DNA of 64,000 nt from a virus. Taxonomy: Duplodnaviria; Caudoviricetes. The position numbers and the translations under genes are program-made. Of this stretch, positions 1-64,000 are shown piece by piece. Location of the stretch: positions 64,001-128,000 of the IMG/VR virus record IMGVR_UViG_3300011774_000001; one strand, written 5' to 3'. The notes beneath the pieces are model-generated. The model did not search any database. It was not told the DNA's origin and saw nothing but the letters and a program-made list of their open reading frames with translations. How positions within the stretch are numbered: position 1 is the first letter of the stretch; each line of letters begins with the position of its first letter.

Positions 1-3000
1 GACTTCACTTTACCAGACTCGCCCGCCACCTCGTCGAGTTGTTGCTTCTCAACGTCTTTGATGAGCGCCTTCATGTTCTCCGCCACGGTGGACGAATCAG
101 TGTTAGGCGCGTCACCGAAGTACGGCGACAGGGGGACCTTCCAGATCGCTACGAAGTTGTCCTTGTAGTACGAACCCGCAGAGATGACAGCTTCAGCCAA
201 CTTGTACTGCTCAGTTGGCTTGCAGTGCAGGTGAGCCAGCAATGGATCGGTGTTACCCGACACTGCTTTCAATGCACCCACGTAGGCCTTGTACACAGGC
301 AGGAAGCGGTAATCCAACCAATCCTTGAACTGGTTGTAGTTGTCAGAGCCCGGTTGACCTACACCGAACTTGGCACCCGCCAGACTGATCAGCTCTTCCA
401 GTGTGCCAGTGTAATCGGCAGTACCGGTGGAGCTGGCAGTCATCTTCTGCTGCGCTGCCCACTCCAGATAGAGCAGGGCGTTGACCTTCTGCACATCCAG
501 AGTGATCAGGCCGTAAGCACGAACCCGGATGGTACGCAGAGCATCCAGCACGCCCTTAGGCAACAGGGAGGATGGGAACTCTTTGGCAGCTCCACCTGTG
601 GAAGGCTTGGTGCCGCCACTACCACCTGCAAACACACCCGCCATCATCGGACTCATCGAACCCACTGCAACAGCAGCAGCCGCTTGCCCTACAACGTTCT
701 GGGTGGTCATTGGACCCGCAGCATTATTAACACCTGCCATCGGACCCATAGCCACAGCTACAGCAGCACCCGTGCCCAACTTAGCCGCTTCCTCAGCCAA
801 TTGCTTGGCCTTGTCATTCCCACCTTTCGGTAGAGGCAGTTCGGTTTTGGCATTGGCTTTGCTGAACTTCTCAGCCGCAGCATCCGCCAGCGCTTTGATG
901 GCCGCAGGGTCGGTGAGCATCTCCATGTCTTCACCGGGTGGTTGAGCAATGGTCCAACCCGCACTGCCCGCTGTCTTGACCAACTCCAGCAATGTCTTCT
1001 TGCTGTCGTCATTAAGCTTGTCGTCGACTTCTGGTAACTGAGCACCTGTGTCTACCTTATTCAAGGCAATAACCCACGTGTCGAACACCAGACGGAAGCG
1101 CTTGTCGTACCACTCCTGGAAGTTACGGAACTTAAGGTCCTTTGGCTTCTCAGGATCGATGTCAAACTCTTTCAGAGCTGCGATAGCATCATCGCCACCT
1201 GCACCCACATCCAGTTTCCCGTCAGTGACTTTGGTGTGTTTGAGGATCTTCTCCTCAAAGGCCAACATCTTCTTGGCCACATCGCTGTCTTTACCATCCC
1301 AACCATACTGAGCCAGACGCAGCCTTTGCAGCGGACGATCTTTGGAAGCGTCGTACCACTTGTAGGCGAGCCATGCCACAGTACCCACGGCCATGGCAAT
1401 GCCAACTGCTGCAGCCACAGGTGCCGAGATGATACCCGCCGCTACTGCACCAGTGGCCAGTGCCCCACGGAGCAAGAAGCTACCAGCGGTACGCAGACCG
1501 AGTCCAGCGGCTCCACGAAGCCCGATAGAACCGAGAGCACCACGTGCAGCAGAAACGCCAGGAATGCGAGCAAGCTGCTTACCAGCCCAACCCACGCCCG
1601 GAATCTTGCCCAGCATGCGGCCACCCCATTTGCCGAAGCGCTTGGTTTTAGCCCATGCTTTACCCAACATGCCTTTACCGTGTTCCGCAAGGTCTGCAGC
1701 GTTAGCGGCGTCTTGCAGGTCAAACCCTTCACCTTCTTCCTCCTCTTTCTTCTTGCCACCGAACAGACCTTTGAGCTTATCGCCCAATGCCCCGAGGATA
1801 CCCAGTCCACCAGCAGCCTTACCAGCACCAGCCCCACCCATTGCAGCACGGTCAGCGTCTTTATCAGACTTGGCCTTGCGCTTGGCGAGAATGTCCTGCC
1901 AGCTACCTTCTACGACACCGTCCCCGTCTCGATCCCCAACTTTCTTTTTACGGTTGTTTGGGTTGAGTTGAGCGATCTGTTCCAGGATTGCCGTTTGTAC
2001 CTCAAGTTGAGCGGATAGGATGCCATTGGTGCCCGAGTCTTCACTCAGCCAACGGTTGACCTTGCCACCCACTCCAGCCAGTGCACTCATCGCCCAGTTG
2101 CCGAAGCCCTTGGCGCGTTTGATCAAGCCACTGCCAAAGTTCTTGAGACCTGTCCACGCTTTCTTTGCATTACCCCACGCCGCTTTACCGACGTTCTTGA
2201 TACGGCCGACCGCAGTGAGCCAGTTGGCCTGGATCTTTTCGCCCATCTGGTTGACGAGGCCTTTGCGCATGTCATCGAGTGACAGCACGAGGTTACCCGA
2301 CAAGTCCATCACGTCGCCCTTGATGTCGCTGAGCTTAGTGATCACCTTGCCGGTTGCCTTGTCAATGTAGCCACCGTTCTGCAACACGAACTTGAGCAGG
2401 CGAGGTGTATCTTCACCCACCACGTAGACGTCATGCAGTTCAGTCAACTTACCCCAGATCCAGTCCTTGGCACTGCCAAAGGCACGTTTGACTTTGCCGA
2501 TGGTGTTACCCCAGGCACCGGCAGCCTTTTCAAACAGGCTGTTACCCAGATCCTTGATGTTCTTGATCCCCGCCATCATCACACGACGACCCAGTCGGTC
2601 ATGTAGACCACGCTTGATGTCATCGATGGTGAGCACGATGCGGGTGGTCCCGTCCTCCATCAGCTCTTCCACTTCCCCGGTGATATCGGAAAGCTTCTTG
2701 ATGATTTTGCCGGTGACCTTATCGCGATACATCCCTGCTTCAATCTTGCGGGCTTCCAGTGCAGCACGTTCCCAGCCCTTGACATACACGTCAACAACCT
2801 GACCTTTCCAGTTGTCGAGGAAGGTGGCAGCTTGACCTGCTTTACCTTTACCCCACGACAGAGCACCCGTAACCTTGTTCCGAGCACTGGTCAGTCGATT
2901 GCCTACAAACTTGCGTGCATTACCCAAGTGGTTGCCAATGGAGGTGCGGGCTTTACCGAGACGGTTCTTCCACACAGCCCCTTCAGTACCCAACTGCTTG

Positions 3001-5441
3001 CCGTTGACAATGAACAGGTCGTCCGACACCACGACGTTGGCCTGTTGGCGTCCGTCGGTCAGGATGTCCATGATCTCTTCGAGAACCATGGTCTGGTAGC
3101 CTGAGTTGTATGTGTCGTTCATGGCTTCCAAGGCGGTGATCACCTTGTCCATGCGAGTGATGTACTCGTCGACCGGCCCACAGCACTCATCGTCTTCCTG
3201 CTTAGCCTTAGACTCTTGTAGAGCCTTAGCGACGGCCTCGCCCATCAGGTTGTAGTTGATACTACCACCGGTTGGGAGGAACGGTTGAGTACGACGATTC
3301 TGCTGAGCCAGCAGTTGTTGGTTGGTGAACTGTTGCAGGGAGTTGGACAGCGAGAGGATGGCCTTGTTACCAGCACCCTTACCACCGCCCAATGCACGAC
3401 CTTTAGGCGAGTAGGCACGAGGACCGAAGTCTTCACCCACCTTACCTTCACCCAAACGCAGGTCATTGACCGCATCCAGATTCAGCTGCACAAAGCCGTC
3501 TTTATCAGTGAGCAGACCAGCCGCGATCAGTTCTTCCTTGTACCCTGCGTCGATCAATGTACGGATCATCGGCATTGGGTCTTGGAAGTTGTGGCGCATG
3601 CCTTGCAGCAATTGCCCGATGTCGGCTTCCTTGTTGTTGATCTCTTCCGAGGAGGAGGTGAACTGTCCATCAATCCCCAAACCAAAACGCTTGGACAGAT
3701 GGTCACGCACCGCAGCCTTACCAGCAGCAGAGCCTGGGCCAAACATCCCGCCGCCCTGAGCCAGTGCCTTGATGTCGAACTTGCGGTTACGCATGTTCAG
3801 TTCCACCAGATGACGTTGCAACGCTTTACGGGCATCACCTTTGAGTTCCCCTTCCGGGTCGATCTCTTTGATGACTTTGTCAATACCCTCTACGTTGTAC
3901 TTGTCCTGGCCTTCCATCATGAACTGGTTGACCACCCGCTTGACCATGGTCTTGGAATCGGTAAAGGTCCCAGACGCTGCGTCATAGCGGATCATCGGCA
4001 CATCTTCATCACCCGTACGGAACTTCACCACCTCATGGTGGATACGGGCCAGCAAGCCTGGGATGACATCGATGATGGATCGGTTGGTCAGCTGGTTAAA
4101 GTTGTCCGGCATGTGACCCGATTGCAGGTCATTGCCTTTAACCGACGTGTCCAGTCGGGTGGAGTACAACAGGCTGCGACCCATGTCCTTGAAGAAGCCT
4201 TTAATGGTACCGTCGTTGTCACGCTTACCAGCTTGCTCATCCAACCAACGCCCACCGTTGGTCATCACGTTACGGAACTGGCCCTGACGAGCATTGAACC
4301 GAGCGTTCTGTCCCAACTTGGCCTTGACACGATCGCCGTACTTGCTGCTGGCCCAATCACTGGCAGCACCCAGACCGAGATCCATCAGGGTAGCCAGACT
4401 GTCGTCTTCGCCACCTGCGGCTTTCATCTCGTTCTGCATTTGGATGATGTCACCGCCTGCATCAGCAGCGCCACGGAAACCCTCACGGGCAGAGCGTAGC
4501 TTGTCGCCGATAGTGCGAGTGACACGGGACTTGAGGTTACTGGTAGTCTTTGCCAGATAGTCGCCCAAGTTACCCGACAACGCCTGAGACACCTGACCCA
4601 GCAAGCGCTGTTGAGTCAGTCGACCGAACTCTTCCGACTTGGTGATCTTCACAGCCTCTGGCAGCGCGGTGTTCTTGACGATCACATCCAAACGGTTGAG
4701 CGTATCGGCAGCAGTCTTGGTGGCGTTGTCCACCAAATCCGCCAACATGAAGTTTTGGTTCATCTGCAGCTCAAGCGTTTTGCGCTTCCAGCGTGCATCG
4801 ATGCCTTCATTATAGTCGCGGATCTGACGCAGGCTGGTGTCCATCGAAGTGAACGCGGCCATCTGCGTAGTGAAACGTTTGCGAACTGCAACCTCTTGGT
4901 TCAGTCTGCGAGCCTCGGCAGTTTCCTTATCTGCCATGGCCTGATCATTCTGGATGCCCATGATCTCGTCAAGCTTACCCGAGATCTCATCCTGCCGCTC
5001 TTGCTCCTTGGACTTACCCATGCCGTAGGAATCATCTTCCCCAGCTATTTTGTCAAGGAACTTGCCTAACTTATCAGGGAGACTCCCCCGCACTTTAGGC
5101 AGAGTACGGCGCAGGGTTTTTTGCATGTCCTGTTTGGTCTTTTGGACCTCAGACATGTTGACGTCGAAAATGTCCTTCATATTGGACGCGGCGTCAAACC
5201 CTACCCCAACCGCATCGCTGTAAGCACCTGGCATTGTTCGTGACAGGGTCTTACGAATCCGGTTAGGGTCTGCGATGGTTTTGCCAACGGACTTCATCGC
5301 GGTGGTTGCGACTTTACGGACGGGAGACCGGTCATCCTTTGGCTCTTCGAATGCATCGTCGAAGTTAAAGTCTGGCCAATCTAGATCATCCATGTTGTCG
5401 ATATCGAACTCGATATCTCCACCTTCGTTCTTCTTGGCCAT
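1..5441 (-). CDS. Giant tail-associated protein (phiKZ gp181 / SPN3US gp239-like, tape-measure/peptidoglycan hydrolase), partial; runs off the window start
   Basis: Not in the ORF track because no stop lies in the window. ATG at 5441 on the minus strand with a GGGTGA SD. It reads MAKKNEGGDIEFDIDNMDDLDWPDFNFDD..DDRSPVRK and is still in frame at base 1 (KDVEKQQLDEVAGESGKVK). Gly/Ala-rich segments; divergent from the vRNAP beta' gene as in phiKZ/SPN3US. No catalytic domain identified in the part visible. Confidence 0.8.
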   Translation of the reverse strand, partial: MAKKNEGGDIEFDIDNMDDLDWPDFNFDDAFEEPKDDRSPVRKVATTAMKSVGKTIADPNRIRKTLSRTMPGAYSDAVGVGFDAASNMKDIFDVNMSEVQKTKQDMQKTLRRTLPKVRGSLPDKLGKFLDKIAGEDDSYGMGKSKEQERQDEISGKLDEIMGIQNDQAMADKETAEARRLNQEVAVRKRFTTQMAAFTSMDTSLRQIRDYNEGIDARWKRKTLELQMNQNFMLADLVDNATKTAADTLNRLDVIVKNTALPEAVKITKSEEFGRLTQQRLLGQVSQALSGNLGDYLAKTTSNLKSRVTRTIGDKLRSAREGFRGAADAGGDIIQMQNEMKAAGGEDDSLATLMDLGLGAASDWASSKYGDRVKAKLGQNARFNARQGQFRNVMTNGGRWLDEQAGKRDNDGTIKGFFKDMGRSLLYSTRLDTSVKGNDLQSGHMPDNFNQLTNRSIIDVIPGLLARIHHEVVKFRTGDEDVPMIRYDAASGTFTDSKTMVKRVVNQFMMEGQDKYNVEGIDKVIKEIDPEGELKGDARKALQRHLVELNMRNRKFDIKALAQGGGMFGPGSAAGKAAVRDHLSKRFGLGIDGQFTSSSEEINNKEADIGQLLQGMRHNFQDPMPMIRTLIDAGYKEELIAAGLLTDKDGFVQLNLDAVNDLRLGEGKVGEDFGPRAYSPKGRALGGGKGAGNKAILSLSNSLQQFTNQQLLAQQNRRTQPFLPTGGSINYNLMGEAVAKALQESKAKQEDDECCGPVDEYITRMDKVITALEAMNDTYNSGYQTMVLEEIMDILTDGRQQANVVVSDDLFIVNGKQLGTEGAVWKNRLGKARTSIGNHLGNARKFVGNRLTSARNKVTGALSWGKGKAGQAATFLDNWKGQVVDVYVKGWERAALEARKIEAGMYRDKVTGKIIKKLSDITGEVEELMEDGTTRIVLTIDDIKRGLHDRLGRRVMMAGIKNIKDLGNSLFEKAAGAWGNTIGKVKRAFGSAKDWIWGKLTELHDVYVVGEDTPRLLKFVLQNGGYIDKATGKVITKLSDIKGDVMDLSGNLVLSLDDMRKGLVNQMGEKIQANWLTAVGRIKNVGKAAWGNAKKAWTGLKNFGSGLIKRAKGFGNWAMSALAGVGGKVNRWLSEDSGTNGILSAQLEVQTAILEQIAQLNPNNRKKKVGDRDGDGVVEGSWQDILAKRKAKSDKDADRAAMGGAGAGKAAGGLGILGALGDKLKGLFGGKKKEEEEGEGFDLQDAANAADLAEHGKGMLGKAWAKTKRFGKWGGRMLGKIPGVGWAGKQLARIPGVSAARGALGSIGLRGAAGLGLRTAGSFLLRGALATGAVAAGIISAPVAAAVGIAMAVGTVAWLAYKWYDASKDRPLQRLRLAQYGWDGKDSDVAKKMLAFEEKILKHTKVTDGKLDVGAGGDDAIAALKEFDIDPEKPKDLKFRNFQEWYDKRFRLVFDTWVIALNKVDTGAQLPEVDDKLNDDSKKTLLELVKTAGSAGWTIAQPPGEDMEMLTDPAAIKALADAAAEKFSKANAKTELPLPKGGNDKAKQLAEEAAKLGTGAAVAVAMGPMAGVNNAAGPMTTQNVVGQAAAAVAVGSMSPMMAGVFAGGSGGTKPSTGGAAKEFPSSLLPKGVLDALRTIRVRAYGLITLDVQKVNALLYLEWAAQQKMTASSTGTADYTGTLEELISLAGAKFGVGQPGSDNYNQFKDWLDYRFLPVYKAYVGALKAVSGNTDPLLAHLHCKPTEQYKLAEAVISAGSYYKDNFVAIWKVPLSPYFGDAPNTDSSTVAENMKALIKDVEKQQLDEVAGESGKVK

Positions 5442-5502
5442 AGTTTCACCCATCGGTCAAAAGTTTCTTAATCATACATTAACTGAAATTGGTGAAGGGC
5501 TT

Positions 5503-7122
5503 ATGAAAAAGAGCATGCTGCCCGCCAACCTTTGGATTCTTGACACTCGCCAGCCGAAGGTCAAAAACCTGCGCACAGTGACCACGTTGGACATCAACGA
5601 GGGGGCTACGCGGGTGCTCCATCCAGAGGGATTGTTCTCTACCCAAATCTTCGGGCGGGTAGGTTCGGAGGAGCGTGATACCACCTTCGGCAAGATTGAC
5701 ATCGCCGTGCCGGTGTTTGACCCAACCACCTTCGATTTGCTGATGTCGCTCAAAGGTCTCTACGTCGCAATCATCAACGAGCAGAAATATGCCAAGTTCG
5801 ATGAGATCGAAAAAGACTTTGTGGTCTCTGACCCCGTCAATGGCGACACGGGCTATGACTTCTTCATCCGTCACTGGAAAAAGATTCAGTTCGTGCGTAA
5901 CAACTCTGATCGCCGGAACATTAAAATCCAGGAGATCGAGAAGTACAAAGAGCAGGCAGAGATCCAACACTTCGTTGTGTTGCCTGCTGGCCTGCGGGAA
6001 ATCGAGGTCAATGAAGCAGGGCGTCAGGAAGAGCACGAGATCAATGAGCTGTATCGCCGTGTGATCGCTTCTGCGCGTGTTCTGAACATCGGCAATGCAT
6101 CGGGTGACCTTCGCTCTTTGAATGCCCCACGTCGCTCCCTGCAGCGTGCTATTCAGGAAGTCTGGCAATACCTGTTTGACTTTGTGGGTGGTAAGCGTGG
6201 TTACATGGCTGTGCGTATGGCCAGCCGTCGTGTATTCGATGGTACTCGAAACGTTATTACCGCCATGGACCCTGTCCGCGCCGAGATCGGTGTGGGTGAG
6301 CCGCTCGACTTGAACCACACTCAAGTGGGGATCTTCCAGACTGCCAAGGGCACGCGCCCTCTGACGATCGGTCGGTTGCGCAAGGTGATGTTTGAGCATG
6401 TGTTTGAGAACTCGCCTGAGTCAACGCATGCTTGGCTGATCAACCCGAAAGACTTCAGCCGTGTCCACGTCAATGTGGGTCACCAACTGAAGGACCGCTG
6501 GACCACCAAAGACGGTCTGGGCAAGGTCATCGAATCGTTCCGTGAAGACAGTCTGCGTCAGCGAGCTGTAATGATCGCAGGTATGTATGTAGGTCTGGTG
6601 TATGAGACTGAAGACACCTTCAAGATCTTCTACGACATGGAACAACTCCCGAAAGATCTGGATCGTGCCAAAGTGCGACCCATGAACCTGACGGACTTTG
6701 TTTACCTGAACTGTGTGGACGACTGGCTTAAGTGCTACGTCTTCCCAACCCGCTACCCTGTAGCAGGCGCTGGCTCCATCTATCCGTCCAAGCCTAGCTT
6801 GGTGTCCACGGTACCGTCTAAGCAGTGCCGTGAACTGGATGACAACTGGGAGCCCTCTGACCGCGTGATCGCGTCTTACCCGATCCTCAACGCAGTCTAT
6901 TACGATTCGATGTCGGTACACATGGCCATGCTGGTAGGCCTGTCTGCTGACCATGACGGCGACATGACCTCGGCGAACTACGTGTTCTCCATGGAATCGA
7001 TTGCAGAGCTTACTGCTCACTTCGACAAAGCCGAGACTTACCTGAACCCAGATGGTGGGCTGAAGTCCTCCATGGACTACTACACGCTCACGCTGGTAAC
7101 GCACAACATGAGCCGGAGATAA
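5503..7122 (+). CDS. Virion RNA polymerase beta' subunit, catalytic fragment (phiKZ gp180-like)
   Basis: HPEGLFSTQIFG, VLPAGLR, RYP and a catalytic ADHDGD motif. Start moved to ATG 5503 (SD GGTGAAGG) because the upstream part overlaps the divergent gene. Confidence 0.92.
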   Translation: MKKSMLPANLWILDTRQPKVKNLRTVTTLDINEGATRVLHPEGLFSTQIFGRVGSEERDTTFGKIDIAVPVFDPTTFDLLMSLKGLYVAIINEQKYAKFDEIEKDFVVSDPVNGDTGYDFFIRHWKKIQFVRNNSDRRNIKIQEIEKYKEQAEIQHFVVLPAGLREIEVNEAGRQEEHEINELYRRVIASARVLNIGNASGDLRSLNAPRRSLQRAIQEVWQYLFDFVGGKRGYMAVRMASRRVFDGTRNVITAMDPVRAEIGVGEPLDLNHTQVGIFQTAKGTRPLTIGRLRKVMFEHVFENSPESTHAWLINPKDFSRVHVNVGHQLKDRWTTKDGLGKVIESFREDSLRQRAVMIAGMYVGLVYETEDTFKIFYDMEQLPKDLDRAKVRPMNLTDFVYLNCVDDWLKCYVFPTRYPVAGAGSIYPSKPSLVSTVPSKQCRELDDNWEPSDRVIASYPILNAVYYDSMSVHMAMLVGLSADHDGDMTSANYVFSMESIAELTAHFDKAETYLNPDGGLKSSMDYYTLTLVTHNMSRR

Positions 7123-7124
7123 TC

Positions 7125-10100
7125 ATGGTTCGTTTCGAAGCATTTAACCGTCGACACGGTTTGATCAGGTCTGAATACCTGAGCATGCCGCGTTTGGCGG
7201 ATATGGTCAAGGTGGAGTTCCCCGCCGCTTCTGTGATTCACTATCTGCCCGAGAACGACGTGGATTGGTGGCCAGAGCCTACGTGGTGGATGATCCGTCA
7301 GACCACAGGTGACGTCTGGGTTGAACACGTCCTGGAATTCCATGCTACCCACGGTAAGACCACTGAGGTTGCTGGCAGTCCGCAGAACGCTATCCGTAAG
7401 TACCACCAGCGTTTCCCAACGCTTAAGAAGGTGGTCAATCAGGATGCGGCATTGCGCAATGAAACCAGTTGCCTGGTGATCAATCACGCGATCGCTCGAC
7501 ACTTCCTGAAGTATCAGGGTACTCAGTTCATCGAGTACAGCCGTAACCGCAACATCCGCGATAACGTCTTCGAGCAGATCGGCCGGATTGTACAACAGGT
7601 TGATCGTCAGCACTTTGTACCGATCCGTATGCCCTCGACCTTCCCGACGCTGTCTCAGATTCAAAAGGCAGAGCACGAGGAGATTCTGTCGGTTGATTCG
7701 GTCAAGCGTTTCACCTCCCTTGAGCATTTGATGTTCTTGGAGATCTGGCGCTGGTTGGGTGATCCTGGTCCTCGCAAAGATAAAGACGGCAAAGACGCTG
7801 ACCGCGGCGTACTTTCTTTGATCAACAAGATCCCTGAAGACAAGCTGCAGCATGTGAACTTCGTCTTTACCGTTCGCGGTAACTGGATGATGTACAACCT
7901 GGCTGATTTGCTGCGTCTGAAGAAGATCGACGCCAACCCTAAGGGTAAGTGGGAGCCTCTGCAAATGCAGAAGCGTTTCCTCAACGCATTGATCCAGCTG
8001 ATCGAGGCTGGTATTACCGCGGAAAAAAAGCCCGAAGGATTGCTCGATCAGGAAGCACCCGAAGAGCAGTCCCAAAAGTCGAACCAAGAGATCCAGAGCC
8101 ACAACGAGGCGATATTGTCTCAGGTACCGGTATCGAAGGAAATCTCGTCGAAGATCGAACGGAACCAACCGGCGACTCTGACGGGGATCGGCGTGGACAG
8201 CTCCCAAGGAACTACAGTCCTTCCGCACTCGGTGGAAGCGGAGGTGGCAGCGAAGGAACAAGCCGCCAAGGAGATGGAGCAGTCGGAAGCTTCCTCCGCC
8301 GCCTCGCAGGGCGCAAAGGTTTCAAGTGACCTGACGGACGAAGAGATTGACGCCAACCTTGAAGCACTGGAACGCGTTGAGCAAATCCAGCAGGGCGCTG
8401 ACTTCAACCCCGTTAACCCCAATGCCAACCCATTAGAGGAAGGCATTCTGTCTCGTGGTCGTGCACTGGCCAAAGACGGGGTGATCTCGGGTGCTGAACT
8501 GCGCCGTATCGAGGCATTGGCTGAAGGCTACAAGAAGCTTAAGAACCCGTTTGGGCCTGGGCTTTTGCATGACGCTGCAATCGTTACTGCTGAAGAGTTG
8601 GAAGTCAAGCCGGAAGAGTACGAAGTCAAAGGCCCAATCTTTGATAAGTCGATGCTGGCTTCTGCGGTGCGAGTGGCGAACGCCAAGTACGTCAAGACCA
8701 CCATGCACAAGGACACGGTTAACGCCATCCTGAACTTCCAGCGGACAGGCATTGCGGTGACAGGCTTTGAAGTTGAGAAGTCTAAATCGATCCTGGGTGA
8801 GTCGAACATTCTGTCCATTCGTTGGCAGCCGATTGGTGGTGCAGCTTCTACTAGCCGCATCATTCTGCCGGTGGTGAACGAGGAGGGTGTGTTCAAGGCC
8901 GGTGGTACTCGCTACCGGATGCGTACTCAGCGTACCGATGTACCGATCCGTGTGGTGGCCCCAGGTCGTGTGTCTCTGACCAGTTACTACGGCAAGATCA
9001 ACATCTCTCTGTCCGAGCGTGAGATCCACAACTATGGCCGCTGGTTGACCGATCAGATCAGTGCGCTGTCGATGGATGAGAAAGGCCCTATCGGGGAAAT
9101 CCATTTCACCAACGTGTTCGACCGCTCAGTGATTGCGCCTAAGGCGTACACTCGATTGGCGCACAGTGTGCACACCATGCGCATTGGTGACATGAACCTG
9201 AACTTCAAACACGCTGAACGATTGACGCTGGGTAAACCTGCTGACATCGAAGCGCTGGAGAAAGACGGTTCTGTGGTCGTAGGTAAGACCAACGTGGGTG
9301 CCCTGATCACCATGAACCCGCAAAACGAGTTTGTGGTTAAAGGTCAGTCTCGCGGTACCATCGAAGAGATCCTCAAGCTTGACCAGACAGGTGCACCGCA
9401 TCAAGTTGCAATGATGCGTCTGCGTGGTCAGTGGGTTCCTCTGGGTGTGATCATGGCCAGCTACATCGGTCTGTCTGCCCTGATCCAACGTTGCAAGGGT
9501 TCTGTGCGTCGGGTACAGGCGGGTGACCGCATGAACTTGGAGCCGCATGAATACGCCGTACGTTTCAGTGACGAGTCTCTGATTCTGGATAGTCGTGAGC
9601 AACTGCCAATGTTGCTGTTGTCTGGCTTCCGTTTCTATCACAAAGAGATCCGTCAGATCAGCGTGTACAGTTTTGACAGCAAACCTGCGTATGGCATCCT
9701 GTTGGACGCTAAGTCTCGTAACGGGGCTTACACGGTTGAGCTGGAGATGCTGAACGACCTGTTCGTTGATCCGATGACGCGTGACCTGCTGCGTGAAATG
9801 AAGGAACCTACCGAGTGGCAACCCTTGATCTACCGTGCTGCGGAACTCCTACTCAAGGACTACGCCCCGGATGAGGTTGACGGCGCTTACATGCTGCTCA
9901 AAGGCTACGAGCGTGTACCGGGTACTGTTTATCGTGAGCTGGTGGCTGCAACGCGTCAGTACAAACTGCGCAGTCGTGTGACCAAAGCTTCGATCGACAT
10001 GAAGCCGACTGCGGTGTGGAACAGCTTTACTGCCGACAGCTCCATCAGCCCTGTCAACGACTGCAACCCGATTGCGGACCTGCGTGCATCCGAGGCCGTG

Positions 10101-11477
10101 ACGTACATCGGTACCGGTGGTCGTAGCAAGCGCTCGATGGTGGCCCGTACCCGTAAGTTCCACCGCAACGACATGGGTGTGATCTCTGAGGCAACGGTGG
10201 ACAGTGGTGACGTAGGTATCAACATCTACATGACCGCTAACCCACGCATCGTGAACACTCGTGGTCTGACCAAGCCAGCCCCTGAGGCTGACGTGGGCAT
10301 CTCGTCTTTGGTTTCCACTGCTGCCATGTTGTCTCCAGGCGCAGACATCGACGATCCGAAGCGTGTGAACTTCATTGGTATTCAGCATGGCTCGGGTATC
10401 GGTGCAGTCGGGTATCGCACCATGCCGTACGCCACTGGCTATGAGCAAGTGATTGCTCACCGTTCGGGCAAGAAGTTTGCCTACACGGCCAAAGGGAAGG
10501 GCACGGTTGTCAGCATCAAGAACAACGTCCTTAAAGTGAAGTACGAGGACGACTCGGTCGATGCAGTTGAGATCGGTCGTGTGTTCACCAGTGGTGAAGG
10601 CCACACTTACCCCAACGATTTGCTGACCACTGTGCAAGCAGGGGACACAGTTGAGAAGGGTGATGTGCTGGTTTACAACAACTGGTTCTTTGAGCTGTCT
10701 CCGTTTGCTCCGCGTCAGGTTGTGTACAAACACGGTGTACCTGTCCGTGTGGCGTTGTACGAGTCGGTTAACACATTGGAAGACGGTTCGCGTATCTCGC
10801 CGAAGACCTCGGCAGCGATGCGAGCCTACGAGACTGAAATCCGTGACCTGGTCCTCGACTTCAAAACCACCCTGCACACGCTGGTGGAAGTAGGCGAAGA
10901 GGTTCACCCGGACGATACTCTATGTACCATGGAAGACCCTTCCTCGTCTGCTGCTGATCTGTTTTCTGAGAGTGGTGTAAGTTCCCTGCAACTGCTGGTG
11001 GACAAAGCCCCTCGTGCCAAATTGCATGGTAAAGTTGACCACATCGAGATCGCCTATAACGGTGAACTTGAAGACATGTCGCCAACTCTGCGCAAGGTGG
11101 TAGAAGAGTACGATCGTAAGCTGCGTAATAAGAACCGGGATCTGGGTGATGAAGTTAGCGAAGGCCGTGCTGATGAAAGCATGCGCGTCAATAACCAACC
11201 ACTGCAGATGGACCAACTCGTTATCCGTATCTTCATCTCCCATGGGCGTGACGCCTTCGCAGGCGACAAGGGGGTACTGGGCAACCAGATGAAGTCGGTG
11301 TTCGGTCAGGTTATTCCGGGTGTCTTTGAAACGGAATCGGGTGTTGCCCTGGATATGGAATTCTCGGACAAGTCCATTGAAGACCGGATTGTTCGTTCGT
11401 CGCGTAAGTCGGGCATGATGAATGCTCTGCTGATTCACACGGGCGCCAGAGGTGTAGCTGCTTACCGGGGTGCATAA
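7125..11477 (+). CDS. Virion RNA polymerase beta subunit, large fragment (phiKZ gp178-like)
   Basis: 1450 aa; SEATVDSGDVG, EDG, GDK..GNQMK beta motifs; size and synteny match gp178. Confidence 0.92.
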   Translation: MVRFEAFNRRHGLIRSEYLSMPRLADMVKVEFPAASVIHYLPENDVDWWPEPTWWMIRQTTGDVWVEHVLEFHATHGKTTEVAGSPQNAIRKYHQRFPTLKKVVNQDAALRNETSCLVINHAIARHFLKYQGTQFIEYSRNRNIRDNVFEQIGRIVQQVDRQHFVPIRMPSTFPTLSQIQKAEHEEILSVDSVKRFTSLEHLMFLEIWRWLGDPGPRKDKDGKDADRGVLSLINKIPEDKLQHVNFVFTVRGNWMMYNLADLLRLKKIDANPKGKWEPLQMQKRFLNALIQLIEAGITAEKKPEGLLDQEAPEEQSQKSNQEIQSHNEAILSQVPVSKEISSKIERNQPATLTGIGVDSSQGTTVLPHSVEAEVAAKEQAAKEMEQSEASSAASQGAKVSSDLTDEEIDANLEALERVEQIQQGADFNPVNPNANPLEEGILSRGRALAKDGVISGAELRRIEALAEGYKKLKNPFGPGLLHDAAIVTAEELEVKPEEYEVKGPIFDKSMLASAVRVANAKYVKTTMHKDTVNAILNFQRTGIAVTGFEVEKSKSILGESNILSIRWQPIGGAASTSRIILPVVNEEGVFKAGGTRYRMRTQRTDVPIRVVAPGRVSLTSYYGKINISLSEREIHNYGRWLTDQISALSMDEKGPIGEIHFTNVFDRSVIAPKAYTRLAHSVHTMRIGDMNLNFKHAERLTLGKPADIEALEKDGSVVVGKTNVGALITMNPQNEFVVKGQSRGTIEEILKLDQTGAPHQVAMMRLRGQWVPLGVIMASYIGLSALIQRCKGSVRRVQAGDRMNLEPHEYAVRFSDESLILDSREQLPMLLLSGFRFYHKEIRQISVYSFDSKPAYGILLDAKSRNGAYTVELEMLNDLFVDPMTRDLLREMKEPTEWQPLIYRAAELLLKDYAPDEVDGAYMLLKGYERVPGTVYRELVAATRQYKLRSRVTKASIDMKPTAVWNSFTADSSISPVNDCNPIADLRASEAVTYIGTGGRSKRSMVARTRKFHRNDMGVISEATVDSGDVGINIYMTANPRIVNTRGLTKPAPEADVGISSLVSTAAMLSPGADIDDPKRVNFIGIQHGSGIGAVGYRTMPYATGYEQVIAHRSGKKFAYTAKGKGTVVSIKNNVLKVKYEDDSVDAVEIGRVFTSGEGHTYPNDLLTTVQAGDTVEKGDVLVYNNWFFELSPFAPRQVVYKHGVPVRVALYESVNTLEDGSRISPKTSAAMRAYETEIRDLVLDFKTTLHTLVEVGEEVHPDDTLCTMEDPSSSAADLFSESGVSSLQLLVDKAPRAKLHGKVDHIEIAYNGELEDMSPTLRKVVEEYDRKLRNKNRDLGDEVSEGRADESMRVNNQPLQMDQLVIRIFISHGRDAFAGDKGVLGNQMKSVFGQVIPGVFETESGVALDMEFSDKSIEDRIVRSSRKSGMMNALLIHTGARGVAAYRGA

Positions 11478-11498
11478 CCCCGGTGTTTCTTTTTTGTC
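11464..11498 (+). terminator. Intrinsic terminator-like hairpin plus U-tract
   Basis: ACCGGGGT-GCATA-ACCCCGGT followed by GTTTCTTTTTT. Confidence 0.6.
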
Positions 11499-11520
11499 TT
11501 ATTGAAGCTGGAGATCGTCA

Positions 11521-11712
11521 ATGGACGTCAATCAAATCCGCTTGGTCGAACACAACACTGCGGTGGTGGCCAACGTGCTCAACGTCGTTACTCTGGCTAT
11601 CAGCCAAGTGGCGGGTAAACAGATCCAGCGTAAGCTGGACGAAGAAACCGTGTCCGACGAAGCACTGACCACTCTGGTGGCTGCTCGTCTGAAAAACACC
11701 ATGAAGTTGTAA
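11521..11712 (+). CDS. Small conserved virion-module protein (SPN3US gp242-like position)
   Basis: SD GGAGA, strong codon bias, synteny. Confidence 0.65.
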   Translation: MDVNQIRLVEHNTAVVANVLNVVTLAISQVAGKQIQRKLDEETVSDEALTTLVAARLKNTMKL

Positions 11713-11722
11713 GGAGCGCCCA

Positions 11723-13153
11723 ATGTTTACTCAATCCGTTTTGGCTGAAGCTCAAGCTCTGGCCATGTCGTGTGCTGAACGTGGGATCGCCATCAACAGC
11801 GCTGCAGACAGCTTCCTGGACAATCTTGTCAACCTGAGCCACAACTCGCTCGACACTCAGTGCCCGTCGGTTGACGAATCGGGTACCCGTCACGAGCGTA
11901 GCGGCATGTACGCTGACCCTGAAATCGCTGACGCCACTCACATGGCTTTCACCGATGAGTCCGCGATGGCCGTGGCCGAGATTGCCAGCCGCAACATCAT
12001 GGTGGCCCGTACCGATGCCCTGCCTCTGATTGAATCCGTCATGGATCAGTTCGAGCAGATCATCAACCCGGACATCCCGTACGCTTATCGCCGTCGTTCG
12101 GTGGTGCCTGTTCCTTTCCACCCGCTGTGGCAGTCGGAATACATCGTCGGCATCGGCGATACCTACGCCAACGGCAGCGAAGCCGGGCAGATCCCTGCAG
12201 GCCTCGTACTGAGTGCTGATGAAGAGCAGTTCACCAACTTCCTGGAACTGACCAAGACTGGCTTGCCTCAGGTCGATGCTCAACTCGAAACCCTGCTCAA
12301 GGGCTACGAAGACGAAGACCTGCGTCGTCTGTTCAAAGCCACCTTCAGCGCCGGTAACCTGCCGGTGATCCGCGGCCCTCAGTCGCTGAGCGAAGGCTGG
12401 ATCAATGACCAGATCCTGATCCATGTCTGGGCCCGTGCACTGGGTGACAAGACGCCAAGCAAGTCGAGCCACAACCTGGCTTCGTACCGTGCTGGTCTGT
12501 CCACCGTGATCGAGCGTTCCGGTAACAACATCTGGCACATCAACAAGATCCGTCAGAACTGCGCCGAAGGCAAGATCCTGGTACTGGCTTACGCTGGTGA
12601 CACCATTCACGTTCATTCGGACATCTACACCGAGTGGCTGAAACAGGAAAACTCGGGCAACTGCCCTGAAGTGATCCTGGGTGCTTCTCTCATGACCGGT
12701 CAACTGCGTCCTGCTTCGGGCGAAGACCTGACTCGCATGGGGCCAGAGCTGGTGGCCAAGTGGAACGACTACGTGTCGATGTCCAGCCGTGCCGAGCAAG
12801 AGAACCTGAACGCGCAAGCACGGGTTGAACTGTTCAAGCTGGTGCGCACCCACGTCGACAAGCGTCTGGCCGATGGCCTGGTGGCAGTCTACGAAAACTC
12901 CATGGCTGCCCTGAACGCCTGCGTTGAGCGTCTGCCGACCAACTTCATCAAAGACCCGTACTGCTACGTGCGTGATCTGGTACTGGATGTGTTCTACACT
13001 GGCACTGAAGTGAAGTTGTTCGTGCTGGCCATGGACGAGATCGAAGATGATGACGACGACCTCGATGAAGAGGAAATCGCATTCCTGGCCACCGTCAACT
13101 ACATGACCGACTGGGCTGCTGGGCTGCTGGTTGCCAAAAGCGGTCAGCGCTAA
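11723..13153 (+). CDS. Virion head protein (phiKZ gp177-like)
   Basis: 476 aa, SD AAGGAG, position between the RNAP beta and gp176-like genes. Confidence 0.7.
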   Translation: MFTQSVLAEAQALAMSCAERGIAINSAADSFLDNLVNLSHNSLDTQCPSVDESGTRHERSGMYADPEIADATHMAFTDESAMAVAEIASRNIMVARTDALPLIESVMDQFEQIINPDIPYAYRRRSVVPVPFHPLWQSEYIVGIGDTYANGSEAGQIPAGLVLSADEEQFTNFLELTKTGLPQVDAQLETLLKGYEDEDLRRLFKATFSAGNLPVIRGPQSLSEGWINDQILIHVWARALGDKTPSKSSHNLASYRAGLSTVIERSGNNIWHINKIRQNCAEGKILVLAYAGDTIHVHSDIYTEWLKQENSGNCPEVILGASLMTGQLRPASGEDLTRMGPELVAKWNDYVSMSSRAEQENLNAQARVELFKLVRTHVDKRLADGLVAVYENSMAALNACVERLPTNFIKDPYCYVRDLVLDVFYTGTEVKLFVLAMDEIEDDDDDLDEEEIAFLATVNYMTDWAAGLLVAKSGQR

Positions 13154-13164
13154 GGGGGTAGGGG

Positions 13165-13887
13165 ATGGACGTTACCCGTCTAAAGCGTGATCCCGACAAG
13201 TGCAACGCGAATACCGTTGTACGGGGTGACGAGATGGTTACCAAGGTCCCCTGCAAAATCCTGGTTCCTGCTCGGTACATCGAGCAGGGGCTGGGTGTGC
13301 TGGAGCCCGAAGTTTATGTCATCGCCATTATGGTCTTGATCATGGAGGACAGTTACTACACTGTCATCAATGCCCCGGCCATGATGCGTCTGACACCCAC
13401 CGACATCAACCATATCACCATCAACGATGTGGAATACGTCGAACTGATCTTCCCGAAAGGAGCCGTGGTCTGTCCGCAGCTGAATTTGGTAATGCGGAAC
13501 GAAATGGTTTATTACGTCTACAACGAACTGACCTCCAAAGGCAACTACGGGTTCTGGTTTGAAGAAGACGACATGACCATGCCGTTTGAGAATGCTGAGG
13601 AGTTCTGTGGGGTGCGTGTGGGTTCCAACCATGCGATCATGCAGATGGTGGCTTCCTCGTGTACTCGACTGGAAGGCGATAAGTCCATTCAGTTCAGACA
13701 TGCGGTGAAGACTCCAGCCGACGAGCAGAAGCTCAAGTTCACGATTATCCCCCTCAGGTCTATTATTTGGGGTCCGACGAACACGTTTGCTCGGGCGATC
13801 GGTCCTTACTTCAAGGAGGGTTTGACGACTGCGCTGGTGAACCCATCGACCAAGTCTGAGACCATCGAGGAAACGTTAAGAGGGTAG
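13165..13887 (+). CDS. Virion RNAP beta' C-terminal subunit (phiKZ gp176 / SPN3US gp244-like)
   Basis: 240 aa; LKRD N-terminus and C-terminal GPYFKEGLTTALVNPS..E.IE..LR resembling the beta' C-terminus; directly upstream of the protease. Confidence 0.7.
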   Translation: MDVTRLKRDPDKCNANTVVRGDEMVTKVPCKILVPARYIEQGLGVLEPEVYVIAIMVLIMEDSYYTVINAPAMMRLTPTDINHITINDVEYVELIFPKGAVVCPQLNLVMRNEMVYYVYNELTSKGNYGFWFEEDDMTMPFENAEEFCGVRVGSNHAIMQMVASSCTRLEGDKSIQFRHAVKTPADEQKLKFTIIPLRSIIWGPTNTFARAIGPYFKEGLTTALVNPSTKSETIEETLRG

Positions 13888-13893
13888 TCGGTC

Positions 13894-14691
13894 ATGGCCG
13901 CTAAATCGATCAGTTACGGATGTACGGCGCTGTTGGGCGTCAACAAAAAGGGCATCATTAAACCTGATGCCAACGGGTATTACGAAATCACCGTGGGCGG
14001 CTTCAACGTTCACAACTACGGTGGTGCGTACTACCCGCTCGGTAAGGCCGAGCAGTTGTTCAAGGATTCCGGCTCACTGATGCGTCGTATCAAGGCCGGT
14101 GTCCTGCGTGGTGAACTTGGCCATCCTCGACAGGAAGGCATGAGTCCATCGGCTTACTTCAAGCGGCTCAACGAGATTCACGAGGAGAAGGTTTGCTGCC
14201 ACTTCGCCGAAGTGCGTCTGGACTACGACAACTACAAGTCTAAGTCGGGTTTCCCGATGGTGGCGATCATTGCTCGTGTCAAGCCGTCTGGTCCGTTTGC
14301 CGACACGCTGGAGCGTTCCCTGCAGAACCCGGAAGAAGAGACCTGTTTCTCTATCCGTGCTGCGGTGGTTCCAGAAATGGAAGGTGGTCGTGAAGTCCGT
14401 TACATTGAAGACATCGTGACCTGGGACTATGTGAACGAAGGCGGCATCGCTATCGCTCGCAAGTATTACTCCATGGCTCTGGAGCAGATGGGTGGTGGTG
14501 CTGTGGCAGAAATGTCTGACAGCCTCATCGTGACCCCTGCCATGCTGCACACGGCTAAACAGTCCGTGCAGACAACCATGGGTCTTGAGTCCAACGAAAT
14601 GTTCGCACTGCAAAGTCTGGAGAAGCGCCTGGGTTGGGCTCGTCCAGAACAAGTCAAGTTCGATCGTCCACGCTACCTCAACCTGCGGTGA
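13894..14691 (+). CDS. Prohead (head maturation) protease (phiKZ gp175 / SPN3US gp245-like)
   Basis: LRGELGHP (His), FSIR (Ser), TWDYVNEGGI; candidate C-terminal autocleavage sites SMALE and MGLE. Confidence 0.88.
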   Translation: MAAKSISYGCTALLGVNKKGIIKPDANGYYEITVGGFNVHNYGGAYYPLGKAEQLFKDSGSLMRRIKAGVLRGELGHPRQEGMSPSAYFKRLNEIHEEKVCCHFAEVRLDYDNYKSKSGFPMVAIIARVKPSGPFADTLERSLQNPEEETCFSIRAAVVPEMEGGREVRYIEDIVTWDYVNEGGIAIARKYYSMALEQMGGGAVAEMSDSLIVTPAMLHTAKQSVQTTMGLESNEMFALQSLEKRLGWARPEQVKFDRPRYLNLR

Positions 14692-14696
14692 TTGTC

Positions 14697-14888
14697 ATGG
14701 ATGTCTGCTACGCGAATGTGGTTAAAAGAAACGCCGACACTGGCAACCTTATCAGCTCTGTAGGCAGTGCACTCATCAACGGTTATTCCGCTCGGTGTTT
14801 GCTCCGTGTTGCAAAGCTTGAGAATGGGGTACTTGAGCGCCACCTCCTTCGACGTGGGCAGATCATCCCCGCATATTGCCGGCGCTAA
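14697..14888 (+). CDS. Small hypothetical protein (63 aa)
   Basis: ATG after the protease stop with a GGTGA SD; ends before a hairpin. Confidence 0.5.
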   Translation: MDVCYANVVKRNADTGNLISSVGSALINGYSARCLLRVAKLENGVLERHLLRRGQIIPAYCRR

Positions 14889-14927
14889 CATAATCCCCAG
14901 CCCCGCAAAGGGCTGGGGACTTATGCC
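14889..14927 (+). terminator. Hairpin + TTATGCC element
   Basis: TCCCCAGCCC-CGCAAA-GGGCTGGGGA-CTTATGCC. Confidence 0.6.
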
Positions 14928-14937
14928 GATTGAACGA

Positions 14938-14967
14938 TTTCTCAAACCTAAATTATCCATTTGAATG
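14938..14967 (+). promoter_or_regulatory. Putative early (vRNAP) promoter, copy 1
   Basis: TTTCTCAAACCTAAATTATCCATTTGAATG; aligns with copies at 16305 and 36581. Confidence 0.6.
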
Positions 14968-15011
14968 ATTCCCCAAAGATCATTCGATTCTCTGTAACAG
15001 AGGTACTTGTC

Positions 15012-15278
15012 ATGCCAGATATGATCATTAAAAGAACCCAGGAGAGAGTAAGCAACAGATACTTAGGAGCCTCTTCGCAAGTCCACGTCTATAACGGACG
15101 CAAGAAAATGTGGGAGTGGAAGTCCCTGTGGAATTTCCAAGTGTGCAACAAAGAAGCTGTCACTCAGGAAATCCCACCGCCCGGTTCAGACGTTGTAACA
15201 CTGACCGCCATTACACCGACGAATCATTACGAGGATCGGTGCGATGAACTTAATATGAAACACTGGGGAGTAAAGTAA
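15012..15278 (+). CDS. Small hypothetical protein (N-terminal Q-motif family)
   Basis: SD GAGGT; MPDMIIKRTQ. Confidence 0.55.
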   Translation: MPDMIIKRTQERVSNRYLGASSQVHVYNGRKKMWEWKSLWNFQVCNKEAVTQEIPPPGSDVVTLTAITPTNHYEDRCDELNMKHWGVK

Positions 15279-15541
15279 TGACCAACACAGGATTCCACCG
15301 CTACAGTAATCGTCAAGTCCGCATGGGCGATGGTCGTATCCACTGTAGCTTTGTGGGACTCCTGGAAGAGATGGTAGCGGGTGGGGCTCGCAAGGGCTCC
15401 GCTTCGCGCACTGTTTCCTTCCAGGATAAAGCTGGGAGCAAACGTGTCATTAGCAGGTTGGTCTTGTGTCATCCAACCAAAGGAGTAGTACGCCGTGGGT
15501 TCGTCTTCAAACCTCAACAAGCAACGACGCTCTGGGGATAA
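15278..15541 (+). CDS. Small hypothetical protein (Q-motif family)
   Basis: TAATG coupling; SD GGGGAG. Confidence 0.55.
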   Translation: MTNTGFHRYSNRQVRMGDGRIHCSFVGLLEEMVAGGARKGSASRTVSFQDKAGSKRVISRLVLCHPTKGVVRRGFVFKPQQATTLWG

Positions 15542-15698
15542 CCTCTACGTCTACCATCTGAAGATGGGTAACGATGGAGGAGATGCAAATCAGCCAAGGT
15601 GGACCGAGAAGGTTCTTTCCTTTGGCCATTGCCAATTCACTCAGCACCACTCGTACAGCAACGGTCGGGAGCGCATCTACGGCGACCCTCCTCCGTGA
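15495..15698 (+). CDS. Small hypothetical protein (Q-motif family)
   Basis: GTG start with AAAGGAG SD. Confidence 0.5.
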   Translation: MGSSSNLNKQRRSGDNLYVYHLKMGNDGGDANQPRWTEKVLSFGHCQFTQHHSYSNGRERIYGDPPP

Positions 15699-15714
15699 CT
15701 TAAAGGAGCTGTCA

Positions 15715-16095
15715 ATGGAACGGAAGGCGTTAAAGTCACCCGGTTCTAACAACATGAAGATTACTCACACAAACTCGCAATGCAATTTAGGTAACGGCTA
15801 CACTCAGGCCTTTCGGTCTCGGGTGATTGACGAGCCTTCGGCCAATGAAGTTATCACGGCCATCGTAACCGGTGCCAACTTCAAAGACGGTATCGATTAT
15901 GTACGGACGAACCAGATCAGCTCCCACTGGCCTTTCATGGACCATGGGGTTGCAAGGTTCCGCAGGTGTTCCTCCCGTGCTCGCCTGATGTCTCCTGAGC
16001 GTCGTTACGAGGAGATGTTGGTTGATCGATCCGATGGTCTCCATCTAGACCTAGGTTCGGGACTGACGCTGCATGCAGTGTGTGACTCGCGATGA
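15715..16095 (+). CDS. Hypothetical protein (Q-motif family)
   Basis: SD AAAGGAG at 15702; ATG 15715. Confidence 0.55.
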   Translation: MERKALKSPGSNNMKITHTNSQCNLGNGYTQAFRSRVIDEPSANEVITAIVTGANFKDGIDYVRTNQISSHWPFMDHGVARFRRCSSRARLMSPERRYEEMLVDRSDGLHLDLGSGLTLHAVCDSR

Positions 16096-16301
16096 GAATG
16101 CTCGATTACAACAATCAGCAGTTTCGGGACGAGAAAGGGTTCAGTTACCAAAGTCTCCAAACCACGGTCTGGGAATCGGCGCTGGCAACCCCCTATGTTC
16201 GATCAGCCATGCACATGCAACAATCGGCTAATGGCATGTCCGGCAGCCATTACGAAGATCGCTTCCCTCTAAAGGGACGGTTTAGTAGGTACACGAAATA
16301 A
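16092..16301 (+). CDS. Small hypothetical protein (Q-motif family)
   Basis: ATGA overlap; MRMLDYNNQQ. Confidence 0.5.
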   Translation: MRMLDYNNQQFRDEKGFSYQSLQTTVWESALATPYVRSAMHMQQSANGMSGSHYEDRFPLKGRFSRYTK

Positions 16302-16304
16302 ACA

Positions 16305-16334
16305 GATCTAAAAACTGAATTATCCATGTGAGTA
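16305..16334 (+). promoter_or_regulatory. Putative early (vRNAP) promoter, copy 2
   Basis: GATCTAAAAACTGAATTATCCATGTGAGTA. Confidence 0.6.
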
Positions 16335-16413
16335 AAACCTCTTGAAAGGTTCTCACGCCATTCCCCTGCCCATGGTCTGGTCAGGGGTCTACTATCTAGA
16401 AGGAAATATATCT

Positions 16414-16911
16414 GTGGCCATCCAAAAGAAACTGTCCAACGGCACCAAACACCTGCTGGCTCGTCTGGAAGCCGAAGTGAAAACCGTCCTCGGCGAAGAC
16501 AAGATGCCGGGCGATCTGGAAGTCACTCTGGACAACGAGAAGCTGGGTGAAGTGCTGACCGATTACCGCACCACCACCAGCGCCGGTGAACGCGGCGTGT
16601 CCGTTGACGACATCGAAGCCGTGGGCAACTTCCGTCGCGATCTGCAGAACGCAACTCGCATGTTCGCAGGCGATACCGGCCTGACCTACATGCAGGCCAA
16701 CGAAGATGCAGACAGCTACCGCATCACCGTCAACACCCAGGACAATGCCCTGTCGGTGCAGTCGGCGTTCTTCCGTCCTGGCAAGGAAGAGCAAGGCAAC
16801 ACCAACTTCGTCTCCATCACCGACCAGTGGACTGGCAGCGATGAAGACAAGGCCATCGAGAACCACCTGAAGGGCCTGACCAAAACTCTGGCCGGCGCCG
16901 TTAAGAAATGA
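16414..16911 (+). CDS. Hypothetical protein, probably highly expressed early gene
   Basis: GTG start with AGAAGGA SD; very strong C-ending codon bias. Confidence 0.7.
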   Translation: MAIQKKLSNGTKHLLARLEAEVKTVLGEDKMPGDLEVTLDNEKLGEVLTDYRTTTSAGERGVSVDDIEAVGNFRRDLQNATRMFAGDTGLTYMQANEDADSYRITVNTQDNALSVQSAFFRPGKEEQGNTNFVSITDQWTGSDEDKAIENHLKGLTKTLAGAVKK

Positions 16912-17327
16912 CCGGCGCCGTACCAGGCGAGGCTGTACACGTTGTCCGTCCAGAGGACGATGACGAGGCTGTCGAGTATGTGGCCAATCCTGATCGGGTG
17001 GGCGTTCTGCGCATCCAAACCGATCGGGGCTACTACCAGACCCAAGTCCGTTCTTCTTACGACTCGTACAAAGGGGCTGACGTTTCTGTCAAGCTCTTCG
17101 AACGTTCAACCGACGAAGAAATGGTCGGCGTGGACTTCAGCGAGGAACACTTGCGCATCATGATCCATGGTCCAAACAATCGCGGCTGGCAAGGCATCCG
17201 TGACATTGTTGGGCCTGATGCAGATGTAGTGGGTGGCGTAAGTCTGAATCGTGACGAGGCTCGTGAGGTAGGTACTGACCTGTTGTACTTTGCTGACAAC
17301 GGTCGCCTGCCAGGCCCCGCTAAGTAA
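16908..17327 (+). CDS. Hypothetical protein
   Basis: ATGA overlap; 139 aa. Confidence 0.65.
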   Translation: MTGAVPGEAVHVVRPEDDDEAVEYVANPDRVGVLRIQTDRGYYQTQVRSSYDSYKGADVSVKLFERSTDEEMVGVDFSEEHLRIMIHGPNNRGWQGIRDIVGPDADVVGGVSLNRDEAREVGTDLLYFADNGRLPGPAK

Positions 17328-17412
17328 CATCCCCCGTTGACCGGCCGCCATGGAAGGCAAGCCGGTCTTTTTTATTCGGTTGTTTCTTTTTTGTTTAACT
17401 AGGAGGGATTCA

Positions 17413-18195
17413 ATGTTCGGTATCAGTGAAGAAGAAATGCGCGAGACTGAAAAGCTCGCGGACCTTTATGATCGCCTGCGTAAGTACGCTCGCGAAGCAC
17501 GGGTCAAAGTGATCGTGGCCACCGCGGGTGTGCAATGCGATGTGGAGAACACTGACTTGACTGTCAGCTGGGCACCCGCCACTCCACGCATCGTGGACTA
17601 TCTCAACATCGTCCGTACCAAGGAGCGCCCTGTGTCTGAGAAGACGCATGAGTTGTCTTGGGACTTCACCATGCCAATCGGCTACAGTGCCCTGCGCGAT
17701 GGTGTTACGCAAGAGCACGACGGTACCATGGACGTGGCAGAAGACCTGGCACTGGCAGCAGGTTCTGTGTCTGCGTTCATCAAGGATACTGCCGAGAAGT
17801 ACGGCCTAGATCCAAACATGTTGGAGCGCATGGTTGGTATGGAGAGTGGTGGTTTCCGGCGGGGGGATATTCCGATCGTAGGTCTGCAACATGACCACAT
17901 GGTTGATCGCGATGTTGAGTTCTTGTACCAGGGCACTATGCAACCCCTCATCGTGACAGGTGGTCGTCGTCCAGGGGTCCGCGAAGCCTTGTCCCGTTTG
18001 GCCAGTCAGCACGAGTTCCGTTCCATCCCTGGGTTCGATGCAGACTTCGACGGCCAGGTACATGGGCCTAAGCGTTACATCTCCAAGCGTCACTACTGGG
18101 GCGAAGGCGCAGATACTCCAGAGAGCGCCGCCCGCAAGCGTCGTCAATCCGATGTCAAGCCCAATGGTCGTAAGAAGAAAGGGTGGGAACGATGA
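17413..18195 (+). CDS. Hypothetical protein with basic C-terminus
   Basis: SD AGGAGG; ATG 17413. Confidence 0.7.
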   Translation: MFGISEEEMRETEKLADLYDRLRKYAREARVKVIVATAGVQCDVENTDLTVSWAPATPRIVDYLNIVRTKERPVSEKTHELSWDFTMPIGYSALRDGVTQEHDGTMDVAEDLALAAGSVSAFIKDTAEKYGLDPNMLERMVGMESGGFRRGDIPIVGLQHDHMVDRDVEFLYQGTMQPLIVTGGRRPGVREALSRLASQHEFRSIPGFDADFDGQVHGPKRYISKRHYWGEGADTPESAARKRRQSDVKPNGRKKKGWER

Positions 18196-18485
18196 TGCTT
18201 CTGAGAACTGACAGCCAGCAACGCACCCTGTTCTCTGATGGACTGGTAGCGATGCACACGCATCACTCTCAGCAAACCCATGGAAAAGGCTACATGGGTG
18301 GTTACGTCGTTAACCACGTCGACAACCCTACCAACCCCTCTCGCACGGGTAGCTTCTACAGCTGCCGCAATGTGGCGTGGGGTGATGGCCCTGTACTTGA
18401 CCGTAAGGAAAGGCGCAGCGTCCTGTGGCGGGAAACTGGATTGTCTGTACAGCTGCAGGGGGCTAATCATGGAGATGGTGATTAA
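18192..18485 (+). CDS. Small hypothetical protein (Q-motif family)
   Basis: ATGA overlap; MMLLRTDSQQ. Confidence 0.55.
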   Translation: MMLLRTDSQQRTLFSDGLVAMHTHHSQQTHGKGYMGGYVVNHVDNPTNPSRTGSFYSCRNVAWGDGPVLDRKERRSVLWRETGLSVQLQGANHGDGD

Positions 18486-18750
18486 GCAAAAGCAGACACA
18501 GGGCGAAGATTGGCGAGGGGCTCAAACCGCCGGCGTACTTTGCCAGATCGCAATTGATGAGAATGGGTTCAACTGGTGCAGTACCGTTGGGCACATGACT
18601 CGCGAGAAGATCGACAAACCGGCCCCTCACTGGGCAGTTAGCGAGCGTAGCTTTTACGCCGGTCACCTGAACTTCCAAGGTTGTCTGAACATCTATGCCA
18701 GTGCGTCATTCAACGAAACACCGCTGTCTGTTACACCACGTAAGTTTTAA
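18469..18750 (+). CDS. Small hypothetical protein (Q-motif family)
   Basis: SD AGGGGG; MEMVIKQKQTQ. Confidence 0.55.
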   Translation: MEMVIKQKQTQGEDWRGAQTAGVLCQIAIDENGFNWCSTVGHMTREKIDKPAPHWAVSERSFYAGHLNFQGCLNIYASASFNETPLSVTPRKF

Positions 18751-18811
18751 CCATGCGACTACGGGCGTTCCCTGTAAGTTCGCTCGATAGTTACATACCG
18801 AGGATTGTTTC

Positions 18812-18970
18812 ATGAACCGTGATGAAATGAACGAGTTCCTGAATACCGCTTCACCTGACTGGGACGATGCAGAAGATCGACGAGACTTCTACGCCGCTCA
18901 AATGTTTGTGCTGGTTTTTATTATCATTGTTTGCCTGGTCCTTTGGGGTGTATCCAAATGGCTGGGTTAA
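18812..18970 (+). CDS. Small single-TM membrane protein (52 aa)
   Basis: SD GAGGA; MNRDEMNEF...MFVLVFIIIVCLVLWGVSKWLG; below the ORF-track cutoff. Confidence 0.55.
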   Translation: MNRDEMNEFLNTASPDWDDAEDRRDFYAAQMFVLVFIIIVCLVLWGVSKWLG

Positions 18971-18981
18971 GGGGAATCAAG

Positions 18982-20178
18982 ATGGGTCGTACACTGGAAG
19001 ACTTTTTCGTACACGGCAAGCAACACAACAGCTTGTCCAACCGGACCTTTGTTCGCGTCAACGGTATGTTGATGGAGCAGCGGGCTACAGACCTGTCCGA
19101 GGTATCTTCGGAGCGTCCACGTCAGCCCACTTTCCACGACCTGACCAGCGGCAAGGTCAAGCGTATGCCATTCAACCTGCCTGACCATTCTCAGGTTGGC
19201 ATGATGGGTGGCCTCTACCGCGGCGCTGATGCTCTGAACATGAGCTTTAGCGGGAACAGGATAGCCGTGGAGCAATACACACCAGATGGCTTCCTGAAGC
19301 TGTTGGCCAACCCGCCGGCGGCCTGGGGCAAGTCTGGCTTCTGGATGGAAGCGTACCGAGCCTTTGCCAAGGACCCCGAATGGAGAGCCAAGGCCGAGGC
19401 CATCGTTCGTCACAACGCCGAGTGTGTGGGCGTGGACGTTGATTATCAGGAACAGTTGGTTCAACGCATCCTGAAGAATCTGGACATGCCTGAGCCTCCT
19501 AGTGGTGAAGAGTTGGCAGAACGCTTCAAGGCCATCAAGGAAAACGGTCAGGGCATTATGTTCACTATCGACAGCTACAGCTCTCCAAACGACAGTGTCG
19601 GTCAGCGCCGCATCGCCAAGCTCGGCGTACAGCGTGCTCAGTTGACTCTGGGCAACATTGTTGAAGCCCGGCACAAGTTCCGCTCTGGTAATCTGGAGAT
19701 CGAAGCTGGTGTGGTAGAAGAATGGATCTTGCGCGCTCACATCGATCAAGACGTAGACATGGCTCGGGCTATGGAGATCGATCGTCTGATCAAGGGTGAT
19801 ATGCAATGCGGTGCTTTTGTGAGCAAGATCCTCAAGTACCTGTCGGAACCCAGCACTCAAGACGATCCGAACGACTACGACTTCTCTCCAGCTATCCTGC
19901 GTCAACTGAACCACATGCAGTTGTTCGAACTGTTCAAGCAGGCTCGTCCAATTGCGTTGGCGGTCACTGACATCGGTCGGGCATTCAAGGCTGTGAAGGC
20001 GGTGCATCCAGAAGTGAAGTACGTCTACTTTGACGAACAACTGCGCTGGAAGCATGTTGACCGTAACTTCGACGGCATCGAAGTAGGCACTCCAGAGATT
20101 GACGATCTGTTGGAAACTGCTGCACTGGTTGCGGTTGATCGCGGCCTGCTCGGCAAATGGCTGAATCCAGCCGCTTAA
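18982..20178 (+). CDS. Hypothetical protein with C-terminal 'HPEV..V.FDE..RW' domain
   Basis: SD AAGGGG; C-terminal domain shared with 23708..23923. Confidence 0.7.
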   Translation: MGRTLEDFFVHGKQHNSLSNRTFVRVNGMLMEQRATDLSEVSSERPRQPTFHDLTSGKVKRMPFNLPDHSQVGMMGGLYRGADALNMSFSGNRIAVEQYTPDGFLKLLANPPAAWGKSGFWMEAYRAFAKDPEWRAKAEAIVRHNAECVGVDVDYQEQLVQRILKNLDMPEPPSGEELAERFKAIKENGQGIMFTIDSYSSPNDSVGQRRIAKLGVQRAQLTLGNIVEARHKFRSGNLEIEAGVVEEWILRAHIDQDVDMARAMEIDRLIKGDMQCGAFVSKILKYLSEPSTQDDPNDYDFSPAILRQLNHMQLFELFKQARPIALAVTDIGRAFKAVKAVHPEVKYVYFDEQLRWKHVDRNFDGIEVGTPEIDDLLETAALVAVDRGLLGKWLNPAA

Positions 20179-20234
20179 TGCAACACCACTCGACTGTATA
20201 GTTTGCAGTCCCCCTCACAACGGAGATACACCCG

Positions 20235-20579
20235 ATGAAACTCGTTATCAATGACGCCGGTGTCCTGGCCGCATTTACCAAAGTTGAAGGCAAGGAAGGT
20301 GTGGTTCAAGCCCAGGTCCTCGCTGGCAGCACCAACGAAAAGGTTCGCCTGCAAGCGCTGGGTGGTGCCGTTATCGAGTTGCCGGTTACCGACCTGCTCG
20401 CCACCCAATCCTTCGAAGCTGGCCAAACGATCCAGTTCACCGCCAATGGCTGGGTTGATGGCTTTGACTTCAAGGATATCAAACTGGTCGATAGCGCCAA
20501 GGCTGAAGAAGTGCGCAAGTCCACCGGCGGTAGCTCGCCTGCTGGCACCATCGCTGCGGTCAACCGCCGCCTCGACTGA
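20235..20579 (+). CDS. Hypothetical protein
   Basis: SD GGAG; strong codon bias. Confidence 0.7.
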   Translation: MKLVINDAGVLAAFTKVEGKEGVVQAQVLAGSTNEKVRLQALGGAVIELPVTDLLATQSFEAGQTIQFTANGWVDGFDFKDIKLVDSAKAEEVRKSTGGSSPAGTIAAVNRRLD

Positions 20580-20636
20580 TTACGCATCGGCCTGCTCCCC
20601 GGCACTCGCCGGGGAGTCTATGCCCAAGGACAGGAA

Positions 20637-21143
20637 ATGACAACGATTGTTTACCGTCATGGCGAGCTGGCCACTGACAGTCGAGTTCTTCGACATCAAG
20701 ATCAACATGAACTGGAACGTTCGTCCTTTGCAGAAAAGGCTTACGTCAGTAAGTGTGGTCGAATGATTCTGGCCAAGGCTGGACCTACCCTCACTCCAGA
20801 GTTCATGGAGAAGTTGGTCGAGTCTCTGGTGCCACAGATTCTCAAATGGCGAAAAGATCCCAACTACCGGATCGAGGTTGCCGAAGTCACCAACAACTTC
20901 TGGGAAACCCTGCTGGTCATTACCAAGGACTCTGCACATCACCTCGCACAGTTCCGTACCTACCTTCTGGAGGGCGATGACTGGGCGACCTTAGGTAGCG
21001 GTCAGTTCTACGCTAAAGGCGCTCTAATGGCAGGACAGAGCGTTACAGAGGCAGTCAAAGCTACACTTCGCTTTGATCGTTTGTCGGGTGGCAAGATTTG
21101 GCACTACAAGGCCTCTGAACTTAAGCCTTTGGTTGAGGAGTAG
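20637..21143 (+). CDS. Ntn-hydrolase, proteasome beta/HslV-like threonine peptidase
   Basis: N-terminal M-T-T-I, D-S-R, downstream Lys, GSG motif and D..SGG C-terminal motif. Confidence 0.8.
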   Translation: MTTIVYRHGELATDSRVLRHQDQHELERSSFAEKAYVSKCGRMILAKAGPTLTPEFMEKLVESLVPQILKWRKDPNYRIEVAEVTNNFWETLLVITKDSAHHLAQFRTYLLEGDDWATLGSGQFYAKGALMAGQSVTEAVKATLRFDRLSGGKIWHYKASELKPLVEE

Positions 21144-21145
21144 GT

Positions 21146-21685
21146 ATGTCCAACGTAATTCTGTTCAAAGAAGGGCGTATTCGCTTTTGCCCCAACATCA
21201 ACTCGATTGTAGTTGATCCGGTGTTCATGTCGTTGGAAGACTGGGTTACACCGGCTGGGTTGCTGTTGCCAGTAAGTCGTGCTGCGTTTGACATGCGTGA
21301 AATGTTGCGTGACCCAACCTTCGAGGCAGACACCAGCTGGGAAGCACACAGCACTGGCATACTCGTGGGTAAGGACGGGCGTCTTTACGACTGTGAGTTT
21401 ACTCGCTATGGCGATAACGACCGGCTACGGGTGAGTAAGTCGTTGAAACCCACCAGTCAGAAGAATATGTGGGTCGTCTCCAGGAATAGCAACCTTGTCC
21501 AAGCTGGCATGACCATGTTGTTGTTCATCGAGGACCTGCATGAAGTTGTCGATAAGCTGGACAGGATCTCCCCCATCCTGCTAGACGACTATGAGGAGTG
21601 GGATTATGAAGCACTTGTCAAACACACTCGCGCCGAGATCGAGCGACAATTCCCTGACAACCCAGGCACTGCCCTTGGAGGGTGA
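21146..21685 (+). CDS. Hypothetical protein, possible non-catalytic Ntn-fold paralog
   Basis: SD GAGGAG; similar length and motif order to the upstream gene but no Thr1 or GSG. Confidence 0.6.
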   Translation: MSNVILFKEGRIRFCPNINSIVVDPVFMSLEDWVTPAGLLLPVSRAAFDMREMLRDPTFEADTSWEAHSTGILVGKDGRLYDCEFTRYGDNDRLRVSKSLKPTSQKNMWVVSRNSNLVQAGMTMLLFIEDLHEVVDKLDRISPILLDDYEEWDYEALVKHTRAEIERQFPDNPGTALGG

Positions 21686-22040
21686 GTATCTTCCATCGGA
21701 CGAACCGGACCCAAGGAAAAGTCGGAAGGATAGGCAGGCCGAATGGTGGGCGCATCAGAACAAGGCCAGCCGAGTTCATGCCGCTTACTTTCATGTAGGT
21801 TTTCAGCAGTCCATAGATCCTGACAGAAAGATGGACATGTACGATGCGTTGGGTTATCTCTGGGGCATCGTGTTCTTCTCCTCTCCTGCCTGGCTTGTCA
21901 TCTTGTTTGGTTATGCTGAAAGAAAAGCGCCTGGCACTGCATTTGTCATTGTAGCCGCCTGCTTCATTCTCCCCATGCTCTACTTTATCTGTAAATGCAT
22001 TTGGGTAATTGCAAGGGGGCTCTGGAATGGAGAAAGGTAA
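21675..22040 (+). CDS. Membrane protein (2 TM); start uncertain
   Basis: Two hydrophobic stretches; in-frame TTG at 21675. Confidence 0.5.
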   Translation: MEGEYLPSDEPDPRKSRKDRQAEWWAHQNKASRVHAAYFHVGFQQSIDPDRKMDMYDALGYLWGIVFFSSPAWLVILFGYAERKAPGTAFVIVAACFILPMLYFICKCIWVIARGLWNGER

Positions 22041-22341
22041 AGAGGTAGGGCCGTTGGTTGGCGTGTTTCTTCCCGCACCCCTACCGCCTGAGGTCTCAAG
22101 CTTAAAAGCTGAAGACATCTACCGTTTCGAAGATTTGGTCGAAGCTATGGCCAAAGTAGAAGATGTGTACAGAACCGTAATCCTCAATCCAGAGGTTGAA
22201 ACGGCTAATGTACTCATTGAAGTCAGTACCACCCCAAGTCAAGGGAATAAGTTTGATGTTGATAACTTCCTTTGGCGGGTTGGTCTGCCGCTGCTGTCTT
22301 TCATGTTGATTGGCATTGCAGTGTTAACTTGTTTCATCTAA
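22027..22341 (+). CDS. Membrane-anchored hypothetical protein
   Basis: C-terminal TM helix. Confidence 0.55.
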   Translation: MEKGKEVGPLVGVFLPAPLPPEVSSLKAEDIYRFEDLVEAMAKVEDVYRTVILNPEVETANVLIEVSTTPSQGNKFDVDNFLWRVGLPLLSFMLIGIAVLTCFI

Positions 22342-22378
22342 ACCATTAGCGCCCCACATGGGGTAAGGAACCTGCCAC

Positions 22379-22774
22379 ATGGCACCTGCAAACTCGATTG
22401 AACAACAAGTCATGGCGTACCTGATTCAATGCGCCATTGAACGTCGCACCACCACCTACGAAGAGCTGGCTCAGCACTTTCGTATGCCCACCACCTGGCC
22501 CCGTCTGAGTCAGACCCTGAGCCCCATTCTGTATCGCGTCTTTGACTGGTGCGAGCAGAAGCGCCTGCCCAAACTTACCGTACTGGTCGTGCGTAAGTCT
22601 GGTGCTGACATGGCTTTGCCGGGTCGCGGGTTCTGGGCTGTCTCTGGGATGCCTCAGATCGGCCGGATTGAGAAAGTCCTGCTGACCGAGATGTGGACTA
22701 CTGACGTGTTCAGTTATTTCACGATTCCCAGCGAACCCCTAATCGCCCACCCCTTACCCAAGGATGGTGTCTGA
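22379..22774 (+). CDS. Winged-helix / ATL-like putative DNA-binding protein
   Basis: TTYEELA..L..IL..V..WC....LPKLTVLVV.K....PG.GF pattern. Confidence 0.6.
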   Translation: MAPANSIEQQVMAYLIQCAIERRTTTYEELAQHFRMPTTWPRLSQTLSPILYRVFDWCEQKRLPKLTVLVVRKSGADMALPGRGFWAVSGMPQIGRIEKVLLTEMWTTDVFSYFTIPSEPLIAHPLPKDGV

Positions 22775-23016
22775 TGGCAGTTGAAGACGAGTATTGTCAC
22801 ATCTACCAAAACATGCAAGGCCGTTATGAAGACGGCCATCGTGTGGTGACTTCTCGGGTGGATGTGATCGATGCGGAAGGGATGTACGTGCGTGAGTTTG
22901 AAGAGGAGATCCCGGTCCCGCACCGTAAAGGCGTCGGCACCATCTGGACTCCCAACAGCTTCGACGCCTTCGCAACCCCTCCACCCCGCCACCGTTATCG
23001 GAGTCGGATCGTATGA
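22774..23016 (+). CDS. Small hypothetical protein (Q-motif family)
   Basis: TGATG coupling; ..HIYQNMQ. Confidence 0.55.
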   Translation: MAVEDEYCHIYQNMQGRYEDGHRVVTSRVDVIDAEGMYVREFEEEIPVPHRKGVGTIWTPNSFDAFATPPPRHRYRSRIV

Positions 23017-23264
23017 GCCTTAAGTATTTCCGCACTCAGCGGGTTATCGAAAAGCCCAACGACAGTGACGAGACAACCCTTGAGTCTGCCACCCTCCACG
23101 AGGATGGACAGATTCAGGCGGTGTATCAACACTACAGCGCTGGGTCGTTGTTCTTCGAATCTCACATGTCCAACACGGACTGTGGCATTCGGCGGTACAA
23201 CCATAACCACGAGCCTTGGCTCATGCCCAAACTCAAAATGCTTTGGATGCCGGGGGTTCCATGA
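23013..23264 (+). CDS. Small hypothetical protein (Q-motif family)
   Basis: ATGA overlap; MSLKYFRTQ. Confidence 0.55.
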   Translation: MSLKYFRTQRVIEKPNDSDETTLESATLHEDGQIQAVYQHYSAGSLFFESHMSNTDCGIRRYNHNHEPWLMPKLKMLWMPGVP

Positions 23265-23476
23265 GAGAGCTAAGATTCGTTAACACCCAATGTCATTCAC
23301 CGGATGGCGTTCCTATGGGACGCTCTTCGATGTTCACCGTCATGGACCAGGAAGGCCGCGCGGTGGCCTCGCAGTGGGTCAACAAAGAGGGCGGGCCTCG
23401 CAAGCGTTACACCTTCTACCCCAACACCTCGGCCTGGCAACGCAGCTACCCATTGTCTGAACGGCGAGTGCGGTGA
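23261..23476 (+). CDS. Small hypothetical protein (Q-motif family)
   Basis: ATGA overlap; MRELRFVNTQ. Confidence 0.55.
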   Translation: MRELRFVNTQCHSPDGVPMGRSSMFTVMDQEGRAVASQWVNKEGGPRKRYTFYPNTSAWQRSYPLSERRVR

Positions 23477-23697
23477 TGGATAGTCTTGTCTACTACAACC
23501 AACAGAAGCCCGATGCCGAACGAACGGTGAATGATCTTGTGGTTATCGTTGATGGTGAACGAAGCTACGGGCGACTTACGTTCACGTTGGCCGATGGTAC
23601 GGTTGAGGATGATTGGATCTTTCACTGTCGTAAGTGGGTTAGAAACGTCACGCCTCCTCGTGTCTACAAACAACCGCCGAACTACGAGTTCGTTTAA
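23473..23697 (+). CDS. Small hypothetical protein (Q-motif family)
   Basis: GTGA overlap; MDSLVYYNQQ. Confidence 0.55.
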   Translation: MMDSLVYYNQQKPDAERTVNDLVVIVDGERSYGRLTFTLADGTVEDDWIFHCRKWVRNVTPPRVYKQPPNYEFV

Positions 23698-23707
23698 AGG
23701 AGTTATC

Positions 23708-23923
23708 ATGGAAAAGGTTCAAGCAGCACTGAAACACGTTGCCAGCATTCACCCAGAAGTTACCCAAGTGGTTTACGACGAAGACATTCGTTGGAGCTAT
23801 CAGGATGCTCAGGGCAACCCAGCAGACTTCACTGGTAGTCAGCCAGATATTGGTATCCTTGAAGATGCCGCTGATGAGATCTCCAACAACGGTCGCATCG
23901 GCGAAGTGTTCACCCTGCAATAA
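23708..23923 (+). CDS. Small stand-alone 'HPEV' domain protein (71 aa)
   Basis: SD AAAGGAG; similar to the C-terminus of 18982..20178. Confidence 0.65.
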   Translation: MEKVQAALKHVASIHPEVTQVVYDEDIRWSYQDAQGNPADFTGSQPDIGILEDAADEISNNGRIGEVFTLQ

Positions 23924-23930
23924 GCCCCTG

Positions 23931-24015
23931 CTCCCCTACCTTCGGGTGGGGGAGTTTATGCCCTCACTTCTTTTTTTTTGTTTGACGGCATAATGGCCAG
24001 CCCGAAGGCCGGCCA
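23931..24015. terminator. Back-to-back terminators between convergent units
   Basis: Plus: CTCCCCTACC-TTCG-GGTGGGGGAG-TTTATGCC then a T-run. Minus: TGGCCGGCC-TTCG-GGCTGGCCA-TTATGCC. Confidence 0.7.
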
Positions 24016-24031
24016 CCGTACCTCTGCATCT

Positions 24032-24907
24032 TTACATCTGCAGACCGACCGCGTTCTGAGCAGCTTCCTCGATCGACTTTTTGTAGCCTCGGCCAGCGGC
24101 CTCGACGTCGGCGTGGATGCTGTCGAAAGCAGCAGGGCGGTTGTTCGGCGAAACGCCGGTCAGGGAGATGCTGTTGAGCACTTCCTGGGCGAACTCGAAC
24201 ACAGCCTGAGTCGACTCGGTCACGGAGGTGAACTCCATGGACAGGGTCAGCGCAGTGTCGCCTTCCGGCAAATTGCGAACCATTTCGCGCGGGATACCCG
24301 AAGAAGGCATCATGTTGCTGAGCAGGGCAGCTTCCACCACGTAGCGGTGGGTTGGGTCTGGCTCGATGAAGAGCATGCTCATGGACATGAAGTTTTCCAG
24401 GATTTCCTCTGGCATGTCCGAAACGGCCATGTGGAGAATTTCCGGGAACTTCGTCTCCGGGTTCATCATCGCAGTGCGCTGCCAGTAGGTGTAGAAACGG
24501 GTGATGACCTTCCCGTACTTCTCCTGGTAGCTGAACGAAGGCGTAGATTCCGCCTGCGTCATGTTCTGGATGATGCGCAGCTTCTGGCCACCGCCGCCCA
24601 CTGGAGTCTCTGCAAACTCAGGGGTGATGGTGAGGTTGATACCCTCGATGGAGAGTGGGTGCTCTTCGACCAGAACCTTGAGGGTTTCGATCAACAGCTG
24701 ACCACCATCGATGTAATCCATGAACAGCGGATGCTGAACAAGGATTGGAATCATCGACTTCCGGGTGTAAGGGGTGTTGCTGGGCAGTTCGCGGAAGTTG
24801 GGCATGAAGCCCATTTGCTGACCCATCCGCGGGTCCACTACAGGCGAGTATGCGCCCTTCACGAACCCCTGCTTACCCAGCATGCGGTTTACATAGTCGT
24901 TTGCCAT
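24032..24907 (-). CDS. Tail tube protein (phiKZ gp30-like)
   Basis: 291 aa directly downstream of the sheath; EKYG and FIEPDPT motifs. Confidence 0.8.
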   Translation of the reverse strand: MANDYVNRMLGKQGFVKGAYSPVVDPRMGQQMGFMPNFRELPSNTPYTRKSMIPILVQHPLFMDYIDGGQLLIETLKVLVEEHPLSIEGINLTITPEFAETPVGGGGQKLRIIQNMTQAESTPSFSYQEKYGKVITRFYTYWQRTAMMNPETKFPEILHMAVSDMPEEILENFMSMSMLFIEPDPTHRYVVEAALLSNMMPSSGIPREMVRNLPEGDTALTLSMEFTSVTESTQAVFEFAQEVLNSISLTGVSPNNRPAAFDSIHADVEAAGRGYKKSIEEAAQNAVGLQM

Positions 24908-24960
24908 GGCAAAAACATCCTCATGTTGCCTCCCCCTTTACAGGGGGAAGCCGGGTGGGG

Positions 24961-27036
24961 TTAGGCTGCCTGAGCCACGCCTTCCAGCGCATCCAGACGG
25001 TTGGTACGGATGGTGAAGGAACCAACCGTGCGCAGGTTGCCCATGTACAGGTCGACACGGCAAGACCACGAGAAGCCGCGCTGGGTGTCCGCCGGGGTGA
25101 AGAAGGTGTTTGGAACCACCGTTACACGACCGTCGTACTTACCAGCAACCGCCTTAGCGATCTTGTTGTTCGAACGCTGAATGAACTGCGCTTCGGTCAG
25201 ACCCTTGATGCCAACCAACTCGGTCCAGACCTGACGGCAGACTTTGATGATGTCGACGGCCACGATCATGTTGAACGCGGAGTTCAGCACGGAGGTGTCG
25301 TCTTCAAACACGGTCTGGTAGGCAGGAATGAACTGGTCACGGCGGTTGCTGTACTGAGCCCAGACAATGCCGTTGTTCCAGAAGTTGTCGATCATGGTCT
25401 CGGTTTTGCTGCGGGCGTTGATCTCGGTGTAACCCTTGACCACGTTGTTGCCCGGCTCGTCCGGCTGTTTCTCGCCGTCCCACAGCTGATTACCGGCACC
25501 CATGTACTGGGCGCAGTCGTCCGCGAACTTGTAGGTAAGCGGAACCACCGATTTGACCTTGGCCGATGGCATGGTACCTGCGTGACCCAGAATGATCGCG
25601 CGGCAGCAGCCAGTACCGTACAGAACGGACTCTGGATACGACATGAGTTCGTTCTTGATGGCAACGCCGATCGAGTAGTCCTCGGCCTCGTCGTTCATCG
25701 GCTGACCCCACACCTGGGTCGACATGACCAGGTAGATGTCATCGCGGTTGGCGAGCATCTGAGGGAACTTCAGCTTGGTCTCCAGCGTGAAGCCGGAGTC
25801 GTACATGCAGGACATCGGCACGCGCCAGCGGTCCCACAGACGGGCCGGGTGGTTCATGAAGTTGTCCAGGAAGTCGCCCACTGCCTTGTCATAGGCTGCA
25901 TCGTCCAGAGTACCGTCACCGCCGCCTTGAGCGAAGTGAGTGGTGGACTCGGTGAAGAGCAGGCCGCCGTTGGCAGGACCTTCTACTTCGATGGTGTGGT
26001 ACGGGTAGCCCAGGTACGACTGACCAGTCAAGAAGTTGACCATGTGGTAGTCGTCTTCGGTTTCGCCAGCGGTGCCGAACGGGATCTCGTCTTCGTGAAT
26101 GGCCTTGAGGAATTCCTCCAGGTATTCTTCGTAGACGTGGTAGCCCGACCAGGTACCGAAGGTATCAGGACCGCCGTCGTCGGACTTGGCATTGTAGGCC
26201 TGTTTAAAGGTCTCGTCGATGCCGTATTCAACGTTGGTGGTGCGGTCGTAAACGCCTTCCTTGAAGGAGAACGTCACGTACTGCTCACCGGACAGGGTGG
26301 TCTTGATCAGTGCGCTGGAGCGCTCATTGGCACGCTCCATGGCCTGGAAGCGGAACAGGAAGGCACGCTGATCTTCGATCAGGTCTTCACGGGTGCCGCC
26401 AGGAGTGCGCAGGGTTGGAGCGAGAAGACGGAAGCCACCACGGTCGCCAGCCTTGCCGCGGAACGGACGCTGGAATTCGAACAGTGGGTACTTCTCGGAA
26501 CTGCTACCATCTTCGTCGCTCACGAGGTCGCCGGTACCCGCCACTTGCTGGCCGAGAACGTTGTCCTTCAGAGGCGTGCTGGTGATGCGCACACGCTTCT
26601 TCGCGATGGTCGGAGTGGTCTCATCCACCAGCGGACCAGTCGGGCCCATTTTATAGGTGCCGTCAGAGTTGCGCTGATAGTTAGGGCGGATGTCCGAAAC
26701 GTATTCACCCCACAGGGTGATGCCAGCCGGCTTCGGTGCATCTGCTGCGACGATACGGCAAATCATCTGCTGGTTACCAGCTTCATTCACCGCTTCGGAA
26801 AGCAGCGACTGGTGGCAGAAGTAGCCGCCCTTACGGTCGTACATGTCCGAACCGTAGAGCATCTTCATGCGGTTGCCCGACACGAGTTGATCGTCTTCAG
26901 GACCCCAGGAAGTGCGGAGCAGGAACAGCGGGGTATGCGTTGCAATCTGCAACGGCTCGACTGGCAGTTGTTGGCCACTGACATCGTCGAAACCATCGAA
27001 GAGGAAACGCGGGGCCCCATTTTTAACTGTGGCCAT
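24961..27036 (-). CDS. Tail sheath protein (phiKZ gp29-like)
   Basis: 691 aa; NGAP..G.DD.S N-terminus, YDSGF.LETK, and T.ADTQRGFSW C-terminal sheath motif. Confidence 0.88.
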   Translation of the reverse strand: MATVKNGAPRFLFDGFDDVSGQQLPVEPLQIATHTPLFLLRTSWGPEDDQLVSGNRMKMLYGSDMYDRKGGYFCHQSLLSEAVNEAGNQQMICRIVAADAPKPAGITLWGEYVSDIRPNYQRNSDGTYKMGPTGPLVDETTPTIAKKRVRITSTPLKDNVLGQQVAGTGDLVSDEDGSSSEKYPLFEFQRPFRGKAGDRGGFRLLAPTLRTPGGTREDLIEDQRAFLFRFQAMERANERSSALIKTTLSGEQYVTFSFKEGVYDRTTNVEYGIDETFKQAYNAKSDDGGPDTFGTWSGYHVYEEYLEEFLKAIHEDEIPFGTAGETEDDYHMVNFLTGQSYLGYPYHTIEVEGPANGGLLFTESTTHFAQGGGDGTLDDAAYDKAVGDFLDNFMNHPARLWDRWRVPMSCMYDSGFTLETKLKFPQMLANRDDIYLVMSTQVWGQPMNDEAEDYSIGVAIKNELMSYPESVLYGTGCCRAIILGHAGTMPSAKVKSVVPLTYKFADDCAQYMGAGNQLWDGEKQPDEPGNNVVKGYTEINARSKTETMIDNFWNNGIVWAQYSNRRDQFIPAYQTVFEDDTSVLNSAFNMIVAVDIIKVCRQVWTELVGIKGLTEAQFIQRSNNKIAKAVAGKYDGRVTVVPNTFFTPADTQRGFSWSCRVDLYMGNLRTVGSFTIRTNRLDALEGVAQAA

Positions 27037-27223
27037 CGGGTGTTACTCCTTTAAAGGAAGGTGTTCGTTCTTTGCAAAGAGGTCGCCTACCGGTCAACGC
27101 TCCCTTAGGGCCATGGTCCCCCTCGGAAGAGGCAGGCCTTGCGATAGGCCAATTTGACTTAGCCATAAGATAATAGCTTAGCTTTCAACCGATCTTTCAT
27201 ATACACAACGCGCCGAGGCCAGC

Positions 27224-28099
27224 ATGATCATTGACCCCTATGAAACAACTCTCACCCGTCCGTACCTTTCGGACAAGATCCGCAGCGGGGTCATCCAGGC
27301 AGCCCTGGCCGACAGTCCTTACGGGTTGATCTTTCGCATCATGGATGAACATAGCGAAGTGCCGTCTTTCACCCAGCCAATCGTTTTCGAAACGCCGGGT
27401 AATAAAGGCAAGCGCATTGCAATCGATTGCCGCCAGTACAAAGGCTCCAGCCCGTTCGTCAAAGAACAGCTCGACTTGCTGGAACTGCGCGCTGCCCTGA
27501 CTCTGCACGCGGTGCGTGAAGAGAACATGACTGCGTTCTACCACCCCGTAGCCTCGACAGCGTTTGCGAACCTGATCGCTGGTATGGTTAGCCAGCGCTT
27601 TGGTATCGACCCACGGCTCAAGGCGTATGTGACGGTAGTGGCTGCTGCACACTACTACAACATTACCCATGCGCTCGATAAAGGCTATGGCGATCAAGAC
27701 CTGCCACTGTTGATGCAGAACATCATGCGTGACCTGCGTCTGCCGATGGATGTGGTTGAAGCAGCCCTCGACAAGTGCGAGTACGGCGACACCATGGAAT
27801 CGCTGTGCGAGAACATCAAGCGTGTTGACGACACCGATCGTACCAAGTCTCTGGTACCCGGACTGATCATCAACTCCTCGGGTGGCCTGTGGTTCGGCAT
27901 CAACTCGGCTGAAACTGTGGGTGTGGCTTACGAGCATGCACCGACCTTCTGCGCACTGCTGTTCAATGCGCTGGGCGATGGTTCTTACAGCCGTGGCGAA
28001 ATGGCCAAGCGTCTGAAGAACGTCAACAGTGTTCGTCAGAAGGCGGAACAATTCCGCAAAACGATGCGCACCATTCAAGCGGAGATTATCAATGCCTAG
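27224..28099 (+). CDS. Virion structural protein (phiKZ gp28-like)
   Basis: MIIDPYETT N-terminus, E.AP.F.A motif; synteny. Confidence 0.7.
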   Translation: MIIDPYETTLTRPYLSDKIRSGVIQAALADSPYGLIFRIMDEHSEVPSFTQPIVFETPGNKGKRIAIDCRQYKGSSPFVKEQLDLLELRAALTLHAVREENMTAFYHPVASTAFANLIAGMVSQRFGIDPRLKAYVTVVAAAHYYNITHALDKGYGDQDLPLLMQNIMRDLRLPMDVVEAALDKCEYGDTMESLCENIKRVDDTDRTKSLVPGLIINSSGGLWFGINSAETVGVAYEHAPTFCALLFNALGDGSYSRGEMAKRLKNVNSVRQKAEQFRKTMRTIQAEIINA

Positions 28100-30791
28100 T
28101 GAGTACCTCGTTGAGCATGCCCGGCAGAATGTCTGGTGCACGCCCGACCAGGACTTCCAGACGGTTATCGCCCCGTACCGCATTTCCGACCATCTCGGGG
28201 TGCGGGGTTCTCTGCGTGTAGAAATGGGTCAGGACATCACGATGCCTTTGTCGGATGTCAAGTTCCATGTCTTCCAGATCGGTAACTTGCACCCTGGCCT
28301 GATCGGGTTGTTCCCTCGCGCTGGTCATTGGGCGAAAGCCACTGACCACATGAATGTGCAGGGCATGATCATTCAAGTTTACGACAAGATGGGCGACAAC
28401 CTACCGCGCTTTGAAACGTGGTTCGTGGTACTCCCCAACCGTAACCTGCTGATTGCCATTGTTGACCAAGGCGATCGCTACGACCTGTTGAACAACCAAC
28501 TCTACCTGCGGTTCTACTCGAACGCTTTCTTCGAGTCCCCTCGTAGTGATGGTTATCCCCGTATCGAAAACAGCACCTACATCGAGAACCCAGACAATGA
28601 CTGGGCCAATTTGGGTGGGCTGCGTGCTCCCGGTAGCGGTGGCGATGTTTTGATCGAGGGTCAGCGCTGCAAAGTGCGCAACGACCTCATGGTCATGCAG
28701 AACCGTGTCAAGCAGTTGAAGGCCCTTGGCTTTGGTCAGGTGACCTGCATCTATAACGGTCGCCTAGTGGATGACTTCGACGGCAAGTTCTACACGGCTG
28801 CTCGGTTTAAGCCGGGTGACTGGGCAGAGATTGTCCTCGATGCTTCCATGTCCGAAGTGCTGACTTATCAGGTCAGTGCATTGGATACCTTCGACTCCAC
28901 GCTCGACGGGCTGCGTAAGTACCTCCTGCACCGCGCCACAGACGTGCTCAAGGAGATTCAGTACAAAGATGACATCGACGTATGGCTAACTCGTCCTGTG
29001 GACACAGGGCGCTTTGAGGGGCGTTACTTTAACCAGAACACTCGTCGGGCTGTTCGTCAGGTGACCCACCAGGATTGGTCGATCCCTGTTCCGTTTGTGT
29101 TGGGCTACTCTCAGTCTGGCACAGACTTCAGCGATCCATCCAAATGGACGGTACGCATCTATGTTCGTCGGTCGGGTTATTCGCGCCCCTTGAGCAATGA
29201 AGCGGCTCGTATCAATGAGTTGTATCGTTTGCCCGCTCCTCAGCGTCGTCGTGCCTTGTTGGGGATGGACTCGAACCTGCCCTTCTGGCGTGCTGATGTG
29301 TTGGAAGCTGGTCGCTACGCTTTCCTCATGAGCGACTATGCGGGAGCGTTCACGGTGGCTCAGGTGCAAGAGGCTTACGGCTACAACGCCATCAGTAAGT
29401 TGGTTGCGCCCAGTCCCCTGCCGACTGTCAACCAGAACGGCAACAAGGTGGTGATCCTGCCTGCTGGCCTGCAGCGTGAGGCAACGGTCTACGAGTACGA
29501 TGCAAACGGCTTGTTGCTTGGCTACTACCAAACGTACGGGACAATCCACTACAGCTGCCGTAACGCAGCAGCGGCCTTTGTAGAAGGTCGTGTGGGGATG
29601 GGTGGGCCAAACCTGTCCACGGTGTTCGGTGTGGGTCCTATTGCGGTCAATCCTGACTGGGATTACTTCTGCATGAAGGTGCAGATCTGGAATGGGGAGA
29701 TCACGGGTGAGTGGGAACCTGCCATTCTGGATAAGGACTACGTCATTCGGGATGGGGAGATTCGCTGGAACCTCAACGGTACTCAGTGGCTCTGCGTAAC
29801 CCGTAACAACCAGAACTTCCTGGCCTACGACATTGAACTCGATGCACGCGATGGTCTGATGATCTTCAGTGTGCAGTCTGAGGAAGCGAACGAGTACGAA
29901 CCTGCCAACCGCGTGGAAGCTGTTCCTTACGGCAAGCTGGACCTCTGGCTCAATCGTCGTCCTTTGATCGAGGGTATCGACTACGTGGTCAAGTGGCCTC
30001 AGGTGGTGATCTGCAATAAAGAGTTCCTGCGCCTGGCAGACACTCAGCTCGTGACCATTCGTTGCACTGGGCTGCCGATGGTGGACGCCAGTGGCAAGTT
30101 CTATCGTCAGCTGCCTTTGGACGTGGGCTTTGTGCAATACGGCCAGCTGTCTCGCAATAACCGCTACAACGTGCGGGCCGACAAGGTTCAGCGTATTGTG
30201 GTTCGTGGTCGGGTTAAGCGCGATGAAGAAGTCACGTACCCTGAGGACGGGCACGAGTTGTCGGTAGGTGGGATTGTCAACGGCGATCCGTATGCCGTGG
30301 AAGAGGTTATCGTACCGATTGGTACTTTCACTGTGGGTGGTACTTACCCATTGCGAGAGGCTGCTCTGGCGCGTGACCGTCAGGTTGAAGACTACATGAC
30401 CCAGTTCATCAAGGACCCGGTCGAGGAGAACTACAACCCGATCCCAGCCAAATACGACCTGTTCAGCCCGTTCCTGGCCAAAGTGATCCGTGACCTGCAA
30501 CATGGGTATCTCGTGATCGACAATGGCGAAGTACCGCTGACCAATGCTCAGGTGCGTGACAAGCTCAAGGACTACATGTACTTGCTCGACTACGATCCGA
30601 CCCGTTTGGATCTGCCGACTGACTACGTGGAAATCCATGTGCACGACAGCTACCAGATGATCACCTTGGGGGTCTACCACTTCTACCTGTTGGAGATGGC
30701 AGCTAAGCTCTGGATGCCGGGGCAGGTTGACATCAGCCGGTGGGTGGGTATTGACTCCAACTGGGTTCCGATCCCGATAGGCCCTGCATAA
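28092..30791 (+). CDS. Virion structural/baseplate protein (phiKZ gp27-like)
   Basis: YLVEHARQNVWC.P.QD N-terminus; about 900 aa; synteny. Confidence 0.75.
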   Translation: MPSEYLVEHARQNVWCTPDQDFQTVIAPYRISDHLGVRGSLRVEMGQDITMPLSDVKFHVFQIGNLHPGLIGLFPRAGHWAKATDHMNVQGMIIQVYDKMGDNLPRFETWFVVLPNRNLLIAIVDQGDRYDLLNNQLYLRFYSNAFFESPRSDGYPRIENSTYIENPDNDWANLGGLRAPGSGGDVLIEGQRCKVRNDLMVMQNRVKQLKALGFGQVTCIYNGRLVDDFDGKFYTAARFKPGDWAEIVLDASMSEVLTYQVSALDTFDSTLDGLRKYLLHRATDVLKEIQYKDDIDVWLTRPVDTGRFEGRYFNQNTRRAVRQVTHQDWSIPVPFVLGYSQSGTDFSDPSKWTVRIYVRRSGYSRPLSNEAARINELYRLPAPQRRRALLGMDSNLPFWRADVLEAGRYAFLMSDYAGAFTVAQVQEAYGYNAISKLVAPSPLPTVNQNGNKVVILPAGLQREATVYEYDANGLLLGYYQTYGTIHYSCRNAAAAFVEGRVGMGGPNLSTVFGVGPIAVNPDWDYFCMKVQIWNGEITGEWEPAILDKDYVIRDGEIRWNLNGTQWLCVTRNNQNFLAYDIELDARDGLMIFSVQSEEANEYEPANRVEAVPYGKLDLWLNRRPLIEGIDYVVKWPQVVICNKEFLRLADTQLVTIRCTGLPMVDASGKFYRQLPLDVGFVQYGQLSRNNRYNVRADKVQRIVVRGRVKRDEEVTYPEDGHELSVGGIVNGDPYAVEEVIVPIGTFTVGGTYPLREAALARDRQVEDYMTQFIKDPVEENYNPIPAKYDLFSPFLAKVIRDLQHGYLVIDNGEVPLTNAQVRDKLKDYMYLLDYDPTRLDLPTDYVEIHVHDSYQMITLGVYHFYLLEMAAKLWMPGQVDISRWVGIDSNWVPIPIGPA

Positions 30792-30813
30792 GGGCCTCAC
30801 CCTTCACGAGAGT

Positions 30814-32523
30814 ATGCGCATGTCTACTATCAATACCAATCCATCGATGCAGATCGACCGTAACCGGCCGTGGCAGTCGTGGAACATCACGCAGATCTTC
30901 GTGCCCGGTGGTGCGGGTGGTCTGATCGTGCCCAACATCGACGATGAGATCATGCAGTGGGGTAGCAACAGCTACTTCGTGTATCGCTGCTCTGACGTCG
31001 ATTACACCACGGGTAAGTCTACCCTTGAGCTGATGCATGAAACGCCTTACACACCACCTGTTGGCGTGGAAGACATCATCCTGTCCAGCGGGCCGGGTAC
31101 TCCGGTCGAAGCGTTCCGTGCCTACGTCGACAAGAGCATCAAGCCTGCGTCGATCTCGGTGGACCGTCAGTTCTACTTCTTGGGCACCATGGCCCGTTAC
31201 GTGAAGATCTTCCGCGGTACCAACACCGGTGCAACGGGTCAGGTCATCTCGGCCATGTACGATCAGAGCAATGAACTGATCGGCGAGAACATCCCGCTCA
31301 AACAAGTTGCAACCGCTAAGCTGCCGTCGGCTGGTTTGGTGGAAGCGATTGACTCGGCAGTGAAGATTGTCGAGACAGGCTTCTTGACTGTGGATGTTGT
31401 CGACAACGAGATCATCACGGTTGTTGCTTACGACGATCAGGGCAACATTGTTCAGCAACGGGCAATCACCGTCTACAACACCAGCTTCTCGGCTCAGGTT
31501 GATACCTCGCGTCGTTACGTCAAAGACATCCGTCTGAAGACACAGTTCCTGCTCGAAGGCAATGACACCGTTATCGCTGTTCCGCGGAACATGACGCTGG
31601 AGTCAATCCTGGCCATGGGTGAGGTCATCTACTCGGATGGTTCTGTTAAAGAGCTGCCGATTGATGGCACCAAGATGGCGATCCACGGGCTGTACTCCAA
31701 TCGCTACATTGCCAACTCTGATGGTGTGCGTGGTCGTGTGGTTCTGATGTACCGCCTGGATGCTGAAGAGTATCTGTACGGTGCGCAGGTGGGTGAATTC
31801 CCTCACAAGTCCGTGCCGTATTCCATCGAGTCCGTGCCGTTCGAGAAGCCTTACGCCTGCCGCATTTGGGCCTGCCCGCAATGGGTGGATGACGCCAATG
31901 GTTATCGTATGAGGTATTTCCTCTCGACCTTGCGTCGTGATCACCTCTATGACATCACTGACAAGGTGCGTTACAGCCCCGCGTCTCCGTCGTTCAACCC
32001 GCTTGCCTACGGTCAATTGCAGAACCTCGTTCTGACCGTGGACATGAGCCTGGTTGATGGTTCGTTCAAATCGTGGAAGTACGTGCAGCCTACAGGGGTC
32101 ACTCTGTTTGCGCCGGCTTCGGCTGGTGATGAAACCAGCTACACGGTCAACTACGAACCAACCGACAACACGGTGTTCGGCATCAAATTGCAGGTGAAGG
32201 GCGATTACCGTTCGGCTGGTACCTGGTTGATGGACGTGTCGATGAATGCGGGCAGTAAAGAAGACTGGCTGGACAAGATGTTCTTCAATACTCGCCCGAT
32301 CTACAACCCGACCAGTGAGCTGCGTGCCCCAGCGCCGACTCACTTCAACCTTGTGATCGCAGGGGTCAGTAAGGAGTTCTCCACTGACAACTGGAAGACC
32401 AAGCTTCTGATGAATGTCTTACCTGCGCCAGGCGAGCAGGTCCGTTTTGAATGGATCATGCGCGATGGCAACGGGGATCATCTGCTGGGCGTTAGCGCCG
32501 TTCCAATGTTCCAGATTGACTGA
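30814..32523 (+). CDS. Virion structural protein (phiKZ gp26-like)
   Basis: 569 aa upstream of terminase; synteny. Confidence 0.7.
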   Translation: MRMSTINTNPSMQIDRNRPWQSWNITQIFVPGGAGGLIVPNIDDEIMQWGSNSYFVYRCSDVDYTTGKSTLELMHETPYTPPVGVEDIILSSGPGTPVEAFRAYVDKSIKPASISVDRQFYFLGTMARYVKIFRGTNTGATGQVISAMYDQSNELIGENIPLKQVATAKLPSAGLVEAIDSAVKIVETGFLTVDVVDNEIITVVAYDDQGNIVQQRAITVYNTSFSAQVDTSRRYVKDIRLKTQFLLEGNDTVIAVPRNMTLESILAMGEVIYSDGSVKELPIDGTKMAIHGLYSNRYIANSDGVRGRVVLMYRLDAEEYLYGAQVGEFPHKSVPYSIESVPFEKPYACRIWACPQWVDDANGYRMRYFLSTLRRDHLYDITDKVRYSPASPSFNPLAYGQLQNLVLTVDMSLVDGSFKSWKYVQPTGVTLFAPASAGDETSYTVNYEPTDNTVFGIKLQVKGDYRSAGTWLMDVSMNAGSKEDWLDKMFFNTRPIYNPTSELRAPAPTHFNLVIAGVSKEFSTDNWKTKLLMNVLPAPGEQVRFEWIMRDGNGDHLLGVSAVPMFQID

Positions 32524-32530
32524 TAGAACT

Positions 32531-32558
32531 GCCCGCTCCTCCGAAAGGAGGGGCGGGT
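32531..32558 (+). terminator. GC-rich hairpin upstream of terminase
   Basis: CCCGCTCCTCC-GAAA-GGAGGGGCGGG. Confidence 0.5.
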
Positions 32559-32574
32559 ATTAGGAGCGACGATT

Positions 32575-34755
32575 ATGATTTTACATGACGGGGATATTGA
32601 CCAGTACCCCGGTGCCATTTATGACGTGCACACAAGTAACAAGAGCTTTGTGCGTTATGTGGCACTGCTTCGAAAGATGGGCGTTAAGAACGCCTACTTC
32701 TGTTTGGCCTTGTTACACCCAGAATTGCAAGGCGTAGACCCGCACGATAAGAACTTGGATGAACAGACCAAGGTGAAGATCTGGCGGGAGTGCATGGAAA
32801 ACCCGTGGTACTTCATCCGGGAAGTTATCCGTATTAAAGCGGGTGACATGATTCCGTACATCGCCAACCGTGGCAACATGGCTTTGATGTGGCTCTTCCT
32901 TAACCACATCGACATGTTCCTCATTCAGCCTCGTCAGACCGGTAAGTCGGTGGGGGCTGACTGTTTGATGTTGTGGTTGATTTACTTTGGCTGTTATAAC
33001 GTCGACATACAGCTAATCACAAAAGACGCCAAGCTTCGAACGGACAACATCCTTCGACTCAAGGCAATGCGCGACGGCATACCGCAGTGGCTGGTGCTTC
33101 ACTCCAAGGGTGACCCAGACAACACGGAAGAGATTGGTTATGAAGCGCGCAAGATGCGCTACATCGCAAAGGTACCACGTGCCTCTGCAACGGACGCTGA
33201 GAAAGTAGGTCGGGGTGCTACCTCTCCGATCCTGCAGTTCGACGAAGCCCCCTTCATCAACCACATTGGCATTACCCTACCGTCGGCGATGGGTTCCTCT
33301 ACTCGGGCCCGTGAGAACGCCAGACGCCTGGGTGCACCGTACGGTGTGCTGTACACAACCACCGCTGGTAAGATCGACAGCCGCGATGGTCGTTTCGTTT
33401 ACGACATGCTGCAGGGTGCTGCAACGTGGAACGAACGTTACATGGATGCTGGCTCGCAAGCTGCCCTTGAACAGATGATCATGGACAACTGCACCGGCGA
33501 CGTACCGCTGATGAACGTCACCATGTCTCACCGCCAGTTGGGTTACACCGACGAATGGCTGTGGGAAACCATGGCACGAAACAAAGCGTACGGCGAGATC
33601 GCAGAACGCGACTACATGAACCGCTGGACCAACGGTACCGGTAGTAACCCTATCGATGCCAAAACGTTGGAACGCATTACCAAGTCTGAGCGTGAGCCAG
33701 ATTGGGTGGAGCTGTCCAAAGAAGGGTACATGGTCAACTGGTACGTCCCGAAAGAGAAGATCCAGGAGTTCATGACCCAGCGTCGATTCATCATGGGTCT
33801 CGATACCTCCGATGCGATCGGTCGAGATGGTATTGCCATGATCATTATCGATACCCGGTCTCTGGCTGTGGTGGCGTCGGGTGTGTTCAACCGCACCAAC
33901 ATCTACCGCTGGATCAGTTTCTTGGGTGCTTTCATGTTGTCCTACCCAACGGTTACGCTCATCCCAGAGCGCAAGTCGTCGGCGCAATCGATCGTCGATG
34001 GTCTCATTCAGATTCTGGATGCGGCTGGTGTGGACCCGTTCCGTCGGATCTTCAACCACATCGTCGACAACCGCGAGCGCTACTCGGAAGAGTTTGTCAA
34101 CACCGGCAACTCCATGCTGCGTCGTCGTATGTTCGAAACCCACAAGCAACACTTCGGGTTCAACACCACAGGCGATTCTCGTACTCAGCTCTACGTCAAC
34201 GTACTCAACAGTGCGCTGGATGATGCCGCTGGCAAGATCCAAGACAAGAAGCTGTCTGGCGAGTTCAGAAGCCTTGTGGTCAAGAACGGTCGAATCGACC
34301 ACCAGACTGGCGGTCACGACGACTCCATCATTGCGTATCTCATGGCCCAATGGATGTTGCTCCATGCGAAGAACCTTTCGCACTATGGCATCCAGAAGTC
34401 GGACATTCGTACCGAAGTCATCAAAGGCAAAGACACCATCTCGGTGCAGGACATGATTCGTCAGGATCGTGCTCGCAAAATCCGCGATCAACTGGACACT
34501 TTGTTCAGTGCACTCAACGATGCCGAGTCGGATGTGGAAGCCATTCGTTACGAACACGAGATCCGTCACCTCATGTCCATTACCGTGGATATCGGGGAAT
34601 CGGCCGAGAGTATTCAGGAACTTATCGACGCTGCCACTGTGCGGCGCCGTGAGCGCCTGCGTAATCGCCGGATGGGTAGTCCAACCATGCAACCAGGCTT
34701 CGGCTGGATGCAGAACCGTGGACAAGGTTACACACCACCTTCCATGACCTGCTGA
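32575..34755 (+). CDS. terL: Terminase large subunit (phiKZ gp25-like)
   Basis: Walker A PRQTGKS, Walker B LQFDE, coupling motif YTTT, RNase-H-like MGLDTS and HDD motifs. Confidence 0.92.
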   Translation: MILHDGDIDQYPGAIYDVHTSNKSFVRYVALLRKMGVKNAYFCLALLHPELQGVDPHDKNLDEQTKVKIWRECMENPWYFIREVIRIKAGDMIPYIANRGNMALMWLFLNHIDMFLIQPRQTGKSVGADCLMLWLIYFGCYNVDIQLITKDAKLRTDNILRLKAMRDGIPQWLVLHSKGDPDNTEEIGYEARKMRYIAKVPRASATDAEKVGRGATSPILQFDEAPFINHIGITLPSAMGSSTRARENARRLGAPYGVLYTTTAGKIDSRDGRFVYDMLQGAATWNERYMDAGSQAALEQMIMDNCTGDVPLMNVTMSHRQLGYTDEWLWETMARNKAYGEIAERDYMNRWTNGTGSNPIDAKTLERITKSEREPDWVELSKEGYMVNWYVPKEKIQEFMTQRRFIMGLDTSDAIGRDGIAMIIIDTRSLAVVASGVFNRTNIYRWISFLGAFMLSYPTVTLIPERKSSAQSIVDGLIQILDAAGVDPFRRIFNHIVDNRERYSEEFVNTGNSMLRRRMFETHKQHFGFNTTGDSRTQLYVNVLNSALDDAAGKIQDKKLSGEFRSLVVKNGRIDHQTGGHDDSIIAYLMAQWMLLHAKNLSHYGIQKSDIRTEVIKGKDTISVQDMIRQDRARKIRDQLDTLFSALNDAESDVEAIRYEHEIRHLMSITVDIGESAESIQELIDAATVRRRERLRNRRMGSPTMQPGFGWMQNRGQGYTPPSMTC

Positions 34756-34793
34756 CATACGCCCCCTCCCCATCACGGGGAGGGGGCTATGCC
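34754..34793. terminator. Bidirectional hairpin + TATGCC
   Basis: GACATAC-GCCCCCTCCCC-ATCAC-GGGGAGGGGGC-TATGCC between convergent genes. Confidence 0.65.
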
Positions 34794-34794
34794 G

Positions 34795-35193
34795 TTAGGC
34801 GTTACGAATGGCTTCGATGGCCAACTTCACTGGAGCATGATCGTCTTCGGTGATCTGTGGATCAGCTTCACCCATGCGAGCCTTGAGACCCTGCAGAGAT
34901 TCACACACCGCTTGGATGAGACCCGTGGCCACTGTCAGCGACTCTACGGCCACCTGATAGTTGGTGTGGGTCACTTGGGTAGTGAACGACTCCATGACGA
35001 TCTGTGGTGGGAGAACGGCCTTGAACTGGCTGGCATGTTCTTTCGACACACCGCCAATCCCTTGGATGGCCTCTAGCTGCATCTGGAATTCCTTAGCCCG
35101 TTCATTGGCCAGGGTTTCCAGATCGTTCAATTCCTCGATAGACATGTTGGCCATTGCCGACAAGTCCACGTCTGTCAGTCCGGGAATGATCAT
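34795..35193 (-). CDS. Probable head protein with several x-x-E protease-like sites
   Basis: 132 aa; VMES, AVES, VCES, AIEA motifs. Confidence 0.6.
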   Translation of the reverse strand: MIIPGLTDVDLSAMANMSIEELNDLETLANERAKEFQMQLEAIQGIGGVSKEHASQFKAVLPPQIVMESFTTQVTHTNYQVAVESLTVATGLIQAVCESLQGLKARMGEADPQITEDDHAPVKLAIEAIRNA

Positions 35194-35202
35194 AATGGTC
35201 CT

Positions 35203-36528
35203 TTACTTGTAGTAGTTCATGGTAAGGGCACGGACCACGATGTAGAGTTCGAGGGCAGTGCGCAGGGAGGCGATCTGTGAATCAGACTTGGACAGCTTGG
35301 ACTTGCGAACAATCTCTTCAGCATAGTCACGCGCTTTGATCAAGCCTTGATCCTTCATACGGGATGCGCCGTAGAGGTCTTTGAGTTTGCTGACGAGACC
35401 AGCGAGGTTGTCCACCGACTTGATGTCGATGCGGTTCTGCTGGATGTACTCGATGGCGTGTAGGACCAGCTCTTCGGACAGCTCGTTGGTGGGGACTTTG
35501 GTGCGTCCCTTGTGTGCCTCGCAGACCCACTTCAAAAGATCCCAGAAGAGGTTCTCAGACACCGTACTGACCATCTCACGAACAATGGTCACCACCTCAT
35601 CACGGATAAAGGTGTTGGCATCATTCATCACCGACTGGATGTAGGTAACGTAGCGTTTGTTACCGTCAGTATTGGATTTGAGCATCAGCTCACCGTCAAT
35701 CACCAACGTCGAGGTTGTGGTACGAATACGCCCACCGTTACGACGAATGTCCATGTGGACCTGGAAAATCTTCTTGACCACTTCACGCAAACGGTCTTGT
35801 GGTTCAGTCACCGCGTAGGTCACACGACTGTCGGGTGCGTAGTGCGTTACCACACGGGCGTGAATACCGTTGGGTGCCAAGAAGTTCTCAGCACGGGTTG
35901 TGAACCATGCGCCCCAGCTACCCGCCTGCTTGATACCCCACTTGAGGTCGAGCGAGGCATAGGTGGCCTTGGCTTCCTCGATGGAGGCTGGCTTGTCATA
36001 CCAGTGGGACAGGAGCGAGGTGAACAGCTTTACCTGCAGCATGTAGAACACGTCGATCTTCGCTTGGTCTTTATCCTTGAGCGGGATCTTGCTGGAGGTA
36101 TGAAGGCGGTGCAGCAAATACAGCGCAGCGGTGTTGTACGGATCAGACAGACGAGCAAAGTCAGACTGAATCAGTGGCGTCTTGACGATGAGTTGGCGAG
36201 CATCGTGTTCATCGATACCCAACACGTCCTCAAAGAACACGTCACGGTCCATCTTGGTGTGCCGTACGATTTCCACACCGAGCAGGTTGCCACCGAAGAA
36301 TGCAATGTGGTCTTCGTTCTTGTTAATGAAGCCAGACTTGTAACGACGGATGCGGTCCACCAGATACTTGTCCACTACAAGGTCAACGCACAGATCATCG
36401 TAGACCTGTTTGATAGCGTCACCTGTGGCACCCAATGCCTCCAATGCCATGAGCGGGGCTGGGTTGTTATGGTGGGCTCTGTCGAACTCTTGGTCGAACC
36501 CGTAGGTACTTAACAGTTGGTATGACAT
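35203..36528 (-). CDS. Conserved jumbo-phage virion protein (phiKZ gp32 / SPN3US gp262-like)
   Basis: NKNEDHIAFFGGNLLGV motif; 441 aa; convergent with terminase. Confidence 0.75.
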   Translation of the reverse strand: MSYQLLSTYGFDQEFDRAHHNNPAPLMALEALGATGDAIKQVYDDLCVDLVVDKYLVDRIRRYKSGFINKNEDHIAFFGGNLLGVEIVRHTKMDRDVFFEDVLGIDEHDARQLIVKTPLIQSDFARLSDPYNTAALYLLHRLHTSSKIPLKDKDQAKIDVFYMLQVKLFTSLLSHWYDKPASIEEAKATYASLDLKWGIKQAGSWGAWFTTRAENFLAPNGIHARVVTHYAPDSRVTYAVTEPQDRLREVVKKIFQVHMDIRRNGGRIRTTTSTLVIDGELMLKSNTDGNKRYVTYIQSVMNDANTFIRDEVVTIVREMVSTVSENLFWDLLKWVCEAHKGRTKVPTNELSEELVLHAIEYIQQNRIDIKSVDNLAGLVSKLKDLYGASRMKDQGLIKARDYAEEIVRKSKLSKSDSQIASLRTALELYIVVRALTMNYYK

Positions 36529-36580
36529 GATGGGTTCCCTAGGGGATTAACGGACTATACGATAGAACCTGATTTAAAGA

Positions 36581-36610
36581 GATTTCAAACCTAGATTACC
36601 AACATGAATG
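36581..36610 (+). promoter_or_regulatory. Putative early (vRNAP) promoter, copy 3
   Basis: GATTTCAAACCTAGATTACCAACATGAATG. Confidence 0.6.
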
Positions 36611-36665
36611 ACAGTCAATAATGATCGTTGTTCTAACTATTCCCACGTCCTAAGGAGGACATGCC

Positions 36666-37556
36666 ATGAAACAAGCGAACATTACTTTCATCGAAGGTGT
36701 TGACGGTGCCCTGATCTTCCAATACGAAGGTCGCAACTTCCTTTACGCTGGTCGTAAGGATGGCCTGATGTATGGCATCTCCACGGCTGGCAACAACTGG
36801 AAGCACCTGCTGGAGGACGCTGGTAATCGTGAGTACGAGAAGGTTGGTGAGCGGGCTGCCAAGCTTGGCTTGGACTTCATGACCTTTGATCTGGGGGTTC
36901 TCAAGATCGATGCTGTCGCCAAGCTATCGGATCTGATGGAGACCTACGATGACTTCGAAGGTCTGGGTGTCATGACCATCAGCAAAACCGATTGCCGTTC
37001 TCCAGACGGTATCACCATCGGGTTGATCGATGGCATGATCGCCATGGCTCGGGTGCTGCGTAAGGCCAACCTCGGCGCAGCAGAAGTACAGGAGGCTCTC
37101 AAGGACTTCACCGCCGATGAGGATGTGAAGTGGCTGATGGAGCACTCGGTACAGAACTGGGAGTTCGGTGAGGAGGTCGATAAGGACTGGCAGTTAGGCG
37201 ATCCTCTGACACCTGTAGTTGTCATTCCTGAGGCAGCTCTTCAGTCCGCTGGAGAGCAGTCGAAAGAAGGCATGTTCAAGGTGGAGTACGCCCAGAAGAC
37301 CTGGCCATGCGGTTGGGATCAGGAGGACTCTGTGGCTGAGTTCGCTAACCGGGACGAGCTGAACACTTGGCTGCTGGGCAAGATCGAGTGGTGCAAGTAC
37401 GAGGAGAACGGCTTCCGCTGCCGCGTCTACTTGTACAAGGACAACTTCCCGTACTCGGTTGGTAAGGGTGAGTGGACTGACAAACAGTTCGCTGACGTAG
37501 GTCTCAACTGGAAGCCTACTGTTGAAATCCTGGCCGACATGGAATGGATGAAGTAA
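36666..37556 (+). CDS. Hypothetical protein
   Basis: 296 aa; hairpin SD leader. Confidence 0.75.
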   Translation: MKQANITFIEGVDGALIFQYEGRNFLYAGRKDGLMYGISTAGNNWKHLLEDAGNREYEKVGERAAKLGLDFMTFDLGVLKIDAVAKLSDLMETYDDFEGLGVMTISKTDCRSPDGITIGLIDGMIAMARVLRKANLGAAEVQEALKDFTADEDVKWLMEHSVQNWEFGEEVDKDWQLGDPLTPVVVIPEAALQSAGEQSKEGMFKVEYAQKTWPCGWDQEDSVAEFANRDELNTWLLGKIEWCKYEENGFRCRVYLYKDNFPYSVGKGEWTDKQFADVGLNWKPTVEILADMEWMK

Positions 37557-38132
37557 ATGCAAGTAACTGTCCTACCTCCACAACCGGATGGTAAGCAGTT
37601 GACTGCTCGGCATGTCGTCAAGACTCTTGGTGAACATGCCGCAGCTTTCATGCTGGCCAACAACATCCGTGGGTTCCAGAAGGATGATGACTACGTCTTG
37701 CGAGACGATCTGGTCATGGACATCCTCCTGGGCATCGCTTGTACCACCGGACTCACTCGGACCCAAGCCAAAGAGTTTGGGTTCAAGATACGGGTCCTTA
37801 CCAAAGCTGCTGGGATTAAAGTCAGTTTGTCTGAATGCTTTAACCTGGTGGCCAGGGCGCTGGGCTACCATGCCTACAACCTAGCCCATATGTGTTCAGA
37901 TGAGGAAGGCTTCATCGAGAACCTGTGGGCTTATGGTGTTATCATCAATACACAGATGCTGGATGCTGATGATGACAAATCGGTCATGCGAACTAACCGT
38001 CAACACTGGCGAATGCTCGTGGATCGGCGCAAGAAGAACTCCGGTCAGAAGATCATCAAACCGGATATGTCGGAAAAGAAATCTACTCGTTTAAAACGTG
38101 AGCGTGCTCGGCCAATCGAGTACCGCGTTTAA
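37557..38132 (+). CDS. Hypothetical protein with a helical 'glyoxalase-superfamily-associated' (Glyoxalase_8-like) segment
   Basis: AK..G..IR...K.AG..VS.S....LVA.ALGY..YN pattern. Confidence 0.55.
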   Translation: MQVTVLPPQPDGKQLTARHVVKTLGEHAAAFMLANNIRGFQKDDDYVLRDDLVMDILLGIACTTGLTRTQAKEFGFKIRVLTKAAGIKVSLSECFNLVARALGYHAYNLAHMCSDEEGFIENLWAYGVIINTQMLDADDDKSVMRTNRQHWRMLVDRRKKNSGQKIIKPDMSEKKSTRLKRERARPIEYRV

Positions 38133-38158
38133 TCCCCAAGATCTAAGGAGATCTAAAA

Positions 38159-38572
38159 ATGGCTTTCAAAGACTACTCCCCTAAATCCCTGCTGACCGGT
38201 GGTTTCCTCGTAGCAGTGTGCTTTGCCATCATGACCTTCTTGTTCATGCTGGCGTACCGGATCGTGGGTCAATTGCCGACCAACGTCTTGACCGTTCTCT
38301 CGGTGGTGTACTTCATCTGGCAGTTCTTCCACTTTGCGAGCAATCCCAAAAAGGAAGATGAGTACATCAACAATCTGGCCCGAGTCTACAGCTACTCGTG
38401 GGCCAAGCACTTCAACGCAATCATGATGTTGGTAAACGGTGCGGCGCTGTTGGCCTTGTTCATTTTGGGCTGGTGGTTCGTGCTGGTCGTAGGTGTTGTA
38501 ACTTCGGCGATCGTGTGGAAACACTTCGACCGAGCTGAAGCCCGGTACATCGCTTCTGTTGTTGCTAACTAA
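38159..38572 (+). CDS. Multi-pass membrane protein (about 4 TM)
   Basis: Four hydrophobic segments; hairpin SD leader. Confidence 0.7.
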   Translation: MAFKDYSPKSLLTGGFLVAVCFAIMTFLFMLAYRIVGQLPTNVLTVLSVVYFIWQFFHFASNPKKEDEYINNLARVYSYSWAKHFNAIMMLVNGAALLALFILGWWFVLVVGVVTSAIVWKHFDRAEARYIASVVAN

Positions 38573-38596
38573 TCCCCCAACTTCGAGGTAGTCGTC

Positions 38597-39082
38597 ATGT
38601 TCAGTATGTCCAACCACGCTCAAGACAAAGCAGTTTTCAATGACCACGTGGACACCATTATCGAAGCACTGCGTGCCGAAGATTACATGGTCCGTCTCGA
38701 CAAGGAAGGTGCCAGCAACAAGAAGCACCAGCTGCTCGGCGTCGTGCTCTGCTACAGCGACAATGCCACGCAGTTCGTCTGCCCTTGCTACAACGACCTG
38801 GAGTTCGAGTTGAACCCCATCCGTCTGAAGGAAGGCAAACTGTGCGTCACCCAGAAGTCCATCGGCATGGCCACCAGCGTGGGTCTCAAGTGGTTTGAAA
38901 CCAAATCACTGACCTACACCGGCAGCCTGTCGATGTTCCTGACTCGCGAAGAAGAACTCGCTGGTCTGGAATACACCCCACCTCCGCTGTATGTGGTGGT
39001 GGTAGACGAACCGCTGGTATCCCAAGCCGAAGCTGCGGCCAACGCTGCTGACGCCGTCAAAGATACACCAGCTGCTGTATGA
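38597..39082 (+). CDS. Hypothetical protein
   Basis: SD GAGGT; shares a motif with 40231..41331. Confidence 0.7.
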   Translation: MFSMSNHAQDKAVFNDHVDTIIEALRAEDYMVRLDKEGASNKKHQLLGVVLCYSDNATQFVCPCYNDLEFELNPIRLKEGKLCVTQKSIGMATSVGLKWFETKSLTYTGSLSMFLTREEELAGLEYTPPPLYVVVVDEPLVSQAEAAANAADAVKDTPAAV

Positions 39083-39175
39083 TCCATAGGGCCTTCGCAA
39101 GAGGGCCCGCTCTTATGCACATTCATTGGGAGTGTGCATAAAAGTCATAATCCCCAAGTCCTAAGGAGGACTGCA

Positions 39176-40198
39176 ATGAAAGACCTGGAAAAGAAATACT
39201 CGGCTGCCGACATCGAATCGGCCAAAGCCTGGGTTCGCAATGAGTGCGGTGCCATGAGTGAGGAGGGTTTCGAGAAAGCAGTTAAGCAAGTGCTCGAAAT
39301 GCGTGAGACCACCCATGTGATCAAACTGGATGGTGCCGTACCACTGAACATGTACGGCGGCCCTACTCCAAAGGTGGAGCTGCTGGACCCAGAGCCTGCG
39401 GAAGAGCCTCTGCTGAATCTGGACAACGTCCGCCGGATGCCAGAGATGCAGAAGCCTGACCTGTCATTTGAAGACAGGGTCACCAATCGCCTGATGCTGG
39501 CAATGGCTCGGGGTGAGATTGTGCTGGCGCTGGATGGCACTCCTGAAGGTAAAGCTCACGATGCCAAGGTGGTCAAAGATTACCTGACTCGTGAGGCTGG
39601 GTACTACCCCTACGAGACTCGCGATCAGTGGTTGGCTTCCAATGGTGGCGTCACCAGCGATGGTCATGGATCGCTGTGGTTCGAATACCCAGGCGACGGC
39701 ATGAGCGACATCAACCCGCCTCGACCAAGTGAGAAGCATGCCACCGATCTGCTAGACAAACTGCCAGCGCGGCAGCTAGGTCAGAACGTGGACTTTGCCG
39801 ACATTGCGCCAAGCGACTTTGAGTTGTTGGGCATTGATCCATCGGAAGCCAAGCCACGACCTGTGTTTGTAGAGGTGGACATCTCCAAACTGGCAGAGGG
39901 TGAAAGCTACATCACGCCAGACGGCAAGAGCTACACCAAGGTGCATGGTCGCATGGTGCCTTCAGACGCGGTGCAGACGGCTCTGTCTTCGATTCACTTG
40001 GACCGACCTGCATCTCCTGCTCGTCAGGAAATGTTCAAACGTCACGTGGATCTTAAGCTGGAGGACATGAAGCTCAGTCCTGCAGACGAGGCCACAGGTT
40101 TTGAGAAGGCGTTCCGCGAACGTCATCCTGACCTGCATCGTGGACTGCCACCTGGCCATGCCCTCAAAGTCACCCCAATCAAAAACGATGATAAATAA
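39176..40198 (+). CDS. Hypothetical protein
   Basis: ATG 39176 after the hairpin SD leader. Confidence 0.7.
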   Translation: MKDLEKKYSAADIESAKAWVRNECGAMSEEGFEKAVKQVLEMRETTHVIKLDGAVPLNMYGGPTPKVELLDPEPAEEPLLNLDNVRRMPEMQKPDLSFEDRVTNRLMLAMARGEIVLALDGTPEGKAHDAKVVKDYLTREAGYYPYETRDQWLASNGGVTSDGHGSLWFEYPGDGMSDINPPRPSEKHATDLLDKLPARQLGQNVDFADIAPSDFELLGIDPSEAKPRPVFVEVDISKLAEGESYITPDGKSYTKVHGRMVPSDAVQTALSSIHLDRPASPARQEMFKRHVDLKLEDMKLSPADEATGFEKAFRERHPDLHRGLPPGHALKVTPIKNDDK

Positions 40199-40230
40199 TC
40201 ATCCTATCCCCAAGTCCTTAGGAGGACAAC

Positions 40231-41331
40231 ATGTCTAAAGCTTCCCGTGACCTGATCAAAAACCTGACTCCAGAAAACCGCAATCTGGTGTTGTTGTTGC
40301 AAATGCGAATGGGTCACTACATCGATGGCGAGATCACGATCTGCAAACAGGTCGTCATTCTCACCCAGAACGATCGGGAGTACATCTGCCCGGCTGCTAA
40401 CCCATTCACTGGTCGCATGAACTACAAACCTCTGCAACTGAATGCAGAAGGTGATCTGTTCTTGTCCCCAATCGCGTTGCAGGGTGGTTGCAACTTTATC
40501 GGCGTGCTGGACATCATGGTGGGTGCTGAGGAATTGGCGCAAACCATGCGCACTGTCTCTGCCCTCAAGAGCGCTCCAGCCGCCACTAAGGGTGTGGATG
40601 TGGTCGTCATGGGTAACGAGATGCAGAGCGCTGTGGGGTACAGCGATGGTCTTATCAATCCTGAGTTGGTGATCACCCAAGATGCTATCCAGCGTCGGCT
40701 GGTAGGCCCTTGGGATGGTCCAGGTTGGGATGAAGGGATGGATGAGGAAACTCGTCGTAATCGTCTCTTTCTCTGGGATAAGGCATCTTCAATGGGTGAG
40801 GTCAGTGAAACGACCAAACGTCAGATCCTTGAAGCCACCAACTCATTCCCCAATGTGCGAGACATTCATGGTGGGTACTACCGCAATCCAATTGCGGATC
40901 TGCCAGAGAGTCTGCCGCTGCCAGAAGGTGGTCGGGATGCTCGCAAGTTCCGTGAGGTCACTGTTGGTGAAATGATGGAGGCGCTCCCAGATCGCTCTGA
41001 TATTCAGATCAGTTTGGACCGCGCCCCACGCCAATCCCCGATTCGTATTCACGGCGAGTCTGAGATGAACCCTAACTACCCTCTTGGGATGTCAATCAAT
41101 CCTGAGGTGTTGGCAACCATCGATGCCTGGGCTGACCCAGAACTGCGCAGTGCTGCAAAGTCCATACTGAGCAGCCAGACCCCGCTGAGCGATTCGGAAT
41201 ACTTCAATCGCAAGATGCAAATGCCTGGTTACCAGCCTGCCAAGTTCAGCTTCTGGACTCGCATGGGTTGGAAGTGGGCAGATCTCAAAGACCGCGTTGG
41301 TCGTTTCTTCTCTAACCTGTTCAAACGTTAA
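40231..41331 (+). CDS. Hypothetical protein
   Basis: Hairpin SD leader; amphipathic basic C-terminus. Confidence 0.7.
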   Translation: MSKASRDLIKNLTPENRNLVLLLQMRMGHYIDGEITICKQVVILTQNDREYICPAANPFTGRMNYKPLQLNAEGDLFLSPIALQGGCNFIGVLDIMVGAEELAQTMRTVSALKSAPAATKGVDVVVMGNEMQSAVGYSDGLINPELVITQDAIQRRLVGPWDGPGWDEGMDEETRRNRLFLWDKASSMGEVSETTKRQILEATNSFPNVRDIHGGYYRNPIADLPESLPLPEGGRDARKFREVTVGEMMEALPDRSDIQISLDRAPRQSPIRIHGESEMNPNYPLGMSINPEVLATIDAWADPELRSAAKSILSSQTPLSDSEYFNRKMQMPGYQPAKFSFWTRMGWKWADLKDRVGRFFSNLFKR

Positions 41332-41358
41332 TTATTCCCAAGTCCTAAGGAGGACATC

Positions 41359-41559
41359 ATGGTTTCTGTTAAAGGTATCGCTATTCTCGTTTTCGGTATG
41401 GTTGTAGGTGGTGTGGTCGTTTCCAATTCGTCGGCCATGCAAAGTTCTCCGGCTGCCAAAGCCAACGCTGAAGAAGTCATCACCGGTCACCGCGTAAATC
41501 CGCTGGGCCAAGAGATGCTCACTTTCAAAGGCGCCCGTGCACAGATCGTTGCACTCTGA
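41359..41559 (+). CDS. Small exported or membrane-anchored protein
   Basis: Signal-peptide-like N-terminus; hairpin SD leader. Confidence 0.6.
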   Translation: MVSVKGIAILVFGMVVGGVVVSNSSAMQSSPAAKANAEEVITGHRVNPLGQEMLTFKGARAQIVAL

Positions 41560-41583
41560 TAACCTACCAGCTGGAGAGATACC

Positions 41584-41970
41584 ATGGATCTGTTTGACGT
41601 TGTAACCACTTCTTCTTCCACCCGTCACATGGAATTCAAAGACGAGTGGTTCACCCGCAGCGAGGGCTTCAAAGCTCTGGTCAATGCGGAAATCCCTGAA
41701 CTGGAAGTGGGTGGTGTAATTGCTACCCGCGCTCCTGCCGACAACCGTCTGTTGGTCATCGGCACCCCTTTCGGCAATGTGGTGGTCATGGAGGTTGATC
41801 GCGATAAGCGTCACGCTCTGTTGTACTCCACCCCTGCCATCGAAGGATTGTTTGGTCACTGCTATCTTCCAGATGACCAACTCGAAGGCATAATCGGCGC
41901 ATGGGGCAAAGATAATATCGGCCACCGTCTCGCCAAGTTTTCCACCATCCATGAGACCAAAGGAGGTTAA
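41584..41970 (+). CDS. Phage hypothetical protein
   Basis: F...W...G...R.LVIGT.FGNVVV.E motif recalled from myophage hypotheticals; SD GGAG. Confidence 0.65.
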   Translation: MDLFDVVTTSSSTRHMEFKDEWFTRSEGFKALVNAEIPELEVGGVIATRAPADNRLLVIGTPFGNVVVMEVDRDKRHALLYSTPAIEGLFGHCYLPDDQLEGIIGAWGKDNIGHRLAKFSTIHETKGG

Positions 41971-41972
41971 TC

Positions 41973-42320
41973 ATGGCTAGCAACAACTCCGCAGTTCTTT
42001 ACATCCGCAACCCTGACGAGCGCTCCGCTCAGCGTCATCTGGCTGTGGACGATGACCCCAAGTGGGTTGCCAAAGTCAAATATGTTCTGGAGAACGGTGC
42101 CGAGTACGCTGACCTGGTAGGTCCGCTACTGGTTGCCCACGATGTATCTGGCGGTGGTCGGATGATGTTCTACCCACTGCCCTACATCTTCCGTACTGAA
42201 CGCGAGCGCGCTGTAGCGGCTGCTCGCCTGGGTAAAACACCACCCCCAGAAACTTGGGTTCAGCGCAAGGTGCGCGTACTGCAAAAGATGTTTGGCCGTC
42301 AAGAGCCACAGGTCGCCTAA
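41973..42320 (+). CDS. Hypothetical protein
   Basis: SD AAGGAGGT. Confidence 0.65.
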   Translation: MASNNSAVLYIRNPDERSAQRHLAVDDDPKWVAKVKYVLENGAEYADLVGPLLVAHDVSGGGRMMFYPLPYIFRTERERAVAAARLGKTPPPETWVQRKVRVLQKMFGRQEPQVA

Positions 42321-42363
42321 ATCTTAAGGCGGCGTAATCCCCACGTCCTAGGGAGGACAAGTG

Positions 42364-42732
42364 ATGAAGTCGATCCGTGAAAATGTAATGGAAACGAAAC
42401 TCCACACCACTGAACGCACTGTTGTAGACGGCACAGTGATGGCTTACGGTTTGCTGGGCTCTGCACGTGCCTGGCAACAAGATGCCATTCAACAAGGTGA
42501 CGTAGGCGATGCACATACTCGCCTGCTGCACGAGTTGGCTGTCCTGTTGCACTGTGCACCCAAAGAGGAATCCACACCGGTCCTCAGCAATCTGGAGAGC
42601 CATGGCTTTCTGGTTGGCTTTGAAGTAGAGGCATCCCGTGTGGCCATTGCCTGTGATGGGCATCAGTTGTCTGCAGTCATTACCCGCGATCAAGCCTTGG
42701 CCTATCAGGCTGAGAATAAACTCATCCACTAA
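42364..42732 (+). CDS. Hypothetical protein
   Basis: Hairpin SD leader. Confidence 0.65.
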   Translation: MKSIRENVMETKLHTTERTVVDGTVMAYGLLGSARAWQQDAIQQGDVGDAHTRLLHELAVLLHCAPKEESTPVLSNLESHGFLVGFEVEASRVAIACDGHQLSAVITRDQALAYQAENKLIH

Positions 42733-42749
42733 CCCGATAAGGAGGACGT

Positions 42750-43259
42750 ATGAAAAAGCACATCGAACATGCGTCCTCCATCATCGCGCAACATTACGGC
42801 CTTGTCTGGAACGGACGCTCACTGACTCTCAAACGCTGGGAGTCGGTGGGTTGTCTGTCCAGTTTATTTTTTGTTTCAATACACCTAGATTCCAGCACAC
42901 ACCTCTATCTCGTTGACCGCAAGGACATCGATACCGAAGAGGAGGGCATGCGTTTGAAGCTACCGTGTTTTCATTTCAGTCCGCAGATGGTCGACTCCCT
43001 AGAGAGTGATCGACATCAAGTGTGGTATCTAGCCGCTGAAGGGGAACTGATCCTCATCAAAGATCACAATGTCGAACGACTGTTCAAGCGACTGCGCATT
43101 ACCCATGTAGGTGGTGATCGTCATCGATTTGAGCAAGATGTGTTGGGCACCGACATTGAGATCAGGCAACCTTATCAACCCGGTCGAGGTAGGGTTAGAA
43201 AGGATTATTGGAAGAACCACCTCAACCGAAAGCCTAAGCCGGTCTTGGTGCCGGCATAA
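42750..43259 (+). CDS. Hypothetical protein
   Basis: SD TAAGGAGG (degenerate leader). Confidence 0.65.
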   Translation: MKKHIEHASSIIAQHYGLVWNGRSLTLKRWESVGCLSSLFFVSIHLDSSTHLYLVDRKDIDTEEEGMRLKLPCFHFSPQMVDSLESDRHQVWYLAAEGELILIKDHNVERLFKRLRITHVGGDRHRFEQDVLGTDIEIRQPYQPGRGRVRKDYWKNHLNRKPKPVLVPA

Positions 43260-43310
43260 TTCTCCCTCCTGCCTTTCGGGGCGGGGGGGTCTATGCTGTC
43301 TTTTTTTTTG
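43253..43310 (+). terminator. Hairpin + CTATGC + T-run terminator
   Basis: CTCCCTCCTGCCT-TTCG-GGGCGGGGGGG-TCTATGCTGTC-T9. Confidence 0.7.
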
Positions 43311-43395
43311 TGTCGTGGTGGCCATTTGATGTACGTTCACCCAGAGTTAATCTATGTAGTACCCTGACAATCCCCCTTATGTACGGAGTTTGGCC

Positions 43396-43785
43396 ATGAC
43401 ATCTGCATTGGTTAAACGCATAGAGTCAACGACTCAGTCGCGCTACATTCTGGATGGCAGGGGTCCCTCTGTTGCCCAGTATTGGTCAGACTATCGGGGC
43501 CTCGAAGCTATGCTCTCTGAGCGGCATAGCACTGCGCTGTACATGGCGCAAGTGGCTAAGGAAAGGGGTGAACTAGACCGTAAGTTCTCGACAGACATTC
43601 CCCAGTCAGTCTTGAACAACTACATTGTCCAAGCACCCTCGATTCTGCGCAAGCTGGACAGAGATATCAAAAACATCATTGATGAAGGAGGAGCTGACGC
43701 AATAGTGTACTTGAAAACACTATCCACGGTTAGAGGCGCGATGACTGACACCATCACGCACTTAGGCCGACTTGTAGGAAGCTGA
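43396..43785 (+). CDS. Hypothetical protein
   Basis: SD GGAG; same operon as the macrodomain gene. Confidence 0.55.
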   Translation: MTSALVKRIESTTQSRYILDGRGPSVAQYWSDYRGLEAMLSERHSTALYMAQVAKERGELDRKFSTDIPQSVLNNYIVQAPSILRKLDRDIKNIIDEGGADAIVYLKTLSTVRGAMTDTITHLGRLVGS

Positions 43786-43787
43786 TC

Positions 43788-44234
43788 ATGACTGTATCTG
43801 TCACTTACCAAAGCGTCTTTGATTCCCCAGCCCAGGCGCTGGTGGTTACGGTAAACTGTGTCGGCATCATGGGTAAGGGCGTAGCTGAAGTTTGTAAGCG
43901 CAAATACCCGCAAGTGTTCATCGACTATGTTCGCCGTTGCCGAAGTGGCAAGATCACTGTTGGTCGGATAAGTAATGAAGATTGCTACCAGCTGGCTGAT
44001 GGGCGGTACATCATCCTGTTCCCCACCAAAAACCACTGGAGACGAGACAGTCAAGTTTGTTGGATTGAAACAGGGTTAGCCGACCTTCTCGGTCACTGCC
44101 ACCGTCTGAGCTTAGATGACGTGGCCTTACCTCCCCCAGGCTGCGGTAATGGTGGCTTGGAATTAAGCGACGTTAAGCCTCTAATCGACCTCATGTTCGA
44201 GGAAGAGGGTGTTGAGGTTACCTTATGTATATAG
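43788..44234 (+). CDS. Macrodomain ADP-ribosyl glycohydrolase (DarG/TARG1/Poa1p-like)
   Basis: VNCVGIMGKGVA, FPTK.HWR..S, ALPPPGCGNGGL. Confidence 0.85.
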   Translation: MTVSVTYQSVFDSPAQALVVTVNCVGIMGKGVAEVCKRKYPQVFIDYVRRCRSGKITVGRISNEDCYQLADGRYIILFPTKNHWRRDSQVCWIETGLADLLGHCHRLSLDDVALPPPGCGNGGLELSDVKPLIDLMFEEEGVEVTLCI

Positions 44235-44552
44235 ACGCGTTGCTGCGGCTAGATCCTTACCCTGAGGAGTCGGTCAGCGAACTGGGATTCCAGTCATGAC
44301 TGGCAAGAGGGGTGCGGCGGTGGGCTTTCGTCCTTTTCACCACCGCAAGTTGTACAGTGCTGGTCCTCTTTTGGGGACTCAGGTTGTGCAGCCTACAGAA
44401 CATTGGGGCGTCACGCCCTTGCCCGCCCTCCCCCGTGTTCTGTGGGGTGCTTCCTCATCGCACCGGTGTTAGAGTCAGCCTTCGGGCTGGCTCTTATGCC
44501 CTGGTCCATTCTATGCGACATACTGTCGTTGTGAACCCCAAGGAGATGCTCC

Positions 44553-45071
44553 ATGAAAATCAATGTGGCCAAAACGGCACAGGAAAACTTGATCGACCTG
44601 ATCATCGACGCCAACCCTGGTAAGTCGTTGACCGCCGCTCAGTTCACTGCTGCCAACCCTGTCGTTATCCCAGACGACGCCGGTCGCAACACCACCATCG
44701 TTCTGTCCGCTGTTGTGGGTCAGGGCTACGGTGCTGGCGACGTTACTTTCAAATACACCCGTCTGGGTCTGGCTGGCGTTAACGTCACCCCAGTTACCAG
44801 CGTGCGCGTTGCTGAAGGCGATGACCAGGCTGCCTCGCTGGCCAAGGTGCTGGCTGCCGTTGGCATCCTGGGTAGCGAAGTTGATGCGTCTGACTACGCT
44901 GCACCGACTGACGACACCGTTCCAGGCATGATCACCCTGACCCCGAAGGCCAACTCCGCGTTGTACGTCGGCGAAGAAGTGGTCATCGAACTGACCTGGG
45001 CGCCTGAAGTAGAGCCTACCCTGGCTGACACCTTCACCACCACCGATCTGGACGGCTTCGAGCCTGCCTAA
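44553..45071 (+). CDS. Virion fibre-family paralog (domain A + C-terminal tail)
   Basis: GRNT...Y.G.....Y.RL.L motif; ends PTLADTFTTTDLDGFEPA. Confidence 0.7.
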   Translation: MKINVAKTAQENLIDLIIDANPGKSLTAAQFTAANPVVIPDDAGRNTTIVLSAVVGQGYGAGDVTFKYTRLGLAGVNVTPVTSVRVAEGDDQAASLAKVLAAVGILGSEVDASDYAAPTDDTVPGMITLTPKANSALYVGEEVVIELTWAPEVEPTLADTFTTTDLDGFEPA

Positions 45072-45081
45072 GTCGTAATGG

Positions 45082-45124
45082 CGACATACGCCCCCTGCCC
45101 TTTGCGGGGCAGGGGGTTTATGCT
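45082..45124. terminator. Bidirectional hairpin + TTATGC
   Basis: GACATAC-GCCCCCTGCCC-TTTGCG-GGGCAGGGGGT-TTATGC. Confidence 0.65.
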
Positions 45125-45813
45125 CATGCTGGTTCAAACCCGTTAAGGCTTTTGTTCTCAAACACTTCGGCCAATGTAGGCTCAGCACCCATGGTTGCAA
45201 TGCTGCCCGGTACAAAGAAGTAGCTCTCTGCACCCGCTACCAAATAGATGGAGTTGGCAGTAACCCGGCATTTGGTCAGGTCAAAGTCAGCATCGACCAC
45301 CAGAATACCCTTGGCACGAATGGCTGCAATCACTGCAGTCATGTTGGGTAGCGAACTACCCGGTACCAACTTCATGGCCGCCAATACGTTCATGTAGCGA
45401 CGTTCGTAGATTACCGTCACTGGAACGCGGTACGCACTGGTTTCTGAAGGCGACAGCAGAACATTGGTTCGTGCAGGACCAACGCTCAGATCCGCAACAG
45501 GCTTACCAATGATCAGTGTGTTCCAGTCGGGCACTACGGTCATCTTGCGGGTCACCATGACCTTGAAGTTGTCCAGCCCCGTGATGTCGTAAGGCAGTGT
45601 AACAAAGCCTTCCTGCACCTGAGCGACCAACACCCGAGCACTGGCAGTACGGATCACTGGGGCAGATTTCTGGGCCACCAGTGTCCGCACGCTGGCTACC
45701 CTGGCCGCGGGATGGGGTTTCTCAATCACAATGCCCTGTACAGAGAACAAGTCTGTGGAGACCCTCTCCTGTTCAACGACCAGACCTTGCAGTGTAAACA
45801 GATCAGTATCCAT
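45124..45813 (-). CDS. Fibre-family adaptor with four N-terminal beta-strand repeats
   Basis: TDLFTLQGLVVE/TDLFSVQGIVIE and ARVASVRTLVAQ/IRTASARVLVAQ, then domain A; ends LNGFEPA. Confidence 0.7.
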   Translation of the reverse strand: MDTDLFTLQGLVVEQERVSTDLFSVQGIVIEKPHPAARVASVRTLVAQKSAPVIRTASARVLVAQVQEGFVTLPYDITGLDNFKVMVTRKMTVVPDWNTLIIGKPVADLSVGPARTNVLLSPSETSAYRVPVTVIYERRYMNVLAAMKLVPGSSLPNMTAVIAAIRAKGILVVDADFDLTKCRVTANSIYLVAGAESYFFVPGSIATMGAEPTLAEVFENKSLNGFEPA

Positions 45814-45823
45814 GGAATTCCCC

Positions 45824-46879
45824 TTAACGTGCTACTACGGTAAGGGAAACCTCTAGCCCGTTAAGGGCAGTGGCTGGGACAGATTCAGCGCTGTTGCGAG
45901 AACCGTTGATCAGTCGAACTGCAGGACCTGTCAGGGCCACCGCCGAGTTGGGGGACAGGGTAACACTGTCGTTGTGAGTGCCGCGAGTAATCTTGGCAAC
46001 AACGTCCGAAGGACTGCCCTGGGCATAGGCACAACGACTTTGCACCATGACACCACTGACGTTAGCCACGTTTGGCAAGACGTACCCATCCACTGGTTTC
46101 AGTTTAAGCACTGGATTGACGCCGTTACCCAGGATGTACTTACCTGTGTCCGTCGCAAAGTCACGCCATGCCTGAACATTGGCCAGGTTAGTCATGTCCC
46201 AATCCGTGCTGGACACGACCTGCATTGGAATGTCGGTGATGTCCTGAGGACCCAGACGACCACTGGGTGTGTCATCGCCGATGTCTGCGGTAACGTAGAT
46301 GTCGGTCATCCAGATACCTTCGGTACCACTGATCGGGAAACCCAATGCCCAGGTATTGGCACCGAACTCGGCCTTATCGGTCGTGTCAGTAACTGTGTTG
46401 ATCCACTGGAAGCGGCCATCGATGTACGCGGATATCGTGCGGTCAGTGCGGTTGAATACCAGCTCCAAATACCACTCCGTCACGTTGGCCGGAATGTTCT
46501 GCATCCAGTATGCCCCGCGCAGGGTTTTGAAGACAGGGAAGTTCAGGGGGGTGGTAGGTGTGCCAAGCTTACGCTTGAGACGCAGACCGATCGTGAACAC
46601 GTTAGCAGAGGCGGGTACCAGGCTACCGATGTTCATGACGTACTGGTTGAAAACGTTGACAATACCGTAACCAGTATAACCACCCAACCAATATTTGTTC
46701 CCCACCTTCTCTACACCGAGACCCCATGGCTGACCACCCGAGCCCCAGTTGGCACCGGCGTTGACCAGAGGAATTGCACCAGGCAACCCTAGGGCACCAG
46801 CCCCCGCTGCAGTGGCGATGGCAGACAGTTCAATGCCTGTCTGTACGCCAGCAAAGTTTTCAAGTTGTGTAATGGCCAT
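45824..46879 (-). CDS. Putative receptor-binding protein, ConA/LamG-like lectin fold
   Basis: WYLELVFNR....AYIDG and DIYV....RLGP motifs shared by three paralogs. Confidence 0.65.
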   Translation of the reverse strand: MAITQLENFAGVQTGIELSAIATAAGAGALGLPGAIPLVNAGANWGSGGQPWGLGVEKVGNKYWLGGYTGYGIVNVFNQYVMNIGSLVPASANVFTIGLRLKRKLGTPTTPLNFPVFKTLRGAYWMQNIPANVTEWYLELVFNRTDRTISAYIDGRFQWINTVTDTTDKAEFGANTWALGFPISGTEGIWMTDIYVTADIGDDTPSGRLGPQDITDIPMQVVSSTDWDMTNLANVQAWRDFATDTGKYILGNGVNPVLKLKPVDGYVLPNVANVSGVMVQSRCAYAQGSPSDVVAKITRGTHNDSVTLSPNSAVALTGPAVRLINGSRNSAESVPATALNGLEVSLTVVAR

Positions 46880-47961
46880 TATGCAGGGTCCTTCAGAGTA
46901 ATGCTGAAGTCAACCGAGGCCAGAGGCACGTTGGCCGCTACAAACTCGGCACGAGGGCGTGTCCAGTTGACCACGTCAGCAGTCGTGGTGGTAAAGTTGA
47001 TCGCACTGGCGTTGGTGTACTTGGTTCCATCCACGGTCTGCGAGATATCGACCTGTGGTATGACTGCGGCACTACGCCGGCCACCCACCAGAACACCTGC
47101 AGCCAACACCTTACCTGGAATTGCGGAGAGGTCCAGTTTGAAATTGACAGCGCTGTTAGCGTCCGTCAGTTTCACAGTGCCGGCAGCCTTGGACCAAGCA
47201 CCACCCGAGGCCGTGTTAACCAGCGGTTGGTTGAGGATGGTTTGGGCAGTGGCAGCATCCTTGTTGGCACCCACTACGCCGGTGACTGTCACCGGGGCAC
47301 GTTTGATGTTCACAGGACCCAAGCGTTTAGTGACGCCAATGCCGTCATCCACCACGATGTAAATGTCGCGAACCTTGAACTGGTCGGGGCTGACTTTTGC
47401 CGCACCGTTGTTGGTCCATGCGGTTGCGTTCTTGAACGGAACACCTAAGGTAAGTTCGCGACCGTTGTTGATGTCCGAATACAGTTGAGGGAACGACGTC
47501 AGGGCTGATTCACTAATAAGTGCACCGTCCTTGTAGACACGGAATTTATTGCCGGTGAAGTCGATCTCAATTTCCAAGAACGCTTCTGGTGTACCGGTGC
47601 CCCCCACAAACCCGAGAGCAGCGCCGTTACTCAATAGCAGGTCATTGACTGGCTGGCCGGTGGCCGCTAGTCTGAACAGCGCGTAACCGGCGTTGTTGAC
47701 GTTGCGATAACGAGCGCCGAACCAGTAGACCTTGGTTTTGTCGAGCGTCAGCGGTAGAAGGTATTGGCCGCGGTATTCACCAACACCGTTACCCTCGACC
47801 GCACACATCCAACCCGCTTCATCAATGCAGGGGTTCTGCACCCAACTGGTCGAGCTGTAATAGACACCGACGTCACTCATCGGGACAAGGCCAAAGCTTT
47901 TCAGGCTGGCCCCTCCGATAGAACGTAGGTTGTCGAAACAATAAGCAGCTAAGAGACTCAT
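46879..47961 (-). CDS. Putative receptor-binding protein, ConA/LamG-like lectin fold
   Basis: FLEIEIDF....RVYKDG; DIYI....RLGP. Confidence 0.65.
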   Translation of the reverse strand: MSLLAAYCFDNLRSIGGASLKSFGLVPMSDVGVYYSSTSWVQNPCIDEAGWMCAVEGNGVGEYRGQYLLPLTLDKTKVYWFGARYRNVNNAGYALFRLAATGQPVNDLLLSNGAALGFVGGTGTPEAFLEIEIDFTGNKFRVYKDGALISESALTSFPQLYSDINNGRELTLGVPFKNATAWTNNGAAKVSPDQFKVRDIYIVVDDGIGVTKRLGPVNIKRAPVTVTGVVGANKDAATAQTILNQPLVNTASGGAWSKAAGTVKLTDANSAVNFKLDLSAIPGKVLAAGVLVGGRRSAAVIPQVDISQTVDGTKYTNASAINFTTTTADVVNWTRPRAEFVAANVPLASVDFSITLKDPA

Positions 47962-47970
47962 GGTACCTCC

Positions 47971-49062
47971 TTACACGGAACCAAGACTGAGAGAGGTAAA
48001 GACCGTCGCCAAAGCAGGCTTACGACCTACTGTGAGCGTGTATGTGCCCTTAAAGAGCGGAGAGCTGGCCTTTGCCTGCAGCGTCAGTGTAAACGTCGTC
48101 AGGCTGTCCTGAGCGACCACAGGGAGATCTTCCACATCGTAGATGGTGAAGGGGATGCCTGTGATGGCTTGGATGGTTGGCAAGATGTGATGGATCGTTG
48201 TATCCTCCAAGACCTTGGTGGTCGTGGGGAATGTGAAGGCCGACATCCCTGCCAGATCCAGACGATTGTAGAACACCTTGTGCGACTGGGTACTCTGGCC
48301 GTCAGCGCTTGGGTAGGACACGTCCCGCTGGATCTCGCGGATACTGGAAGGTCCTGGGTTGAGCGATGCAGTATTGGCGAAGGTCACACCCGCTGCTGCC
48401 ACAGTCCGACCCAGTACGGTATTCAGCTGTGCAACAAAGGCCGCTTTGGCAAAGTACGCTGGCAACGCCGCCAAGGTGGCTGGCCAAGCCAGTCCTGCAA
48501 ACTCCCAGTCACGATCGGACGGACACATCCAACCCACGTTGATCTGGGTACCCGGTTGGAAGTACATCGAGTTGGCAGAGGCTTCCAGTGTGCAAGGACC
48601 ATCTTGGGGGATGGGTGCAGACTTGAAGTCAGAGGGGGTTAGTGCTGTGCCGAAGGTGGTGTTGAAACGTGTCACCACCTGATCGGTTGTGGTCATGACC
48701 TTGTCGTACTTGAGGATGTCGAGATCCCGATTCACGACAATCTCTTTTGCAGGGAACCGGTAGTACGCAAAATCCATGTTACCACGGTAACCAGAACTTG
48801 GTTTGAACACCACATTCAGCTTGGTGTTGAAACGGTCCTTGACCTCAGCCACAGGTACACCCAGCGTCAGATCGGCGGCAACGAAACCTTTTTGATGGGT
48901 CACGTTGATCGAGTCAATGATGTGCTGGGTAACCTCGACCTTGAACGGGTCTGTGGGGAGGGTGGACAAAACAGCGTAGGCCGCGACCTGATCCACCCGC
49001 AACACATCCGGCTGCTTAAGGATCGCGTAGGCCGCGACCTGATCAACTTTTACAGTTGCCAT
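47971..49062 (-). CDS. Fibre-family adaptor with two N-terminal VDQVAAYA repeats and tandem A domains
   Basis: VKVDQVAAYAIL/LRVDQVAAYAVL; FNT..YRG..F.YYR and FYNRLDL. Confidence 0.7.
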   Translation of the reverse strand: MATVKVDQVAAYAILKQPDVLRVDQVAAYAVLSTLPTDPFKVEVTQHIIDSINVTHQKGFVAADLTLGVPVAEVKDRFNTKLNVVFKPSSGYRGNMDFAYYRFPAKEIVVNRDLDILKYDKVMTTTDQVVTRFNTTFGTALTPSDFKSAPIPQDGPCTLEASANSMYFQPGTQINVGWMCPSDRDWEFAGLAWPATLAALPAYFAKAAFVAQLNTVLGRTVAAAGVTFANTASLNPGPSSIREIQRDVSYPSADGQSTQSHKVFYNRLDLAGMSAFTFPTTTKVLEDTTIHHILPTIQAITGIPFTIYDVEDLPVVAQDSLTTFTLTLQAKASSPLFKGTYTLTVGRKPALATVFTSLSLGSV

Positions 49063-49073
49063 CGACGTTCACC

Positions 49074-50210
49074 TTAAGAAGTGGCTGCCAACTTGACGGA
49101 GTATTTGTCAAGCTCTGTTTTGGCAGGTGTGGCGGCAATCGACTTGAACGCCATGCGGCGAGCAAAGCCCGTGGTCAACAGATTGCTACGGGTAAGGTCG
49201 AAGGTTTGCTGGAAAGAGGCGGTCAGGTTCTGTTCCGACGCACCACTCTTGAGCAGGTCCCCACGCAGGTTTGAAGTACCACTCGAACCCAACGCATCTA
49301 CCTGCACCATGATCGCCTTGACGCTGTCCTGATCACTGATACCAGTGGTGTCGAAAGTCACCAGACCATTGGCATCAGTGTCGGTCACGTTGACGGTGGT
49401 TGGGGCTGCGTCTGGGGTACCGAAAGCCAGGTGCGTGTCGTTGAACGATTCGACAATGGTCTTGCCCGCAGTGTTGGGTGTCCAGGTGGGGGCGTTGACC
49501 GCCTTGACTGGCATGTTTTTGAGAACAACAGGGCCGACCTTCTTGACCATGTCGTTGGCCGCGATCTCGGACAGGATAATGTCCTTGAAAGCGTCTTCAC
49601 GATACTGCTCGGCATAACCACCGGCCTGGTTGGTACGCACACCAATCCAGAAGGCCACCAACGAGGCACCCGCCGTAAGCCTTGAGGAAACAGACATGGT
49701 CTTGAGATAAACGTTGTCGCGATAGACGATGACCTCGCCGGTGTCGCGATCCACGGTGATCTCGAAGTAATGACTGTTTCCTACCACGCTAGGAGCTGCC
49801 CAGTCTGTTCCCAACACGATCGACAGGGGCTGCAGGGAGTCAGAAAGACGAAGGCCCGCACTGGCCACCAGACTGGTAGATCCAACGCTACCGTTGAATG
49901 TCACACGGAACCCGAAGGACAACATGGTCTTGGTGGCCTGAATGCCGACTTCGGCATTCTCCAGAAGCGCCTCTACGGTCGCGGTGTATAAACCACCGGA
50001 GTAGTTGGACAGGTTTCGAGCGCGGACAACCAATGCATCTGGGTCGTTACCCTTACGAACACCAAAGGTAGATCCCGTTGGAGCGTAGGCGTAGGGGTCG
50101 GTGTAACCAACGGTCATCCGACTACCCACTACCTGACCCACATAGGGAGTGTTGGTGTTGAAGATGTTGGTGGGCGCTTTGGCAAACCCGTAGGAATCAA
50201 TGATGCGCAT
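49074..50210 (-). CDS. Putative receptor-binding protein, ConA/LamG-like lectin fold
   Basis: YFEITVDR....IVYRDN; DIIL....KVGP. Confidence 0.65.
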   Translation of the reverse strand: MRIIDSYGFAKAPTNIFNTNTPYVGQVVGSRMTVGYTDPYAYAPTGSTFGVRKGNDPDALVVRARNLSNYSGGLYTATVEALLENAEVGIQATKTMLSFGFRVTFNGSVGSTSLVASAGLRLSDSLQPLSIVLGTDWAAPSVVGNSHYFEITVDRDTGEVIVYRDNVYLKTMSVSSRLTAGASLVAFWIGVRTNQAGGYAEQYREDAFKDIILSEIAANDMVKKVGPVVLKNMPVKAVNAPTWTPNTAGKTIVESFNDTHLAFGTPDAAPTTVNVTDTDANGLVTFDTTGISDQDSVKAIMVQVDALGSSGTSNLRGDLLKSGASEQNLTASFQQTFDLTRSNLLTTGFARRMAFKSIAATPAKTELDKYSVKLAATS

Positions 50211-50225
50211 GCTGAACTCCTAGGC

Positions 50226-50549
50226 TTAGTTGCCGTAGTGCATGTACAGGCGGCGGCTGTCCCGACCTTCCAGATCCTGGAGGCGAATACCTACCACGCG
50301 CTTGAACAAGGGGTTGGTGGGCAGCATCGTGTCGTTGTCACCGGTGTAGATGACTTCGGCATTCTGCAGAGAGGTCAGACCATCGCCAGCCGGCACCCAC
50401 TGACCTTGGGAATCAGTCGGGTCGTACTCGCCCAATGCGGCAGAGAGGGTCATGATTTGTTCGTCCGAGAGTGGACCTACTTCCAGCTCATCCAAGAAGT
50501 CCTTGAACGGGGAGAAGTCAACGCGGAAGAAGTTGGGCAAAATTTGCAT
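50226..50549 (-). CDS. Stand-alone fibre-family domain B
   Basis: DFS..., SL.NA.VIY.G.N, TN..FKRV, LYMHYGN. Confidence 0.65.
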   Translation of the reverse strand: MQILPNFFRVDFSPFKDFLDELEVGPLSDEQIMTLSAALGEYDPTDSQGQWVPAGDGLTSLQNAEVIYTGDNDTMLPTNPLFKRVVGIRLQDLEGRDSRRLYMHYGN

Positions 50550-50551
50550 GG

Positions 50552-51049
50552 TTAACTCCAGTCGAAATAAGAGCTGGTGATGGCTGCCGAGATTGGTGGA
50601 AGACCACCACTATTGAGCGTACAGCTACCTTTCCAGAAGATGCCCGTGGCTTTTGCAGTCAGGGGGATCTTGAACGTTCCGTCACCGTTGTCGACCAGTG
50701 CTGCATCTTCGACGTCATTGGCGTCCAGAAGAACGCCCCACGTTTTGAGGATGTAGGGGAAGCAGTCGTAAACACGAGTAGCTCCAGTCAGCACGGTGGT
50801 GGGTGCGGGGGCTGCACTGTTGCCCAGATGCGCCAGATCAACGCGGGTGTACTTGAACGAACGGTAGTCCTTGTACGTGGGGTTGGTCCCCTGCGCGGTG
50901 AGTTTGATTTTGGTATCAAACCCTTCTGGATCATTCACCAAGGCACTGGGGGTAGAGAACACCCAGAGGTCGGGCGACGAATACGTCAGAGAGTGGATGG
51001 CCTGCAACTGAATGAGCAGGCTGATCTTGGAACCTTGTTTCAAGTCCAT
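50552..51049 (-). CDS. Stand-alone fibre-family domain A
   Basis: FDTKIKL...Y....F.Y.RVDL; W.G. Confidence 0.65.
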   Translation of the reverse strand: MDLKQGSKISLLIQLQAIHSLTYSSPDLWVFSTPSALVNDPEGFDTKIKLTAQGTNPTYKDYRSFKYTRVDLAHLGNSAAPAPTTVLTGATRVYDCFPYILKTWGVLLDANDVEDAALVDNGDGTFKIPLTAKATGIFWKGSCTLNSGGLPPISAAITSSYFDWS

Positions 51050-51056
51050 GGTTCAC

Positions 51057-51950
51057 CTACACCTTGTAATGAAGCAGGAATTTACCCACGAACCAACCAC
51101 CTGCAGCAGGCGGCGTAATCACCACCACGTTGTTGTAGTCTGTGGAGTTTGCCTCAGGCACGTTGACGTTGGGTAGGGCATACTTGATGCAGCGAGCATC
51201 TTGCATACCGAACTTCGTGGCAGCATCAACATAAGCGTTGAGCTTGCGGCCCGAGACCAGACTCATGTACCCAACCAAGTCCTTGGCCATAGCAGTCGCC
51301 GGCAAGACACGTAGAGTGGTCAGAGTCTGCAGCAGTGCACTGAACTTGGAGAAGTCAGCCCCGTAGGTCATGAAGTCTGCCAAGTTATCTGGATTGCCAC
51401 CTGGAGCCACACCGCTGACCAATGTCAACAGAGCTGGGGTGGTGGCAGGAACCTGTTCACTGACTGGTTTCTTGGTGGCCTTGCGGTTCCATCGGAACGA
51501 CCCAATCCAAGCCGGGTTGGTGGCTGGGAAGCCCCAGATGTACGCAGTGCCCAATGCAGCGGTGACTACAGCGCGGTCAGCATCGCTGGCAATGAAGTTG
51601 GTGCCGTACTTCTGGTTGATCCAGCGCATGGCTGATTCTACCTTGATGGCAGCGCCGTTCATGTCTGATGGTGTGGCGTAATCGTCAATTATTGGCACGC
51701 CTTGTTGGAACAAGACGTCCGAAGACATGCGACGATAGGTGAGCACCGTGGTGGCCATGTAGCCAGAACCAGCCTTTGGCATCACAGAGATCTGTGTGTT
51801 GCGAATCCCCTGACCAGTGATCGCTGCCGGAACACCCAAACGACAGTTATCTGGCGTGAGTTTGTACGGCAGCTGAGGATTGTCCCGATTGATCAAGTCA
51901 AAGACCAATTCGGCAGATGTTTTTCGATAGTCTAAGTCCATCTTCTTCAT
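51057..51950 (-). CDS. Fibre-family paralog (A+B)
   Basis: RNT...Y.....YRR; ends GKFLLHYKV. Confidence 0.7.
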   Translation of the reverse strand: MKKMDLDYRKTSAELVFDLINRDNPQLPYKLTPDNCRLGVPAAITGQGIRNTQISVMPKAGSGYMATTVLTYRRMSSDVLFQQGVPIIDDYATPSDMNGAAIKVESAMRWINQKYGTNFIASDADRAVVTAALGTAYIWGFPATNPAWIGSFRWNRKATKKPVSEQVPATTPALLTLVSGVAPGGNPDNLADFMTYGADFSKFSALLQTLTTLRVLPATAMAKDLVGYMSLVSGRKLNAYVDAATKFGMQDARCIKYALPNVNVPEANSTDYNNVVVITPPAAGGWFVGKFLLHYKV

Positions 51951-51991
51951 CCCAGTTGGAAGGGGCCGGGGAATACCCGGCCACTATGCCG

Positions 51992-52876
51992 TCAGTCCGC
52001 CGAGTTCGGGTTATCCGGGTCGTTGAAGTGCAGGTAGAAACGGCCGGTTGGTGTGGTTACACCAGCACGCAGTTCCAAACACATCACGTACTTGTACGAC
52101 TGGTTGGTGGGAAAGACCATGGAGTTCAGACCACAGAAGATCACATTGGCGCCGTTGAGCGACCAGGTGTTGCTGCTGTCGGAGTTATTCCACAGCGCAG
52201 CGCCTGGACCCTGATCGAGTGCCTTGAGTGCTGTCACCAAAATGTCGGCGTTAGCAGAAGACAGTACGCCTTCAGCCATGGCCAGCAATTGATCCCGGTA
52301 GCCTGTTAGGTTGAGCGGGTAGGTGTACAGCAGTGCCGAGGTCTGGGTCGCCGGGTCGGCCACTGGATAGTTCAAACCATTCAACGCCTTGACCGTGGTC
52401 AGGGTGTCGATGTTTGCACCACCTTGAACAACGTCAAAGGACAATTGACCCAGCCACAGTGGCGAGGTGTCCTTGGCTTTGATAGTCACCGTACCAGCAC
52501 CCTGCGCATCCAACACCACAGGCTCACTGAGAATATCCTGCGGACCCAGCACAAGGCCGAAGTAGTACAGGATGTTCGACAGCAGGTCGAGGGTGGTTGC
52601 AGGCTGGTATACCGGCAATGGGCGGGTAGGGCGGAACTTGGCGAAGTCTGCCAAAGTAAGACGATCGTACTTGACGGTCGTCTTACCTTCAAACCCAGCA
52701 CCCTGCTTAGGAGTTACCTTGGCGTAGGTGTTCTTGGTGGTGGTACCTTCCATCCACGTCCCTGCGATCGGTTTGGGATCTGACCAGGCGAGGTTGGTTG
52801 CAGTGAACTGCGTGGTACTGTTGGCCGCATTCAAATAGTTGAAGAGGGCCTGCTTGGAATCTACGAAAACAGACAT
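51992..52876 (-). CDS. Fibre-family paralog (A+B)
   Basis: KNT..G....YDRL; LNGLNYP; GRFYLHFN. Confidence 0.7.
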   Translation of the reverse strand: MSVFVDSKQALFNYLNAANSTTQFTATNLAWSDPKPIAGTWMEGTTTKNTYAKVTPKQGAGFEGKTTVKYDRLTLADFAKFRPTRPLPVYQPATTLDLLSNILYYFGLVLGPQDILSEPVVLDAQGAGTVTIKAKDTSPLWLGQLSFDVVQGGANIDTLTTVKALNGLNYPVADPATQTSALLYTYPLNLTGYRDQLLAMAEGVLSSANADILVTALKALDQGPGAALWNNSDSSNTWSLNGANVIFCGLNSMVFPTNQSYKYVMCLELRAGVTTPTGRFYLHFNDPDNPNSAD

Positions 52877-52888
52877 GGCTGCCTCCTC

Positions 52889-53776
52889 TTAAAGGTTGAA
52901 GTACAGAATCCACTTGCCTGCAAGGCGTGGGTTGCTGGCGTCGGAGACCGTGAGGATCTTCGCGTAGGCGAAGCCCGGCTTGTTGGCCTCGGGGTGAGCA
53001 GCGCTCGGCAGTGCCACACCAGCGAACGTGCCGTTGGACATGTTCCAAGGCGCAGTGTCGGCGTTGTAGGTGCCGATGGCGATCGGCCAACTGGTCTGAC
53101 GCTGAATCTCGGCGATCACGCCGCCAGCACCACTGAGGTTGACACTGCCGCCAGCCGTCCAACCCTGGGCCAGAGCGTACTCGGTGAAGTCCAGCCCCGC
53201 GAACACAAACTCAGGACGCAGGCTGCGATCTGGTTTGGCCACGAAGTCGTTACCGCCTGGCCATTGACCACCGTCCAATTCAGTGACTGTCAGGATGTCG
53301 ATACCAATCTGCTGTAGACCACGGTTCCAGGTAACGGTGAAGCTACCCACATAAGCCAAGTTGTCAGCCACGGCCGACCACACACGCGGAGTAGCGTTCT
53401 GGCTGTAGCTCCAAGCAGCGCCAGAGATGCCAGACACTGTCAGGTTCACACCGTACAACTGGTTGACGTAACCGATAGCCTGAGCCATGGTCATGGTGGC
53501 ACCGTCGTTCAGCCAGCGTGTGAAGGCGATGTTGTTACCACGGAACAGACTGGTCAGGTCACGGCGACGATACAGAACTTCCAATACGCCTCGGTACTTA
53601 CTGGACGACTTGGCCGTGATTTTGAGTTTGGTGTTACGGCCGAAACTGTCAGCGGCCACAACAACCGGTTTACCGAAGATGAAATCGGTGGAATTGATGG
53701 GCCATGGCAGCGTCGGGTTATCCGCGTTGATCTGCGCGATGGCCTCTTCGAGAGGACTGCCTGTGAGAATTGGCAT
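52889..53776 (-). CDS. Fibre-family paralog (A+B)
   Basis: GRNT..YRG...YRRRDL; GKWILYFN. Confidence 0.7.
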   Translation of the reverse strand: MPILTGSPLEEAIAQINADNPTLPWPINSTDFIFGKPVVVAADSFGRNTKLKITAKSSSKYRGVLEVLYRRRDLTSLFRGNNIAFTRWLNDGATMTMAQAIGYVNQLYGVNLTVSGISGAAWSYSQNATPRVWSAVADNLAYVGSFTVTWNRGLQQIGIDILTVTELDGGQWPGGNDFVAKPDRSLRPEFVFAGLDFTEYALAQGWTAGGSVNLSGAGGVIAEIQRQTSWPIAIGTYNADTAPWNMSNGTFAGVALPSAAHPEANKPGFAYAKILTVSDASNPRLAGKWILYFNL

Positions 53777-53786
53777 GTGCTTTTAC

Positions 53787-54554
53787 CTAGGCTGGATTGT
53801 AGTGGAAGTACATGGCGCCTTGTAGGAGGCCGCTCTGCACAGTCGACTGAATAACGACACGTTGGAACGCAGGGTTGGCATCTGGTACTTCTGCCGTTGC
53901 CTTGTCCACAACCTTGCCTTTAACCCAGTCAGGGATACCCATGGCACGAGCCACTGTTTGAACGAGCGCCCAATCGGAATACTCGCCTTTGGCAGTTGGT
54001 TTCAATGCGTCTTGGATACCAGAGAAGTCCGCACCCCAGGTCCACATCCGGCTCGATTGTCGGTTGGTGGCGTTAGGGTGTTTGAAGATGTCCAGATCGG
54101 TCGTACCAATCATCGAGTCCAGCCACGAAGGACCGAACGACAGATTAAGGTCCAGACCACCGAACCACTGCAGCGAGGTCTCTGCAATCTCGATACGCGA
54201 AGAGATCGCCTCACCATCACCCAGCACAGGTGGGGTGTACTCTTCGAAGTCTTCGGGGTTGATGTCTAGGCCAAACTTGTTAGACAGGCCCAGCACAATC
54301 ATTTCACGGGTCATGGTTTCCAGAGAACGGAAATCAAAAGACGTCACGTAATCTGCCAGATCCATGCGGTCATAGTAGACATCGACTTCACCGTAGTAGC
54401 CACGCCCCGGAATACCAGAGATGGTCACCAACGTGTTACGGTCGTGCTCTGTGGTCGGCTGGGGTACCGAGAACGAGAGCCGCTTTTCCGTGAACTCCTT
54501 GGGTGGAGTGAACATGTCGTTTAGAACGACAAACATCCGTTCGGCGTTAGCCAT
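53787..54554 (-). CDS. Fibre-family paralog (A+B)
   Basis: RNT..YYG...YYDRMDL; GAMYFHYN. Confidence 0.7.
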   Translation of the reverse strand: MANAERMFVVLNDMFTPPKEFTEKRLSFSVPQPTTEHDRNTLVTISGIPGRGYYGEVDVYYDRMDLADYVTSFDFRSLETMTREMIVLGLSNKFGLDINPEDFEEYTPPVLGDGEAISSRIEIAETSLQWFGGLDLNLSFGPSWLDSMIGTTDLDIFKHPNATNRQSSRMWTWGADFSGIQDALKPTAKGEYSDWALVQTVARAMGIPDWVKGKVVDKATAEVPDANPAFQRVVIQSTVQSGLLQGAMYFHYNPA

Positions 54555-54564
54555 GGTTCACCCC

Positions 54565-55407
54565 CTATGCCAGGTCTGGATCGGGTTCATTAAAGTGAAG
54601 CGTCAGCTCACCTGTCATGCCCAAGCAGTTGGCATCCACCAACACGACTTTAATGAAGCGATCGTATTTGGGATTGGCTTCCGTTGGATGGTCGGCACAG
54701 ATACCCACCATGCGGATCGTGGCACCTGCCAAACTGAAACGACTGATACCTTCGGTCTTCCAGTCATCCCCCGTCTGTGTTTTGAGCAGAGGGCCCAATA
54801 CCTCAAGAGGGGCGTCGCCCACCACAATGTCCTTGAGCTGCTCGTAGGAGGTCGTGAAGTCACGCCAGTACGAATAGATCTGGGCATACGGTCGAGTAGT
54901 AGTAGCCGCTGGATAACGCAGGCCGTTGAGACGGGTCACTTTGAGGTAATCCGCCAACTGGTAGCCACCCGGACGGGTACCCACCGAGACAGTGCCAGTC
55001 CACGCCAAGCTGGTAGGCAATGCCTCCAACTCAACCACGGCGTTGTGCACTTTCTCTTCGTCGGTCAATGCACGGATCAATACATCTTTATCCGTGAGCA
55101 GCGTACCGTAGCGTTTGTTCATGGCCGCGATGATGTCGCTGGTGCTTTGCGGCTCTTTGACCGGCACCATCAGGGTCACTTGCGCAGCCAAGTCGGACAA
55201 TGGGTTGCGATGGTAGCGGAACGTCTCGGAACCGGAGTACGCTGTCTCTTGGTTTTTGGCAGTGAGTACGATCGTCGTGTTGAACTGCCCTACCGGAGTA
55301 ATCGCGATAGGTGCTTCGAAGATGTATTCACTGGCCACCAAGTCAAGCTTGTTCAGCCGGTTGATCGATTCCACCATCACATCCAAAGAGGGTTTATAAA
55401 GCGACAT
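54565..55407 (-). CDS. Fibre-family paralog (A+B)
   Basis: FNT..YSG...YHR; LNGLRYP; GELTLHFN. Confidence 0.7.
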   Translation of the reverse strand: MSLYKPSLDVMVESINRLNKLDLVASEYIFEAPIAITPVGQFNTTIVLTAKNQETAYSGSETFRYHRNPLSDLAAQVTLMVPVKEPQSTSDIIAAMNKRYGTLLTDKDVLIRALTDEEKVHNAVVELEALPTSLAWTGTVSVGTRPGGYQLADYLKVTRLNGLRYPAATTTRPYAQIYSYWRDFTTSYEQLKDIVVGDAPLEVLGPLLKTQTGDDWKTEGISRFSLAGATIRMVGICADHPTEANPKYDRFIKVVLVDANCLGMTGELTLHFNEPDPDLA

Positions 55408-55418
55408 AATCGTGCCCT

Positions 55419-56252
55419 TTAGGAAGTGAGGTTATAGTGGAAGTAGGCGATACCCGAGTAATCCATGGTTTGCACGTTGGCAATATCCTTGATTACCTGA
55501 ACAAGCACTCGATCGTAGTCCTTGTTAGCTTCCGGTACTTGTGCCGTACTGTAGTCGTACATGGGATTGTTCCACGCCACTGGCCAGTTCGAGTAACCGA
55601 ACGAAGCCATCAGTGTCCGCATGGCGTTCCCGTCGTTAACGATGTTGTAGAACGGGTGCTTGCGAACTTTGGCGTAATGCTCCGACCAGTCTTCACTGTA
55701 AGTGAACAACGTGATCGGTCGCTTGTTCAGCGTGTCCAGCGTTTGACCCGGATGCAGCATGACATCCAGATCGCGTACGGCAACGACCTCAGACAACAGA
55801 GGGCGCCGGCGGGTAAAGCGAATAACAAACTGGCCGATGTAGGACAATGAAGTGGTCAGGGCGACGAGGGGGATGTTGACCTCTTCGTTTTCGCCCAACC
55901 AGCTGTAGTCAACCTGCTCGAAGTCGTCGACATCCAATTGGATGCCCAACTCTTGGCCGATATACGGCAACATCGAGTGCAGGTTTCCGTTACTCAGCCC
56001 ATTGATACGGGGACGGATATCACCAAACGCGCTTGTAAGGTCCATCCGCTCGTACTCAACGGGGACCATGCCTTCATAGGTCGTATCGGGAATCGGCACA
56101 ACGACACTACGGACCAGGGTAGGTAGGGGACCCTGGACAAACTTAGGCGTGGTAAAAAGCACATCGTCCGGGCTCAACGGGGAGGGAAGGACATTCTGCT
56201 GATTGATGAGATCAACTAAAACGTCCCTGCCCTTTCCAGGGACAAGGATCAT
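55419..56252 (-). CDS. Fibre-family paralog (A+B)
   Basis: Start moved to 56252 (SD CAGGAG); YEG...YERMDL; GIAYFHYN. Confidence 0.7.
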   Translation of the reverse strand: MILVPGKGRDVLVDLINQQNVLPSPLSPDDVLFTTPKFVQGPLPTLVRSVVVPIPDTTYEGMVPVEYERMDLTSAFGDIRPRINGLSNGNLHSMLPYIGQELGIQLDVDDFEQVDYSWLGENEEVNIPLVALTTSLSYIGQFVIRFTRRRPLLSEVVAVRDLDVMLHPGQTLDTLNKRPITLFTYSEDWSEHYAKVRKHPFYNIVNDGNAMRTLMASFGYSNWPVAWNNPMYDYSTAQVPEANKDYDRVLVQVIKDIANVQTMDYSGIAYFHYNLTS

Positions 56253-56348
56253 TTTTCTCTCCTGAAACCGTGATCTGAAGGGAAGGAATGTGTGCCGGAT
56301 GGGAAACATTCACATAGGATTAGCCCTTGCTGAAATAAGATAGGTAAG

Positions 56349-56381
56349 GGCATAAAAGAGAGTGGCCCGCAGGCCACTCTC
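56349..56381 (-). terminator. Hairpin + TTTTATGCC
   Basis: Minus strand GAGAGTGGCC-TGCG-GGCCACTCTC-TTTTATGCC. Confidence 0.65.
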
Positions 56382-56403
56382 CCACGAGTCCTTTCGCACC
56401 GCC

Positions 56404-56958
56404 TTACGGGCCAGCCGGAGGGGTTGGGTAGTTCAGACCGCTCAGGGTGGTCACGGTGATCACGTCGGACAATGGGATGTCTTCGGCGGTCAGGGTCACG
56501 CTCAGGGATTCCAGGAAGACGTAGGAGTCTGCGTCTGCCGGGATCTGGATGACCTTGGTTTCGTTGGGAGTACCTTCCCAATCACCGATGTCGCCGTCGA
56601 TGTAATCGTCGACGGTCAGGTTGATGCCGAGTGCAGTGTTGATCTCGTCGATCAGGTCTGCGAACTTGACAGCGTCACCTACCGGAATCTCCAACGCGCC
56701 GGTGATACCAGCGGCGGCGATGAAGCCGTCGAGGGCCAGACGGTTGTAGTTCACGCTGACTGCACCGGTGTAACCCGAGTTAGCCAGAGCAGTTACTTCC
56801 AGGGAGGTGTTGGCCACTGGATTTTCGCCAGTCGCCGCCTGTGGGACACCCAGCGCCATTACAGTGCTGGAGATGGTCTTACCGGGGTTGTCGAAGTTGA
56901 TGAGATCGAAAATGATCTCCTTCGGGGCTTTCTTGAAGTCACTGACATGGAGGGCCAT
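56404..56958 (-). CDS. Fibre-family paralog (domain A + tail), probably abundant
   Basis: ATG 56958; ANT..GYTG...YNRL.L; ends LSGLNYP; strong codon bias. Confidence 0.7.
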   Translation of the reverse strand: MALHVSDFKKAPKEIIFDLINFDNPGKTISSTVMALGVPQAATGENPVANTSLEVTALANSGYTGAVSVNYNRLALDGFIAAAGITGALEIPVGDAVKFADLIDEINTALGINLTVDDYIDGDIGDWEGTPNETKVIQIPADADSYVFLESLSVTLTAEDIPLSDVITVTTLSGLNYPTPPAGP

Positions 56959-57058
56959 GGGGACACCTTTTTGGTTGCTGCATGATGGAAAAGGACCCGT
57001 TAGTAAAGGGCCACATATCATAGTAAAGTTATAGACAACCGCCTACCCGGAGACAACA

Positions 57059-57730
57059 ATGCAGGGGCTATTCATTACGTTGGAGGCTACAGAGGGTGCT
57101 GGCAAGGGCACTTCTCGTGGTTTCCTCGACGACTGTTTTAAGGCCTCTGGCCGAATGACCACACTAACGCGTGAGCCGGGTGGCACTCCATTTGCTGAAC
57201 GCATTCGAGAATTGCTACTAGCGCCCAGCGATGAGCCGGTGTGCAATGAAACTGAACTGTTGTTGATGTTTGGTTCTCGCATGCAACACATTCACAGCGT
57301 AATCAACCGGTATGTGGAAATGGGGTCTGTGGTGCTCTGTGAGCGATTTACCGACAGCACCTATGCGTATCAGCATTACGCCCGTGGAATGCCTAAGGCG
57401 TTAATTGACGGCCTTGTGGAGTTACTTAAACCACCTGTGCCTGACTACACCTTCATCCTCGACATCGATCCTGAGATTGGCATGGCCAGGGCCAGTGCTC
57501 GTGGTGTTCTGGATCGTATTGAACAGGAACACATCGACTTCTTCCATCGTGCTCGGAACGGTTTTCTGACACGAGCCAAGGAAGATACTTCAGGGCGTTT
57601 CCGTATTGTCGATGCAACGCCACCGATTCCAGAAGTACGCAAACAATACCTTGATCACCTACTCAACGATAATCTAATTACACCAGAGGCTGCTGCGCTG
57701 GTGAGGGAGAAATACGATGTCGCAGAATAA
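57059..57730 (+). CDS. tmk: Thymidylate kinase
   Basis: FITLE..EGAGK.T P-loop, TREPGGT, (E)RFTDSTYAYQ, LDRIEQE. Confidence 0.95.
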   Translation: MQGLFITLEATEGAGKGTSRGFLDDCFKASGRMTTLTREPGGTPFAERIRELLLAPSDEPVCNETELLLMFGSRMQHIHSVINRYVEMGSVVLCERFTDSTYAYQHYARGMPKALIDGLVELLKPPVPDYTFILDIDPEIGMARASARGVLDRIEQEHIDFFHRARNGFLTRAKEDTSGRFRIVDATPPIPEVRKQYLDHLLNDNLITPEAAALVREKYDVAE

Positions 57731-59195
57731 TTTCAACTTTGACCCAGCCCTGGTAAATGCCGAGTTTGAAAATAATCGGCAGGCCATCATCGATGGTTTG
57801 AAGGGTTTTCTTAAACTCGATTACAGCTTAGGTCATGATCCCATTCCAGAGACAGCGGCCGAAGCTGCCAGACGCTGGCTGCGCCCGGTTATTGATTGGG
57901 CTGAGAATCGTAAGGGCCACCCGGAGAAAATGTCCCGTGCCGAGGCCGAAGAGGCGGTAGACGGTATCCACAAGGACATCCGCGAACAACATGAGAACCT
58001 TGATCGGTCCATGGCACTGGTTAAGGAGATGCAGGCACAGCCCAACGCAGACCCTGCGCTGGAGTTCGTTCTTAAGACTCTAGAAGGTGCCAAGCGCGGT
58101 GGGGGCGTTGACCTGATCGAGATGTGCAATCGCGGCAAGCGTCTGTCTGACGGCCGGAGCCAGGAAGTCAAAGACATCATCCCAGTAAGCTTGCAGCAGA
58201 TCGCCCAGCGACTGCGCAGCCGGACAGGGCCAGTGGTCAGTCCTCTGGAAGTTGCAGAAGCTATCGAGGCACTACCAGAGAGCCTGCGTAAGCATCGCGA
58301 CTTGGTGGGCCGTGGACTGCTCAAGCCTCAGGTCACCTACGACCCGATAGTGACTGAAGTCAAGCAGTACATCGAAGACCTCGATGCTGCCCGTGGTTAT
58401 CTGATGCAGGCGGACATGCCTGAGCAGTTGGAACCCGTACTCGACTACATGCAAGCCCATCTGCGCTGGCTGATGACCCCACAACACGACTTCAAGCCGG
58501 TCATGGAACTCAAGCACATGGCCGAGATCATGCGCGACTGGATCGCAGCAGAAAGCCTGGCTTCGAATGTGAAGTTCGACATGAGCAACATGGTCGAGTC
58601 GCTGGACAAGTTGATTGCCCTGCACGTAGCTGAAGAACTGCCGGTCAAAGTTGAGGGGATTGACGGCCCTGCCAAGGTGAGTCGTCTGGGTTGGGCGATG
58701 GGCGTTATTAGTGATGCCATCAATGCTCATCCGTTCGACATTTCCCAGAAAGACCTGCGTGAAGTTCACACCTGGATGGAATCGATTGTGGTGAACACCC
58801 GCGGCTATGACAACCTCGGCAAAGAAGAATACGCATTGGTTCCTCTGCCGGGTAACCTGCCGGGCATCGCGATCGATTCGGTTCGTCAATACCTGGTCGA
58901 ATACGGCGAAGGGCGTCACACTGCTGAAGACCTGCGTGAAGCAGCCTGCCGTTCTGGCTCCCCAGCAATCTGCTACATGCCCGAATGGTTCGCGCAGACT
59001 TACGGCCACATGGGCAAGGGCGGCTTTGCCTCTCTGCTGTTCCACACCATGGTTTCCATAGCTGCAGAAACCACCCCCAAGAAGATCTACGTCAGTGGTA
59101 CGGAGCGCAAAGCGCTGGAGGCTGCCTTGAAGGCCGGCCAGACCACTGCATGGACAGACTTCATCCAGAATGCCGATAAGCGAGATGCGAAATGA
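57717..59195 (+). CDS. Hypothetical protein (492 aa, mostly helical)
   Basis: Long ORF overlapping tmk and DHFR; coding-like codon usage. Confidence 0.75.
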   Translation: MSQNNFNFDPALVNAEFENNRQAIIDGLKGFLKLDYSLGHDPIPETAAEAARRWLRPVIDWAENRKGHPEKMSRAEAEEAVDGIHKDIREQHENLDRSMALVKEMQAQPNADPALEFVLKTLEGAKRGGGVDLIEMCNRGKRLSDGRSQEVKDIIPVSLQQIAQRLRSRTGPVVSPLEVAEAIEALPESLRKHRDLVGRGLLKPQVTYDPIVTEVKQYIEDLDAARGYLMQADMPEQLEPVLDYMQAHLRWLMTPQHDFKPVMELKHMAEIMRDWIAAESLASNVKFDMSNMVESLDKLIALHVAEELPVKVEGIDGPAKVSRLGWAMGVISDAINAHPFDISQKDLREVHTWMESIVVNTRGYDNLGKEEYALVPLPGNLPGIAIDSVRQYLVEYGEGRHTAEDLREAACRSGSPAICYMPEWFAQTYGHMGKGGFASLLFHTMVSIAAETTPKKIYVSGTERKALEAALKAGQTTAWTDFIQNADKRDAK

Positions 59196-59887
59196 GTGAA
59201 CGAAAGATTGCCTGTATTCTTGCTATCAACAAGGCAGGCACCATTGGGCATGCGGGCAAACTCCCGTGGCACCTCCCTGACGATCTGGCGCGCTTTAAGC
59301 GCGTCGTTTCGGGTAACACCATGGTCATTGGTCGGGTGACTCACGAATCTCTTCAGGAGTTCCGTGAGGCGGCGGTGCGTAACCATGATCGCAAGGTCAA
59401 GGAAGTGTGGGATTGGTTTGAGGGTGAGAAGACCAAGCTGGAAGGCATGGACTACAAACCGGGTCGTTTGCAGCGCGAGATTGCCAAGGCAGCTTACCAG
59501 CGTGATCTGTCACTCGGCCTGATCCACCCGGTGTACGAACCCCACACCTTGCCCAACCGTCTGACCATTGTGATTTCTACCACAATGGAGCAGCCGACCA
59601 CCAACCCTGACTTGATTGTGGTGCGCTCTCCAGAAGAAGCGATCAAGTTTTGGCAGGAATGTGGTAAGGGCAATTTGTACGTCGCCGGTGGCGCCAAGCT
59701 GTACGAGGCCTTCTGGGACAAGATGGATTTGTGTCACGTCACTCTGGTTGAGAATACCGATGAGGGCGATACCAAGTTCAATTTCGAGCTGCAAAACCAT
59801 ACGTGGAAATTGCTGGCCAGACAGATCATGCGTCGTGAAGACCAGTCTGTCTCCCACACCTTCCATGTCTTTACCAAGAAGAGGTAG
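59192..59887 (+). CDS. folA: Dihydrofolate reductase with ~60-aa insertion
   Basis: IG..GKLPWHLPDDLARFK, GR.T.ES, LPNR, YVAGGA.LY, GDT.F. Confidence 0.9.
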   Translation: MSERKIACILAINKAGTIGHAGKLPWHLPDDLARFKRVVSGNTMVIGRVTHESLQEFREAAVRNHDRKVKEVWDWFEGEKTKLEGMDYKPGRLQREIAKAAYQRDLSLGLIHPVYEPHTLPNRLTIVISTTMEQPTTNPDLIVVRSPEEAIKFWQECGKGNLYVAGGAKLYEAFWDKMDLCHVTLVENTDEGDTKFNFELQNHTWKLLARQIMRREDQSVSHTFHVFTKKR

Positions 59888-59890
59888 CTC

Positions 59891-60265
59891 ATGCGGCTGT
59901 GGACAATTCAGATGGGCCAATGGCGCCTAGCACAACAAAAAAATATCCCCTTGGTGAATACCACGGTGATGTCTGGATTGTCCTGGCTGGCCCCTACCTG
60001 GGACATGGTTAAAGGCCACAAGCTTAACATCTATTCTGATGCGGAATACACGTCCAAGTTTATTCCCATGATGGCTATCTCCGAAAAAGACCACCGAGAC
60101 AAGTGGCTGGAGTTGGCTAACACAGAAGAAGTGGCCATTGCTTGTTATTGCAAAGCTGGGGCTTTCTGTCACCGCATGTTGTTGGTTGAAATATTGCGGG
60201 TATTCTGCGAACGAGAGGGAATTGAGTTTACCTACATGGGTGAACTCACCAAGGGGCTAACATGA
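59891..60265 (+). CDS. DUF488-like protein
   Basis: LAPTW and C.C.....CHR motifs. Confidence 0.65.
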   Translation: MRLWTIQMGQWRLAQQKNIPLVNTTVMSGLSWLAPTWDMVKGHKLNIYSDAEYTSKFIPMMAISEKDHRDKWLELANTEEVAIACYCKAGAFCHRMLLVEILRVFCEREGIEFTYMGELTKGLT

Positions 60266-60819
60266 CAAACCACTACGCTTATCAGCTGCATGGTGCTTAC
60301 AAGAATCTGGTGTCTGACGTTGTTCACGCATTGCGTGGCAGCGAATGGCCAGAAGAGGTGCAAGTGCTGGACGCATTGCCAGGCATTCCTTCTGGGGTGC
60401 CTGACCTGGACGTTCAGTTCATTGTAACCAAGATGGGTTCGATCAGTCTGTCGGCTACTTCTGGCGACAGCGTTCTGGCACTCTGGAGGTTGGAGCCTGA
60501 AGTAACCGGTATCAATGAAGGCACGTATCAGCTGATGATGATCGGCAAGATGCAGGCGGCCTTTGATCGGTTCTGGGATGTCTTTCATTCCAAGTGTACT
60601 CGCATCGACATGAACCACAATCGTCGTGGTGTGCATGCACCCACCATGAATTCGCGCATCTTCTTTACCGAGAAGGTATTGCGCTTGTGGCTGAGTGAAT
60701 CGGTTGGACTGGTGTTCCGTATCCGTCCTGGTGAAATCAGTGTGGGGCAAGACCTTTACCACACCAACCGCTCGTGGCGTCGTAACGTGCGCGAGTTGGT
60801 AGGTCTCGGTGCAAAATGA
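60262..60819 (+). CDS. Hypothetical protein
   Basis: ATGA overlap. Confidence 0.65.
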   Translation: MTNHYAYQLHGAYKNLVSDVVHALRGSEWPEEVQVLDALPGIPSGVPDLDVQFIVTKMGSISLSATSGDSVLALWRLEPEVTGINEGTYQLMMIGKMQAAFDRFWDVFHSKCTRIDMNHNRRGVHAPTMNSRIFFTEKVLRLWLSESVGLVFRIRPGEISVGQDLYHTNRSWRRNVRELVGLGAK

Positions 60820-61241
60820 AAACCCCCATCAACTCTGTATTGGAAGAGTTTGTTAATGACGTAGGGCTAGCCCTGGGCATGGACTGGCGCTACCTTTACC
60901 AACCGTACTACGACGACCCCTCTGCGGGTCTGGAGATTGAGATCTCGGTCTACGGAATCTTTATCTCCTATCCAACTGGCTACAACCAGGAACGAACAAC
61001 GGTCACCTACGGGATTAGCGACAAACATAACCCGGTGGATTGGGAAACTCTCCGGGCGGGTTTGATCTTCTTCTATCGGTTGATCGGGCAGCATGTGTTA
61101 CCAGACTGCGTCACCCAGAAACCTTGTGGGTTGACCAAGTTTGCAGTGGGCATGACCAAGGCAGTGTTGCAAGGCATGCGCGATAGTCGAGTTGTACTGA
61201 TGTCATTTAAAGACGGGCAGAACGACGTACGTTTCAGGTAA
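60816..61241 (+). CDS. Hypothetical protein
   Basis: ATGA overlap. Confidence 0.6.
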   Translation: MKTPINSVLEEFVNDVGLALGMDWRYLYQPYYDDPSAGLEIEISVYGIFISYPTGYNQERTTVTYGISDKHNPVDWETLRAGLIFFYRLIGQHVLPDCVTQKPCGLTKFAVGMTKAVLQGMRDSRVVLMSFKDGQNDVRFR

Positions 61242-61242
61242 G

Positions 61243-61283
61243 GGCATAACTGCCAGTCCCGGAGGACTGGCAGGCTTTTATGC
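61243..61283. terminator. Bidirectional hairpin flanked by GGCATAA / TTATGC
   Basis: GGCATAA-CTGCCAGTCC-CGGA-GGACTGGCAG-GCTTTTATGC. Confidence 0.65.
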
Positions 61284-61790
61284 TGCTGGGTAGTTCAGAC
61301 CGCCGAGATTGCGCACGGTAATGATCTCTGACAATGGAATCAGTTGGGGTTTGATTACCATGGTCAGCAACTCACCTTTGTAGAACATGGACTCAGGCGC
61401 GGCGCGCACAACCACGGTGGCCTCGTCTTCGTCCCATTCAATCGGGTCGTTGTGCAGATCAATGGGTTCTACGTTCATGCCGTAGTTGATCTGCAGTGCA
61501 GGGATCAAATCGTGAACCGTGTTGGCTCGGGTATTTAAAGTCAGGTGTTCGATACCCAGGTATTGGGTGAACAACCATTCCAGATCCAACTTATCAAAAG
61601 TGGATTCAACACTCCCCACCCAGCGCTTGGGATCGAGCGAGGTGATGGTCACTGCCGTGTCGCCAACCATTTCTGGATTGTCGTTAGGCCTGAGATTACC
61701 CACATGCAACAGGTCGTAAGGAATCTCATAATCGCTCGCTGCAAAGATCTGATCGAGCAAGATCTCCTTGTGTGGTTTTAGCGTAGACAT
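61278..61790 (-). CDS. Fibre-family paralog (domain A + tail)
   Basis: ATG 61790 with SD CAGGAG; GDT..W.G...FDKLDL; ends LGGLNYP. Confidence 0.7.
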   Translation of the reverse strand: MSTLKPHKEILLDQIFAASDYEIPYDLLHVGNLRPNDNPEMVGDTAVTITSLDPKRWVGSVESTFDKLDLEWLFTQYLGIEHLTLNTRANTVHDLIPALQINYGMNVEPIDLHNDPIEWDEDEATVVVRAAPESMFYKGELLTMVIKPQLIPLSEIITVRNLGGLNYPAA

Positions 61791-61877
61791 AACTGTCTCC
61801 TGTGTGTGCGCATACCATTCTTCAAGTGCCACCCACGAGAGACAATTTATCAGACTACCCCACATTTGGAGACCGCT

Positions 61878-62513
61878 ATGTCCTTCCTTTCCGATATCTC
61901 GATCCGTGAACGCTGTGTTGCCAAGATTCCAGGCAACCGTTTGGCCAACCCCATGATCGTACCTTTCTTTGAAGAGTCGGTAAAGACCGAAGTTCGCAAG
62001 ATGGGTAAGTGCGACGTGAACGTTGACGTCTTCTCGTATGGCCTCTCCAGCTATGGTTACGACGTACGCCTGGCTGATAGCCTGGAGATCTTCACCAACA
62101 TCAATAACGTGAGCGGCGATGCCAAACGTCCTGCTACGGGTAACAAGGTCAAGGCCGAGATCCTGACAGACAAATACGGTGGTCGCTTCGCATGGTTGCC
62201 GGCAGGTGGCTTCATGTTGGGTCACACCGTGGAATACTTCCGCATCCCTCGCGGCTGTATTGTCATCTGCCTGGGCAAGTCCAGCTATGCACGCGAAGGC
62301 ATCATTGTCAACGTGACCCCGCTGGAACCGGAATGGGAAGGCCAGGTGGTCATCGAGATCTCCAACACCTCAGGCGTGCCACAGAAGATCTACGTCGACG
62401 AAGGTATCAGTCAGTTCCTGTTCGGCATGGGCGACATGCTTTGCGCTGTCTCCTACAAGGACCGTGGTGGCAAATATCAGGGTCAGACCGGCATCACTCA
62501 CGGCAAGGTGTGA
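61878..62513 (+). CDS. dcd: dCTP deaminase
   Basis: SYGLSSYGYDVRL, GKSSYAR.G, VTPLEPEWEG, SY.DR.GKYQGQ.G. Confidence 0.95.
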   Translation: MSFLSDISIRERCVAKIPGNRLANPMIVPFFEESVKTEVRKMGKCDVNVDVFSYGLSSYGYDVRLADSLEIFTNINNVSGDAKRPATGNKVKAEILTDKYGGRFAWLPAGGFMLGHTVEYFRIPRGCIVICLGKSSYAREGIIVNVTPLEPEWEGQVVIEISNTSGVPQKIYVDEGISQFLFGMGDMLCAVSYKDRGGKYQGQTGITHGKV

Positions 62514-62515
62514 TC

Positions 62516-62764
62516 ATGCCTTCAATGAAGCTTAAGGACCACATGGCCCAGTTCATTGTGCTGAGCCCTACATTGGGTGAAGAGGTCGAGTTTATCTTGG
62601 GTGTCAATGCCCCGGACGACTTGGCCACCCAAGTGCAGGCATGGTGGGTCGATAACCCCAAGGCTACCGCCAAAGATGCAGCGCTGTGGATGCAGGGTAA
62701 GAACTGGGGCGTGTTGGCAGATTACGAGGCGATCTCTTTAGTTCGCCCAAGGAAGAAATCATGA
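62516..62764 (+). CDS. Hypothetical protein
   Basis: Follows dcd; AAGGTG SD. Confidence 0.55.
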   Translation: MPSMKLKDHMAQFIVLSPTLGEEVEFILGVNAPDDLATQVQAWWVDNPKATAKDAALWMQGKNWGVLADYEAISLVRPRKKS

Positions 62765-63267
62765 GAGCAGAAGATCCGTGGTTGGTGGCCCGCTACTCCC
62801 CAATGATGATCGATGACAATATCTACTTTGTCATTGCTGTTGGTTTACCGTCTGGGAATCTGCGTCGTAATAAATCGCCTCAGTTGGTGACCTACGTTGA
62901 TCCTCGCACTGGCGCTGAGTACACCCGTGAGAAAGAGGACTTCATGGTGCGGGCTGCTTACGCCACCTTGGATCAGGTTCAGAACATCCTGGACTATCTC
63001 AAGCCGTACAACTACAAGGCCGTGCAAGTCATGGCGCAACATCGGGATGCAATTCCTATCACGCTGGTAGTTCGTTCGTACCCCGATGCTCGTGGGCCTG
63101 TACTCAACTACACGGATCGTGCGCTGATCCACAATTACGGTGCAGCGCTTGATCCTCATGATCCTGCCAATTCTATTGTGGTGGCTGCCCGATTGTTGGA
63201 AGAACCCACGGCCACCAAATTTATGCGTCTGACCAATATCTTGGCCAAGACTATCTGGAGCGTTTAA
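62761..63267 (+). CDS. Hypothetical protein
   Basis: ATGA overlap; SD AAGGA. Confidence 0.65.
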   Translation: MRAEDPWLVARYSPMMIDDNIYFVIAVGLPSGNLRRNKSPQLVTYVDPRTGAEYTREKEDFMVRAAYATLDQVQNILDYLKPYNYKAVQVMAQHRDAIPITLVVRSYPDARGPVLNYTDRALIHNYGAALDPHDPANSIVVAARLLEEPTATKFMRLTNILAKTIWSV

Positions 63268-63268
63268 A

Positions 63269-63526
63269 ATGGTAATGCGTGTTTGGCCAGCTAAGGTCAA
63301 GATCGAAGTGACCCGCCTTCTGGATCAAGATGTTAAGGTTCCAGGCGATGCCGTTGTCCATCAGGAGCAACTCATTGTTCGTGTAGAAGGTCTGTGTGCA
63401 GACGCTGTGCTGCGCAAGATCAAAGACCACTACAAGGCCATCGACAAGAACTGCGAGGTCAAGTTCCTGAGCGGGGTTGACTGGTATCCTGCCGACATGA
63501 TTGGCAAAATTGAATTAAGTTTCTAA
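63269..63526 (+). CDS. Hypothetical protein
   Basis: SD GGAG. Confidence 0.6.
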   Translation: MVMRVWPAKVKIEVTRLLDQDVKVPGDAVVHQEQLIVRVEGLCADAVLRKIKDHYKAIDKNCEVKFLSGVDWYPADMIGKIELSF

Positions 63527-63566
63527 GGGTTCTGCTAGATGTATTAGTAGAACCTATAAGGATCGC

Positions 63567-63851
63567 ATGATGCGACGGATTCTTTTAGGGGGATCGGGGT
63601 TGGGACTTGCTTTGGCTTTGGCTACACTGGCACATGCCGTGGAGCCGGTTTGCGATGGAGTGGAGTGTCCGTCTTTCGAGACGGATGACACCGCTGACCT
63701 GCGCGTTGCCGCTAGCTCTCCCAGCTCTCGATTCCCCGCCTATTCGGCTGTACCTACGAGCAGAGAACTAGGTGCCGCCCCTCTGAACCGCACGAGTCGG
63801 GATCGTGTATGGACAGCTGGGGTCGCGCACAGTCCGATGAAGACCTTTTGA
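63567..63851 (+). CDS. Possible secreted small protein
   Basis: Sec-type signal MRRILLGGSGLGLALALATLAHA|V; SD AAGGA. Confidence 0.4.
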   Translation: MMRRILLGGSGLGLALALATLAHAVEPVCDGVECPSFETDDTADLRVAASSPSSRFPAYSAVPTSRELGAAPLNRTSRDRVWTAGVAHSPMKTF

Positions 63852-64000
63852 ATCCAGGGGTGTAACGCCGGCATAGCCCACTATCAAATCCGGCACTTAA
63901 GGAAAACAAGGAGCATCACACGAACTACTTGATCCGCTGGGCACTTCTGTTGCTCGGGTCAGTAGTCGCAGTACCGACCATCCTGACGCGGAATGCTACC

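Follow-up and report, generated by a model that had tools for sequence, protein, structure and literature searches.

A Covarying Hairpin at the Shine-Dalgarno Sequence of Predicted Early Genes in Nucleus-Forming Phages, a Possible Protein-Read Operator

Introduction

The coat protein operator of phage MS2 is a single small hairpin near the Shine-Dalgarno (SD) sequence that, once bound by protein, blocks entry of the 30S subunit. In phage T4, 30S entry is likewise blocked by RegA, which acts on the initiation regions of a set of genes, and by gp43 at a small hairpin near the SD (PMC3014915). The early mRNAs targeted by T4 RegB carry GGAG within their SD; the sites are single-stranded and structure inhibits RegB (PMC1702504). 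CsrA/RsmA hairpins present the GGA of the SD at the apex of a stem-loop (PMC3791407), and Cluster K mycobacteriophages carry SAS/ESAS, a short repeat of unknown function placed in one orientation over the SD of many unrelated genes and kept across relatives (PMC3203893). In T4-type phages, PeSL cassettes are repeated regulatory heads, each with a sigma70 promoter and a terminator stem-loop, which occupy a hyperplastic early region, lie near some gene gains and losses, and have been shown to recombine (PMC2839356).

Here we analyse an element found in a window of 64,000 nucleotides (positions 64,001 to 128,000 of IMG/VR record IMGVR_UViG_3300011774_000001). It shares with SAS the placement over the SD of many unrelated genes, the single orientation and the conservation across relatives. 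However, the mycobacteriophage repeat has a fixed, asymmetric 13-base sequence, and the 17-bp inverted repeats of ESAS are separate from it, whereas here the sequence varies, the pairing is conserved and the SD forms the hairpin apex. No match to the 13-base SAS consensus with at most two changes was obtained, the sequence being different and covarying. By analogy, the element probably works like the operators of RegA, gp43 and MS2, although RegA sites are unstructured and AU-rich, and gp43 and the MS2 coat protein each act at one operator only.

Results

The window belongs to the 231-kb genome of an uncultured Chimalliviridae-type phage (G000), which encodes a nuclear shell protein (phrog_4795, E 6e-75), two multisubunit RNA polymerases (virion RNAP beta and a second RNAP beta) and a PHIKZ068 orthologue, and for which no DNA similarity to cultured phages was found. 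Early operons are preceded by an AT-rich -10-type motif (PMC7598289). A predicted early (virion RNAP) promoter, classed from its sequence, is located at 36587-36599 (all window features given here lie on the + strand); the genome has 14 sites of this kind. A 5' leader hairpin (H1; 36606-36633), common to many early promoters, starts near the predicted transcription start. This is the one promoter predicted in the window for six copies of the element.

The six hairpins described in the earlier note were all recovered in place, and the exact stem pattern gave five matches against 0.28 expected, a number reached in none of 100 shuffles. Each copy consists of a C-rich CC(A/T) box, single-stranded and at a near-fixed distance upstream, and a stem of 5-6 bp, closed over the SD by a U-NAGG-A apex, so that the SD itself is the apex of the helix; 3-5 nt separate the stem from the start codon in all six. 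Copy 1 (36639-36660; stem 36647-36660) precedes a 296-aa ORF (36666-37556). Copy 2 (38132-38154), with a compensatory stem at 38139-38154, stands before a 137-aa membrane-protein ORF (38159-38572) whose orthologues have other fully paired stems, and an H1-type hairpin (38094-38130) lies upstream of it within the 3' end of ORF 37557-38132. Ahead of copy 3 (39150-39172; stem 39157-39172; 340-aa ORF 39176-40198), the region 39089-39145 holds a terminator-like hairpin (39089-39108), which together with its TTAT resembles phiKZ terminators (PMC10914365), followed by an H1 hairpin (39109-39145). Copy 4 (40206-40227; stem 40214-40227), with the loop TAGG, heads a 366-aa ORF (40231-41331), and copy 5 (41334-41355; stem 41342-41355), which lacks the upstream H1, heads a 66-aa ORF with a hydrophobic N-terminus (41359-41559). 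Copy 6 (42337-42358; stem 42345-42358; loop AGGG; ORF 42364-42732) follows an H1-type hairpin (42312-42333) that spans the stop codon of gene g113.

Two degenerate copies had also been proposed, at about 38571 and 42731. The former (38572-38592, before ORF 38597-39082) has the C-box, but its stem is mismatched and not kept by orthologues, and we regard it as a doubtful relic; the latter (42733-42747) is a strong SD, stemless here and in three close orthologues, and is not a copy. A better degenerate copy, overlooked in the earlier note, lies at 41955-41968 before ORF 41973-42320, with four base pairs, a six-base loop and CCA upstream. An Rfam covariance-model search of positions 36400-43500 returned no match at E up to 1, and Pfam and PHROG profile scans of the motif genes assigned no function.

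A genome-wide motif search, which had been suggested as a check, yielded five further copies in a second operon (G000:32.6-36.1 kb). An SD hairpin of this type was found at 15 genes of the genome, against 3.05 expected (maximum 8) when the 5' arms were permuted among genes. The element occurs in a sub-branch of nucleus-forming phages, with 4-14 copies per genome, and the cultured Pseudomonas phage pPa_SNUABM_DT01 (DT01; host P. aeruginosa) has seven; 14 other cultured relatives gave 0-1 copies each in an RNA-model search whose stricter filters can miss weak or different hairpins. Carriers of the element share only about one third of amino acids. Gene content turnover is strong between relatives, and gene families move between two islands.

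The CC[A/T] box accompanies the hairpin in 49 of 54 copies; among other GGAG genes it is found in 20%. It tolerates changes of length, up to ten C, and its conservation as an unpaired box is independent of the upstream hairpin. Many copies lie 7-13 nt downstream of such a hairpin. Inside the C-G pair, the loop reads TAAGGA in 38 of 53 copies, TTAGGA in four and TAGGA in three (others, eight).

In four genomes the motif was enriched behind predicted early promoters (Fisher p of 1e-5, 1e-6, 2e-6 and 9e-3), and many copies stand before the gene that directly follows such a promoter; in the source genome it follows only three of the 14. Judged by these predicted promoters, the element marks genes behind early promoters and not, as had been proposed, accessory genes as such: the defining class is early. 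Its reported absence before core genes holds for the clear copies of this genome, but not in relatives. Members of a sister clade carry it ahead of the genes for PHIKZ068 and the non-virion RNAP beta, orthologues of both being among the unrelated genes to which the motif is common. The stem has been lost at the PHIKZ068 orthologue of the source genome.

The pairing is conserved and the stem sequence is not. In a 50-row alignment, whose rows were chosen for pairing, 52 cells were changed on both sides compared to 17.8 in shuffles, and every slid control was lower. With genes picked by orthology instead of pairing, 132 of 144 stem cells were paired, against 56 of 153 in neighbouring families. 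Selection on the structure, as earlier suggested from copy 2, is thus supported by stem covariation among paralogues and orthologues as well as by the genome-wide permutation test. Template-switch mutation can yield compensatory pairs without intermediates. Only two of 159 outer-stem cells are G-U pairs, and even hairpins of about -1 kcal/mol are perfectly paired, so that recognition of a shape fits better than occlusion of the SD.

The predicted energy of the hairpins ranges from -0.9 to -6.2 kcal/mol, whereas that of SD:anti-SD pairing ranges from -7 to -12 kcal/mol; being weaker than pairing with the 16S rRNA, the hairpin cannot silence translation alone. Motif genes have some of the strongest SDs in the genome, their GGAG is predicted to be unpaired more often than that of controls, and their predicted net initiation energy is -3.0 compared to -1.2 in controls (p 0.004). 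The earlier statement that the hairpin buries the SD was therefore too strong: the loop contains the GG of the SD, and the predicted net binding of ribosomes exceeds that of other genes. The C-box resembles the 16S 3' end in a minority of copies, and a search for an antisense partner of the box gave scattered short matches but no convincing complementary site. A pseudoknot between box and loop was rejected on geometry, since only two or three pairs would form and no loop would connect them.

As candidate trans factor we considered g113 (41973-42320), a 115-aa basic protein whose family tracks the motif. The family is present in all 15 records with at least four copies, a co-occurrence confounded by shared ancestry; no homologue was found in one record with three good copies (G028). 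In the source genome, G015, G016 and DT01, the motif also covers the gene of this family, either directly or because that gene overlaps one with a motif copy. DT01 was reached via the predicted g113 fold, and its seven copies were found afterwards. Comparison of the g113 model with solved structures matched no RNA-binding fold (best Z 2.5), an Atlas structure search gave TM values of at most 0.40, and an Atlas feature search was blank; such poor matches do not establish a new fold. When 184 proteins no longer than 300 aa were searched with profiles, none of the RNA-binding Pfam families was detected, and neither a CsrA nor a RegB (PF10715) gene was found in G000-G002, though a remote analogue of RegB is conceivable. 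The Zn-binding g30 family was dropped as a regulator, since it has 80 homologues, many apparently outside the clade, and is strongly acidic. This family is the most widely motif-led gene.

Discussion

We give even chances to the explanation that the element is a cis-acting RNA operator common to a subset of early mRNAs and read by a protein. Among the options of the earlier note, a translational regulon with an RNA-binding protein is thus the one that remains the best reading, albeit by inference and without its CsrA/RsmA version, which fails on register. In the unbound state, the 30S subunit would open the weak hairpin and the motif genes would be translated early. A protein reading the C-box and the shape of helix plus loop would then clamp the hairpin and shift translation of the whole set, most plausibly as repression after early products have built up, with activation as the alternative.

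A different use of the same weak hairpin, possible though unlikely in our estimation, is an initiation region that needs no dedicated factor: the hairpin would guard a very strong SD from misfolding with distant sequence for as long as the travelling mRNA is uncoupled from ribosomes (early vesicle), with the C-box as a standby or S1 landing site for 30S melting. The early vesicle is transcriptionally active and expression is uncoupled, as two reports describe (10.1101/2023.09.20.558163, PMC12908238), which suits this account, as do the low hairpin energies next to SD:anti-SD pairing, the favourable net initiation energy with its more often unpaired GGAG, the length tolerance of the C-box and the lack of hits to known regulator genes. 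Yet cultured phiKZ-like phages share the uncoupling and have 0-1 copies, most early and late genes here have no element, and neither a fixed apex nor near-absent G-U pairs would be needed. Still less likely is a nuclease signal or shield, in which pairing would time early-mRNA decay through a RegB-like cut at the SD, or a cut at the box would free single-gene messages. The seven bases after GGAG do match the 11-nt RegB consensus (PMC1702504) at 4.9 of 7 positions on average compared to 2.6 in controls (2 of 53 copies match in full), early genes alone carry the motif, as with RegB targets, and an upstream hairpin often lies 7-13 nt away; but the stem dictates three of the positions that match, A-rich spacers are generic, no RegB homologue was found in G000-G002, and these seven bases form the 3' arm of a conserved, covarying stem whereas RegB needs a single strand. 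Binding by host CsrA/RsmA, to which we attach very little weight, is suggested by the GGA at the hairpin apex over the SD, by ANGGA in most copies together with the ability of the family to bind flexible ANGGA sites (PMC3791407), and by the P. aeruginosa host of DT01. The register is nevertheless one base off, as in none of 53 copies does the loop that follows the closing pair read ANGGAN or AGGAN; several copies have T, C or G in place of the first A of ANGGA, the last A is usually paired, and the GGA is usually single, a second one within 60 nt upstream being missing in 34 of 53.

The repeated heads, the hyperplastic early region and the proximity to some gene gains and losses recall PeSL, and the earlier note had offered recombination joints that shuffle accessory genes as an option. 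We consider this highly improbable as the primary function, though a secondary role of recombination at the heads, at most as a by-product, is plausible. Gene turnover between relatives is strong and families shift between the two islands; one deletion fuses a gene head to the body of the next gene at the hairpin, one replacement begins just past a hairpin and one insertion duplicates a whole head. However, of the breakpoints in relatives, whose inspection had been suggested, only some fall inside repeats: about three of five inspected events are compatible, against a high baseline. Gene swaps can be viable only if they fall close to an initiation region. Of the junctions, that of g33 is located upstream of the box and that of g106 at a stop codon, close strains (about 97.5% identical) have no supported indel at the motif, and a tyrosine recombinase search was empty. 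Moreover, pairing is kept while stems diverge, which lowers identity between copies, core RNAP genes are motif-led in relatives, and most copies have no promoter, the conserved feature being pairing over the SD; a strong early promoter with a terminator stem-loop for each unit was not found. We likewise find it hard to credit a switch of the T4 e/soc type, known from the inhibitory hairpins of e, soc, 49 and I-TevI, in which the hairpin would silence long transcripts until a later promoter inside the 5' arm frees the SD. Such SD-sequestering helices are a known phage mechanism (PMC3014915), but here many copies belong to the gene that comes first after a predicted early promoter, only 2 of 53 copies contain the late-promoter word TATG, from which transcription would in both cases start upstream of the stem (middle promoters, not being predictable, may still act), and the predicted hairpin is too weak to silence or to block the 30S subunit.

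Returning to the protein-read operator, the clamping protein may, speculatively, belong to the g113 family and act autogenously, an identification that we hold to be doubtful. Put in full, it is a tentative and rather improbable proposal that a sub-branch of nucleus-forming phages has a dedicated translational regulon of early genes, which in some of these phages takes in the non-virion RNA polymerase genes. The C-box and U-NAGG-A hairpin would be bound by a small protein of the phage with an undescribed fold (family of 41973-42320; gp304/gp305 in DT01) that autoregulates. If true, the switch would resemble RegA but act through a structured operator, and we found no description of this kind in nucleus-forming phages. 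These phages separate transcription from translation, and in the literature searched no post-transcriptional cis-element was described for their early mRNAs. The element is defined and covarying and sits on 4-16 early genes per genome. With a cultured carrier (DT01, P. aeruginosa) and a named candidate protein, it becomes directly testable how these phages shut down or rank the translation of early genes.

Copies and anatomy of the hairpin motif

The six copies of the Shine-Dalgarno (SD) hairpin motif that the earlier note had placed between 36639 and 42358 were all found in the window. Its two degenerate copies stood up less well, the site at about 38571 having a poor stem and that at 42731 none; the stretch 41955-41968 is a better degenerate copy than either. 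In the full genome that holds the window (G000), a second operon at 32.6-36.1 kb contains five further copies, and a covariance model recovered the same eleven plus one weak extra match. SD hairpins of this type precede 15 genes of G000, compared with 3.05 when the 5' arms were permuted among genes. Gene numbers (g105 and the like) are those of our own gene calling.

In each motif an A/T-rich stretch is followed by a CC(A/T) box (present in 49 of 54 copies and in 20% of controls), then by a spacer of 1-2 nt and a stem of 5-6 bp. The apex of the stem consists of a C-G pair, a U-A pair and a four-base NAGG loop, so that a perfect SD occupies this loop and runs on into the upper 3' arm. In variants the loop has three bases or the U-A pair is open. 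In two related phages, G014 and G016, the C-box has grown to runs of up to 10 C (L131:2230-2256, L135:2140-2168). Most copies also have a second hairpin 7-13 nt upstream, which is either a 5'-leader stem after an early promoter or a terminator-like stem similar to those of phiKZ. Since copy 5, before the 66-aa ORF 41359-41559, lacks this hairpin and 66 of 101 control genes have one, we treated it as context. ORF 37557-38132 is an extra ORF in place of the relatives' intergenic hairpin, and its coding end includes a hairpin (38094-38130) with a CCAAT apex like theirs.

Covariation of the stem

Selection on structure had been proposed from the compensatory stem at 38139-38154 (copy 2, before 38159-38572), and both two-sided changes and orthologue pairing back it. 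Among 49 distinct copies from eight phages, picked for pairing, both sides of the three outer pairs of the 5-bp stem had changed in 7, 7 and 23 copies with zero mismatches, and shuffles (which ignore kinship) and slid registers scored below the true register. When genes were picked by orthology, 132 of 144 stem cells were paired, whereas neighbouring families had 56 of 153; shorter-loop variants or a motif-free paralogue account for most of the unpaired orthologue cells. Orthologues of the copy-2 gene showed three different perfect stems and one shorter-loop form, and G-U pairs occupied only 2 of 159 outer stem cells. Template-switch mutation could yield compensatory changes directly, but it would not limit the stems to motif genes. 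The motif is a genuine RNA element under selection, and it lies at the initiation region of some of the early genes.

Genes under the motif

The assignment of the motif to accessory genes did not hold. In four genomes the sites were enriched after predicted early promoters, and the first gene after the promoter often has one. They also precede the PHIKZ068 orthologue in G014 and G016 and the second RNAP beta gene in G016; the class is therefore one of early genes, "early" being predicted from promoter resemblance to the description in PMC7598289. Of the 14 early promoters predicted in G000, only 3 have motif genes behind them.

Many predicted early promoters have a hairpin at the 5' terminus within a few bases, with or without an SD hairpin, as at 36606-36633 in the window, at G000 promoters 57218, 78944, 128501, 144548 and 173621, and in G014 and G016; it is probably a 5'-end shield. 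The gene for an acidic, Cys-rich, probably Zn-binding protein (phrog_15864; L023:4607-5347, G000:32606-33349; 80 homologues found) is under the motif in five genomes. Residues 304-331 of the accessory protein encoded by 40231-41331 match phrog_3015 (E 4e-5), a family of RNA polymerase subunits. This profile also matches (E 1e-6 to 7e-4) G000:190996-192990, which follows the second RNAP beta gene, together with orthologues of 190996-192990 in six genomes. The early island is closed by a 129-131-aa ORF (43390-43785), kept in most relatives fetched, and a Macro-domain gene directly after it (43788-44234).

Distribution among phages

G000 is a single contig of 230,984 bases, and the window spans its positions 64001-128000. 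Judged by sequence it is a phiKZ-like phage, with an RNAP beta about 34% identical to that of Xanthomonas, Burkholderia and Ralstonia jumbo phages, a nuclear shell gene and a second RNAP. None of the cultured phages compared with it was close; near-identical sequence is present in plant and rhizosphere metagenomes. In relatives, gene families shift between two early islands, at 31-36 and 100-107 kb of G000 (L033, L027, L024), and free-standing HNH (faint match, L025:16268-17413) and GIY-YIG (weak match, L034:11281-11922) endonuclease genes of two relatives are inserted next to structural genes upstream of the island.

Each of the four closest IMG records has 5-12 matches to the covariance model. 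Records of a sister clade (amino-acid identity about 33%) have 7-14, those of a third group 4-6, the record G028 has 3, and the remaining distant records have 0-1. Fourteen cultured relatives, including the phiKZ-like OMKO1, RAY, EL, PCH45 and Noxifer, had 0-1 matches under filters stricter than those used for the IMG records. Four positive genomes had 12-16 motif-type sites each in full-genome gene scans; in three negative ones the count was 2-3, the background level. The three copies in G028 (about 31% amino-acid identity) are clear, at 57474, 202058 and 233538, two of them directly after early promoters. The cultured Pseudomonas phage pPa_SNUABM_DT01 (DT01) has seven copies, perfect or nearly so, on the same strand and each before a start codon. 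Carriers of the motif are a sub-branch of nucleus-forming phages.

Comparison with known systems and mode of action

On the features tested here, the motif falls outside the CsrA, RegB, PeSL and SAS classes, and Rfam gave zero matches. CsrA/RsmA needs a hairpin whose loop, above the closing pair, presents ANGGA (PMC3791407), whereas the motif has a shifted register and a variable first A, so the CsrA/RsmA version of the proposed translational regulon fails on register. In the T4 e/soc switch a later start must lie within the 5' arm (PMC3014915); none was indicated in the motif. PeSLs are promoter-terminator cassettes (PMC2839356). As for the suggested recombination joints, five events of gene gain or loss were inspected and about three fit exchange in gene heads, which is where any viable gene swap would tend to fall. 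The SAS of Cluster K mycobacteriophages, a fixed sequence (PMC3203893), is the nearest precedent in descriptive terms.

Predicted energies were -0.9 to -6.2 kcal/mol for the motif hairpins and -7 to -12 for the SD:16S duplex. Opening the initiation region was predicted to cost 8.4 in motif genes and 6.5 in controls, and predicted SD strength was -12.0 versus -7.3; because the much stronger SD outweighs the opening cost, net initiation is more favourable in motif genes. On these predictions, the hairpin by itself should have little dampening effect. Strict pairing in weak helices together with a kept unpaired box is, we infer, as expected if the shape is read, and we give about an even chance to the motif working like a phage translational operator. 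Its main rivals are a ribosome-access device that needs no factor, which we consider rather unlikely, and a nuclease signal, which is less probable still. The motif's 3' tail does resemble the RegB consensus (4.9/7 matches versus 2.6/7), but RegB itself requires single-stranded RNA (PMC1702504), and a search for a RegB gene was negative.

A candidate factor

Among the island families, that of g113, a 115-aa basic protein (41973-42320, plus strand), was the only one clearly found in each of the four positive genomes and in none of the three negative ones. Across 53 records, every one of the 15 with four or more motif copies had the family, which also occurred in one copy-free fragment and in the records G026 and G037, where a motif-like site lies at the gene adjoining the homologue; EL gave a weak match and G028 lacked it. 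In G000 g113 is under a degenerate motif copy, and its homologues overlap a motif gene in the relatives G015 and G016. DT01 was singled out through viral matches to the g113 structure model, and it has both the homologue, directly behind a motif gene, and its seven motif copies; this is one independent confirmation of the linkage with the motif, not of binding. The co-occurrence profile is confounded by shared ancestry, and g113 could be an ordinary regulon member.

R, W, Y and P residues and a basic helix are kept across 68 family sequences. The structure model of g113 (pLDDT 83) had no clear match among solved structures and two viral structure matches. PA10_00304 and PA10_00305 adjoin at L260:8877-9847 in DT01, and their lengths, 220 and 103 aa, are those of the two viral-fold matches; the identification is from length, and a profile confirms only PA10_00305. 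At G000:45403-46107 (L039:4406-5107, minus strand) lies the gene of a Nudix-like protein (Atlas score 0.97; 14-34% of cluster members have PF00293). Of the genomes compared, all four motif-positive ones have this protein and all three motif-negative ones lack it; the protein could act on RNA 5' ends.

What is new is the link of the motif to core early RNAP genes, a cultured carrier in DT01, and a candidate protein in g113.

Follow-up and report, generated by a model that had tools for sequence, protein, structure and literature searches.

We asked what is built by a locus whose genes share and recombine a few protein modules. It lies in a 64,000-nucleotide stretch (the window) of the 231-kb genome of an uncultured phage, where an earlier note had described a 16-gene modular fibre locus made of a domain A, a connector and a domain B. 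The coordinates and gene calls were upheld on re-check, with the start of 56404 corrected from 56961 to 56958 (184 aa). The locus is not one block, however: 15 genes are contiguous (44553-56958) and one satellite (61278-61790) lies 4.3 kb away, beyond six unrelated plus-strand genes that include those for thymidylate kinase and DHFR. The same genome carries chimallivirus markers (PhiKZ_MCP, RNAP beta, a phiKZ-type head protease and a terminase) and encodes a chimallin homologue (E = 2.5e-26); by these genes the virus is a chimallivirus, predicted to be a nucleus-forming, phiKZ-like jumbo phage.

The Pfam family DUF7941 (PF25613) covers domain A, the connector and domain B together. When the 16 locus proteins were searched against Pfam (E ≤ 0.01; family cut-off 27 bits), 12 matched this family, 11 of them above the cut-off, while the B-only protein 50226 stayed under it at 22.4 bits; at the same threshold nothing was found for 45124 or for the three lectin-like genes. 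PHROG 1037 ("virion structural protein") was matched by 13 of the 16. Six genes span approximately positions 1-275 of the PF25613 profile and four end past the linker, near 164-177. The family was first described in 2026, and the locus offers a large further example of it. A 2026 paper also reports the domain in Spiroplasma proteins, so its exclusivity to chimalliviruses is not strict. Two further, weak DUF7941 genes (C1:11595-12815 and C1:12815-13381) lie outside the window in the same genome.

We also built local HMMs for A, the connector and B from an alignment of 11 paralogues, leaving out 45124 and 47971, and used them to search the genome's full set of 2,779 six-frame fragments. With the A HMM, 11 genes of the window scored E ≤ 5e-32, 47971 having two A domains, but 45124 reached only 4.5e-5; there, a profile-profile comparison (hhalign) gave 96.9% and E = 1.3e-10 over A and connector. 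The total of 12 genes, with 13 A domains in the window, agrees with the earlier count of A genes, and the B HMM likewise returned exactly seven matches, the six A+B genes and the B-only 50226 that the note had listed. A connector had been said to follow most A domains; it was recovered in 9 of the 12 A genes at E ≤ 1.2e-6, being weak or truncated in 50552, in 45124 and at the end of 47971. By its sequence, 47971 is an A-connector-A fusion, apparently a natural covalent head-to-tail pair. Its AF2 model folds the A domain into a compact alpha/beta globule, for which the solved N-domain of phiKZ gp127 (9xqd_0) was the only Foldseek match at probability 1.00 (TM 0.65 on the target, rmsd 4.7 Å over 147 columns); the paralogue profile also found PHIKZ127 in the PDB (E = 5.7e-20). 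The internal connector was modelled at pLDDT 72-79, the N-terminal repeats below 50.

Table 1. Genes and hairpins of the locus, by position in the window
Feature	Position	Strand	Evidence
A + C-terminal connector, 172 aa; own transcription unit converging on main operon	44553..45071	+	PF25613 47.4 bits; A HMM 8.7e-41, connector 1.2e-6
Two-way terminator-like hairpin between convergent 44553 and 45124	45072..45123	.	12-bp GC stem; -33.5/-28.3 kcal/mol, z -4.7/-5.1
Four short N-terminal strand-like repeats + divergent A + connector, 229 aa; last gene of operon	45124..45813	-	phrog_1037 E 0.0014; hhalign 96.9%, E 1.3e-10
Lectin-like paralogue, 351 aa; without A, connector, B	45824..46879	-	no Pfam/PHROG match; 18-25% identity with 46879, 49074
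Lectin-like paralogue, 360 aa; predicted N-terminal jelly-roll + second beta domain	46879..47961	-	AF2 pLDDT 63.8, pTM 0.64
Two N-terminal strand repeats + A + internal connector + second A, 363 aa	47971..49062	-	PF25613 90 bits in 2 stretches; AF2 pLDDT 84.1
Lectin-like paralogue, 378 aa	49074..50210	-	phrog_2448 (unknown function) E 8.7e-5; Atlas neighbours including Laminin_G_3 and CBM-cenC-like clusters
B-only, 107 aa; downstream half of conserved split pair	50226..50549	-	B HMM 3.2e-35; PF25613 positions 189-274, 22.4 bits
A-only with truncated connector, 165 aa; upstream half of split pair	50552..51049	-	PF25613 61.2 bits; connector HMM only 0.044
A + connector + B, 297 aa	51057..51950	-	PF25613 122.9 bits, profile positions 3-275 of 276
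A + connector + B, 294 aa; best family match	51992..52876	-	PF25613 178.7 bits; tblastn best = Burkholderia phage FLC9, 39.3%
A + connector + B, 295 aa	52889..53776	-	PF25613 95.3 bits
A + connector + B, 255 aa	53787..54554	-	PF25613 133.1 bits
A + connector + B, 280 aa	54565..55407	-	PF25613 162.1 bits
A + connector + B, 277 aa; first gene of 14-gene operon	55419..56252	-	PF25613 127.1 bits
Terminator-like hairpin then U-run, directly 3' of 56404	56340..56403	-	12-bp stem, -29.5 kcal/mol, z -3.3
A + connector, 184 aa; apparently monocistronic; candidate major chain subunit (Goslar gp23 architecture)	56404..56958	-	PF25613 101.4 bits
Two-way terminator-like hairpin between 60816-61241 and 61278	61242..61277	.	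10-bp stem, z -3.5/-4.7
Satellite A + connector, 170 aa, 4.3 kb from array	61278..61790	-	PF25613 93.3 bits

The whole array is kept in two related viral contigs, L004 and L005, and its modules vary between them. Where the window has the A-connector-A gene 47971, L005 has A-connector-B and a separate A, so that one B is replaced by a second A directly after the connector; the L005 orthologue of 45124 has its terminal connector duplicated. Gene 50226 had been described as lying beside 50552 like a split gene, and the same A-only/B-only pair is indeed found in L004, in L005 and in the Burkholderia phage FLC9 (gp318/gp317); in the window the two are joined by TAA-CC-ATG, with a GGAG within the upstream gene. 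Fused and split forms both occur among the 139 library matches of the family. Compared with L004, the distal genes are the most diverged (45824 60%, 45124 69%, 46879 73%), the six A+B paralogues being 87.5-98.6% identical (95-99% for 54565 and 55419). No cultured phage exceeds 39% sequence identity, and the closest cultured relative of 51992 is FLC9, whose gp317-gp326 are likewise contiguous, comprise A-only, A+B and split A-only/B-only genes, and are followed by large genes that lack DUF7941. The FLC9 genes differ in order and number, gp323 has an extra C-terminal part (486 aa), and all are annotated "hypothetical protein". The number of PF25613 matches per genome is 13 here, 15 in FLC9, 10 in Goslar and 3 in phiKZ. 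Similar paralogues in other jumbo phages had been said to be annotated only as "virion structural protein", which holds for the GenBank records but has been overtaken by a 2026 preprint.

According to the accessible text of that preprint, AlphaFold 3 docks the linker (with the C-domain) of Goslar gp22 and gp23 on the N-domain of another protomer; negative stain shows filaments of purified gp22, an observation on one purified protein and not on virions, and mass spectrometry gives approximately 2,500 DUF7941 copies per virion, with estimates of about 580 for gp22 and 2,140 for gp23 (bioRxiv 10.64898/2026.04.21.720040). The Goslar proteins belong to the same Pfam family and have the same architectures (N-domain + linker + C-domain, and N-domain + linker), with many DUF7941 paralogues per genome and carbohydrate-binding modules alongside. 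They are encoded in several clusters, whereas here 15 genes form one contiguous array, and the B-only gene, the A-connector-A fusion and the adaptors with N-terminal strand repeats are features of the present locus.

The connector is the best-conserved stretch across 24 orthologues of 56404, with L163, V166, G174 and L175 invariant, and its motif L..(I/V)......L.GL.(Y/F) is common to the array and to Goslar gp22, 31, 33 and 34. In the six-frame translation the strict form L-x-G-[LF]-x-[YFE]-P has seven matches, where 1.08 are expected and 100 shuffles gave at most 5: four in DUF7941 connectors, two in the tail of the wedge protein discussed below and one in a spurious frame. The earlier proposal of fibres assembled from monomers, with each connector engaging the subunit that follows, is supported, since it matches the Goslar model published for the family, and connector-mediated polymerisation would thus be known here by homology. 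The branching that was proposed with it is at most a possibility suggested by the tandem connectors.

We favour the reading, to which we give as a whole a probability of about 0.75, that DUF7941 virion proteins have expanded here into a large set of paralogues, and that these probably form long, flexible, host-sensing threads by head-to-tail linkage. Domain A, the family's globular domain at the N-terminus, would be the acceptor, the connector would be the donor, docking on the following protomer's A domain, and B would be an optional C-terminal globular domain. By homology, the baseplate would bear flexible hetero-polymeric threads of non-covalently joined monomers. Bulk subunits would come from the stand-alone A+connector genes 56404, 44553 and 61278 and variant links from the six A+B genes, and the fast-diverging distal genes (the three lectin-like ones and the two repeat-bearing adaptors) may serve for host surface binding.

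The proposed assembly would resemble that of chaperone-usher pili, whose monomeric subunits polymerise by donor-strand exchange: an extension of one subunit binds non-covalently to the next globular domain, and specialised subunits start and end the fibre. The array differs in having no chaperone or usher and in placing the extension at the C-terminus, and a Foldseek search with the 47971 model found no relation to these pili in sequence or fold.

An alternative that we consider improbable, yet the best placed of those weighed, is that the proteins are outer-baseplate parts of fixed stoichiometry, each occupying one site or forming one defined connector heterodimer, with no open-ended filaments. 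In phiKZ, gp127 is A+B and gp126 A-only, and the gp127 N-domain (PDB 9xqd) is the one that matches our A-domain model. In the accessible text of the phiKZ atlas each star lobe has a single gp127, which sits in the outer baseplate where the gp139 band ends (Nat Commun 2026, PMC13250141), and the preprint text fits a head-to-tail gp126-gp127 dimer into the cryo-EM density of the same place (bioRxiv 10.64898/2026.04.21.720040), so the family can act as a discrete baseplate part. The high conservation of the six A+B paralogues in L004 also suits such parts. Against them stand the Goslar copy numbers and gp22 filaments and the 13 PF25613 matches here versus 3 in phiKZ; moreover, tandem and internal connectors suit chains better than single sites.

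That the products are head or internal capsid proteins is very unlikely: PHROGs 1037, 2935 and 3589 carry the category "head and packaging" and the phiKZ record calls gp128 a "structural head protein", but the PHROG category is a mere label for "virion structural protein" and cryo-EM puts phiKZ gp127 and gp128 in the baseplate (PDB 9xqd, 9xqs; PMC13250141, accessible text). Conventional trimeric tail fibres or spikes, sharing these motifs only by common descent, would fit a virion-protein region with lectin-like genes alongside, but we hold them to be just as implausible, because, in Pfam and PHROGs, none of the 16 proteins matches any family of tail fibres, spikes or fibre chaperones, the modelled A domain is a compact globule and not a fibrous repeat, and the accessible family literature models monomer-to-monomer docking (bioRxiv 10.64898/2026.04.21.720040); the same counts against fibres of the T4 type.

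To the favoured reading, that of head-to-tail threads, we add our own suggestion that chains may start on the baseplate wedge protein, through its tail of tandem connectors. This gene (C1:9244-11529) lies outside the window and is a homologue of phiKZ gp128 and Goslar gp35: searches paired it with PHIKZ128 (E = 1e-99) and with a chain of 803 aa, as long as Goslar gp35 (E = 7e-106). Among the 2,779 fragments it is the best connector-HMM match outside the family (E = 3.5e-6), and its C-terminal tail carries the motif in tandem. In nine metagenome wedge homologues, read by eye, a terminal L-x-G-L-x-(Y/L)-P is present in at least one copy in all nine and in two copies in six. In a count over nine wedge homologues, L-x-G-[LFIVM] occurs 18 times in 990 tail residues against 6 times in 5,992 body residues (Fisher p = 2.7e-11), for a motif picked after being seen and homologues that are not independent of each other. 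In the wedge protein of the Xanthomonas phage Xoo-sp14, an A domain is fused at the C-terminus in place of the connectors (E = 1.1e-10).

When the wedge tail was folded together with the A domain of 56404, the complex scored 0.55 against 0.01 for the best of three controls, a weak pass: 116 of 157 solved complexes reached the mark, as did 2 of 215 mismatched pairs, and scores of 0.60 or less, which comprise only 18 of the 157 and both mismatches, are more often wrong than right unless the pairing was likely beforehand. At least 71% of the contacts agreed between runs, with a partner pLDDT of at least 49. The same fold bears indirectly on connector docking between protomers, with equally weak support. 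L-x-G-[LFIVM] is absent from the wedge tails of RSL2 and phiKZ, and phiKZ differs further by its three family matches and its single gp127 per star lobe; there gp128 belongs to the inner baseplate, at a distance of five gp139 dimers from gp127 (PMC13250141, accessible text). As in phiKZ, where the gp126 and gp127 genes adjoin that of gp128, the second small DUF7941 cluster here adjoins the wedge gene.

For the three genes called lectins in the earlier note, a lectin-like fold is suggested in the N-terminal half of one paralogue; no Pfam lectin or Laminin_G family was matched by any of them at E ≤ 0.01. The 46879 model (VIA-align) resembles peanut lectin (Z 9.3, rmsd 3.7 Å over 158 residues), a baseplate chain of mycobacteriophage Douge (Z 9.2) and CBM66 (Z 9.1), Z values of about 9 being only slightly above the tool's background of 7-8 for a best Z; the model, of one of the three paralogues, is of modest quality (pLDDT 63.8). 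The matching residues are approximately 7-208, and nearly all of the 24 chains at Z ≥ 8 belong to the Concanavalin A-like lectin/glucanase superfamily. Laminin_G_3 appears solely as an Atlas neighbour, that of 49074 (score 0.92, TM 0.54 by query). The local HMMs found no A, connector or B in the three proteins, and hhalign called 46879 unrelated to the DUF7941 profile (0.3%). They are candidate jelly-roll proteins, and any sugar binding would be putative. In Goslar, lectin-like modules are fused behind DUF7941 in gp86, gp92 and gp161, according to the accessible text, whereas here they are separate proteins without DUF7941.

Scans for sigma-70 promoters and terminators gave counts at or below shuffle expectation. 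Terminator-like hairpins set apart 56404, 44553 and 61278. A longer frame of 61278, of 315 aa, overlaps the dCTP deaminase gene on the opposite strand.

We searched the 16 proteins of the locus against Pfam and PHROG, and observed that PF25613 (DUF7941) is matched by 12 of them at E <= 0.01, 11 above the 27-bit cut-off. The B-only gene 50226 (genes are named by their start coordinates) scores 22.4 bits, and no Pfam match was obtained with 45124 and the three lectin-like genes 45824, 46879 and 49074; PHROG 1037 ('virion structural protein') matches 13 of the 16. A, the connector and B are three parts of one Pfam family. We also built local HMMs for the three parts, cut from an alignment of 11 paralogues that excluded 45124 and 47971, and searched the genome with them in six-frame translation, all 2,779 fragments being covered. 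With the A model, E values of 5e-32 or less were obtained for 11 genes of the window, 47971 having two such domains, and 45124 scores 4.5e-5; the B model finds exactly seven genes; with the connector model, nine of the 12 genes with A reach E <= 1.2e-6. When 45124 is combined with its two orthologues in a profile, this aligns with the paralogue profile over A and the connector (96.9% probability, E 1.3e-10). The earlier note had counted 12 A genes, six of type A+B, one B-only and three others, and both the local HMMs and the profile-profile comparison bear this out. In addition, the strict connector pattern occurs seven times in the six-frame translation of the genome, against 1.08 expected.

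Among solved structures, the paralogue profile matches PHIKZ127 at E 5.7e-20. The AlphaFold2 model of 47971 (27-row alignment, pLDDT 84.1) has as its sole credible Foldseek match the gp127 N-domain (9xqd_0, probability 1.00, TM 0.65 on the target), all remaining rows having a probability of 0.30 or less.

The source record, an IMG/VR virus of 230,984 bp with an estimated completeness of 83%, in which the window spans C1:64001-128000, is a chimallivirus by its PhiKZ_MCP, multisubunit RNAP beta, phiKZ-type head protease and terminase, and by a nuclear-shell protein homologous to that of phiKZ. No match was obtained when 50000-57000 was compared by megablast with 50,697 phage records, so that relatives are detectable at the protein level only. 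The coordinates of the earlier note were right for all genes but 56404, whose start is at 56958. Three antisense ORFs overlap real DUF7941 genes, and a naive longest-ORF caller selects them over the true genes.

Features of the DUF7941 array, its surroundings and related loci (window coordinates unless preceded by C1, the source record; L005, a related viral contig; or L011, Xanthomonas phage Xoo-sp14)
Feature	Coordinates	Strand	Remarks
Minus-strand run	56958 down to 45124	-	14 genes, gaps of -1 to 41 nt
Stand-alone gene 56404	56404-56958	-	separated by a 151-nt gap from the packed genes, which come after
Gene 44553	44553-45071	+	converges on the array end
Satellite gene	61278-61790	-	4.3 kb from the array, past six unrelated + strand genes (thymidylate kinase, DHFR among them)
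dCTP deaminase gene	just past 61278-61790		overlaps the satellite's longer 315-aa frame
Terminator-like hairpin directly after 56404	56340-56403	-	12-bp stem and U-run, z -3.3
Hairpin	between 44553 and 45124		z -4.7 and -5.1
Hairpin	between 60816-61241 and 61278		z -3.5 and -4.7
Antisense ORF	44511-45233	-	240 aa
Antisense ORF	54421-55422	+	333 aa
Antisense ORF	56362-56985	+	207 aa
Gene for 492-aa protein	57717-59195	+	between the thymidylate kinase and DHFR genes
Wedge protein gene	C1:9244-11529		761 aa, about 52 kb before the window
Nuclear-shell protein homologue	C1:173980-175602		E 2.5e-26
Orthologue of 45124 in L005	L005:17331-18068		two tandem connectors at the C-terminal end
Xoo-sp14 gene 128	L011:1552-3999		A domain fused at wedge C-terminus, residues 689-800, E 1.1e-10

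Folding of chosen intergenic stretches gave strong hairpins, and given these the three A+connector genes look like separate units. The genes from 55419 to 45124 look like one 14-gene operon, and the hairpin after 56404 suggests that this subunit is expressed alone and at a high level. Such a layout would fit a high abundance of 56404 and 44553, as predicted in the earlier note. A generic promoter and terminator scan placed neither class above shuffles, and a CTATG-type promoter motif upstream of 56404 was dropped, with one occurrence in the window against 1.22 expected.

The whole array is kept in the same order in two viral contigs, L004 (231,724 bp, complete) and L005 (140,672 bp). In L005, the orthologue of 47971 reads repeats-A-connector-B (308 aa), and the next gene is a separate, A-only one (164 aa); this indicates that B and the second A were swapped exactly after the connector. 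On the 45124 orthologue of L005, the tandem connectors may represent a branch point. Strand-like repeats precede A in 45124 (four copies) and 47971 (two) and are conserved in L004 and L005; they are not detected by the connector HMM and are disordered in the monomer model. A library search with 47971 returned 139 proteins at E <= 1e-3, among which are fused proteins of about 336-372 aa as well as halves of either kind; two long 'multi-stretch' matches, P0090 (1,690 aa) and P0095 (950 aa), were set aside as bacterial repeat adhesins outside the family.

The adjacent A-only 50552 and B-only 50226 could have been a gene recently split by a frameshift. The other two frames stop at the junction, GGAG precedes the ATG, and L004 and L005 have the same split, as does Burkholderia phage FLC9 (gp318/gp317) at 39% distance; an artefact of sequencing or mutation is therefore rejected. 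PF25613 matches number three in phiKZ, ten in Goslar, 15 in FLC9 and 13 each in the source genome, L004 and L005, an expansion that is large and not unique. The array, its two near relatives and FLC9 offer natural fused, split, swapped and duplicated variants from which assembly rules may be read.

According to the accessible part of a recent preprint (bioRxiv 10.64898/2026.04.21.720040), Goslar encodes ten DUF7941 proteins, including gp22 (N-domain, linker and C-domain; about 580 copies in each virion) along with gp23 (N-domain and linker; about 2,140 copies). In its AlphaFold 3 models the linker of one protomer docks on the N-domain of the next; purified gp22 makes filaments, a phiKZ gp126-gp127 dimer was fitted to outer-baseplate density, and a 'fibre cloud' is proposed for host recognition (bioRxiv 10.64898/2026.04.21.720040). 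The phiKZ atlas, in the portion available, locates gp127 at the gp139 band's outer end (PMC13250141). The earlier note had arrived independently at this published family model, proposing that the connector threads into the next subunit, and for the array studied here the mechanism is supported by homology. The connector is the best conserved stretch among 24 orthologues of 56404, and its motif is common to Goslar gp22, 31, 33 and 34. Gene 47971 is a natural A-connector-A chain, whose internal connector is modelled with a pLDDT of 72-79 and its N-terminal repeats below 50. The locus is a large and tidy new example of the family, for which a mechanism was put forward in 2026, and not a novel type of system; what makes it valuable is the set of natural variants and a possible anchor, the tail of a baseplate wedge protein.

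This wedge protein, the phiKZ gp128/Goslar gp35 homologue, is the best match of the connector HMM outside the family (E 3.5e-6). Over residues 1 to about 650 it aligns with PHIKZ128 (9xqs_C, E 1.1e-99) and with a 'virion structural protein' chain that, at 803 aa, has the length of Goslar gp35 (E 7.2e-106). The gp128/gp35 protein is described as a baseplate wedge component in the parts consulted of both sources (bioRxiv 10.64898/2026.04.21.720040; PMC13250141). Two weak DUF7941-type genes (406 and 188 aa) follow the wedge gene, as in phiKZ and Goslar. We observed that the last 70 or so residues, past the solved part, carry tandem copies of the connector motif. Read by eye, the terminal motif is present at least once in 9/9 metagenome wedge homologues and twice in six of them. 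We also compared nine wedge homologues, namely those of the source, phiKZ and Goslar and six diverse picks from 59 records: L-x-G-[LFIVM], a pattern chosen post hoc, occurs 18 times in 990 tail residues versus six times in 5,992 body residues (Fisher p 2.7e-11, the nine proteins being mutually related). At least two copies were found in the tails of six of the nine, and none in those of RSL2, phiKZ and Xoo-sp14. The Xoo-sp14 wedge protein carries a fused A domain and no connector motifs, which links the wedge C-terminus to the DUF7941 family by a different route. The tail alone gave no match to PDB sequences at E <= 10, and tblastn alignments of the last 209 wedge residues never extended beyond residue 137.

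The A domain of 56404 (residues 1-157, 25-row alignment) and residues 690-761 of the wedge protein, its tail (10-row alignment), were then folded together. This complex scored 0.55 (runs 0.49, 0.58 and 0.55), against 0.01 for the best of three controls; the runs share at least 71% of contacts, with a partner pLDDT of at least 49. Among solved complexes 116 of 157 pass the mark used, and among mismatched pairs two of 215, but scores of 0.60 or less include only 18 of the 157 solved complexes and both mismatches; the result lends weak support. We put at slightly under even odds, roughly 0.45, the proposal that the baseplate wedge protein itself primes the chains, via one to five tandem connector motifs in its tail.

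If so, several threads could begin at each of the six wedges and form a branched, multi-thread 'cloud', and the paralogue set might act as a valency code. The wedge tail would be donor-only; A+connector proteins, with or without B, would be donor plus acceptor; 50552 with 50226 would be acceptor-only or split; the tandem terminal connectors of L005 would make a double donor, and 47971 a covalent dimer. Such a code would fix thread length, branching and the position of lectin-like tips, and the Xoo-sp14 wedge with its fused A domain would be the same joint with its polarity reversed. The accessible parts of the preprint and the atlas do not name the wedge tail as anchor (bioRxiv 10.64898/2026.04.21.720040; PMC13250141); in that part the preprint assumes six peripheral-baseplate sites and names no anchoring protein (bioRxiv 10.64898/2026.04.21.720040). 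A definite and testable site of attachment is suggested by the tandem motifs.

The three lectin-like genes are mutual paralogues (18-25% identity), with only eight relatives in a search of 5.8 billion proteins. Hidden DUF7941 parts were discarded as a possibility, with an hhalign probability of 0.3% and no match of the local HMMs. The model of 46879 has a modest pLDDT of 63.8; over residues of about 7-208 it superposes on peanut lectin with Z 9.3, on a mycobacteriophage baseplate chain with 9.2 and on CBM66 with 9.1. Almost all of the highest-ranking structures belong to the concanavalin-A-like lectin/glucanase superfamily, and Atlas neighbours agree, making a lectin-like fold plausible for these genes. 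Foldseek gave whole-chain matches only (TM <= 0.25) to two-domain beta-sandwich binders, among them clostridial neurotoxin receptor-binding domains, allantoicase and meprin, which we took as generic jelly-roll likeness and not kinship.

Chimalliviruses are model jumbo phages and therapy candidates, and the way in which they find their hosts is poorly understood. Compared with L004, the lectin-like genes and the adaptor 45124 diverge fastest (60-75% identity), 54565 and 55419 being at 95-99%. This would suit host-contact parts, although some flanking non-structural genes diverge equally. If DUF7941 threads are the first host contact, such arrays may be where host range is written. It is the distal lectin-like and adaptor genes that diverge fastest between close relatives.

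Two further observations were made. DUF7941 is reported in Spaid-like proteins of male-killing Spiroplasma and in other Spiroplasma species in the available part of one study (PMC13375240), at odds with the module being exclusive to chimalliviruses, as the accessible preprint text has it (bioRxiv 10.64898/2026.04.21.720040). Finally, the 492-aa protein encoded near the array has no PHROG match at E <= 1e-5, and its identity in L004 and L005 is only 45-60%, against about 90% for its neighbours.

Follow-up and report, generated by a model that had tools for sequence, protein, structure and literature searches.

The window, that is, the whole stretch of 64,000 nucleotides that was analysed, derives from a phiKZ-like phage with a genome of 230,984 bases (231 kb), which falls within the Chimalliviridae by its size (>200 kb), its phiKZ-type split RNA polymerase (phrog_3148, phrog_2986) and its cluster of DUF7941 genes, of which 14 were counted in this genome. 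Because a second, independent contig (230,979 bases) spans the entire window in one unbroken piece, with 100 differences, the locus is no assembly artefact. Five open reading frames had been predicted here, and all five were recovered in place on the minus strand; in order of transcription they are head A (49074..50210, 378 aa; phrog_2448, E 8.7e-5), adaptor 1 (47971..49062, 363 aa), head B (46879..47961, 360 aa), head C (45824..46879, 351 aa) and adaptor 2 (45124..45813, 229 aa). Upstream, on the same strand, there is a series of ordinary, extension-free DUF7941 filament genes (50226..57021), which provides both context and a negative control, and on the plus strand lies a short convergent DUF7941 gene (44553..45071, 172 aa; PF25613, 47 bits) that is likewise devoid of an extension. 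Promoter and terminator scans of the locus gave results at chance level only, and no RNA holder is listed for it.

Each head is composed of two domains, a variable ConA-type front domain and a conserved back domain, referred to here as the docking domain after its proposed role. In head A (AF2 model with a pLDDT of 88.8 and a pTM of 0.90), the front domain takes up residues ~1-217 and the docking domain starts at residue 224 (49541-49077), whereas the latter starts at residue 213 in head B (47325-46882) and at residue 208 in head C (46258-45827), all on the minus strand. Both head B and head C belong to the head A family by HMM match (E 1.2e-17 and 1e-14, respectively), and the docking domains are more conserved (37/36/43%) than the front domains (23/27/31%). 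A sequence search for a solved homologue returned none, and when longer, fused head-adaptor proteins were sought, only proteins of 338-380 aa turned up, which carries little weight. By fold search, residues 1-229 of head A match the Cip1, TtX122, GH131 and PL7 folds (Z 12-13.4; for Cip1, Z 13.4 with an rmsd of 3.4 over 171 aligned residues; for TtX122A, Z 13.2), and the front domain has the beta jelly-roll sandwich characteristic of the ConA-like lectin/glucanase fold. The term ‘lectin’ used in the original prediction is thus justified at the level of the predicted fold and goes no further than these structure matches. Could the heads dock as proposed and yet cut polysaccharides instead of acting as lectins? 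The best-scoring folds for the front domain do include PL7 lyases and GH131 (Z 12.2-12.8); nevertheless, these two tie with non-catalytic modules, no conserved active-site pattern was found in the front domain among 22 relatives, whose only invariant columns are M1, P13, G100, R102 and G226, and no other part of the head varies as much as the front domain, all of which makes enzymatic heads improbable. This question bears on the cargo, not on the docking.

The adaptors begin with extensions of 35 (adaptor 1) and 70 residues (adaptor 2) that carry the strand repeats. The repeat types and copies originally proposed were all found as written, as six 12-residue units spaced with a period of exactly 17 residues, in which hydrophobic residues alternate and which are mostly paired. 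Adaptor 1 carries VKVDQVAAYAIL at residues 4-15 (49018..49053, minus strand) and a second copy, identical to the first at 9/12 positions, at residues 21-32 (48967..49002, minus strand), the latter being missing in three relatives (L006, L009 and L016). Adaptor 2 carries two types, each in two copies and all on the minus strand: type 1 at residues 3-14 (TDLFTLQGLVVE; 45772..45807) and 20-31 (45721..45756; 8/12 identical to copy 1), and type 2 at residues 37-48 (ARVASVRTLVAQ; 45670..45705) and 54-65 (45619..45654; 8/12 identical to copy 1). Copies of the same type therefore agree at 8-9 of 12 positions, as against 0.9-1.8 of 12 on average for different types. An atlas search with the adaptor extension gave scores of 0.76 only. 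The DNA repeat reported for adaptor 1 is real and extends over 23 nt (48974-48996 and 49025-49047), 22 of them identical and the first 20 exact. Across relatives, the same codon is reused at identical residues in only 25/59, 19/87 and 29/64 cases, and since relatives keep residues, not codons, the repeats are maintained at the protein level; judged by these codons, the exact DNA match between the two copies is a local quirk. A recombination or regulatory element, which was also considered for the 20-nt repeat, was rejected because relatives conserve the residues without conserving the codons.

What are the adaptors themselves? Both are DUF7941 (PF25613) proteins, an identity that had escaped the original prediction. 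The extension of adaptor 1 is followed by two DUF7941 N-terminal modules (PF25613, 90 bits at a cut-off of 27, in two stretches) and that of adaptor 2 by a single one and a C-terminal connector strand, a connector-like C-terminal end being present in both. Adaptor 2 has no Pfam match and hits phrog_1037 at E 0.0014; our own DUF7941 profile recognises it at E 5.7e-28, and its orthologue carries PF25613. Among DUF7941 genes situated directly after a head gene, 26/26 (in 16 loci) possess an N-terminal extension of 18, 35, ~70 or 134 residues, i.e. in steps of ~17, whereas 110/123 other DUF7941 genes have none; the remaining apparent extensions are mostly too-early start calls, plus one locus (L013) where the adaptor precedes its heads. 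With 10/16 loci belonging to one clade, the Fisher value for this association overstates independence. The head-extension pairing recurs in six distant lineages (the window clade, L012, L017, L018, L019 and FLC9), and also in the Chi-like siphoviruses (Enc34 ORF33-37, JS26; phrog_2448), where a tail-end block encoding the same two-domain head fold has 4-5 head genes in a row and then a protein with N-terminal strand repeats (in JS26, five heads and two alternating repeat types with a 38-residue double unit). This block differs from the window locus in that its carrier is not a DUF7941 protein. Because the pairing recurs in six lineages and on a non-DUF7941 carrier, the repeats track the heads and not the filament domain. 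In tblastn searches of the window proteins against phage isolates there was no match, FLC9 being reached only via distant relatives, and a metagenome scan gave none either.

These observations speak against the alternative that the repeats are filament branch points adding strands to the DUF7941 domains of other subunits, with the head genes as mere neighbours. It draws on the fact that DUF7941 proteins, to which the adaptors belong, polymerise by strand addition, the assembly being known only for Goslar gp22 (PMC13742148). Yet the filament connector is C-terminal and bears no resemblance to the repeats, the extensions occur beside head genes only, Chi-like phages have heads and repeats without DUF7941, and it is the head's own domain that appears to be short of one strand; branch points are thus very improbable.

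That missing strand became apparent in a read-through model, in which the docking domain of the head C orthologue was joined artificially to the adaptor extension (the head stops at residue 151 and adaptor repeat 1 comprises residues 160-171). This is a folding device only; actual read-through of the head into the adaptor is not proposed, the junction being out of frame in most loci. A fold search with this model suggested that the docking domain is a jelly roll without its last strand: CBM-type jelly rolls, the best among the fold matches listed for this domain, align whole over residues 12-171, right up to the C-terminal end of their chains (Fbs1, Z 9.6, rmsd 3.8, 140 aligned; CBM36, 117/124 residues aligned; CBM16, chain 1-146), these extents being known from the first and last aligned residues alone. 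One repeat takes the place of the last strand, at low confidence (pTM 0.57, strand pLDDT ~60; no control) and in a model that used the repeat nearest in the chain, and the conserved RLGP segment, unpaired in the monomer model, gains a strand partner. A complex prediction with two B and two C docking domains and residues 1-70 of adaptor 2 scored 0.67, 0.67 and 0.64, its controls giving 0.00 and 0.00 with the partner replaced and 0.75 when chain 1 was exchanged but chain 2 retained; this five-chain design is unlike the calibration, no contacts were given, and the scores count neither for binding nor against it. Neither a whisker nor a Fiber-1 chain is among the fold matches listed for the docking domain, which leaves room for kinship. 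The earlier idea of donor strands gains genuine, if indirect, support, in that the C-terminal domain matches CBM jelly rolls only with an adaptor repeat as its last strand and the extensions occur only beside head genes. Alternatively, the repeats might fold on themselves or pair between adaptor copies, as hairpins or parallel stacks, with the heads attached elsewhere or not part of the virion. The alternating hydrophobic residues and mostly paired units would suit such an arrangement, but the single-copy adaptors (L006, L009, L016 and L012) cannot pair within the chain, repeats 2-4 are unstructured in the read-through model (pLDDT <50), and both the strict adjacency and the apparently missing strand would be left unexplained, which renders self-folding quite improbable.

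Taken as a whole, it is probable that the adaptor repeats complete and hold the neighbouring heads, rope-like, on DUF7941 filaments, both the filaments and rope-type docking being known from published work. The heads would be host-surface-binding, perhaps sugar-binding, proteins without an anchor of their own, and their docking domain a galactose-binding-like (CBM) jelly roll that is one strand short. Each 17-residue repeat would supply this strand in trans, one head per repeat, like beads on a rope, so that an adaptor may display 1-2, 4 or 8 heads, while its DUF7941 module would join head-to-tail filaments, presumably at the baseplate. Paired repeats may reflect heads that bind as dimers, which single-copy adaptors do not require, and the ConA-type front domain would vary with the host surface.

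How specific might the docking be? The originally suggested rule of one repeat type per head gene applies to most loci but not to L010 (three genes, two types), FLC9 (six genes, three or four types) or the siphovirus JS26; in L010 and FLC9, the types match docking-domain clades instead of gene number, and the copies per type vary from 1 to 2. These are also the cases that speak for promiscuous docking, in which any repeat holds any head and the types merely mark the most recent duplications (in JS26, the two types alternate across five heads). Furthermore, the types of L012, L018 and FLC9 still have 3-5 of 12 residues in common, and a distance (mirror) test of repeat types against heads B and C (partial r 0.34, 0.04, -0.08 and 0.25) was uninformative and gave no clear pairing or assignment, leaning towards the pairing opposite to that of the read-through model. 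Against promiscuity, the three nearly unrelated types of the window clade remain distinct in ten genomes and run parallel to three docking-domain clades (support for B, 0.99; for C, 1.0), and the extra head of L010 falls in clade B. In addition, copies within a genome are more alike than orthologous copies despite different codons (8.4 vs 6.9 for type A; 6.4 vs 4.7 for type 2), which is what adaptation to a single partner would produce. Promiscuous docking, which has the docking mechanism in common with the preferred explanation, is thus unlikely, though less so than the other alternatives, and each repeat type probably has a preferred class of docking domain. It is conceivable, at somewhat less than an even chance, that split carbohydrate-module jelly rolls form orthogonal strand-groove pairs, such that the repeat sequence programs which heads are displayed, their number and their order, and that this module is portable between the DUF7941 filaments of jumbo phages and the tail tips of Chi-like siphoviruses, with head genes added or swapped and the fibre left untouched.

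In chaperone-usher pili, a protein lends its N-terminal strand to complete the sandwich of a second one and groove-strand preference sets the order, the pilins being Ig folds chained one to the next with the help of a chaperone and an usher. The window proteins would share the completion of one protein's sandwich by a strand of another; unlike in pili, one scaffold would carry several strands and the jelly-roll clients would donate none. Among the ten neighbouring proteins scanned, no chaperone or usher family was detected, and the acceptor's best matches among the folds listed are jelly rolls. Unlike the cellulosome scaffoldin, the units here are 17-residue peptides, and no cohesin or dockerin Pfam family was found in the five proteins. 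The claim that nothing like it had been described proved too strong, as sandwich-completing ropes are solved for Bas63, Sf14 and GP4 and the Pseudomonas podophage A1002 holds two clients in ordered blocks. In Bas63 (collar, gp5), Sf14 and GP4 (rope, Fiber-1), an N-terminal rope completes the incomplete beta-sandwich of its clients, and rope length sets client number, with two dimers in Bas63 and five in GP4 (PMC12609058). The window adaptors likewise have an extended N-terminal rope, with what would be serial sites of 17 residues. However, the rope clients are small (~110-170 aa), single-domain and of one kind, and sit on an Ig-like collar, whereas the window heads have 351-378 aa, two domains and a CBM-type jelly roll, fall into several classes and would be carried by subunits of DUF7941 filaments. 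What comes closest to a repeat ‘code’ in earlier work is A1002, whose nozzle-rope gp39 holds the fibres gp40 and gp41, 16% identical, by beta-sheet augmentation in ordered blocks of 7 + 4 dimers on one N-terminal rope; no sequence types are described there, nor does the word ‘repeat’ occur (PMC13730344). A1002 differs by its GP4 Fiber-1-like clients of 147-171 aa, which have no separate variable lectin-fold domain, and its nozzle carrier.

On the filament side, the DUF7941 fibre cloud of chimalliviruses (Goslar gp22/gp23/gp86/gp92/gp161, phiKZ gp126/gp127) was proposed only in 2026, together with the display of carbohydrate-binding domains on DUF7941 filaments, in a paper where ‘lectin’ is absent and ‘strand’ appears three times (PMC13742148). 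As in Goslar and phiKZ, the window adaptors are DUF7941 proteins within a paralogue cluster; there, a binding domain follows the N-terminal DUF7941 module in one fused protein, whereas here the binding domains are encoded by separate genes and the repeats precede DUF7941. In a search of openly accessible full texts, no paper dealt with this head family and its repeats, and none described docking in the Chi-like block. Rope-type docking, in small phages, and DUF7941 filaments are already known; this head family with its readable repeat types was found nowhere in the literature searched.

The findings bear on how chimalliviruses, much of whose peripheral baseplate is unmodelled, find their hosts. 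They name the phrog_2448-like proteins, a large uncharacterised family, as predicted plug-in heads, with an anchor predicted to the residue and a head number that would be readable from sequence, and suggest what the unexplained genes that follow the tail fibre gene in Chi-like phages may do. If the strand-groove pairs are orthogonal, they would form a set of naturally occurring short peptide tags that could be used to assemble proteins.

The head/adaptor module is a real feature: re-checking of ORFs and sequence found all five ORFs and all six repeat units of the original prediction, comprising head genes A (49074..50210), B (46879..47961) and C (45824..46879), adaptor 1 (47971..49062) and adaptor 2 (45124..45813), all on the minus strand. 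The first residues of the units are 4 and 21 in adaptor 1 and 3, 20, 37 and 54 in adaptor 2, a period of strictly 17 residues in both; copies of one type have 8-9 of 12 residues in common, different types fewer than two of 12. The 20-nt DNA identity between repeat copies is real, and relatives keep the repeat residues with differing codons. What, then, is new about such a module? It had been thought undescribed, but the principle of rope docking, even with two clients, is already published, because the whisker dimers of Bas63 and Sf14 are strung on an N-terminal rope that completes their sandwiches, GP4 has the same arrangement with five dimers (PMC12609058), and the single rope of A1002 bears two distinct fibre proteins arranged as ordered blocks (PMC13730344). 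By analogy, the module would work like these systems; by contrast, its clients are larger, two-domain and of another apparent fold, its carrier is different and its repeat types are readable in sequence. We found no paper on two-domain heads combined with sequence-readable repeat types.

The heads (351-378 aa) form one family. In the confident predicted model of head A (pLDDT 88.8), residues 1-229 adopt a ConA-type sandwich as in Cip1, TtX122, GH131 and PL7 lyases (fold search, Z 12-13.4); the designation 'lectin-like' holds for the fold, which, however, cannot separate binding from catalysis, and a rival reading regards the heads as enzymatic cargo. The C-terminal docking domain begins at a conserved RLGP motif, is more conserved than the front domain (37/36/43% versus 23/27/31%) and falls into three clades (A, B and C), all well supported. 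The front domain of head B (window:47337-47971) is bridged by a contig of run X5 that skips 633 bases, the letters between not being known; this fits replacement or fast change of the front domain in a near relative. Heads of Burkholderia phage FLC9 (gp316-gp314, L011:5636-12598) have additional LamG-like domains; gp315 and gp314 carry them as appendages, and gp316 has the insertion within its docking domain.

Do the repeats donate a strand to this domain? In the related locus L006, head C and adaptor 2 are in frame by chance, and the stop was read as a residue purely to fold both in one chain (head C ending at residue 151, adaptor residues 4-15 becoming 160-171). Among the repeats only unit 160-171 became a strand (pLDDT about 60; pTM 0.57) in this artificial, low-confidence chain, which favours the nearest strand and has no control; the RLGP segment, unpaired in the head A monomer model, gained strand character. 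Galactose-binding-like jelly rolls align over residues 12-171, reaching their own C-terminal ends (Fbs1, Z 9.6, rmsd 3.8, 140 aligned; CBM36, 117 of 124 residues; CBM16, CBM61 and CBM86 likewise), and because nearly all target residues are aligned, their last strand must fall on the repeat. The modelling thus suggests a docking domain one strand short and completed by a repeat, as originally proposed, with cognate specificity only plausible; the rival here is that the repeats fold by themselves. That a head gene so regularly precedes a repeat gene would also make sense if the domain were split immediately before its final strand.

Across 16 loci, ten of one clade, with L012, L017, L018, L019 and FLC9 distant and bearing repeat sequences of their own, an extension (18-23, 35-39, 65-71 or 134 residues) is present on every one of the 26 DUF7941 genes that immediately follow a head gene and absent from 110 of the 123 others, the 13 exceptions being mostly too-early start calls, plus L013. 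In L013 (162-2902) the order is inverted, a four-repeat adaptor lying upstream of its head genes. The expected match between repeat types and adjacent head genes was borne out at most loci: a single head is matched by a single type in all ten loci of the clade and in L012, L017 and L019, and two heads are matched by two paired types in nine of the clade's loci as well as in L012 and L018. It fails in L010 (three heads, two types) and FLC9 (six heads, with eight units that make up three or four types), where, under a rule refined after seeing the data, types better fit docking-domain clades (the two B heads of L010 forming one, the six heads of FLC9 three); nor are copies always paired, L006, L009, L016 and L012 having one instead of two. 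Type-specific loading of heads is plausible, a strict code somewhat less likely than not, and promiscuous docking is the competing view.

Both adaptors are DUF7941 proteins. Those of Goslar polymerise head to tail via strand addition, and a fibre cloud of such proteins has been proposed for the baseplate, where carbohydrate-binding domains follow the module as fusions (PMC13742148); the Goslar proteins are described without the N-terminal repeats and separate heads found here. A further rival has the repeats branch the filament. Adaptor 1 (window:47971-49062) is a fusion of two genes separate in L006 (3097-4467), L009, L010 and L014-L016 (a 288-318 aa adaptor and a 164-aa DUF7941 gene), the fused protein having lost the adaptor's C-terminal cap domain. 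At window:50226-51049 a DUF7941 protein is split into an N-terminal module (165 aa) and a free-standing C-terminal domain (107 aa), an arrangement conserved in relatives, the small gene moving in L012 and L019. In adaptor 2 of L009 (11638-12378), L014 (8001-8738), L015 and L016 the C-terminal connector strand is present twice, possibly marking a filament branch point; adaptors of L017, L018 and FLC9 also have fused LamG domains. Three adjacent L017 genes with different bodies (12758-14850) share a tryptophan-rich N-terminal leader of ~40 residues, possibly a second docking tag.

The virus record (230,984 bases) encodes phiKZ-type RNA polymerase subunits and 14 DUF7941 genes, and its source is most likely a chimallivirus. 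The cassettes end a minus-strand run of DUF7941 genes in a region spanned by an independent contig. A G+C-rich hairpin between adaptor 2 and a convergent DUF7941 gene (window:45098-45115) is a likely terminator, the terminator scan overall being at chance level; a Macro-domain-type gene (window:43788-44234; phrog_335, PF01661 in relatives) is kept beside the fibre cluster. Outside the window, two more DUF7941 genes lie far from the main cluster (G000:C1:11595-13381), with no head gene found adjoining.

Full-length fold relatives of the heads occur in many small phages. In two Chi-like siphoviruses examined (profile E-values relating to 13 sequences only), four head genes precede a protein with four strand-like units of 17-residue period (Enc34), and five precede a 38-residue double unit (JS26), where the simple head/type count fails. 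In neither phage is the carrier a DUF7941 protein, so it is the heads that the repeats accompany. In the window, each repeat would complete the jelly roll of one head and the DUF7941 module would hang the loaded adaptor on baseplate filaments, a mechanism that we consider quite probable.
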